From: Reclinomonas americana ATCC 50394
Taxonomy: Eukaryota
Length of the DNA: 48,910 bases
NCBI GenBank assembly: GCA_048213135.1
Contig: PS015013.1
Coordinates: 107,749 to 156,658, forward strand
Reading direction: 5' to 3'
In this document: positions 1-48,910 of the stretch, piece by piece
How the letters are laid out: every line of letters begins with the position of its first letter
How positions within the stretch are numbered: the first letter of the stretch is position 1
Program-made: the position numbers and the translations under genes
The notes under the pieces: generated by a model
Told to the model about the DNA's origin: nothing
The model's database searches: none
The model's input: the letters and a program-made list of their open reading frames with translations, nothing else

Positions 1-1
1 G

Positions 2-3000
2 GCCACTGTCGCGGCGGCGGCAGCAGCAGCGGCAGCGGCGGCAGCCGACGCCTGCCTCGAGCTCGATCGACTGCCTGCCCGTGCTGGCCGCGGAGGCGAC
101 GCCGGTGGAGATGCCTCGTACGCATCGTCGTCGTCGATCAGTCGAGAGGAATTCACTCCCATGTCGGCGTCATCGTCTGCGAAATGTGACAAGGTAAGTA
201 CAGATGCGGTCGGATGGCCATGGGAAGAGAGAGAGAGGCGCACCGTCAACGACTTCGTGCCGCCTCTTGTGCGGCGGTTGCAACATGGAGAGCTCTGCAG
301 CAGAGCGAGAGGGNNNNNNNNNNNNNNNNNNNNNNNNNNNNNNNNNNNNNNNNNNNNNNNNNNNNNNNNNNNNNNNNNNNNNNNNNNNNNNNNNNNNNNN
401 NNNNNNNNNNNNNNNNNNNNNNNNNNNNNNNNNNNNNNNNNNNNNNNNNNNNNNNNNNNNNNNNNNNNNNNNNNNNNNNNNNNNNNNNNNNNNNNNNNNN
501 NNNNNNNNNNNNNNNNNNNNNNNNNNNNNNNNNNNNNNNNNNNNNNNNNNNNNNNNNNNNNNNNNNNNNNNNNNNNNNNNNNNNNNNNNNNNNNNNNNNN
601 NNNNNNNNNNNNNNNNNNNNNNNNNNNNNNNNNNNNNNNNNNNNNNNNNNNNNNNNNNNNNNNNNNNNNNNNNNNNNNNNNNNNNNNNNNNNNNNNNNNN
701 NNNNNNNNNNNNNNNNNNNNNNNNNNNNNNNNNNNNNNNNNNNNNNNNNNNNNNNNNNNNNNNNNNNNNNNNNNNNNNNNNNNNNNNNNNNNNNNNNNNN
801 NNNNNNNNNNNNNNNNNNNNNNNNNNNNNNNAATGCGACTGCTCCAGCGCGACCAGCCGCACGCGCCATGCTCTCCGTACAGCAGCTCCCTGTCGTGTCA
901 CCCAGTGCCGACGACTCGCTTTCTTCAGGGGGCGACTCTTCGCCAACTCCATTGGTCCCATTGCAACAACCACCACTAAAAGCGGAGCTGCCACAACAAA
1001 CTGCACCTCCCGCTCCTCCGCCACCACCACCTCCCGCTGCTCCGCCGATGGTCGCTGCTGCATCGATTACCTCGTCGTCGCCCGCGCCGGCTTTGTTTTC
1101 TGGCGCCACGCCGGTCGCCGGCGCACTGGCGACCTCATCGCCAATACTGGCAACGCCGCCAATGTCTCTTGGTGCGGGTGCTGCGTCGCCGATGCCCTCA
1201 CCGCTCGTTCCGGTGCACACGAGTGGTACTCCGTCGATGCCCTCTGTCGCCGGTCGCATGCCCTCGCCCTACATTGGCGGTACTGCTGGTCCTGCTGCTG
1301 CCGCAGCCACACTACCGCCGGTGCTTCAGCTTACCGATTCAATAACGCTGGCCGAGTTGCAGTACCGCAACGGCACACTGGAGTTGCCGGCGACCATGAC
1401 GGGACGCGAGCAGCAGCTTGGCGAGTCTGTCGAGTTCCTGGTGGAGAATCTCGGTGCGTTCACATGCATATGCGTTTCAACCCACAGTGCTGACCAAGAA
1501 ATGTCGTCGCTTGCTCGCAGGCTACCCGTGCGTCATTATGGTGACTGGCGAGCAGGGCGTGGGCAAGACTTCGTTCGCCTTCCAGCTCCTCTCCGACATT
1601 CGTACCAAGCTTGGCGTGTCCAGCCGGCCAGTCTACGTCAACATGTCGGGCCGCGATCAGCGATCCTCGCTCAAGGACGCACAGGCCATGTTCCAGATCA
1701 TTCACCAAGTCGACTACAAGCAGAGCTGCCGTATCGGTGCGGCATCTTTCGGCGGTCGGCTCGGCGAGGTTGGTGAAAGTGGTCTCCGTTCCCTTGGTTG
1801 TTGCTGACGTGTATCGCGCACGCGCAGCATCTCCTTCACCGGCAGTACCAGCTGTGGCTCTTTGCCAGCACGCCCAGCAAGCGCCGCATCATTGTGTTGG
1901 ACAATGTGCAGACTGCGGCACAGATCGCGCGCCTCTTGCCATCCAGCTCCCATCTCAGCAGCTCGTCGACCTGTCGTGGTGCGCTCGTTTTTGCTGTTCA
2001 CACTCCATGCAGTCATGTTGTTTACCGTCATCGTCCGCGCGCAGAATCGTACCCGCCGCTGTTGATTGTGATTGCGGCCAACCAGTCGCTGCAGCTGAGC
2101 TGCGAGTCCCTTCATCGGTGTCACCTGCCACCGTGGACGGTGCGTGCTGTTGTTAGACCCTGTGTTCCTCCTCATTACGAGCGCTCACCAGCATTTGTGG
2201 CTCTCGTGCAGACCGAGGAGTGCAAAGTATTCCTCACGCGCTGCTTCCGCAAGGACTCCATCGACGCCCATTTCGAGGCCGTGCTCGACGACATTGCTGT
2301 GCGCATCAACGGATCGCCTCTGTACGCGCAGTTACTTGTCGGCTACCTGAAAGAGCACATGCGAGAGAATCCGCACGGTGACGGGATTCTGGGGGCGTGG
2401 CAGGCCTTCACCGACGGCGGTGCAGAGTTGGTGCGTCATCACAATGAGTGCTTTCCATGTGCCCTCTTCGTTCTTCCTCCTCACCACATGTGTACATGTA
2501 TATTGCATGCAGTCGGCAGACACGTGGCTTGGTCGCACGATACAACCGCTGTCGGAGGCAGCGCACAAGTTGATCTCGTGTCTGGCCACCTTCGGCGGCA
2601 TTCATCCCGTGTCCACTGCCGTGCTGCAGCTGCTCATGAAGGGCGTTTTGCTGCCACGTGATGGTACGTGGACCTGCGATGTGCGCTGGTGAAGGAAAAA
2701 AGCTCACCGTGCTCGTAGTTGAGGCGGCACTCGCCGAACTGCTGGCTCGCAACATGGTGCACTGCTGGCACGACTTGCGTCCGAACTTTGCCCTCGTGCT
2801 CGACGGCGAGCCGGAACACGTACTGCGGCGGTTCTCGCGCCTAGTGGCCGGCGCTTCGCGGCAAAAGAGTTGCGCGACGTGCACCTGCGCTGTAGATTGC
2901 CCTGCGAGCTGACTTGTGTTTCCTCTGTATGTGTTTTTGCATCTGTAGCCGACACGGTCGTCGACGCGACCATGGAGGAGAACGCGCTGGCGCTCTGCAG

Positions 3001-5907
3001 TCTCTCTAACATGGCAACATCGCGCTCCGAGGCCTTCCGTCGTCGCCAGCGGTTGCACTCGCTGGAGGAGGTCTGTCTAGCGCATGCAAGTGTACATGGC
3101 AGGCGAAAGCACGGATTCATTGATCTCTGTCAACTGCAGTTGTCTGGACCGCAGCTCAACGCGCCTGGCATCTCCAAGGAGACGCAGGCCATTCTCGGCG
3201 ACGCCTATCCGTTTGTGCAGGGTGGACACTTTTTGTTGTGGGCACTGCCGCAGCCGGTCAACGCGTATATTGTGCGCCGCGGCAACGCCGACAAGGTGTA
3301 CTACGAGAAGCGCTTTGTCGAGGTCAGTTTGTGCCGATGTGGAGAGACAGACAGCGGTGTGTTTGCTGTTTTTTTTTTCGCTCACCACGGGGAATGTGCA
3401 GATTTTCGGGCAGCTGCTGGCCGGCTACGAGTACATGTACTACGACACGGACCATGCCAACTGGGCCGCACTGGCCTTTGAGCCGTTCCGCATGTCATTC
3501 CAATTCCTGCAGTGCCTGCTGCAGGATCTGTGGGAGGAGCACTACGACACCCTCGTGCCCATCATGTCGGAGGGCTCGCTCTTCCTCATCGACCGCGTCG
3601 GCCGCAAGAAGTTCTGCAAGTGCCTCTTCAACATGTTCTCGCGGTATTTGGACGCGCATCACGACACCCTCTCCCTGTGGGATCGTGCTCGCCTGCACCA
3701 GCGCTGCGTGTACATGGCACGTCGCATCCGGCAGTACGACGAGTCGGCGCAGCGGCACGCATCGCAAATGTTCGAACTGGTATCGTCATCGCCGCTCGCC
3801 GGCAAGCGACGGTACTATGAGTTCATTCACACCTACGGCAAGTACCTCATCGACCAAGGCCAGTGGGCTGCGGCCGAGGAGGCGCTGCTTGGTGAGCTGC
3901 TCACATCGAAGATAATCGTGTTTCCTTCCGTGCGACTCACGTGTGCCTTGCAATTTTGCAGCCGCACTCGAGGTGTTTGGCACCGATTTTTCGTCGCCAC
4001 CGTACGTGATTGCGCGCATGGTGAACACTCTGTGCGTGTGCCAACACACTCTGGTTTGTGATACTTTGCGGGCGAAGAATTGTTGGCAGTCGTCTCATTC
4101 TCGATCCGCAGGGCAAGTTTGCCGATGCTCTGGCCACTGGCGACTTGCTGCTGCGCATCTGGGATCACCTGAGCAACAAGGAGCACCCGGAGTACGCTCG
4201 CGCACTCAACACGGCCGCCAACATCAAGAGTGTGCAGGGCAACCGACTGGAGGCCATCCGGCTCATCGAACGATCGCTGAACGTGTGGAACACCGTGTAC
4301 GTGTGCAAGTGGATCGAGTACGCCATTGCCGAGAGCAATTTGGCGTCGGTGTTTGTCAGCGAGGGATCCTACTCCAAGGCCGAGTTTCTGTACACGTGCG
4401 TTGCCTCGTGATGTCTGTGCCTAGTCAATGTGCATTCTCCCTGACACGTTGCTGTGCGTAGACGGTCACTCGGCAAACTGGAGAGCATCTACCTCGATCC
4501 ATCGCAACCGAGCGTCGAGAACCGTGAGCTACACGCTGCTCCGCTGCTCAAGATCGACATGACTGCCATGAACCCGGAGCTGGCACGCTGCCTCGGCAAC
4601 CTGGCCCTGGTCAACGACTTTCTCGGGCACATTGAGGAGACGCAGGGGTGCGTACGCGTGTCTCCAATGACTTGCACTGCCCGCAAGCTCACCATGTCGC
4701 GTCTCTCGCAGTCTAATGTCGCAGGCCGTGGACTACTTCCAGTCGGCTCGGCACGATCCATTGGTGGGACCGCAAATCATCCTGGACCTGGCGGTGGCCC
4801 TCGACAACTCGGGTGTCGTCCTGCAGGGGCTGGGGCACTTTGAGCGCGCCATCGAGCGGCACCGGGTTTGTTGTTGTATATATCACGTTGCATTTTTCGT
4901 TCATTTTACTCAAATGAGCATGTGTCACAGGAGGCTGCCGAGGTGCGCTCCTCTCTCTACGAGGCCTCAAACATTGAGCTGTGGCCTTCGCGGACCAATC
5001 TGGCCATTGCGTATGAGAACTGTGGACGGAATGCGGAAGGTTGGGTCCCCTTGGTGTGTGCATGTGCGTGTGCGTTTGCTCATGCGATTGCTGGGTGCAG
5101 CAATGGAGATCCACCGCGAGATGCTCGAGCTGGCACGCTCGTCACCTGGCACCTTCTCGAGTCACATTGCGTCCAGTCTCACCAACTTGGCCATCTCGGT
5201 GGCGCTCGCTGGCGAACTCACCGAGGCCGAGGGCTTGCTGGTAGGTTTCCTCTTTCTGATTTGCTTCACTTGTGCGTGGCTGACTTTCTCTCCACGCCGC
5301 GATGCAGCGCGAAGCCGGTGACTTGTGGCCAACGCTGCACCCGGAGCTCGGCATTGTGTGGAACAACCTCGGGCTGGTGTTGATGTATCAGGGCCGTCTG
5401 GAGGAGGCCGCGAACTACCTCAACAAATCCCTGCAGCTGCTGGAGATGCACCGCCGCGGCGACAACCCTGTGTGCCTGCTGGTGCGCAACAACATTGGTG
5501 TGCTGACCGAGTCCAGTCCGGTTCCACAAGACGCACTGTACGTGTACGCCCACGCGGCACGCATGCGCCCCGTGCACCCCTGCTACCCGTTCGTGACCTT
5601 CAACACGGCACGCGTGCTGTCGCTCTCCAACCGAGAGCAGGCCGCTGCGCTGTTCCGCAAGGTGTGTGTGATTGTGATTGTGAATGTGCGGGAGTGTGAG
5701 GCGCGTCTCACGCAATGGAGCACGCAGTGTCACGAGCAGGTGACGGTGGTGGATCCGTGGGCCGGGCAAAGCGCCGAGTTGCAGGAGTTGCGCCAGCAGC
5801 ACGACTGGCTGGCCATGGCGGACCGAGTAAGCGAGCTGTCGCCGCAAGCCGTGTTCTTGCACGCGTACGCTCGATGTGTGCACCGCAATGCGTGGAACAC
5901 TTACTGA
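2..5907 (+). CDS. NB-ARC/STAND P-loop ATPase with C-terminal TPR array (NLR-like); Ala/Pro/Ser-rich N-terminus; 5' end incomplete (gap 314-831, start likely upstream of window)
   Basis: Walker A GEQGVGKT (~1547-1570), Walker B IIVLDNV (~1888-1908), GxP motif RINGSPLYAQLL (~2311). Kinesin-light-chain-type TPRs follow (HPEYARALNTAA, IASSLTNLA, HPELGIVWNNLGLVLMYQGRLEEA). About 15 GT-AG introns restore one frame to TGA at 5907. Linking the exon at 2-193 across the gap is inferred. Confidence 0.8.
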
Positions 5908-6007
5908 TCCCTCCCCTCCTCTCTCTGTTTAATCTGAAATGAACTTCGCGAAGAAAACTCTGTTTACTGCTCCGCTGACCACCGCACCAACTTACTGTCG
6001 ACTCAAA

Positions 6008-7157
6008 TCACAACCCAAACAATTCCTCGTCCAGACCCTTCACCGTCGCCTGTGCCGACCGTGACGCCGGCTTATCATCCTCACGCTTGGTGGCCTTGCC
6101 CGCCGGCTTCTTCTTCTTCTTCTTGTCCTCGTCGAGATCCATCGTGCCGGCCTCGACACCCATGGCCGCCTCGAACTTATTGGCTGTCTTCATCTCCTTC
6201 TTTGCGGGATTGGCAAACATGGCATCCAGCGCATCTCGCTGCTGCCGCGTCTGGTACGTCGAAATGTCGTCAGCAACATCATCAGCAGCCACCACCACCG
6301 CGCCATCACCGTCGACAGCCGTGACCGCACTCGCACTCAGTCTCAGCGTCGACAGTTGCTCGCTCGGTGGTGCCACAGCCACCGCCGCCGCTGTTGCTGT
6401 TGTTGTCGTCGTCGTGGTTGTCGTCGTCGATGATGAGGTCGCAGTGGCGCCACCGCCAGCCCGCGAGCCACCAAACAGCGAGTCATGTGTGTCGGCAAAG
6501 AAGTCTGACGCATTACGCTGCGCCGACTGCGGCTGTGGTGGAGGCGGTGGCTGCGGTGCAGCGGTGGCACTTGTCGCCGACGACGCCTCTCCCGACGCCG
6601 CCAACAGCGCCTCCGCCTCTCTCCGCTCCTGCGCACTAATGACCACACCATCCAACTCCAGCAGCGTCGGCATCCGCGCAATCACAAACGCCCGGTAGTT
6701 GCGCTCGGTCTTAGCGAACGGACAACCCTCCAGCCACAAGGACTCCACCGCCGGAAACGTAAACAACCCTGCACAACCACATGAGTCATGGATGACACAA
6801 GCAAGGAGAAAGCAAGAGCATGAAACCTTGCAGTTGCCGCGCAAAGCGAAACGTGTTGCCACTGAGATCCAGGCGACGCACACGCAAGCACTTGCTGAAA
6901 TCACCCAAATCTGATCATCACGCACAGTCATCACTCTTTATACACACACACATGCACCACTCTCTTTTGCTCACGTCACTCACCATCAATGCTGCCTTTG
7001 GTGATCGACAGCTCCTCCACCTCTGCCACATTCACCATCTGTCACACAAAGAGAGCGTGAGTGTGTGACGCAAACACTCATAGACAAGAGCACACACACA
7101 CAAGCAACAAACCCGATTCAGCTTCGCCGGCAGCTTCTCCACAGTCAACTTGGGCAT
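6008..7157 (-). CDS. Small leucine-rich-repeat protein with LRRcap (U2A'/SDS22/C21orf2-like) and low-complexity tail
   Basis: Spliced sequence MPKLTVEKLPAKLNR|MVNVAEVEELSITKGSID..LRVRRLDLSGN..VESLWLEGCPF..NYRAFVIARMPTLLELDG (LRRcap pattern YRxxVIxxxPxLxxLDG); 3 introns. Confidence 0.75.
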
Positions 7158-7233
7158 TCTCTGCTCAACAACAACGATTGCACAAGTCGTCGTCCTGCAC
7201 AATTGCAATCTCTCTAATCTCGGAGTAGAAAGG
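7158..7233. promoter_or_regulatory. Putative compact bidirectional promoter (LRR gene / ERMP1)
   Basis: Only 76 nt lie between the divergent ATGs at 7157 (-) and 7234 (+). Confidence 0.55.
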
Positions 7234-10200
7234 ATGCGCTCGGCACCACGTGTGCATTCCAAAGTTTCGCCCACTCTTCTCCTTCCCAACTCTCTCACAT
7301 ACACTCACACACACGCGCGTTCACAGGATGCAGAGGCGGAATCTGCATCGCCCTCGACGCTCTCCTTTGTGCTCTTTCTCGTGTGCATTGTGTGCGTGTG
7401 TGTGGCCGTGTGGAGCTTCGAGCATCCACTGTGGTCACTGCCGACTCCGGTCTCTGGCAAGGAGTGCCCGGCGGAGAGCGCCACGTGTTTCTCAGAGGAG
7501 CGCGCTCGTCGACACACGCAGTATCTCACGGAGACCATTGGCATTCGTTGCGCATCTGTCTCTTGCGCGCCTCTCTCTTTTCTTTGTTTTTTTGTTGTTC
7601 ATTCTTTTGTTTCCCCTGTGGCACTGCGTAGGACTGACGGGCACTGATGAGAATGAGATTGTTAGTGCGGGGTACCTGCTAAACGAATTCGAGGCGTTGC
7701 AGGTCGGTCCGGCTGTCGGTGTTTCTCCGCATTGAACCTCTGTCTCTTATCGCTCGTGTGTGTTGGCGGTGCAGGAGACTGCCAGTGAGAAGCTGACGGT
7801 GGAGGTGGAGCAGCAGTTCACCTCGGGCAATTTCTCCATGAGTTGCGCACGTTTGCATGCAGCTGTATGTTATAACAACAACGCATTCACTGGGTGTCCG
7901 CCAGACTTTTTGCAGCACGACTTGGCGCTGGTGTACTCGAATGTCACCAACATTCTCATGCGTGTGCGGGCGCGTAGTGATTCGGAGCCGGAGCATTGTG
8001 TCGTGGTCGGCACGCACTTTGATTCGACGATTTCCAGTCCCGGTTTGCTCACGATCCTCCTTGGTGGTGCTCGTGACCGCCCCCGCCACATGCGCGCTTA
8101 CTGGCATGTGTTTTTGCAGGTGGTTCCGATTGTGGCACGCCAGTGGGTATCGCGGTGGAAATGGCACGCGCGCTGACTCGTCCGGGTGCGGAGAAGTACT
8201 TTTCGCCGGGTGGCGAGATCTGCGTCGTGTTTGTGCTGAATGGCAGCGAGGAATTCGGACTGCTGGCCGCACACGGTTTCCTGAGCCATCCGTGGGCCGA
8301 GCGGTGAGTGGCATTTCCTCTCAGCTGCTTGGTTATCTTGCTCTCACAATCCTACAGCTCCTCGTTCATCGTCAACATGGAGGCCGTCGGTGCCGGCAGC
8401 AAGGAGGGTACGTCTGTCGTCCGTCGCTTTGGCGCACTGGTGTGCCTCGCTTAAACTTGCTGCTGCACGCGCACAGTCTTCTTCCAGACCGCCCCCGGCA
8501 ACCGCCACTTTGTGGAGACGTACTCCGAGTACGTGAAGCGTCCGCATGGCACAGTGCTGGTCCGTCGTTGTTGTTGTTGCCGTCGCGCGCAGTTTTGTGC
8601 GTCTGCTGAGTCGTTTTGCGTGCGTTCGATAGGGCGAGGATTTGTTCCAGCGGCTGCAAGTCATTCCCAGGTGCGTGTTGCAATGGGCGACGGCGTTGCA
8701 TGCATGTGTCATTGTTCTTAACTGCATCGTGTAGCGACACCGATTTCCGCATCTACCGCGATTTCGGCGGCATGCGTGGCTACGATTTCGCCGTGTACCG
8801 CAACAGGTGCGTGATGCTTTCATGTGACGGCGACTTGCACTTCCATTCACCACCACACGCGCACAGCCAAGTGTACCACACCGAAAAGGATAACATGGAG
8901 ATGATCACGCCCGGCACCATTCAGCATTACGGCGAGAACGTGTTTGCCGTGACCCGCGGCATCTTGGCCAACTACAAGAAGCTGGTGCGGAGCCGCTGTC
9001 TGTTGTTCTCTTGTCTTTCCAGACGTTGTTGCTTACATTGTCGCAGACGGAGACGGACGTGGAGGATGTCGCATACTTTGATGTTCTGAGCACGTACATG
9101 ATGTGGGTGCCGTCATGTTGCGTGGCTGCTTGTTTACCAGCAGAGGCTCTCTCTTTCTGTCGCTGACATACCAGTTTATATGACGATTAGCCGTTCTCCG
9201 CCTGATCCAAGTCTCCACATTCGTCATTACACTGCTGTTGCTGGTGATCTTCTCGCGCAACAAGCGTGGTGGCAACACCATTTTCCAGGACGCGTTGGTC
9301 GACACGGTGAGTGCGTTGTTGCAGTGTACACTCATGGTGACGATCACTGAATGTGCGTGCGTGTGTGTTTGCAGGGAGTGTTGATCCTCGCCGTGCTGTT
9401 CGCCGTCATTTTCAACGTTTGCGTGGCGCTCTTCGTGACACGTGTCATTGGAAGCCGCCTCTCGTTCTACTCGAACGGATTGCTCGGTGGTCTGCTGTAT
9501 GGCAGTGGTGCACTGTTTGGCTTCTTCCTGGCCATTCGTTTCAAGGTTTGGCAGTCGGGGGTGTTGTGAAAGAAAAGAGTGTGAGCGACTGACGGCGACT
9601 CACGCAGACGGTGGTTGCGGTTCTGGCTGGACTCATTGTCGCCATGTTGCAATACGTGCTGGTGCTGCGCGTCGCGTGGCGCATTGGCTCGCCGGAGGAA
9701 GTCGATGACATTACGTGGGTGTCGAACCTGGTGCCGTCGCCGACAATGTTGTACGGCGCGGCAGTGGTGATGGCCTCTGTGTCGCTGATTGTCGTGCCGT
9801 GGATGGGCGTGCGCCAGTTGCGTGGAATGTGATGATAATGGCATGTGGGAGTAACGTACCAACATTCGCGTTCAGCTTCGCGCACCGTCGTCGGACAGCC
9901 AAGGAGGCACCATCGCCGTTGACTCAGCGTCTGGCATTCGGATTCAGCGTCCAGTTCCTGACACTGCTTATCATGGCGGCACTGGCCGCTGGTCCGTCAC
10001 GATTTGTGTGTGCATGTGGTGATCGACTTCTGTCTCACAGTTTTCGCACAGGCGGTCTCGGTTTCACGTACCTGTTCACCATTGTGAGCATTGCCGGTGT
10101 GCTGTCCCTCGTGCTGGAGCTGCTGGGCAACGGTATCGTGCCCATGACTGTGCGTCTGTTGGTGTGCTGCGCGCCGATCTTGGTGCACGCGATGCACCTG

Positions 10201-11402
10201 TTCTCCAACACCACTGGACTGCTGTTCGGACTGTGTGGTCGCCTCGGCAAGATTGTGAGTGTGCCTGCTGATTCGTCTCACTGTATGTGCATTCTCATCC
10301 CATGTCATGACAGGACGGCGACATTGCGGTGGCGGTGCTGGTCGGCGTGTTCTCCGTGCTGACCCTGCTCATCGTGTTGCACTTTATCAACAGCACCGGC
10401 AAGGTCAGTCAGTATGCTCCGTCGTCGTGGAAATCGTGCTCTTCTCACATATTTGCACGCATCAGACCGACACTCTGCTCGTGTTGCTCGCCGTGGTGCT
10501 GGTGGCGTCGATTGCAGTCGCCTCCCACACCGCTCCATACACCGCCAACACACCAAAGCGTCTCTTTGCGCAGCGCAATTTCCAGTTGCGTGGGCGTCGA
10601 TGGTTTGTTGTCGTCGCACGAGCTGAAAAATTGATGTGCATGTGAGCAGTCAAGACCTGCGTGCTGCCGAGCCGCAGTGGAAGTCCAAGTACATTGTCAG
10701 CTGGCTCGACTCGGTCGCACTGGCCGAGGAGCACGCATCCAGGCTGGCCGGTGGAGCGCCACTGGTGCTTCACCACGGTTACCCGACAACGGCTTCGGAG
10801 TATTTGGTGTGTGTGTGTGTGTGTGTTGCTGGAGCGGCCGCGGTCCTCGTCACGGTGCTCACTGCTTGCCGTCGTGCAGTCTCTCTATCCGGTTCACATT
10901 CTGCTGTCGGGACTGTACGAGTGGGGCCACAGCACCAAGGAGACACCGGAAGTGGTGCCGACCATCACCGTGCTGAAGGACACGATCGATGTCATGGTCT
11001 GTTCGCGTCGCACCTTGCTTCTACCTGCCTGCGCAAGGCTGTGACACGTACTCTCCCACACAGGGCAAACGACGCATTGAGCTCGAGTTCGACCGCGTTG
11101 CCAAGGAGTCGCAGTGCGTGCTCCGCATCAGTGGCCACCTGGTGAGCTGGGACGTGGTGGAGGGCCTCGTCACCGAGCAGCTGATGGATGCCGCCGAAGA
11201 CGGCAAGCCGTTCACGGCCTACATCCGCCAAGTCGGCCCGGAGACACGCTGGCGCCTGCGCATAACCGCAGAGCCCGACACTGGCGTGCTGCTGAACCTG
11301 GCCGCCAGCTACTGGAAGACCGTCCTAGAGCATGCCCACACGCTACCGGAGTGGACCACCAAGTTGCAGATCGAGGAGGTCATCGTCACAAAGGCGCTGT
11401 GA
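7234..11402 (+). CDS. ERMP1: ER membrane metallopeptidase, M28 family (ERMP1/FXNA-like)
   Basis: FSEERAR..IGIRLTG, VVVGTHFDS, GGSDCG, LNGSEEFGLLAAHGF, VNMEAVG, SDTDFRIY and YHTEKD motifs, followed by multiple hydrophobic TM segments; about 19 introns; TGA at 11402. Confidence 0.9.
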
Positions 11403-11537
11403 GACGACAAGTCGACTTGAGTGAAGTCGACATCGACATCGACAATCCGAACAATACAAACTTTTTTTGTTTGTTTTTCTCTTTGATCGTTGTCGCGAGA
11501 GGAGAAGGAGAGTGTGTGTGAGAGAAAGAGAGCAAGT

Positions 11538-14500
11538 ATGCCACCGAAACGCAACAGCAAGAGCGGTGCGTGTGTGTGTTGACTGCGTGCATTTCGTCAT
11601 GCATCCTTTCTCATATGAGAGTGCGCAGCAGCCTCGGCAGCAGCCGCAGCTGAGCCAATGGACACGGACGCGCAGGTTTGTCAAACAACAGCTTCTGCGG
11701 TGGTGGCGACCTCACACTCCACTCACATTCTGCACTGTGCACAACACAGGCAGCAGCAGCAGCAGCCGTGGTGGTGGCCTTTAGTGGTCAGTTCGGATGC
11801 ACCGAGGCGTCGCTGGGCAAGACGGTCGAGTCGATTGGAGGCTCCTGGTCGCGCTCTGTCACCAAGAAGGCAAGTGTGCACGTTCGTTGTCTTGCTGTGT
11901 GCATGTTTGCTCATGACTGCCCACGCACACGCAGGTTACGCATCTGGTGACCACTCTCGAGGATGTCGGTCGACATGCACTCGGCGAAACGGCATTCGTC
12001 AAGGTCGCCAAGGCGGTGATGGCCAAGCTGCCTCTTGGTTGCGTGCTCCTCCCTCTCCCTCTTTCCCTCTATCTGTCTGTCTCGCACTCACCGCTGCACT
12101 GTTGCCAGTGAATCGCGAGTGGCTGACCGAGTCCGACGCGGCCGGCTCGTTCCTGCCCGTCGACAAGTTCCTCATTGAGCTCGAGGTGGCCAAGGCGGCC
12201 GTGGAGGCCGTCAGTGCCCCTCACCAGAAGAAGCGTGCGGCAGCGTCGGAGGCCGCTGAGGAGGAGGAGCTGCCGGGTGAGCCGACTGCTGGCATGCATG
12301 TGCCGCGTGTTTTTTTTTTGCTGACAATATGGGGGTTTTCTCTCTGCAGCCAAGAAGCGTGCGAAGCGTGGAGCCAAGGCCGCGGAGACGACGGCCACTG
12401 ACGACAGTGAACCGGCTGCTGCGGAGGCCCCTGCAGCGGCGGCGCGTCCGAAGCGGGGCGCCGGCAAAAAGGCTCCTACGGCTGCGGCTGCTGCGACGAG
12501 CCCCACCAGTGACATGGATGTGGACGCGGGTGAGACGGAGGCAAAGCCCGCCGCCAAGGCCAAGAAAGGCAAGGCGGCCGCCAAGGCCGCGACCAAGACG
12601 GAAAAGGCCGACGATGCCGCCATGGCCGGAGACGAGGAGGAAGAGGAGGCGGCGCCAGCGGCCAAGGGCAAGAAGGGCAAAAAGGGCAAGGCGGCAGCCA
12701 AGGCCACCGCCAAGACGGAGAAGGCCGACGATGACGACGAGGAGGAGGAAGAGGAGGCCGCCCCGGCAGCCAAGGGTAAGAAAGGCAAGAGCGGCAAGAC
12801 TGTGGCTGCTGCTCCCGCCGCTGCTGCCACAGCTCCCGCTGCTGCTGCTACGCCGGCCTCATCCAGCCGCCCGCCGGATCCGTTCACCACGGTGCCCCGC
12901 GATCAGATCGCTTCGGTGCCGCGCGATGTGGCCAAGCCGAAGGCCATCAAGGCCGCCAGTGCGCCGCCGTTCCCCTCCAACTACGTCATTCTCAAGCACG
13001 TCGGTGAGTCGCACGTTCCCCCCGAGTGATCTCATCGATGCACACTCATGCTCCCATTTCCTCGCAGTGCTGCAAGGTATGTGCGTATCGCAGTGCACTT
13101 GTCTGTCCCTGTTTACTGATTCGTCGCGCTGCAGTGACCGACATCAAGGACAACCACAACAAGTGTGCGTGTTGCAGCAGCGCTTGCTTTGTGTTTAATC
13201 TACTGCTTATTCTTCCCCCTCTCCAACGCAGACTACTCGATGGAGATCCACGAGGCGCCTGGCGGCCACTACCGCATCTACAGCCACTACGGACGCACCG
13301 ATGACCTGCAGTCGAACCCGGTCTGTTATCCGATGCATGCAATCGCATTTGTGGCTGCATCCACTGACTTTGAGGCTGCACAGAATGCTGGGCAGCGCGA
13401 AGTGCGCCTGTTCCCGAGCTTGCCTGCCGCGTGTGCCGGTTGGGAGATCCTGTACAAGGTCTGTGCGTGTGGCCACTGATTGCATTTTTCTCGAGACAAC
13501 TCATTGGAGTGCTACATGAGTGTAGGACAAGACCGGCGGTAGCAAGGGCTACCGTCCGTGAGTGGCATCCACCATTCCCATTTTCTCGCGCTTCTTCATC
13601 GTCTCGCTCACTGCGTCGCAGGGTGAACTTGGCGTCGTCCAAGATCGGCTCGGAGAAGGCAGTCGGTGCCAGTGTCGGCGAGGTCGGCGCAGCCACCTTG
13701 GCCAAGTCGACCAAGGCCTCTGGTGCGCCGGCAGTTGCGTTGCTCTCTCTTCTCCATTTGACCTCGTGCACGCTGACACTCATCACTCGTGAGCAGGCCG
13801 TCAAGGCACCTGCCGTGTCGACACTCGACTCGCGTGTGCAGGAGCTTGTGCGAGTTGCGTAATAATATCCTCCCCCCGATCGCGCCAGCCCTGCGTGCTC
13901 ACTGTGCGTGGGCAGTACATTTACGCCGAGGCCACCAATGCACTCACGTCGGCCGTCAACTGCTCCATCACGGCGCACGGTATTGAGACGCCACTGGGCG
14001 TGCTGACCATGGAGCAGGTGGAGCGCGGCGAGGCCATCCTCAACCAGATTCTCGGCGAGGTGGAGAGCAGCAAGCCGAACAGCGCCGTGCTGCAGCGTCT
14101 CTCCAGCGATTTCTTCACCGCCATTCCGCACCGCATCGGTCGTTCGCGTGCCGATATCGAGGCCTCGGTGCTGACCACCAAGGACAAGGTCAAGGCCGAG
14201 GAGGAGTTGCTGCAGGTACGCGCACACACATGTCTTGTAGGCCTCGCTTTTTCATGGCACTCAACGTCTGTGCGCAGCTGATGAAGGACATGTTGCAAGT
14301 GGATGAGGCCGGAGGCAGCGGCAGTCACGTGCTCTTCGACAATGTCGTTGACGACCAGGTTAGTGGTAAGACAAGCGCGTTTGTGCATCTGTATCCTGAA
14401 CATGTGGCGGTGCTGGAATGCAGTACAAGGCCCTCGGCTGCAACGTCGAGTTTGTGCCGCCGTCGTCGCCCGACTTTGCGCGCATTCGCGACCACGTGCT

Positions 14501-15704
14501 CAAATCGCGCGTAAAGTCGTGCAACCTCAAGGTGCGATCCTTTTCTCTCCTTCTCGCACTCACGCACACACACTCACTGCATGCTCCAGGTGGCCAATAT
14601 TTACCGCGTGCAACGCCCCGAGGAGACCGCACGATACACGGGCGACAAGATCGGCAACGAGCGCATGCTCTTCCACGGTTCCCGCATTCAGAACTGTTTC
14701 GTGTCGCTGCATGCACACCAGCATCTCTTCGCCGTGTGACTAATCACCACTGGTGCATGCAGGGGTCGGCTTGTTGTCGCGTGGCCTGCTGAGTTGCGCC
14801 ACTTGCACACAAACAACTGTGTTTCCTCCTCGTCTGACTTGTTTTGTGTTTGACCAGTGCCCAAGACCGTCGTCTCCATGGGTATTCGTCGTACCGATGC
14901 TGGTGAGTGCATGCATATCTCTTCTTGTGCCAAGAACAACATTCCTCATCACTCACGGATGCCTTCCGACGTACAGGCTGGGTGAATACACTCTCTTCTA
15001 TGACTTATAAGATAAGAACACACAACTCATCACGTGCTGCAGCTCGGCAACGGTATCTACTTTGGTGACGCATCGTGTACAAGCGCGTACTACACCTCGC
15101 CGGGGTACGTTGTCGTGCGTTGTGTGCTTCCCGTGTCTGCCACAAGTGCCCATCAGTTTTCACCACAGACGCAATCGCAACACTCGCTTCATGATGGTGC
15201 TGACTGTTGGGCTCGGCAAGATGAAGGTCTGTGTATGTGTGTGCACGTGAACCGACTCGGTCGTCATTCTCACCGCACTGTTGCCGAACAGGAGTACACC
15301 AAAATCACGTACGGCTTGACGTGAGTGTCGCTCATCGCATGTGTACTGCTTTCGATTTCGCTGTGCACTGATCGCGGTGCTGTAACAGGAGCCCGCCGAA
15401 CGGCTACGACAGCTGCCATGGTGTTCGCCGGTGCGTGCTACTTTGCTATCCTCCCTGCTCGAACGGTAAACCAACATTTTGTTCTTCCGCAGCACATCTG
15501 GCGTGCACAGCGAATTCTGTGAGTGGTGCCTCTCCCCTCTTCTTTTGTTCTTTGTTTCTCATTCAATGCAACAGCCGACGACGAGTACTGCATTTACGAC
15601 CTGGCCCAGCAGGTTTGTTGGTGCTGTTAGCTGCGTGCACATGGATGGTGTGTCGCTCATTGGTCGTGCAGAAAATGGACTGGCTGGTCGAGTTTAGCAT
15701 GTAA
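11538..15704 (+). CDS. Poly(ADP-ribose) polymerase: BRCT, K/A/E-rich linker, WGR-like (YGR), regulatory helical domain and PARP4-type catalytic domain
   Basis: BRCT (VAFSGQF..SVTKKVTHLV..LPLVNREWL); WGR-like NHNKYYSMEIH..HYGR; regulatory domain TPLGVLT..LSSDFFTAIPH; catalytic triad H (FHGS, 14674), Y (GIYF, 15058), E (DEY, 15583); more than 20 introns. Confidence 0.92.
11870..11934 (+). other. GC-AG intron in the PARP BRCT domain
   Basis: AAG|GCAAGT...GCAG|GTT restores SVTKK-VTHLV; strong GC-donor consensus. Confidence 0.85.
12541..12790 (+). repeat. Duplicated Lys/Ala-acidic linker unit within the PARP CDS
   Basis: KKGKAAAKA(A/T)xKTEKADD...EEEEEAAPAAKGKKGK occurs twice. Confidence 0.85.
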
Positions 15705-15983
15705 GCAGCGACTCCGAAACACGCCACACACCCTTACCCAATCCATCCCCCAATCCTTTGCGAAAGCCTTCTCTCTGTCTCCCCACCCAATACCCTCCAA
15801 TCAATGAACACGTTTTTGATGCATTTTGTTTTGGGGTCTGTGCTTGCAGTGAGCACAGGGGTACAGGCGGCATATAGAGCCATTACGACAGGCGAGCCGG
15901 GTTCACCGGCGGCACCACCACTGGCCGCGCTTGCCCTGCGTAGTAGTTGTTGACTGCCATTCGCTCTGCACAGAAAAAAAGCA

Positions 15984-18900
15984 TCAGAACACAATCGCTT
16001 CCCACGCCGGCAAATGCGGAACGCAACGACGGCAGGTGTGCAGCTGCTGTTGCAGGTCGGCCACTGGTGTAGGCTTCTTCCAGTTAGCAGGTGGCCGCGT
16101 GCCGTTCAGCAGCGAGTAGTACCAGCGGAGGAGGGCCATCCGGCGGGCCGTGTCGAGGCACTTGGTCCGCGTGGGTCGTGGCGCTGGGGCCGGAGCTGGC
16201 TGCGCATACTGAGGCATGTAATACGGCGACGGCTGCGGGTAGTATCCGTACGGCATTGGCGGCGCCGGGGCTTGGTAGGTCGGTGGTGGTGGCGGCGGCG
16301 GTGCAGGTGTGTAGTACTGCGGCGTGGGGGCATAGTAGTACGGCAGTGGCACAGACTGCGGTGCTGGTGGTGGAGCTGGGGCAGGAGCAGGCTGTGCGTA
16401 CTGCTGGTGCGACGGCACGTTGCAATGGTACGGAGCCGCAGGCTGCGGCTGCTGCTGCGGCTGTGGTGGCGGTGCTCGGCGACGGCGAGGAGCCGGCGGA
16501 GCGTACATTGGCGGAGGGTACGAGACATCGCATCCTTGCGCTGGTGGCGGCGGAGGCAGTGCATAGCGGCGACGGCGAGGAGGCGCAGAAATGGGGTTCT
16601 CCGACACATCGCAGCCACCCATGTCACCAGCCGCCGGCGGCGGCGGTGGCGGTGGTGCACGTGGGCGTGCATAGTACGGATCCGGGATCATGCGTCGGCG
16701 AGGTGGTGGCGGTGGAGCCGCCGCAGCAGCAGCAGCATCCTGCTCCTGCGCCTCTTCGGCGTCATTGGCAGCGGCAGAAGCCGCAGATCGCGGTCGCGCA
16801 TAATACGGGTCGGGGACGATGCGGCGACCGCCTCGGCGCCACGCACCATAAGTCGGAGCGGGGCCATCGGCAGCGGACGGAGCTGCCGCAGCGTCGTCGT
16901 CGGCATCTGCACCGTCGCGAGACAGGAGTCGGCGGCCACGTGCACGACGCGGCATCACAGCACCCTCCTCGTCCTCTTGTGGAGCAGGAGCGGCTTCGGC
17001 TGCAGGCGGCGCAGCTTGTGCGGCGGGCTCCTCATAGTCGTTCTCCTCTGCAGTCAAATGTAAGTGGCGGTTCGCAGAAGTGACAACCACCTCAGCAAGT
17101 GACCTTCAACAAGAGCCGCTGCAGGTCCACGAAGGCGCGAGGTCGGCGACGCGGCAAAAGCTGCTGTCGGCACGGCCAGTTGGGCGGTGGCAACAGAAGC
17201 CACTGCACACTTACGTCAGCACGAGAGACAAGGAAGACGGATCACAGTGGGCAACATACCGTTGCGGCTGCGCTGCGGTGCCAGTGCGACAATGCACTTC
17301 TCCACAGTGTTGATGCGACGAGCCAGTCGTGCCTGGGCAATGTGGCATACTGCGCGTGCACGCAAGGACCGGGGCGCACGAGGGCACGCGTGGGCGGCGA
17401 CATTGCGCAGCTTCTTCACCACCACCAGTGCTTGACGGCAACGGCCGCGGTCGATAGTCTCAACTGCGCACACAGATCGTCAGCAACACTGCAGCTCGTG
17501 CAACACAACAACACTCGTCGTCAACTCTCACCGTCGTCATCGTCGTCGACGTTTTGGTTGCGGCGCTTCTGACGGCGTGGTGCGCTGTCATTGTCGTTGA
17601 TTTCGCTGCGGCGTCTGCGACGGCGAGGTGCGCTGTCATCGTCGTCGTTGACACTGCGGCGCTGGCGACGACGGGGTGCACTGTCATCGTCGTCCAAGTC
17701 TGCGACAAAGGAGAGACAGAGTGGGCACACCACACACTTTCATCACCGGCTGTTGACAGTGCTTACCATTCCTGCTGGGGCGACGACGGCCAGCAGACCG
17801 TCGCTTGCGGCCACCTGCGAGTATAGCAATGAGTGCAAGCGCTCTCTCATTGTCACATGCAAATCCAGTGAATATCGCGCACCACCATTGCGACGGCGGC
17901 GTGGACGACGACCACCGTCCTCCTCGTCGTCGAGGTCGTCAGCACGACGAGTTGGCTTGCGGGGCTTGTCTTCGCTCTCCTCGTCAGCATCGTCATCTTG
18001 ACGACGACGACGGCGGCGGCGGCGATCGCCCTTCAAGTCGTCCTCATCATCTGCGCCCGCGAAAGAACAACACTTGAGTGCCACTGCAACTACTCTTGCT
18101 GACCATTTTCGAATTTATACGCATACCATTGCGGGCAGCAGCACGACGACCACCTCGGCGGCGCAGGGTGGGCTGTCGGCGACGACGCAGAGGACCATCG
18201 TCGTCAGCATTGGCGTCACTGCCAGCATCTGTGCATGTGGTAAGTCACAACTCACACATTGATGTTACAAAGCGTGGTCATGGCTGTACGCACTCTTCCT
18301 GCGCTTGCGGCCGACAACAGCAGCGTCGTCATCATCGACGTCAATGTCATCAACGACGCGAGAACGCCGGCTGTCACCTGCAGCATCGACACGTAAACAA
18401 CGGAGGCGGTGCCACTTAAACAAAAGTCCACATCAACTGTACCCTTGCGAGAACGCGGTGCAGCACGGTCGTCGTCCTCGTCAGTGGCTTCCGGAATGGC
18501 GCGCATCACTGTCAACATGACGATGATGGAATGAGTGGTGAGTGCTAACAAGCACACATGGAGTGAGTGTGGTGAGGTGAACGCACTTCGTCGGAACTTG
18601 CGCGCGTCACGACGAATCACGTGTCGGAGGTACTCGCTGGTGGCTGTGCACACGTGATACGATGAGCGCAGAGCACGAAGGATCCAAAGGCAGCTCCAAA
18701 AAAACAAACCACCACGGATGCGCTTGTCTTCACGATCTGTTTGTGTGAAAGAGCGAGTGTGGGATTGACTGAGCGGCAACAGTGCACGGGAATGAGACTC
18801 ACCAGAGCCGCGGTCGTCCGAGTCAGCGCCATCGTCTGCACGTGGAGAAAAGATATCAAACAAACCAGTCAGTTGTCGCTCAATGCCTCGGTGAGGAACA

Positions 18901-19891
18901 CGCCTCACGCTCATCACCATTGCGTGACGGCGGCGGCGACGACTCTCGCAAGCGACGCACTACAGAGGCAGGAAACGTGTCAACAGCGGGGATCAACAAC
19001 CACGCACGACTCAAACCACACGCGCGCAACTGTTCTTCTTGATGCGACTGACAATGGCGCGGCACCCTGCAAACAACATAGAGTGAGACAGTGGTGGGAG
19101 GAGGCGATGGTGACACCATGTTGTGAAAGAACTTTGCTTGTGGATGGGTTCCGGATCGGCCTGCGACGGGTCCACTGCACAAATAGAAAGTAAACAACAC
19201 TGCAACACACAACCATGGAAGTGGCAGTGGAGGTGAGAAAACAGTACGAAACAGCTGGCATCGAAACCGGGCAGACGGCGAACACGGTAGTCACGGAAGG
19301 TGCGACCGTCTGCCACCAGTGTTCAAACACAGTCAGCAAACTGTCCACGAGGCACTGCTTCTCTTCCCACACCCACCATTGTCTGCCTCGTACTCGCGGT
19401 TGCTGAGTCGGGAAGCTCGCTTGCACGAGCGATTGGTCGGCGGCCGCGGAACTGCACGCGCACAAATGACAATGGTGACCACACAAAGTACAGCAATGTA
19501 TGCGAGTATAAATTTTGGTACACACCATCATCGGCAATAGTGCGACGACGGCACATGCGCGGTGCGCCAGACGGCGGTGGGGGTGGCAGCGACGGCAGAG
19601 CAGCAGGACCACGACGACGGCGGCAGCTCTGTGGCGGCGGTGACGCTGGAGTCTCCCACGGCGCCGGAGCTGCATTCTTTGCTTGCGGTCGGTAACCTGT
19701 GTCCACATCCCACCATGTGAGTCGACAAGAGACCGCAGTCGCACAGACACCACAACACAGACCCTCCCAAGGATCACCGCCAGCAGGGCGCTTGAAGGCC
19801 TCGGGCGCTGCACACACCAGACCGCAATGAGACAACACGACAAAGACGGCGATATGCTGCATGCACGGCTCACCCCTCGTTGCTTTCACCA
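15984..19891 (-). CDS. Orphan low-complexity protein A (Asp-block/Arg-block modules, Pro/Tyr-rich region, Cys-containing helical segments); 5' end lost in gap 19937-19956
   Basis: About 17 small exons bounded by GT/AG, nearly all phase 1, join into one frame (e.g. DDDDSAPRRRQRRSVNDDDDSAPRRRRRR). The last exon ~17048-15984 ends AWEAIVF*. Confidence 0.7.
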
Positions 19892-19964
19892 CTGCGTGCG
19901 ATCAGCAGCAGCCCGTCAGTCAAACAAAGCCACAAANNNNNNNNNNNNNNNNNNNNTGCTGCAG

Positions 19965-21003
19965 CGCTCGATGAGAGTGCACTGCCAGAGGACTACTCAA
20001 GGAGACAGCCGTCTTGTGGTGCGGCGGCGGCAGCGGCGGCGCCTGCGCCTCGCGAGCTGACTCCGGCGCAGCGATTGGCGGCCAAGTACCGTGCTCGTTT
20101 GCGCCAGGAGGAGAGCTTGGTGCGTGCGACCGAGCGCGCACTGTCGTCGTCGTTTGCTCGCACACGCAGCTTGGTGCGTCGTCTGCGATCGTCGCTGCAT
20201 CGGTGCCGCGTGCAGCGTTACCGCGATGGTGTGTGTGTGTGTGTGTGTGTGTGGGAGTCGTCGTCGTCGTTGTCGTGGTCCNNNNNNNNNNNNNNNNNNN
20301 NNNNNNNNNNNNNNNNNNNNNNNNNNNNNNNNNNNNNNNNNNNNNNNNNNNNNNNNNNNNNNNNNNNNNNNNNNNNNNNNNNNNNNNNNNNNNNNNNNNN
20401 NNNNNNNNNNNNNNNNNNNNNNNNNNNNNNNNNNNNNNNNNNNNNNNNNNNNNNNNNNNNNNNNNNNNNNNNNNNNNNNNNNNNNNNNNNNNNNNNNNNN
20501 NNNNNNNNNNNNNNNNNNNNNNNNNNNNNNNNNNNNNNNNNNNNNNNNNNNNNNNNNNNNNNNNNNNNNNNNNNNNNNNNNNNNNNNNNNNNNNNNNNNN
20601 NNNNNNNNNNNNNNNNNNNNNNNNNNNNNNNNNNNNNNNNNNNNNNNNNNNNNNNNNNNNNNNNNNNNNNNNNNNNNNNNNNNNNNNNNNNNNNNNNNNN
20701 NNNNNNNNNNNNNNNNNNNNNNNNNNNNNNNNNNNNNNNNNNNNNNNNNNNNNNNNNNNNNNNNNNNCTGCGCGTCGGCACTTTGAGACGCTGCGGCAGC
20801 GCCAGGAGCGTCGTCGTGCCGAGCGTGAGGAGCGTCTGCGCAACCGCCAATATGCGGACGACGGGGAGGATGTCAGTGCTGCTCCTCCGCGCGATGACAC
20901 TGATGCCCCGCGAGCTCGTGGACCCAGTGTGAACAAGCAGCTGCGCTGGCTCGGCAAGCTTCTGCGCGGCTACCCGCCGGCTGGTGGCGATGCACGACCA
21001 TGA
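19965..21003 (+). CDS. Orphan Arg-rich coiled-coil protein B (partial; 5' end and middle in gaps)
   Basis: Acceptor tgctgcag at 19964, exon LDESALPEDY...LHRCRVQRYRD, then donor gtgtgt. After the gap: RRHFETLRQRQ...QLRWLGKLLRGYPP...* followed by an AT-rich 3' region. Confidence 0.55.
20229..20253. repeat. (GT)n microsatellite at an intron start
   Basis: Directly visible. Similar intronic (GT/CA)n tracts occur throughout (e.g. ~10807, ~23793, ~42023). Confidence 0.9.
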
Positions 21004-21156
21004 GCACCTACATCCTATTCTATCTTGTATCAACTTCCTCCCTTGGTGTTTTTTTCATTGACGTGCACAATGAACGCGTGATGAGTCATCAGATATCCGC
21101 GCGCCGCGAGCACTTAAATATCTCAGTCATTCACTTTCAACACACGCGACGCACAC

Positions 21157-21306
21157 ATGAGGCCACAGCTGGTGCTGTTGGCGCTGCTTGTGGCGGTGCT
21201 CCTCTGTGTGAGCGCTGCGGTTGCTGTGTCTGCGCAGCAGGAGGACGAGGTGGAGGGAGTGGAGGAGAACTTTATGCTTGTGTCGCAAGTTTCGTCCCTC
21301 TGCGCG

Positions 21307-21339
<33 letters not shown>

Positions 21340-23216
21340 ACACTCTCTGACAAGCACACACACATACGTAGAGCGACCATGCAAGTCAGAGTGCTGATGC
21401 GGAGGATGCCATGAATGGTGCGCGTATGTCGTGTGTGTGTTGTCTGCTCTGCTACTCTCTTCTCATTCCAAGCCACCACCAGAGGCCGAGTCCGATGAGG
21501 AAGACGAGTGGCTGGACGATGGTGTGTGCACAGATACACACGGTCACGCAAGTGCACCACTGTCTCATCACTCACTTANNNNNNNNNNNNNNNNNNNNAC
21601 CGCCGTCCGCGGAGAAGGTGGATGCGGCGAGTCGACGGGCGAATCGGGAGGCGCAGGCGATTGCAAAGCAGATTTTGCAGGTGCCGCGTCGTGCGGCGTC
21701 GTCGTTGCAGTCGACGGTCGATGCCGCGTTGCGGAATGCTGATGGTGACACGGCGGACCGCATTCGTCGGTTGGCGAGCCGCGCGATTGGCTGCTTGCGC
21801 TCGTCGACGCGTACCAGCTGGGACGCGTGGCTCGAGCTGGCGGAGGTGGACTCGGCTCGTCGTGGGGGCAGCAGCCGTTCCGTCCGCTCCAAGGCGCCAT
21901 CCAGCACCAGGAGCTTCAGCAACAGCTACAGTGGGAAGAGAAGCAGCAACGGCAGCAGTGGCAAGAGAAGCAGCAACAGCAGCCGTGGCGGACGCAGCAG
22001 TAATGCGTCGAACGGCTCGGTCAACACGGTCAACAGCACGCTGCAGACGCTGAAGCAGCTGGTGGCACAAGCGGAGCGGGCTCCAAAGAACTCGGCCTTG
22101 GCGCGCCTGGCCGACAAGCTGCGACTGGCGGTGAGGACAGTCGGCCGCGAGGTCCGCACCTCCATGGTCGGCGTGTCGCCGTCGCGACTGCTGAACCTGG
22201 CTGCCTCCAACGTCAAGGACTTGTCGCTGCAAGCCATGAACAACCCCGACGTGACGCGCAATGTGCGGCGTCAGGTCTACAACTCGCAGCAGAGTGTGCA
22301 GGCGCGCCTGACCAATTGCCGCGAGAACGTTGACGAAGTGCTGCGTGAGTTGAAGCGCCTGAAGCAGGACTCCCAGCCGGAAGATGACGACCCAGCAGCC
22401 GATCCACAGCCGGCTGACGATGGCGATGACGACAACAACAATAACAACGACGACAGCACCGACGACGACCAGCAGCCGGCGCAGCAGCAACAAGAGCGAC
22501 GACGCCGCCGCCGACGAAACAGTGCACCGATCGACGAGAGCGAGCCGGAGAAGGATCGCGAGCCAGTGGACGACAGTGGCGATGACGGCGACAGCGACGG
22601 TGACGATTCTCCGCGTTTGCGTGGCCCGCCGTCACAGCGTCGCGGCAAGCGCAGCCGCAGCAGTGGCAGCAAGCGCAGCCGTGGCAGTGGCAGTGGCAGC
22701 AAGCGCAGCCGTGGTGGCAGCAAGCGTCGCAGTGGTGGCAGCAGTGGCAAGCGCAGCCGCCGAAGCCGTGGACGCTCCTCGTCCTCCAGGCGCCGCCGCG
22801 GGCAGGTCAACCGACCCAGCGACCGCCTGTTGGGCACACTGTGGCGTCTCCGCAAGAAGGTGGCGTACGCCGGTCGCAAACTCGAACGCTGCGCACAGCG
22901 CAACTGGGCCTACCGCGGCACTCGCGGAGTCGGTGGCGACCGGAGAGGCCGTGGTGACGGACAGCCTCGCGCTCCGTCGTGGTTCGGCGCACCGCGGTAC
23001 GATGGTCACCGCGACGTGGAGTGGGAGCCGGGTCACCGTTGCGTCGCACCAACACCGAACAGAGAGAGAGTAACAGAGACAACTCACTTGTCATTGACAT
23101 GCTCTGCAGCAACGGGTCGCCGACCACTCGGGACCCGCGCACACCACGACACAGCACACAAGGGCAAGCGGTCGCCACTGCTCCGGCGACGACAGCAACA
23201 ACGACGCCGCAAGTGA
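21157..23216 (+). CDS. Orphan secreted protein C: signal peptide, acidic segment, helical regions, Ser/Gly/Lys/Arg tracts and Asp/Asn tract
   Basis: MRPQLVLLALLVAVLLCVSAAVAVSA signal-like N-terminus; long exon ~21599-23037; last intron 23038 to ~23109; TGA at 23216. The join across gap 21579-21598 is inferred. Confidence 0.6.
21307..21335. repeat. (CT)n intronic microsatellite
   Basis: Directly visible. Confidence 0.9.
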
Positions 23217-23304
23217 TGCCCGTCGGAGCTCCGTCGGTGTCCTCTCGTCTGTCTGTGTGTCGGTGTTGAGTGTTGACAGCGGAAGAGAGTGAATCGACAA
23301 GGGA

Positions 23305-25279
23305 ATGGTCACACTTCCGCGCATCGCACTGCTGGCTCTGCTGCTGCTGGCCATTGCTCTCCTCGTCGCGCATCACAGCGCACACGCTCACTCCGATCAC
23401 GACGACGATGACGACGACGATGCAGGCAACGCGCATCACGAGCATGCTCACAGCGACAATGATGACGACGACGATGACGATGAAGAGGAAGACACTCGAG
23501 ATGCAGCCGAGGTGCACACACAGAGAGAGAGCGAGAGGAGAGAACATGTCAGACAACTCACGCACACACACGCACACACAGAATGGTCTGACGACTGGCA
23601 TTGTACACGTGTTGAATGGCGACTCGTTCCACGAGGTGACGCGTGTCGGGCAGTGGTTGATTGAGTTCTATGCACCGTGGTGTGGCCACTGTCAGCGACT
23701 GCAGCCGGTGTTTGAGGAGAGTGCGCGTGCGGCCCCGGATGTGTTCTTTGGCAAGGTCGATTGTGATGAGCACAGGAGTTGCGCGCGCGCGCGTGTGTGT
23801 GTGTAAGTGTGTGCGTGTGTGTGTGTAGGCCACTCATGCGTTGCTGTGCAGCTGTGTGCGAGGAGTTTGATGTGTCGGGATACCCGACAATCAAGTTGTT
23901 GCGTCTCTCTTTCACTGTGTTTGTTTGTTGAGGATTGCTCATTCCTTGTGTGCATGCAGCAAGCGCGGTGAGGTCGTGTTGCCGTACAAGGGTGCACGCA
24001 CGCGTGACGGCTTCGTGCACTGGTTGAAGCGTGTCAATGGGTAAGTGTGCGCACTTGTCCTTTTCTGCTGTCTGCATGTGCTTACTCGCCTGTGCGTGTG
24101 CAGTCCGGTGCTGCGTGAGGTGTCGGCTGATAGCGTGGAGGCGTTTGCCACGGAGGATGCGCGCAGTGTGTCGTTTTTGCTCATTAACCCGTCGGCGGAG
24201 GCTCGAGTTGCGCCCTGCCTGCTGCTGTTGTGTTTATCACACTTCCCTGTAACTGGTCTCGGCTGCGCAGCGCAATGTGGAGTCTGTGGCGCAGACGTTG
24301 CTGTTCGAGAACAAGTTTGGCGTGGTGAGCGAGGAGGACAGCAAGGCGGTGCTGCAGGAGCTGCGCTTCAAGCTGCCGAAGAAGAACAAGAGCGGATTGC
24401 TGTCGATTACGATTGGCGAAGGCGTTGACTTGTTGGTGGAGAGCGTGCTGGAGAATGCCGAGGCGGTGCGCGACTGGGTGCACTCTCGTCGCCTGCCGCC
24501 GGTGGCCGAGCTCAACGAGGGCACGTACGAAGCGATTTCGGAGGACACTCGCAACACGTACCTGTTGATTGCGTCGTCGCAGTTGCCGGGGTCCATGGAG
24601 AGGTTCGTTTTTGCGCATAGCTCGTGCATCTGTTGACGTGGATTCTCACCTTCTCGTTGTTGCACCAGTGCACGCAACCTGCTGACGGGGCCGGCGCGAG
24701 CTGATCGCAGTCGCCTGTTTGCGGTGATTGACTTTTCAAAGTACGAGCGCTTCATCGAGAGCACACTGAGCACATCGGCCACCGAGCTGCCCGTCATCAT
24801 GCGCATCGATTTCAAAGAGAGCACCTTCCAGAAGATGTCGGCCGCCTCGCGTGGCGACAATAACCTCATCTCGGAGGAGCAGCTGCACGAGTTCATTCGC
24901 CAAGCCGAGGCCGGCGACATTTCGTCTTGTTGCGTGCGACTTTTGTTGAGTGTGGACGCGATCGATTCTTGTCTTCTCTCACGGCTTGCTTGTTACACCA
25001 GCGTCGTTCGGTGGTGGCGTGTTCTCTGGGCTGTGGAATGCGGGCAAGAAGTTCTTGGTGCGTCATGATTCTCTTGTTCCCCTCCCTCACCTGCATTTTG
25101 TTCACGCTTGTGTGTGTGCGCGTGCGCAGATCTACATTGGCCAGAACCCGTCCGTCGGTGTCAGCATTGTGCTGGCCTACATTGCCGTCATGGGTCTCCT
25201 GGTGTACGTCTTCCGCCGCATGAGCTCGGGCGACGACAAGGACGACAAGCCGGCCGTCAAGGACAAGGACAGCGACGGT

Positions 25280-25311
<32 letters not shown>

Positions 25312-25435
25312 GGCCGACGGCAAGAAGGGAGACGACAAGCGGAAACCGAAGAAGGCCAGTGCGGCGGCGGAGGGTAGCGCGGCGGTGCCGGCAGCCACGG
25401 TGCGTGCCAAGCAGGGCGAGGCCAAGCAAGACTAG
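23305..25435 (+). CDS. Thioredoxin-related transmembrane protein disulfide isomerase (TMX-like) with His/Asp-rich N-terminal extension
   Basis: Signal peptide; [13 protein letters not shown] (23678-23692); GKVDCD; GYPTIK; further thioredoxin-like segments; C-terminal TM ([20 protein letters not shown]) and an acidic/basic tail. Confidence 0.88.
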
Positions 25436-25524
25436 ACGAAAAAATAGCCGTGAATGGATGTAGCGAGAAATACAACAGCGTGAAAGAATCAGGGGAACAG
25501 GCTCTTCATTGCCTTCGCTGCAGC

Positions 25525-28500
25525 TCAGCAACCGAACTGGATGGTGACGTTGCTGTTGATGGCGATGTTGCTCAGAGAGATGTCGAGTGTCTTGAGCGTG
25601 GAATCGAACTTGAAGGCCGTTTGCACATTGTTCACCTGCACCGTGCACACATTCGGCACGCCAAACACCTGCACCTCGCCCAGTTGCATCTGTGCCGCCG
25701 GCTTGTACCTGATGGGGGACAGACAATGGACAGAGTTAGTCTCTTGTGAAACGAATGTGGGGCGAAAGAGAGGAATGGAACGCACTGATCAAACACGGCG
25801 CGCGACGAGAGCTGCCACTTGGTGCTGGAGACCGATTGCACCGCCATCTGCACCAATGTGTACGTGCTCGTCGAGAGGCTGTCGAGAGAGTCCCCGTCGT
25901 CAATGTACAGCTCGCCCTGCGCGGCTCCGTTCTGATCGAGGCCGACAAGGAACTGGAACGGGTTGCGACGGGTGGCGGCAGTGGTCAGCGCGGGCGCCTG
26001 AGCCGGCACAATGGTGCCACCGCGCATAAAGACAGGGATGACCGTCAGTGGTGCGGAGATCGTCTGGTACGAGCCAGCACCCGACACCTCGCCGCCGGTC
26101 CAGTAGTTGTACCAGCGAGTGTTGGCCGGAAGATATGCCGACACCGAGGTCGCGCCCTGCGTGAGCACAGGCACAACCATCAGAGCCGAACCTGCGTGTT
26201 GGGGGGAAGGACAGTGAGTGTGTGTGTGTCTGCGCGAAGCGTGCGGAAGAGTGGCTGGTCGCGGGGTAGGCACTCACCGACCATGAACTGACGATCGATG
26301 TAAGGCAGCGACGACTCGCTGTCGTTGGGGAACTCCCAGAACAGAGCACGCCACACAGTGGAGCCCTGCGACGACGCGCGGAAGAAAAGCGTGTAATAGT
26401 ACGGCAGAATGCGGTAGCGGTTGAGGAGCACGAAGCGGCTGACGTCGAGCAGGGGCTGACCAAAGGCCCATGGCTGTTGCGCGCACGCATGAGGTCAGTG
26501 ACACACACAGAAAGAGAGACGGCGCAACAGAAGGAGCTCACACACCTCCTGCGGGGTGTTGCCAATCGAATTGTGGTTGCGACTGAAGGGGTAGAAGCTG
26601 CCCAGTTGCATCCAGCGGGTGCACAACTCGAGGGTGGTGTTGCGGTTGAAGCCGCAAATGTCGGCACCGACCAGCGGCACGCCGAAAGTGCTCTGCAACA
26701 GACGGCACTCAGCAGCAACGACAACGGAGAAATCGAGTTGCAAGAATATACGCAACAAATGAGAGAATGCCGGAGACCGAGTCCGCCAGACTCTCCCACG
26801 TGCTGTCATTGTCGCCGAGCCAGTGGTAGCCCCACTTGGACTGACCGGCGAATGTGGAGCGACCGATGATGAACGGGCGCTTGTTGCGGATGGCCGCCAT
26901 GGCACGGTGCGACGCTGCCGACGCACAGTGCGCGTGAGAGACGATGCTGTAGAGCGATGAGTAAACGCAACACCGACAAAACCTTGCGCCTCGTGGTAGC
27001 CAAACAGATTGTGCACGTTGTACTCGATGCCGAGAGCGTTCTGTGCGGTCATGTTGAAAGTGCGCACGTAGAGGCCCTCGTTGCCGGGCACGTACGGCGG
27101 GAAGTTCGGGTCGAAGCCGGAGCCCGACTGCGCATCACACTGCGTGAGACATTCATGATTGACCGCACATAGAGAGGACACGTCCAACGCCCACCTTCTT
27201 CGGGTCGATGCCACACTGTGAGTCGCAAAAACCGACCATCTCATTCATGTCGATCCACAGACCATCGAATGGCACCGTCTGCTGGTAGAAACGAGTGAGC
27301 TCGTCGATCCAGTACTGCTGGCCGGTTTCGCCGTGGAAGTCGGGGAACACTGTGAGGCAGTCAGCCATTTCTGTTCCGAAAGATGAAATAACCACAAGAG
27401 AGAGAGATAGAGAGCACGCACCGGTGAGACCCGGCCACACCATGTTGATAATGGGCTTGCCGTCGCTCGTCTTGATGTAGGCACCGGTCTGTCCAACGTG
27501 CGCACACACAGTAAGGAAAGGAAGCACAGCTACGCACTCCAGTCGCCCACTCTCACCTTGAGGAGGCGATCGTACGGGCCGTAGCCGGACTCGGTCTGGT
27601 GAATATGTGAGGACAGGAAGAGTGGCACGATAGTGTGCGTCGAGTCACGCACCTTGATGCCAGGGTCGGCAATGAGCACGTACTTTTGTCCGTTGGCGTG
27701 CAGCTTGTTGACGTAGCTGCTGACCTCGGACAGCGGGAAGCGATCGGGAGAGAAGGTGAAATCCTGCATCGAGCGCGAAAGGGTAAGCTTGCGGATCACG
27801 AGAGCGATGGTCTACACGCTGCTGAGCACGCACCCGGTACTCGTCCATGTAGTCAATGTCGTTCCACATGGTGTCGAGCTACAGGACATGTTGCATCACT
27901 TGTCAGTCGCTGACGAGAGAGAGGGAAAGAGGGAAAGTATTCGCACCGGGATCTGGTACTTGGCATAGTTGCTCTGCGAGGATCGCACTTAAGCACCGTA
28001 CCAGACATCAACAGACACAGATCAGCACGCACCCACACTTCCTCCGAATCGCTAATGTGAATGTAACCCCAGCGGCACTGGTGCCATCCTGTGCGCATGT
28101 ACGATCAGAGAATGTAAAAGAAGACAAGTCCCACGCAGTCGTCGACGAGACGCACCGAGACCCCTGCACGTCCACGACCACCAAGTTGTGAGTAAGCAAG
28201 CAACAAGAGACAGTGGGAGAATTGGCACTCACCAGTACGGCGGCTATGCGAGCGAAAGTGACATCAAGAGACGGGAAGAACGCTTTGCAAAGAATTGGCT
28301 GCGATACGGTGGATCACTCACCAGGTACGGGTAGCCCACCAGGCGAGTGTACTGCTGCACGACCTGGTCGGCAGTCGTGCCGACAAACACGTAAAAGTCG
28401 AACACGCCACCAATGGTCTGCACATACACCGACGAGTCAGACGACGCGAGTCGACGCATCCACACCAAAGAGCGCACACCTTGTAGGTCAACTGTGCGCC

Positions 28501-29535
28501 GTTGATGGTCACATCCATGGCATTCGAGTTGAGCAGGAAGACGCCGTGCGTGTTGGGTCGACTGCGCAACAAGAGAGAGGTGAGTGCGAACACGAGGCGT
28601 ACTGCATGTCGGAACCCACACAGACCGGTACTCGAGGAAAATGGGATGCGTGCCGTACACTGCACACAAACACGCACGCATGCTCAGCACACCAAACACA
28701 CACCGCAGCACACAGACATGCGACGCAACGATTGCGGTCGTGCGGCGTGCCATGATCCTTGTTGAACATGGTGTATGTCTTGTTGCTCGGATCCAGACGA
28801 TAATTGTGCACACGCTCACCGAGTCCGTACACATTCGGGTTCGAGGAGCCCAGACGAGTCGACAACTACAAAAACAATACATGCAGTGAGCTAACACCTT
28901 CTCCACACACACGCATGCGTGGACGGAATGATGGCGACCTCCAAGTAGTGATCCTCGAATACCAAACGACCACCAGTGGTATCGAAAATCACGGCTCCAT
29001 CCGAGAGACGCGTGACAGTAATGGCAAAGGGCTGGTTCTGGATCTTGACATCGTACAGACGATTGGTGGGCGCATCAAACGGACCCACATCAGTCACCAC
29101 ACCAGGCACTGATGCGCGCGACGGAGTTTTATGTGAGTGCATTGACCCCAATCGAAAAAATCACCGCGGGCATGCATGCACATTGAAAGACAACAGAGGA
29201 GGATGCATGTGCGCGTGTGTGTGCGCGCGCGTGTGTGTGTGTCTGCAACAAGCGCGCGTGACATGCTTACCTTCCCAGCGTGCGCTTGAGCGATCTGTGA
29301 TGCGAATGCGCACACGCTCGTTGCGCTGAAACTCCACACTCAGCGCCAAATGTGCAATGTCGCCTCCGTACGGACCCACACCCGACACGAGATCCAAGTT
29401 GGCGGAGATGCCCTTGGCCGATTGCTGCACATTGGAGGCCGCGTAGACCGGGTCGCCAGCAGCCACCTGCTGTGCGGAGCAGGCGACAAGTGCGAGGAGC
29501 ACGAGGGGAAGGAGGATGAGGAGGCGAGGGGCCAT
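25525..29535 (-). CDS. Secreted/lysosomal alpha-glucosidase, glycoside hydrolase family 31
   Basis: Signal peptide [10 protein letters not shown]..; [28 protein letters not shown]; catalytic nucleophile DGLWIDMNE (~27241-27267); [22 protein letters not shown]. Confidence 0.95.
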
Positions 29536-30268
29536 GCCTCCGTCAATACAATGAATGATCCGATGATTGGTGGGACAGCAATCAAGCACGTCTTTCTCAA
29601 AGTGCGTGTTGCAGGTGGCGTCGACACTGTGTGATGAGTTCTGTTGTGTTGAGCGCTGCAGAACTGGCACTGCTTGTCGCAATGCACTGGCATGATCGAC
29701 GTCGACGTCGACGTTGCTGAAACTTGCTTCGCCGACGTGGTAAGCAGGTTTGTGTAACACGGTACACTACGGCACGCATGCTGACCGTGCAGCTGTGAGC
29801 ACGCATGAGTCGCTGCAGTCGACGTCGTGCATTTTTTGGGACTTTTCGCTGCTCCACATTGTGCGCATGCTCCTCCTGCTGAAGAACTCACACTGCACAA
29901 TAGCAGTACATTTACAGATGCAGCGCCCTGCGCCAGCCGCAACAGCGACTGCATTTATAGTCGCGTGAAGGTCGCGTCCTACGAACCGTTACAATCTTGT
30001 GCGACGTTACGAAATCATTGCTTTTTCGTGTGGTGTGCGCTGAGTGAGCGAGTGAGAGTGAGAGAGGAGGCGTACAGGGGAGTGCAAAGAGGGTTGCAGT
30101 CTCGTTGAGAAGCGTGTGTGTGTGAGTGCGTGTTGTCGACCGCACAACTCCACATAGCCGCTCTTTCCTGTGTGTTTGTTTGTTTGAGAGAGGATTGTTG
30201 TGTGTGTGTGTGTGTGACTCTGTGTAGAGTGACTTGAGAGAGCGTTCAGGCCAGAAAAGTAACACGCC

Positions 30269-33200
30269 ATGGACGCTGAGGATACGAGTGCGGCCGAGAC
30301 AGGTCCGCTGGAAGTGCGCATTTGCTCCAAGAACTGGCGCACTCGCGCTGCTGTTGCGTCTCCATACACTCGCACACACACACACACTCTCTCTCATACA
30401 CACACATACTCTGTCATCATCACTCACTCTCTCGTGCACACAACAGGCGTTTGATGAGGTGAAAAAGGCATTTGCCATGGCCGAGGACAGTCGCGACTCG
30501 GTGTTCCGTGAGTACCAGTCGGCCATGGTGGCTGCACCACGTGATTCCAATCAAGCCGCGCAAGACAAGGGCCTCGAGGCACTGTTGGTCTTCCTTGAGC
30601 GATCAGATCTGGCTGCAGAGTTGCGCATTTGGCCACTGACAACTCCCCTGTCATTCTCCCTCTTCTTCTCCCTCTCCCTCTCCCTCTCCCGATCGCTGAC
30701 CACCCCTCTCCATCACGACCACCACCNNNNNNNNNNNNNNNNNNNNNNNNNNNNNNNNNNNNNNNNNNNNNNNNNNNNNNNNNNNNNNNNNNNNNNNNNN
30801 NNNNNNNNNNNNNCGCTGCGCCGGTCGCATCGCATCGAGCACCGGCGCCAGCGGCGGCGTACCCAGCCACTTGTGCACCTCCACGCACAAATTGGTGGCT
30901 TCGGTGCGGATGGCCTTGTCGGCCTTGTCGAACAGCTTGGCCACGCTGCCGAGAATCAACTTGAGCGGAACGCAGCGCGGTCCAAACTCGCGCACAACCT
31001 CCACCAGCAGCTGCACGGCCGAGGCCGCAATTTTCGGCTGCTTGCCGTCAAACTGCGACACGCACGCCACGGCGACCGCGTCCGGCACCTCCAGCTGCAC
31101 CAGCAGCTTCAGCACCTCCACCGCCTTGATGCGGGTCGTTGGACGGCCACCCAGGCACTTTTCCACCACTGACGGTGCGATCTCTGGCGCGACTCTNNNN
31201 NNNNNNNNNNNNNNNNNNNNNNNNNNNNNNNNNNNNNNNNNNNNNNNNNNNNNNNNNNNNNNNNNNNNNNNNNNNNNNNNNNNNNNNNNNNNNNNNNNNN
31301 NNNNNNNNCGCCGAGCTCGAGGCGCTCTTCGAGTCGCACCCGAAGGGCTCGGCAGAGGCCACGCGTTTCAAGCAGTCGGAGCTGCTGGCGCGGCAACGTG
31401 CTGCCGAGAGCGGCGTGGTGAATACCGTGTCCGCGTCCGTGGGCAGCTCCTCCGCCGCCGGACCCTCGGGAGTGGCGCAAGTCACGATCGAGGTGGATCC
31501 ACTCGAGTTTGTCGACCCGATCGACATTCTGGCCAAGGTGCCGGCGGACTTTGTCGACCGGCTGGTGCGCCTGTAGTGATTTGACATGTCGTTTCTTCTT
31601 CCCTTCTACTCACACAAGCGCGCGCACACAGCAAGCGAAAAAGTGGTCGGACAAGAAGCAGGCACTCGACGAGTTCATTGGTCTGTCAGGTGTCCCCAAG
31701 ATCGTGCCCGGCGACTTCCACGAGCTGGTCGGCGAGTTCAAGAAGCTGCTCAACGACGCCAATGTGGTTGTGGTGGCCACCGCCGCCCAGTGCATTCGCA
31801 ATCTGGCCAGTGGCCTCCAGCGCGACTTCCAGCCGTACGCGCGCCCACTGGTCTCCGTCCTCATCGACAAGCTGAAGGACAAGAAGACGAATGTCGTCGA
31901 CACGTGCCGTGGAGCCCTGGAAGCCATGTTTGGCAGCCGCTCGCTCTCCCTGGCCGACTGTCTCGATGGTACGAGTCGCTGCTGCCTCCGCTGTCTCTCT
32001 CACACGCACTTTGCTCACCCGTGCGATAGACATTGCCGGCGGTCTGCACCACAAGACGCCGCAGGTGCACAGCGAGACGATGAAAGCACTGCACAAGTTC
32101 TTCTCTGGCGCTCGCCGCGAGGACTTCAAGGGCATTGTGAAGCCGACTGCCGCCATGTTGATGAAGGTGCTGTGCTGTGCTGTGCTGCCACCAGCCGATT
32201 TCATCTCACCTCGTCCATGATTCCCGTTCCCGCAGGCCACCGACGACAGTTTGGCCGAGTGCCGCGACTGGGCCTGCAACTGCATTGCATCCATGATGCG
32301 CATTCTCGGACGACCCACCGTCGAACCGCATTTGGAGGGGTGCGTGTGAGAGCTCTCTTCCCTCCGCCCCCCCTGTGTATGCGCTCACCGATGCATGCGT
32401 CGTGCAGGCTCGACAAGATCAAGCTCAACAAGGTCGACGAATACTTCAACCAGTCGGGCAGCGGTGGCTCGTCGAGCTCCGCTGCACCGTCGCTGTCCAT
32501 CACTGTGGCGTCGGCGTCGCAACCATCGAGCCCGGCCGCCTCCAAGCCACCGTCGGCCACGAATCGTCGTGTGGTGGCCTCGGCACCGTCGTCGCCGGCC
32601 AGCGACAGCAACGGCGATGCGGAGATTGCGCCGCGTTCGCCTGCCGCGTCGTCGGCTGCCAGTGGTCGCAAGGCCTCGGTGGCTGAGTCGCCGTCTGGCG
32701 CACGTCCGCCCTCGGCCCGCCCCGCGTCTGGCAAGAGTTGCGTCACATTATTTTCTTCGAGGTGGTGCGTCGCTGAGCTGCCACTCATTTTTCCCTCTCA
32801 CCTGCAGTTGGCAAACGAGGCCCGCCGTCGTCATCAGCAAGTGCTGGTGCGTCATCAAGTGGCCCGCCAGCGGCTCGCAAGCCCGATCGCCCAGCTGCTG
32901 CCTCGAGCCGAGGCGGTGCATCGTCGTCGTCGGGGCCCTCGGAGCCAGTCGATGATGGTCCAGAAGTCACCGACTCGGATGCCGTGGCGGCGCTGGCCGA
33001 CATTGTGCCCGCCGAAGTGCTCACCAACCTCGAGAGCAAGCAGTTCAAGGAGCGCATGCAAGGTGCCGTGTGTTGGGAGGAGCGTCATGTTTCATTCTTG
33101 TTCAAATCATGTCGAGCTTAAGTTTTGCTTGCTTCTTGTGTCAGGCATGGAGGACTTGACAACGCTGGTTGCTGGTCTCGGCGACGACGTGGTGTCGCAA

Positions 33201-36200
33201 TACTCGAACCACTTTGTGGCGCTGGTCGCTCGCGCTCCCGGCTTCAAGGACACGAACTTCCCGTGCCTGACCGCCAAGTTCGAGCTGGTGGCCACGATTG
33301 CGCCGCGTTGCGCCACCATCAGCCGTCGCTCTGCGTCGACAGTGGTGTCTGGTGAGGGAGCGAAAGTGAGAGTGCCTGCGTACCATCGCGATCTCACGCA
33401 CTGTGTGATGCAGGTCTCGCCGACAAGATCTCCGATCCGAAGCTCAAGGGCGTTCCCGGCCGCTGCCTGATGGCACTGTCGGAAGCCGTGACGCCGCGCT
33501 ACGTGGCCGGAGTACTGCTGCGCAATGTCGATGGAGCCAAGTGCGTACGCAACTCGGTCAAGTGAGCGAAATGCCGGTGACTCACTTTGATTTCGTCGCA
33601 GGAACCCCAAGGTCATTTCGTCGGCATTAGAGTGGCTCAACGAGGCGCTGGACGACTTCACGCCCGCCATGTTCGACATCCGCACCTTGATTGACACGAC
33701 CAAGAAGTGTCTCATTGAGCAGACAAACCCGGCGGTCAAGGCCGCCTGCATTGCCATTGTGGGCACGCTGCGCAAGTTGCGTCTGAGACACACACACACA
33801 TTCATGTTGATGATTACCGGTGTCGTGCGTGCTCATGCGAGGCTCGTCGACAGGCATCTCGGTCCGCCAGTGGCCGATTTCTTTGCGGGCCTCCCTGCTG
33901 CGCAGCAGCAAGTCGTCGATCGCGAAATTGCGCGCATTGCCGAGGAGTTCCCCACGCCGCTCGCTCTGGCCGGTGAAGGACCGAAGCGATCTGTGCATGC
34001 TCCGGGTGCGGAGAATGTGGTGCTCGGCGGAGCAGGAGGTGAGATTCCGAGCAGTGCTCGTTGCTTCGCACTGCTTGTCACTCACCGCTGACTCTTGCAG
34101 GTGACTTGCTTCCTCGCAACGATATCACGAACGAGATCAAGGCTCGCACGCTCGCCATTATTGTGGAGGAGAAGGAGAAGTGGCAAGACCGCGTGGCGGC
34201 CTTGAAGGAGATCGAGGGCATCTTCAACGCCGCCGGCAACCGCATTTGCGGCAGCATTGGCGAACTCGTGCGCTCCATCAAGCGCTGCCTCAGCGCCAAG
34301 AACCTCAATGTGGTCTCCTCGTCGCTCCAGCTACTGGCGTTGACGGTGACGGCCTACGGTCCCGACTTTGACAAGTACGTCAAGGTGGTGCTGGGTGCGA
34401 CGATGCAGAAGCTGGGTGACGCCAAGACACACATTCGTGCGGCCGCTCTGGCCGTTGTGGATGCGTGCGCCGCCGAAGTGCAGTTTGACCATTTGGTACG
34501 TGGTGGGGTGAGATGAGTTTTCTGTTGTTGCACGACGGCTGACACGGGAGGGTGATGCAGATTGCCGATGCCGCCGCCAGCTTGGCCAACGAGTCGCCAG
34601 TGTTGCGAGTCGAGCTGTGCCAGTTCTTGCTGAAGAACATGCAGGCACTGTACTCGGAGCACGTGCAGCTGGGCCCACTGGTGAAGCCAGTTATCAATCT
34701 GTTGTCGGTGCGTCACACTCTTGTCGTCGAGTCGCTAAAGATGGCGAGCTGTCGCAAATCTGTTGACAATGAGTGTGTGTGCGCGCACGCAGGATCGCTC
34801 CCCCGACGTGCGCCGTGTGGGCAGCGAGCTCATGGTGCCAATCATTCACCGTGTTGGCGTCGAGTCCGTCCGCCGTGCTGTGCGCGACCTGAAGACCGCC
34901 GTGCAGCAGTTGGTGTCGCCGGTGGTGGAGCGCTGTGCGTCACAGCCTGTTCCCGACGGCATCATGCTGCCGACGCACTCGGATGCCGACCACTCGGCGG
35001 CCACCCCGTCGTCGGCGTCGTCTTCGCACACATCGTCAAGCGTCACCACCACAACAACGACCACCACTACTGCGCCGACTGCGACACTGGGCAAGTCCAC
35101 TGCCGCCGACTCGGACAAGGAGAATCGTCCAAACACAGCCGGCAGCATGTCGGCCACTGGCTCGGTGACTGCGCGTGGCAGCGGAGGCGCAGCACGTGGT
35201 GCTCGTCCGGTGAGTGTGTTCTGTTCCGTCGTGCAGTTTGTGTGTCTCTAGTTGGCCAGACCATAGACAGCGCATTGTCTTTTGCTTCTCCTATTCGCCG
35301 TCTGTCACACTCGTGTTCACATTGCTCTGTGTATGTGTGTGTATGTGTGTTTGTGCTCTTTTTGTGTTTTCCCCTTGTAATCGACCAGATGAAGGGCCTT
35401 AACAACGTGTGCCCACCGTCGTCCACGCAGGCTCCTGCCCGAAAGGCATCGGCACCGAACGTGGGCACGTCGGCGGCCATTGAGAAGGCGGCGGCTTTCA
35501 AGGCCAATGATCAAAAGGTGAGCGATCGATCATCGCCGTGTGCGCCCCTGCACGGCATTCCTCCTCATGCTGGTGTTGTGCAGGAAGCACGCGCTCGCCG
35601 TGAGCGCAAGATCAAGTGGCAGTTTGAGGAGCCGCGCCCCGAGTTTGTCGGTGTGTATGTGTGCTGTTTGTGCTGCCGTCAATCGTCACAACTTGCTGAA
35701 TGCGAAACAACAACAACAACAACAATAACAACACAGAGATGCTGCGTGAACAACTGACCGCCTGCGTGAGCGAAGGAATTCTCGGCAAGATGATGTCGAA
35801 CGATTTCAAGCTGCACGTTGAGGCGCTGGCAGACATGCAGGCGTCACTCACGACCCAAGCAGAGGAGGTCATCCAGTCGCTGGACGCCATTCTCAAGTGG
35901 TGCTCCCTGCGCATGTTTGACTCGAACACGACGCCGGTGATGAAGACGATTGAGTTTGTGTCGGCCCTGTTTGCCATGCTGGCACAACACCAGTTGCGTC
36001 TGCGAGGATGCGCACAACGAGCACGAAGCCGCCTTTCTTGCCTCTGACTCATTCTGCGATCGCCACGCAGATATGTGCTGTCGGAGTTCGAGAGCTACTT
36101 GTTCCTGCCGTTCTTCATTGACCGCCTTGGTTCCAACAATGCACACGTTCGCGCTGCCATGAAGGAGCTTGTCAAGGTGTGAACACGGCACTGAGTATGC

Positions 36201-39200
36201 GTTAGCCGTGCAAAGTAATTCTGACCCATCTCTGCTCAGCTGTCGCATGACGTCTGCAACACGTTCCGTCTGTTCACCTACATCATGCGCGGATTGGAGA
36301 GCAAGAACTCCAAGACGCGTGCCGATTGTATCGAGGAGGCCACTGTCATGGCCCAGAAGTACGGTTTGGCGGGCGTGGCGCAGAATCCGGAGCGCGTCCT
36401 GCGTTCGGTCACCGCCAACCTCAAGGATCGCGACAACAACGTGCGACAAGTCACGCTTGCGTTCACCGAAATCGCCTATGCGCAGCTCGGTATGTTGGAC
36501 GCGCACACTTCACTCTCCCGCTGTTGTCTCTAAAACAGTGCGTGCCACCAACGCAGGCGAGGACATGTGGCGGTCATTGAAGGCGCTGCCGGATCCACAC
36601 AAGGCCATGATCGAGGAGCGTCTCAAGTACTCGCATGTGGTGCCGGGCTCGATGGCCAGTGGCGCACAAGCAGCACAGGCGGCCGATGAAGACACGGCTC
36701 AGTCGGGCTCGCTGTTCTCTTCCGACGACGAGGACGACGATGGCGAGGCGGAGGAGCAACCGACCCGCGGCTTTGGCGGTGCAGCTGCTCGTCTGCCGGC
36801 GGCGGCTCGCGGTTTGCCCGGCAGTGTGCTGGCGCAGCACATTCGTGCGCAGTCCACCGAGTCGCACGACTCATTCGGCAGCAGCCTGGCCGATCACGCC
36901 CCAGCTCACGTTGCCATGGGTCCGCCGGCGCCAGTGTCGTCGATGCATGCAGTGTCGCGGTCGATTGGCTCGACTCCTGTCAGTCAGTCGGGAGACGAGG
37001 TGATGCACCCGATGGGACCACCGGTGCCGGTGATGCAGCAGCAGTCGTCGCAGCCGGCACTGCGGCGTGTCGACGAAACCCCACAAGTTCCCTCGCGCCG
37101 TGCCTTTACTCCGCAGTTTGACGAGGCACCGACTCCGCAGTTGCCGTATCGCGCAGCCAAGTGCGTCAACATGTGTTTTGTCGTTCGTGGCGAGGTCACT
37201 CTTGCTCACCCACTGGGGTTTTATGACACAGTTTGGTGGGTCTTCGCGTGGTCGAGGAGGATCGCAGTCCGGTCGACTTGATCAGCGAGTTGATGAGCAG
37301 CACCGACGACGACGCCGTGGTGGAGAGTCTGCGACGAGTGTGCAACAAGCTCAACTCGGAGGAGCAGTCGATCTTGCCTGTGGTGCAGCAGCTGGTCAAC
37401 GCGTTGACCTTGCAGCTCCAGCGCGGATTCTCGAGCACCCGCGACTTCCCGCAGCGCATGTGCAAGTACGCGCTGAATACGCTCATGCAATTGTTCTCGC
37501 GCAAGACGATTGCGGCGGCGGTCACCAGCGAGTCGCAGAGTGCCCTGGTGCACGAGTTGCTCAAGGTAATTGCGGTTTCACTGCCAGTTCCTCCCTTTAC
37601 TCTATAGTCTGTCAGTCTGACCCCACGCCCTGCAGCGTCTGCTGGACCCGAATCTCACGGACCTGCCCGATGGCCAGACGCTTCTGCGCGGCCTCAACAC
37701 GCTGATGCACAAGTTGTTGGAGAACAGCGACCCGAATATTTCATTCGGCACGCTGTTCGGCATCCTCAGCTCGTGCCTTAACGAGCACCTGCATACCAAC
37801 GACGGCAACGGTGACGCTGAGTCGCCGGAGAACAAGACCATCGAGTTGCTGGCCAAGTGCATTCTGCGCATGACCAAGAGCATCCGCCAGACCGACCGTG
37901 GAGTCGATCTGGCGGCCATTCTCAAGCAGCTGCACGCGTTCTTTGTCGCCCACCCGCCACACACGATCAAGAACCGCTACAATGACCTGCCGATCCGCAC
38001 GGCCAAGACCGTGATCAACGAGCTGGTGCGGTGTCACGGTACACGCGTTCTGGAAGTGTGCGACGGTTTGCTGGCTGCCAGCGAGCTGGAGCACTCTGAC
38101 GAGGAACCCATTATTCGCCAATACGTCGACATGATGATCCGCAACAATGCTACTCGGCACGGCTCTGGTGGTGCGTGCGCGTTCTTGTCATTATCTCTCA
38201 CTAGATGGTGTGCTGACCGACGCCTGCGCTGCTCCACAGATTCGTCGGCCTCGTCATCCTCCGACAGGCCGCCATTAGCGTCTGCCGGCAGCTCTGGTAG
38301 CATCACCGGCACCGCCGTGTCGACCATGCCGACTGCCAACGGCGATGGGCGACCAACGACGGCGCCAGCGCGCATCGACGACACTGCTGCGGCTGGTTTG
38401 CCGGCGCAGGAAGACGGTGCGACCGACGGTGACGATGCAATCTCTGCTGCGCAACAGGACGCACAGCAGCAGAATTCGTCGCAGCCGGGCAAGGTGCTGA
38501 CGCCCAACAAGCGTTTGGCTGACATTTTCCGCAAGGTCGGCAACAAGAACACCACCCGCGAGGGACTGCGTGACTTGCACGCATTCCGCCTCGACAACCC
38601 AGACGCCAACCTCAATCCTTTCCTGGAGAAGATGTCCAAGCCCTTCCAGCAGTACATTTGGAGGAACTTGGAGAAGTTGGAGAAGGTCTCGGAAGACCGC
38701 CGCAATCGCTCGAGCATCATTGCTTCGGGTGACGGTGGTGACGTGTCGTCGCCGTCTGCCGCCGGCCCCATGCCCGCTGCATCCGCGCTGCCACCAGCAC
38801 CGGGACCCGCGTCATTTACGCCATCACGCACGTTGCCGTCGAGACCGTCGACGGCGAGCGCTGCGGCCCCGCCAATGCGCACATCGGCCGCCGAACTGGC
38901 CGAGATCAAGAACCGCCTCGACAGCCTGCGGCAGAACAAGCGTTGCGTGAATGCGGGAAGCGCATGAAAAAAATTGTTTGTTCGTGCACTCACTGTGCCG
39001 TGTTCTGTATGTACAACAGCCACGAGCCAGTCGGTGGCCCTGGATCCACCAGTGTCGTCAGTGATGGCCGCGAACGCCAATGCCAACGCGGCCAGTGCTG
39101 CTGCCTCCATTGGCTCACCGGCCGTCGATTCCAGTGCCGTGCTCGAGCGTTCGCGCCGGCTCTTGATGAAGTTGGCCGAGTCGCAACAGCAACACCAGCG

Positions 39201-39444
39201 TCCAGGCTCAACCTCACCATCACCGGCAACGTCGGTGGCGTCGGAGGATGGAATGGGTTCGGCACCGAACTCGCGACCGTCGTCGGCACTCGGTGCCGCG
39301 TCGCCCATTCCGCGAAATCCGTCGCCAGTGTCGATGCACTCGATGGCCAGCCTGGATGAGCAGACTCCGGCGTCCCCGGACCCGACCAAGAGCAAGCCGT
39401 CGTTGGCCGATATCAAGGCCCGACTGGCACGGTTCCGCAAGTGA
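30269..39444 (+). CDS. CKAP5: Microtubule polymerase, XMAP215/ch-TOG/Dis1 family (multiple TOG domains); one exon (30814-31196) assembled inverted
   Basis: TOG HEAT signatures SKNWRTR, AKKWSDKK, SKQFKER, EKWQDR, SNDFK; GFKDTNF; KWQFEEPR; LDAILKW; C-terminal LADIFRKVGNKNTTREGLRDL..NPFLEKMSKPFQQYI; TGA at 39444. Confidence 0.93.
35706..35733. repeat. (AAC)n intronic microsatellite
   Basis: Directly visible, immediately upstream of an XMAP215 acceptor. Confidence 0.85.
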
Positions 39445-39943
39445 GCGAGACGAAAGGGAGGGAGGGAGTGAGTGTTAATGTTTCAATGGTTTGGGGCTTT
39501 TTTGCGGATGGTCGCATCGAATGTGGATGCAGCAGCGTGTTGGACGCGCGGCGTGCATTCTTGTATCGCACCTGAAGTATGGGAGAGTGTACACACGCGA
39601 TGGTTGCCTGGAAACGCGACAACGAGGCGCAAAGTTGTGATTTCACGACGTTTTACGAAGCCTCACGCGACTACTACTTTCGGTTGTATGCACAATAGGA
39701 CGAGGGATTCTTGACAGAGAAAAGGGAGGAGCGAAGACGAGTAGGAGCAAAGCACACACACACACAGAACAGGAAACAAATGCATACATATTTTTGTGGC
39801 AACATGGACAAGCAGACGGACAAGGCGACAGGCAGACAGGAGAGATGCACCATGCAACACAGTTGTGCATGTTCATCCTCCAGTCCCGCCGCCGCCCTTG
39901 CCGCATCGGCCCCACACCCCGTGATAGCAGAACGAATTCCGCT

Positions 39944-42547
<2,604 letters not shown>

Positions 42548-43000
42548 GAGGTGAGCGACACAGCGACAGCGTGCCGGTTGAGCGGCCGGATCACTGAATG
42601 TAAATGAAGGGAATTGAGAGTTGACTCCAACGAGGCCTGCCGGTGCACAGGTTCTCCGGGTGCGAAAGAATACGCGGAGGGATGCGGCATAGGTGGATCT
42701 GCCGCGATCGTGTCGGAAGATTGCAAGTTGGCGTCAATTTTTGCAGTTGTTTCCGGACCCGGCTTTCCCAGCTCGCCGACTGGCTGGCTGGCCTTCCACC
42801 CCAAGCTTCTACGCTCTACGATACAACTGTTACCTCTAAGAGCGCTCTCGTCATCCTGTGAGTATTTTCTGTGCTTGTAGTTGTTGTTTGTATTTCACAT
42901 GAACAGGATTCCTTCTTGCTTCTCTCTCGTACATCAACGCACAGTGCGTGCGGGTCATTGGCTAACGCACTGGCGGATCTCTCTCTCTTTCCTGTGACAC

Positions 43001-45684
43001 TCACGGGGCATCAAAGTCCACGTGGCGATAGTTTGGATCCAGCACTTGAATGCGGAAACCGTTGTCCACGACACCCTTCGCGTGCTGCAAGTCCACATTG
43101 CCGGCGTTGGCCTGCAGAGAGGTCAGTAAATCAACAGTGCATGCTAGAAGCGAGTTGCACCTAAGTCTCATACCAGTTGCAGCACGGCCAAAAAGGTGCG
43201 CGCCACCTCAAATCGTGGTGGTGGTCGCTCGTCTTCGTCGCTCCGTACCGCCTCGGCAAAACCAACACCGCGCTCTGCGAACAGGCGTCAGTCAAGTCGA
43301 TCGCGAGAGAACAGCTTGCGTATAAAGTGCTCGCACTCAACTCTCTGCGCCCTTGCCAGACAGTGTGCCGAGCACGCGTGAGCCGTACTGCTCAATGGCG
43401 AATGGATCGTGCGTCTCTTCCTCGTCAATCCGCTCCCGAATGTAGCGCTGCCAGCTGTTTACCCGCTGCGTCAGCTGCGTTTCCACGGCGTACTTTTCGG
43501 CCTCGGACATGTATGCGGCCTGCGACAGCCAACAAAGTGAGCACAAAAAGAGTGCACATTGTCAACCCGTGCACGACACGCAACGACATGCTTGCGACAT
43601 AGTTGCTCGTATGTGATGCTGCCCATGTCGCCCATGTCGTCGTGGCCACTTCCGTGCAACTGTTGCCATGCTCGAGCACGTCCCATCTGCCAGCAACACA
43701 TCAGATACTGTGGTCTTGCTTCGTGTTCATCTGTGTGCACACACGCACCGACTGCGATCCTGCCTCGTCCATCTGGAATTCGGCATCCCAGTCCTCAAAT
43801 CCCGACGCTCCACCACTCTGCTTCTCCAAATCGCCCGCGGCTGCGCCTGCTGCCTTCTCACCCCAGTACACCTCTGCTGCATCCATGTCACCACCGCCAC
43901 CACCGTAGTCGTAGTCGTCCACGTCGTCGTACTCGTCGTCGTCGTCAAAGTCGGACTGCGCCACAATCACACCAAATGGATTGACGCCAGCGTTCTCCTT
44001 GCCACCCTGTTTTTTCCCCTCATTGTTAGCACTGGCGACAAACATATGCACGCTGGAGAAGTGTACGAAACCTGGACGATTCGCATCTGTGGTCGCCGAA
44101 GCTGCTTCCACGCCGTATTCCTCCGCTTCCGTTCCCTCGTCCACCACTCGGTCGGCAAATTCAGCACCTGGGAATATGCGGGTGAGCTTGCGCGGCGCAC
44201 GAACGAGAAAGACTGTCGTGCGAGTGCGCAACGTTGGAGTACAACGGGAGGCCCTTGCCCGAATTGCTGGTGACACTCATCACCGCCGCATGGGCCTTTT
44301 GCAGCTCACGCAGTGGGTTCACGTTGACGGCGGAGATGCCCACAATCGACGCCACTGCAATCGCCGGTGTTACAGTGGGAATTCGTGTGGTACTCTTCTT
44401 GCCCAGCGGCTTCTCCGGCAGCGCCCCATCCTCCAAGCTATCATACAACACCACTTCGTCAGTGACTCAGCGCGTGCATCGTCGCTCTACAAACACACAC
44501 ACCTGTGCGGATCCAGTGGAGCCAGCACATCGATTTGCTCCTCCTCAGGTTCCTGCTTCCACGGCACCTCCATCATGGCCGGCATCTGCGCCAGCACTGG
44601 TGCACCGCCCGCTCGCTCGTCCACCTGGCTGGATGGCAACGCGGCATCCTCCTCTGCGAAACCGGCTTCCGGATAGTGATCGTCGTCGTCGTCGTCGTCA
44701 TGATCGGGGTAGTCGTCATCGTCGTCGTCGCTGCCGTCACGCGCCGCCGCCATTTCACCGGGCGCCACCGGTCGTGGCACGTTGCCGAGAAGTCGCGGGA
44801 AGAAGAGACCCATATCCGAAGGGTCGATCAGCAGCGCACCACTCTCGTGCATGGTTGACGAGCGCACACGCAGTCCATTCGAACCCGGCGACAAACTGCC
44901 GCCCGCATCGTTGCCCTGCGTGTGGTGATCAGCTCATGCGCGGGTCACAGCACCCAGTCACCACACGCCTTCACCTCTCGCAAAATTGCCACAGAGCTCG
45001 GTGTCACACTCCCAATGCCAGCCTCCGACGCCGTGCGCTTGCGTGACGCCAAGATCGATGAAGCGCGCAGACTAATGGCCGCGTCGGTGCTCACTGGAAT
45101 GTCGTCCAGTGGCAGAAACGCTACCTCGCCTGCGTGCGCAAGTTCGGCGTCATCCGCCTCGTCGGCCTCTCCTTCTCCATCACCACCTTTTCGCTGACTG
45201 CTCGCATGCGAATGAGGGCGAGAGGTGATCTACATAAGAACACAAGAAGACACTCACCGCTGATTGACCAAGAAGCTGAGCGTGCGGTTGACCAGCTGGT
45301 ACAACGACTCGATCTTCTTCGAGAGCGCCAGTGTGGATCCCTGAATGAGCAGAGCGGCTGCACGAAATGCATCATCAACATCATCATCATCATCATCAAC
45401 ACACGGTCTCCCTCTCTCGCACACACACCTTCCGCAAAGTTGATCTTTGTCAGCCCACCATCAAACGACACCACCACATGAGACAGCTCCTCGAGGTACT
45501 CCTCGAGTTGTGCGGCCACGTCGACCTTCCACGAGTCGGCCAACTCACTGACGATGTGATCGAATGAGTGATCGATGAGAGATCTCACTCCCAACCACCA
45601 ACACACTCACCGCAGTGGTTTGAGCAGCTCGGCAAACCGATGCTGCTGGCTCTGCTGTGATGAGGAGCCACCTTCGTCGTCCAT
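43001..45684 (-). CDS. NCAPH2: Condensin II kleisin subunit CAP-H2
   Basis: N-terminal RFAELLKPLRELADSWKVDVAAQLEEYL..INFAEAALLIQGS; C-terminal TYEQLCRKHV..HDPFAIEQYG..FEVARTFLAVLQLANAGNV. The 3' end is slightly uncertain because the TGA overlaps a GTGAGT. Confidence 0.9.
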
Positions 45685-45770
45685 TTCTCTCTCTTCTTTC
45701 TCTCTCTCCCGCCGCACAATCGTAACGGTCAGATTTCTCGGATCGATGAACTGCGAGCCTCAAAAACGCA
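45685..45770. promoter_or_regulatory. Putative compact bidirectional promoter (CAP-H2 / snurportin-1)
   Basis: Only 86 nt lie between the divergent ATGs at 45684 (-) and 45771 (+). Confidence 0.55.
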
Positions 45771-47998
45771 ATGTCTGAGGCAGCCGCTGCTCCGTCGCTG
45801 ACCGACGGAGATGGGAGTGGCAGTCGCGGACCGCGGCATGCACCCATCAAAGAGCTGATTCAGCGACGATGGTCACAGCGTCGACAGAAGCGGCAGAGTG
45901 ATTTTCTGCTGCGCCAAGAATCGGTTCCGTGTGCAGCTGGCCCCTCTCTCCCTCTCCCTCCTCTCTCTCTCTTTCTGTTGTGATCTCACATCCTTCGTTC
46001 TTTGTGTGAATGAGCAGCTGCGTGCAGCCAAGCTGGCCACTCTGCGACTGGATTACGGGTCGGAGTCGGAGGCTGAGAATGACGACGACGACGACGACGA
46101 CGACGATCGTGGAGGCGTGGGGCGTCGTCGCGGAGGAGGTTTCGTGTGGCATTCTATCCTCTGATCCTCATCCGTCCTCTCATCAGTGGTCTCCCTCCCG
46201 CAGGTCGTCGCCGAGGTGGTGGTGGAGGGCGGCGACACGCCAAGGTCTGCATGCGGTGCCATGTGTTGTCTCGCTTGTTTGTCTCACGTTGAGAGGGATG
46301 CAGGGCGCGGAAGAGGAGGGATGGATGGAAGTTGCTGCGGATGCAGAGGCCGAGGAGGAGGCTGAGGCGCCGGCTCGGGCTCGTCGTCGTGATCGGGAGC
46401 CCTTCATGTTGCCCGAGTGGCTCATCACGCCGCCGTCGGACCTGTGCAGCAGCCTGTCGTGGTTTGTACTGATGCGACCCGAGGGAACTCGTTGTTTTGT
46501 CACTGCGCGAGGCGGACGCACCGTGTCGCGCAAGAAAGACGGTGCGCGCGCGCGCGTGTGTCAGACTGGAGATATTGCTTGTGGGGGTGACTGACATGCT
46601 TCCCCTCCAGGTCGTGTGTTGCATCGCTTCCGAAGCAACTTGCCGGGTGGTGGGGGCGGTCCGATGCCGCTGCCTGGCCGACCGCTGCCACACAATCTCC
46701 AGTCGCTGCGCTTCTCGTCGTCGCCGACGGTTCTCGACTGTGTCTTTTGTCCGCACACCAATCAGTATCTGGTGCTCGATGTGCTGACGTGGCGCGGCAT
46801 GGAGGTGCACCAGTCGCCCTGTCAGTTCCGTTTTGCGTGGATGCAGAGTCACTTGGAGGACTTTTGGGCCGAGAATGCGACGGGAATGCCGCCGCCGACT
46901 ACGGGTGTCGACGTGCAGTCGCCACCGAGTCGCCGCTCCCGTCGTCCGACCATCACCTACTTTCCGGTTACACTTTTGCCGCGCGCAGTCGCCACACCCG
47001 AGTCGGTGACCATGGGTTGCGTGATCTCACTGCAATCTGTATGAACCCGCATCGTCGCCAACAAATGCTGACGCTGTTGTCGTGCAGCCTACACGGAGCA
47101 AGACTGTGGCTTTGTCAAGGACGGCCTGCTCTTCTACCATCGCTATGGCGTGTACACCGACGGCACCTCCCCACTGGTGCTGCTATGGAAGGATCCGGCC
47201 ACGTGCAGCTACTTTGACTCGGTTCGCCAGTCGCCGATTGTTGCGTTCACATTTGCTGCTTTGTTCATCCTCCTATCCCGTTCCACTCACGAACTCGTTA
47301 TACGGGAGCAGGAAGCGCGTCTGCAGATTGATGCCGATCTGCTGTTGGTGACGGGCGACCACCCGCCGGTTCCAGTGGTGCAGCTGACTGCCGAGCAATG
47401 TCCACAGTTGGCCACGCACGTTTATGAGCAGGAACAGATGCGTACGATGCAGCTCGGTGGGCGGGCGAGGCGGCGAAAGCCCAAGCCAGTGGAGCCTGGA
47501 GTGTTTTTGCGAGTCGGTATCGATGCAGCACTGGTGGCCGAGGCGGCGACAGCCATGGGCGCAACCGCAGGCGATGCACCACCGGCGGCGTGCATCGCTG
47601 CCGAGGCTCTCGTGTACGACAGCATACCGCAGGACCAAAAGTCGTTCCCCGACAGGTACGCCTCGTCACCACCGCGCACCGGGGAGTGGGGCGTATTCTC
47701 TCTCCCTCCTTGAACTAACACTTTCTTCGAGTGCAGCTGGAGCAAGATTGTGTTCCAGGCCATTTGCTGTGCGGGCGAAACAATACCAATTGACGAACTG
47801 GTCGCCTGCGTGGAGGCTCCACCACCGGAAGATGAGGTGGAGTGCGGTGCCCTCGCGCCGTCATGGATCGAGGCAGGGGATGCCGACGCAGGAGCGGCAG
47901 CAGAAGAAGAATCATCGCAGATGGTGGTGAGCGGTGCCTCTGCGGCCGCTCCCCTCGACGACTACGGAGCCGGCAGTGGCTCGTGGGGTCCCACCTGA
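45771..47998 (+). CDS. SNUPN: Snurportin-1 (m3G-cap snRNP import adaptor)
   Basis: Basic IBB-like N-terminus; FMLPEWL..W..RPEGTRC; FRSNLPGG; TVLDC; YLVLDVLTW; FRFAW; DGLLFYH..YTDGTSPLVLLWKD; DSWSKIVFQ. Confidence 0.9.
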
Positions 47999-48093
47999 GT
48001 AACATCACACGTACACGTACACATACACACAATAACTCATCCTCCGTTCCGCTTCATTGCCGTCCCCCGTGCGCCACACTTGCGCATCACGCC

Positions 48094-48725
48094 TCATTTC
48101 ATCTTGGCCGACACATACGAGCCAGACTCGGGCGCCGACGCAGACGCACCAGCCACCACAGCCGCTGCAGCAGGAGAGATGTGAGCGCCCACACATGCAC
48201 ACACACACACAAGCAAGAAGGGACGCACCGGGAGCATGCAAGGGAGCATCCAAATCACTGAGATGCGACTTGATGGTCGTCACACGCCGCCGCACTCCAC
48301 CCAGCGTATCCCGCACCCGCGATAGCCGCTGCCGTGTATTCGCCAGCGTCTGTGCACCCTCCACCAATCCCGGAAACTCGCAGCTCCCATCCACCGCACT
48401 CAACGCTGTGCACATCCTCAATCATCAATCACACACGCAATCACACACACGTGCGACTGCAAACAACGCAACTGGCCAGCAAGCTCTCCACGCGCTCCAT
48501 CAGATCACCCTGCGACTTGCCCAGTGACGACAGTCGCCCATCCAGCTGGTCAGTGATTGGCCTCAGCAGCGCCACAAAGCCCGCGGCCAGACGCGCACTC
48601 TCTCCACTGCCACTGGCCGCCTCACTGCTGCTGGTGGCAGTGTTGCTGGCACTGCTCTCCTCGTCACCGCTCTCGCGCTCTACTGCAGGCGGAGGAGGAA
48701 CCGCACTCGCCTCACCTTCTGACAT
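48094..48725 (-). CDS. Small coiled-coil protein, Snapin/pallidin (BLOC-1 subunit)-like
   Basis: LAAGFVALLRPITDQLDGRLSSLGKSQGDLMERVESL..LANTRQRLSRVRDTL resembles the Snapin/Pallidin pattern; 2 introns. Confidence 0.65.
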
Positions 48726-48910
48726 TGTGTGTAAGTGAGAGTGGTGAATTTTACGATGAAAAGCGTGCGTTTGTGTTTTGTTTTGTTGTGTTAGGCGCGT
48801 GTGCAACGACGTCCAGCGCGTCGCAGCACCGCGCGTGTTGTTATCATCATGGCTGCCGATCGTTCCAGCGAAGGTGTGTGTGTGTTTCAAGTTTTGCGAT
48901 GGCAATGAGG

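Follow-up and report, generated by a model that had tools for sequence, protein, structure and literature searches.

A frequent GTTGCG class of spliceosomal donors in Reclinomonas americana, with a proposed one-base shift in register

Can a spliceosome routinely accept donor sites whose intron consensus lies one base further from the cut than usual? The question is raised by a 48,910-nt stretch of DNA from Reclinomonas americana ATCC 50394 (GCA_048213135.1, contig PS015013.1, 107,749-156,658), the whole of which was analysed and is referred to here as the window; all positions are given in its numbering. Ordinary introns in this intron-rich window start with the pattern GTNNGT, whilst a preliminary description had listed 28 GTTGCG sites as donors, together with seven 'twin' sites in which other donor types carry an additional T. 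All 35 of these 35 sites are present as written. GTTGCG occurs 69 times on the two strands (38 on +, 31 on -), as compared to 30.5 expected from base composition and 57.8 expected from a third-order Markov model, therefore its raw abundance alone is not striking.

Donors were identified by protein-to-DNA spliced alignment, in which any GT/GC...AG intron was allowed at a flat penalty. This gave a homology-fixed set of 47 donors, each agreed by at least two references, in three genes: a GH31 alpha-glucosidase (n = 3 references), an XMAP215-like gene (n = 2) and a PARP gene (n = 6). A donor-blind gene parse, with no donor model past GT/GC, called 126 introns, and merging these with the homology donors produced a set of 143. 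A donor-informed parse called 147 introns; as support for GTTGCG it is circular. The donor-blind and donor-informed parses recovered 21/47 and 37/47 of the homology-fixed donors, respectively, the former having read through or misplaced several GTTGCG introns. The closest named relatives of the PARP were from Heterosigma and Balamuthia, at no more than 58% identity, and matches to the GH31 and XMAP215 proteins were animal or oomycete, at no more than 54%. A metagenome scan with a 435-aa exon found no relative.

Seven GTTGCG introns are fixed by homology. Two lie on the + strand in the PARP gene, each placed by 6/6 references: 13854..13915 (phase 0), which is ungapped over VQELVR/YIYAEAT (a slash marks the cut throughout), and 14793..14857 (phase 1), in the catalytic domain and ungapped over LSRGLLmPK. 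Two more, on the - strand in the GH31 gene, were placed by 3/3 references and also called by the donor-blind parse: 26693..26756 (phase 0) and 28660..28729 (phase 1), the latter within the N-L-YG motif. The XMAP215-like gene contributes three + strand introns with 2/2 references each, at 30353..30446 (phase 0, first TOG domain), 33776..33853 (phase 2) and 35993..36070 (phase 2); the donor-blind parse found the last of these and missed 33776.

The other 14 of the 21 GTTGCG donors in the merged set, two thirds of the class, come from our own gene parse, not from homology. For 12038..12108 (+, phase 1), in the BRCT part of the PARP gene, the donor-blind parse is joined by 1/6 references (P0037, with a match at the junction), the five other references having placed the intron differently. 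The following were called by the donor-blind parse only. On the + strand they are 2869..2948 in an NB-ARC/TPR-like gene; 7547..7631 (phase 1) and 9117..9190 in an M28 peptidase gene; 23898..23959 in a thioredoxin/PDI-like gene; 24207..24270 and 24929..25001 in a PDI-like gene; 32737..32807, in a low-complexity linker of the XMAP215-like gene where homology is uninformative, and 38942..39019, in the C-terminal part of the same gene; and 47016..47087 in a snurportin-like gene. On the - strand they are 15966..16027; 18836..19030, with an uncertain acceptor (195 nt as called); 43520..43584 in a condensin-II H2-like gene; and 48406..48472 in a small coiled-coil gene. Donors 23898 (+) and 16027 (-) are additions to the earlier list.

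In total, 19 of the 28 listed sites are backed as donors by homology or the donor-blind parse, whilst 44232 and 47240 found no support and 30620 adjoins an N gap. Six further sites, all on the + strand, are candidates called by the circular donor-informed parse alone. Among these, 7842..7904 is 63 nt long, in frame and stop-free, therefore coding logic leaves it undecided; for 9817..9875 the donor-blind parse preferred a GT lying 5 nt downstream, and for 23038..23109 an in-frame GT 6 nt upstream; 13734..13796 lies in an unconserved PARP linker and was chosen by 0/6 references; and the remaining two are 10585..10649 and 23778..23851. Five M28 sites depend on parses only, because a word-based protein search with exon 8122-8301 found no M28 reference.

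GTTGCG accounts for 7/47 homology-fixed donors, 21/143 merged donors, where it is the commonest donor hexamer, and 26/147 donors in the donor-informed parse. It also heads the hexamers of the donor-blind parse, with 17 of 126 introns, followed by GTGCGT (13) and GTGAGT (9). Relative to its share of sense-strand GT sites in gene spans (37/3155), its share of merged donors (21/143) corresponds to an odds ratio of 32 (p = 1e-19). The GTTGCG sites of the merged set are thus genuine spliceosomal donors and form a frequent class, about one intron in seven (about 15%), and the highly frequent second donor type announced in the preliminary description is borne out.

It is very improbable that these sites are not donors, that the cut falls instead at the downstream GC (3 nt) or GT (5 nt), or that the class is an artefact of gene prediction. 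Such a reading can draw on the fact that an in-frame cut 3 nt downstream produces a stop in only 2/21 introns (a TGA for 7547 and a TAG for 16027), and on the choice of the GT 5 nt downstream by the donor-blind parse at 9817. However, cutting at the GT leaves no gap at any of the seven homology-fixed junctions (one alignment per gene shown: P0002, P0022, P0037, P0041), so that moving the cut 3 nt downstream would insert a residue relative to these references. The GT 5 nt downstream would shift the frame, and is missing from the 9 of 28 listed sites that continue as GTTGCGC. Moreover, the GTTGCG enrichment appears without any donor model. GC-AG introns cut at GTT/GCG, an alternative that the preliminary description had itself raised, were rejected: the alignments of the seven junctions argue for the GT cut, and the GC cut leads to a stop in 2/21.

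GTTGCG introns and other introns have the same branch and acceptor signals, and are probably served by the same machinery. The strict branch motif CT[ACG]A[CT] is found in 16/21 GTTGCG and 62/85 ordinary introns, C is found at acceptor position -3 in 18/21 and 79/85, and median lengths are 71 nt and 67 nt, respectively. U12-type introns, whose donor motif is RTATCCTT, were rejected as an explanation: branch motif and acceptor -3 C are as in ordinary introns, and the donor motif differs. One motif in many short introns of similar length could also be expected of a mobile intron family (introners) carrying GTTGCG in a shared end. We find this scarcely credible: nothing is common to these introns past +7, shared 8-mers are of low complexity only (best pair 7), the inverse CGCAAC occurs in 0/21, and the branch and acceptor signals are those of other introns. 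Introner elements were accordingly discarded on both sequence similarity and terminal repeats.

What sets the class apart is the position of its intron consensus. Among merged donors with T at +3, G is present at +6 only in 25/38 and at +5 in 9/38; with any other base at +3, the corresponding figures are 5/105 and 76/105. The homology-fixed set gives the same picture, with G at +6 only in 9/11 donors with +3 T as compared to 2/36 without it, whilst decoy GT sites with +3 T have a +6-only G in 20/138. In 21/21 GTTGCG donors the GU is retained at +1/+2 and G stands at +6, and their +7 position (T 16, C 5 of 21) resembles ordinary +6 (T 56, C 16 of 85). From +3 onwards, the GTTGCG consensus (T, G, C, G, T/C) repeats that of ordinary donors at +2 to +6, displaced by one base.

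This displacement is nearly confined to one hexamer. The proposal that donor types in general have +T twins does not scale: the 25 GTT..G donors comprise 21 GTTGCG, two GTTTCG, one GTTGAG and one GTTTTG, with C before the G in 23/25. Of the twin sites, 14696 is upheld by homology and 43341 by the donor-blind parse; 21289, 45924 and 44071 found no support, 46139 was called by the donor-informed parse only, and 5040 (GTTGGG) is not diagnostic because it has a normal +5 G. The first is a GTTTCG intron of the PARP gene (14696..14762, +), with +6 G and no +5 G, placed by 6/6 references across HGSRIQNwVGLL; the second, the sole GTTGAG intron (43275..43341, -), was called by the donor-blind parse only. 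A GTTTTG intron (26915..26982, -; 3/3 references) has +6 G and is the sole homology-fixed GTT donor to keep exon -1 G. Within the class, +5 C is nearly invariant, GTTGCG outnumbering GTTGAG by 21:1 as against 22:19 for ordinary GTGCG and GTGAG (p = 6e-6), whereas ordinary +4 is loose (C 27, T 27, A 25, G 6 of 85).

The exon side discriminates between the registers in which such a motif could be read. Exon -1 is G in only 2/21 GTTGCG donors as compared to 69/85 ordinary donors (p = 1.3e-9), in 0/7 as compared to 29/34 in the homology-fixed set, and in 2/21 as compared to 22/31 when only the strongest ordinary donors are taken (p = 1.3e-5); A occupies this position in 9/21 and 4/85, respectively. 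Compared by chi-square, the -1 bases of GTTGCG donors agree with the ordinary -2 column (p = 0.68) but depart from the ordinary -1 column (p = 1e-20). Scoring the exon bases with ordinary columns moved by one gains 25.8 nats over a bulge model and 1.8 nats over plain background; a model with no exon pairing at all is therefore nearly as good.

We propose that GTTGCG introns are ordinary major-type introns with a second donor motif in a shifted (+1) register, a reading to which we give a probability of about one half. The motif, N/GUUGCG(U or C), has the core UGCGU in common with the commonest ordinary donor, G/GUGCGU, placed one base deeper in the intron; most simply, the 5' splice-site helix would form with its register displaced by one base and with the exon-side G dispensable. 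In such a helix, intron +1 G would fill the place opposite U1 C9 usually held by exon -1 G, +2 U would form an internal mismatch, and +3 to +7 would pair as +2 to +6 ordinarily do. The cut would be set later by the GU dinucleotide, via U6, U5 and Prp8, and we infer that the subsequent U6 pairing tolerates one base of slack. An origin by sliding of ordinary phase-0 introns was considered and rejected: it predicts an excess of phase 2, and an excess of phase 1 is observed.

The preliminary description had instead suggested a routine bulge, with +2 or +3 U looped out; +1 G would then face C8, and exon -1 would face C9. The intron side of this model fits as well as that of the shifted model, and single-base +2/+3 bulges are a validated human register (Tan et al. 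2016, PMC4856993). It could also serve 12038 and 47016, the GTTGCG donors with -1 G, and the GTTTTG donor 26982. A bulge keeps exon pairing, however, and exon -1 G (opposite C9) should then stay, yet it falls to the 2/21 and 0/7 given above; the exon bases fit 24 nats below background as well as 25.8 nats below the shifted model. A routine bulge is therefore not borne out, and we consider it improbable.

Duplex energies, calculated with ViennaRNA without pseudouridine or protein terms and with a textbook U1 5' end that may not be the host's own, place the shifted helix ahead of the bulged one without making it stable. Forced helices on cca/GUUGCGUCU gave +1.0 (shifted), +4.8 (canonical) and +7.1 kcal/mol (bulged) with this U1, from which the host's may differ; shifted is thus approximately 6 kcal/mol better than bulged. 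An A at +5 would pair far better, as cca/GUUGAGUCU gave -3.4 in the forced shifted helix and -5.8 kcal/mol at best. With textbook U1, the best duplex averages -1.5 kcal/mol over GTTGCG donors, as compared to -6.7 over ordinary donors and -3.0 over random GT sites, hence this U1 pairs worse with GTTGCG donors than with random GT sites. Poor pairing, together with the unexplained invariance of +5 C, adds weight to the variant U1/U6 or cofactors that had been suggested for this lineage. Since the textbook 5' end pairs poorly, a lineage-specific adaptation of an snRNA or a cofactor would probably contribute to the mechanism. An Rfam search of the window found no snRNA.

Taken further, these energies would suit a dedicated reader, in which UUGCG is seen by a variant U1 gene with a 5' end complementary to GUUGCG(U), a U1 5' end changed in this lineage or a sequence-specific protein, and 'register' is the wrong frame altogether. 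The near-invariance of the class (21 of 25 GTT..G donors; C before G in 23) beside the loose ordinary +4, and its freedom from exon consensus, point the same way. Against this, a separate reader would have no need of a motif that reproduces the ordinary core UGCGU exactly, one base displaced, and when U1 positions 5 and 6 were varied in silico the best of 16 variants reached an AUC of 0.834 as compared to 0.822 for the textbook sequence (homology-fixed donors versus 802 decoys), which is no clear gain. To our knowledge, conservation of the U1 5' end is nearly universal, which also counts against it. We regard a dedicated reader as doubtful, and rather unlikely in the fuller form of two donor specificities in one major spliceosome, G/GURNGU beside a dedicated reader of N/GUUGCG(U or C), for example a second U1 variant or altered U1/U6. 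If that form were true, about one intron in seven would hang on a separate and potentially separately regulated recognition step.

Under the shifted-register reading, it would follow that selection can turn the register of the 5' splice-site helix into a regular trait of a genome. The species would provide a natural setting in which to study how the cut is determined if U1 and the cut site differ by one base, and would allow co-evolution of snRNAs or cofactors with donor classes to be tested. In practice, gene finders with a single donor matrix will miss or misplace approximately 15 to 20% of introns in this genome.

A full-text literature search for the motif in a splicing context, covering the main texts of papers, returned primers and unrelated sequences, and no such donor class among the matches listed. 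Shifted (+1) register 5' splice sites were reportedly described in human by Roca and Krainer in 2009, and bulge +2/+3 register sites by Roca and colleagues in 2012. Human cells have been proven to use both shifted and bulged 5'ss/U1 registers, and all validated noncanonical registers together make up 1.5% of 201,541 human sites (Tan et al. 2016, PMC4856993); out-of-register intron starts are thus a rare exception in human, whereas here one such motif is the commonest intron start. As in GTTGCG donors, human shifted (+1) sites, as described there, keep the GU at the cut while U1 pairs are moved by one, an intron G takes the place of exon -1 G, a G-U follows at +6/+7 and the -1 consensus is lost. 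They are, however, rare and have an A-rich core, as in the model site ACA/GUCAAGUAUA (Tan et al. 2016, PMC4856993), whereas the class described here has a GCG core, accounts for approximately 15% of introns and provides the most frequent donor hexamer; set against them, GTTGCG also pairs very weakly with textbook U1, from which the host's U1 may differ. Bulge +2/+3 sites, of which 68 were predicted and 54 kept after curation among the 201,541 human sites (Tan et al. 2016, Table 3, PMC4856993), resemble GTTGCG in the extra U after GU and in a remaining intron consensus moved by one base, but by the same account they keep exon pairing, whilst GTTGCG donors lose exon -1 G.

A known two-class donor system likewise combines donors that have a strong intron side and no exon consensus with donors that depend on exon -1 G. 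Both of its classes share one register, with +5 G, whereas the strong intron-side motif described here lies one base out of place; and, unlike in that system, even the strongest ordinary donors here keep -1 G (22/31, as against 2/21 for GTTGCG). U12-type introns, 0.36% of human sites (Tan et al. 2016, PMC4856993), likewise form a discrete minority class with a near-invariant donor motif and no exon consensus, but their motif is unrelated, and GTTGCG introns have the branch, acceptor and length of other introns and a frequency of about 15%. A lineage-wide departure from the textbook donor is also seen in the tunicate Fritillaria borealis, in which 95% of introns are without GT/AG and a shifted U1 register was left open (PMC13326754). 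On that account Fritillaria borealis drops GT/AG, whereas R. americana retains GT-AG and departs from the textbook, in a minority class, solely by the register of the downstream consensus.

Introns in the window were established by two independent lines of evidence, both of which knew of a donor only its GT (or penalised GC) dinucleotide. Our own donor-blind gene parse combined 3-periodic, self-trained coding statistics with models of the acceptor and branch site, a prior on intron length and exact tracking of the frame, while our own protein-to-DNA spliced aligner used BLOSUM62 and a flat penalty for any GT...AG intron, with references found by single-exon queries (three GH31, two XMAP215 and six PARP proteins). 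The parse returned 126 introns, with GTTGCG as the top donor hexamer (17), followed by GTGCGT (13) and GTGAGT (9). Spliced alignment yielded 47 donors on which two or more references agree, including seven GTTGCG (15%), and the merged set held 143 introns, 21 of them GTTGCG (14.7%). A donor-informed parse, using matrices learned from the merged set, placed GTTGCG at 26 of 147 introns, a circular figure that serves as an estimate only. Mostly because of very small exons, just 21 of the 47 homology-fixed donors were recovered by the donor-blind parse and 37 by the donor-informed one; the parses being far from perfect, the homology set gives the firmest frequency. The high frequency of GTTGCG introns claimed in the preliminary description thus holds in both the homology-fixed (7/47) and merged (21/143) sets.

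The window (48,910 bases, 58% G+C, eight N runs) is crowded with genes split by very many short introns, typically 55-85 nt long, in which a branch motif resembling CT[C/G]AC lies 15-30 nt 5' of a (G/A)CAG acceptor. Homology or Pfam-like content named a GH31 alpha-glucosidase, an XMAP215/ch-TOG protein, a BRCT-WGR-PARP protein and an NDR-type kinase; from our reading of the predicted proteins, we take others to be an NB-ARC/TPR-like protein, an M28 (ERMP1-like) peptidase, a thioredoxin/PDI-like protein, a condensin-II H2-like protein and a snurportin-like protein. The best protein matches (raphidophyte, amoebozoan, animals, oomycete) reached 54-58% identity over single exons; this single-exon comparison found no close relative of the window proteins in protein collections, and Rfam revealed no RNA gene in the window. 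Intron density is very high in the GH31 gene (25525-29535, minus strand; about 20 introns in roughly 875 codons) and in the PARP gene (11658-15704, plus strand; about 24 introns). Alignment to PARPs placed internal exons of 5 nt (14977-14981, plus; 6/6 references) and 9 nt (13068-13076, plus; 3/6), and alignment to GH31 proteins placed exons of 8 nt (28156-28163, minus; 3/3) and 11 nt (28233-28243, minus; 3/3). Directly 3' of the 5-nt exon, the donor GTGAAT at 14982 has no G at +5 or +6. The same is true of the homology-fixed GTCGCC donor of intron 28866-28938 (minus; 3/3 references), which illustrates the looseness that ordinary donors of the window can reach. A possible GC-AG intron at 11870-11934 (plus, donor GCAAGT) was picked by the sole PARP reference covering that region, where the donor-blind parse preferred a GT 6 nt downstream. 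Flanked by the N runs 30727-30813 and 31197-31308, the piece 30814-31196 encodes residues about 84-210 of the first TOG domain of the XMAP215-like gene on the minus strand, scoring 179/172 there versus 31/28 on the plus strand, where its flanking exons lie; this is probably a contig that the scaffold carries in inverted orientation.

All 28 GTTGCG sites listed in the preliminary description are present as written, as are seven further sites described there as 'twins', ordinary donors with an extra T. The hexamer occurs 69 times over the two strands, where base composition predicts 30.5 copies and a third-order Markov model 57.8; it is not strikingly over-represented as such, and the striking part is its placement at introns. 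GTTGCG makes up 37 of 3155 sense-strand GT sites in gene spans versus 21 of 143 donors (odds ratio 32, p = 1e-19), an enrichment implying that 20-26 of 38 sense-strand copies are intron starts. At least two references fix the GTTGCG donors at 13854 and 14793 (plus) in the PARP gene, 26756 and 28729 (minus) in the GH31 gene, and 30353, 33776 and 35993 (plus) in the XMAP215 gene. In the one or two references inspected per gene, all seven junctions lie within ungapped conserved alignment (for example GH31 N-L-YG; PARP LSRGLL-M-PK and VQELVR-YIYAEAT; XMAP215 QH-Q-YVLSEFE), so that a cut at the GC 3 nt downstream would insert an extra residue, and this alternative was rejected. The BRCT donor at 12038 (plus) was chosen by one of six PARP references, P0037, which matches around the junction, the other five being placed differently. 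Homology or the donor-blind parse supported 19 of the 28 listed introns and the circular parse alone a further six, whereas those at 44232 and 47240 found no support. The site at 30620 adjoins an N gap in which the 3' end is lost; homology ends an exon there and the downstream sequence is intron-like. Two merged-set GTTGCG donors, 23898 (plus) and 16027 (minus), were absent from the original list.

As the preliminary description had predicted, the conserved G shifts clearly from +5 to +6 when T stands at +3. In the merged set, donors with +3 T split into those having +5 G (9), +6 G alone (25) or neither (4); the corresponding counts for other +3 bases are 76, 5 and 24. Among homology-fixed donors, +5 G and +6-only G number 2 and 9 with +3 T (n = 11) and 32 and 2 without (n = 36); decoy GT sites from the same genes with +3 T (n = 138) gave 47 and 20. 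Most donors with neither G were contributed by the parse and are probably erroneous, as both are missing from just 2 of the 47 in the homology-fixed set. Extending the pattern to 'twins' of other donors proved weaker: 6/6 references fixed GTTTCG at 14696, but nearly all members of the class carry one motif (GTTGCG 21, GTTTCG 2, GTTGAG 1, GTTTTG 1), ordinary donors being looser (GTGCG 22, GTGAG 19, GTGTG 12). For GTTGGG at 5040, where +5 is G as usual, no special reading is required.

From +3 onward, GTTGCG follows the ordinary consensus at an offset of one base: T (16/21) or C (5/21) at +7 resembles +6 of ordinary (GTNNGT-type) donors, and the most frequent ordinary donor has the same core, UGCGU. 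Looping out a U at +2/+3, as the preliminary description proposed, which would keep the exon pairing, and shifting the whole U1 helix by one base make the same intron-side prediction and differ on the exon side. There the outcome is clear-cut: -1 G falls from 69/85 ordinary to 2/21 GTTGCG donors in the merged set (p = 1.3e-9) and from 29/34 to 0/7 in the homology-fixed set (p = 3.5e-5), while -1 A rises from 4/85 to 9/21; over the full original list, A stands at -1 in 15 sites, C in 6, T in 5 and G in 2. The bases at -1 of GTTGCG donors are distributed like those at -2 of ordinary donors (chi-square p = 0.68) and unlike those at their -1 (p = 1e-20). Because this exon side separates the two models, we favour the shifted register, retaining the proposed second donor register but not its bulged U. 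With the cut marked by a slash, comparison of G/GUGCGU and /GUUGCGU suggests that both would be one U1-type site, which the second class carries with a single substitution and with the cut lying one base closer to the 5' end. A trade-off between strong intron-side and exon-side donor signals is known (Parker et al. 2025, PMC11732430) but does not by itself account for the -1 G loss: even in GTGCGT and GTGAGT, the ordinary donors of greatest strength, -1 G is kept in 22/31 cases (p = 1.3e-5 versus GTTGCG). On exon bases the shifted register outperforms plain background by only 1.8 nats, so that a model in which the exon does not pair fits almost equally well. Elsewhere, the homology-fixed donors GTGCTGT and GTGCCGT (introns 32167-32235 and 33063-33144, plus) have G at +6 only, keep -1 G and carry an extra base at +4/+5 instead of +3; the two may be genuine bulge-type sites, a frequency (two of four such cases) that chance would allow.

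Mean best duplex energies with the textbook U1 5' end were -1.5 kcal/mol for GTTGCG, -6.7 for ordinary donors (64/85 folding in the expected register) and -3.0 for random GT sites. Forcing registers on cca/GUUGCGUCU gave +1.0 (shifted), +4.8 (canonical) and +7.1 kcal/mol (bulged). These ViennaRNA energies ignore pseudouridine and snRNP proteins, but the order in which they rank the donors is difficult to dismiss. If the organism's U1 5' end is textbook, GTTGCG donors would be very poor U1 sites. With A at +5, pairing to U1 would bring the energy to -3.4 to -5.8 kcal/mol, yet 23/25 GTT..G donors have C there, whereas ordinary donors show no such preference at the equivalent base (C 27, T 27, A 25, G 6; p = 7e-8). 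Weak pairing and the preferred C together suggest that either U1 (or a variant copy) differs in this lineage or another component reads UUGCG. In-silico changes at U1 positions 5 and 6 gave no decisive gain in discrimination between homology-fixed donors and 802 decoys (area under curve 0.834 for the best variant, 0.822 for textbook U1).

Three further explanations of the class were rejected. GTTGCG introns share branch motif, acceptor and length with other introns, which argues against a minor-spliceosome class. They have only low-complexity T/G-rich words in common beyond +7, and the inverse motif occurs in none of the 21, which argues against mobile-intron copies. One-base sliding from common phase-0 introns would yield phase 2, but phase 1 is enriched (13/21 versus 20/68 ordinary introns of known phase, p = 0.01). 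T/G-rich words are somewhat commoner inside GTTGCG introns (TTGTTT in 6/21 versus 3/85 ordinary, p = 0.002 before correction for 31 tests), possibly hinting at a U-rich helper element for weak donors.

On the evidence of this one window's sequence, the second donor class appears real and unusual. In a full-text search that covered the main text of papers, the matches listed for the motif were primers or unrelated sequences, and a published description is possible. In Tan et al. 2016 (PMC4856993), noncanonical 5' splice site/U1 registers are established in human cells, and a 'shifted register' at rare human sites is credited to Roca and Krainer; the validated noncanonical registers combined reach 1.5% of 201,541 sites (Discussion/Table 3), with 68 sites predicted for the +2/+3 bulge and 54 after curation (Table 3). 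The tunicate Fritillaria offers a lineage-wide departure from the textbook donor, whose U1 register the authors leave open (PMC13326754). The sequence requirement of GTTGCG donors goes beyond what known out-of-register recognition explains. That mechanism class is itself known, with shifted-register sites rare in human; here it is raised from a rarity to the commonest donor motif of the window.
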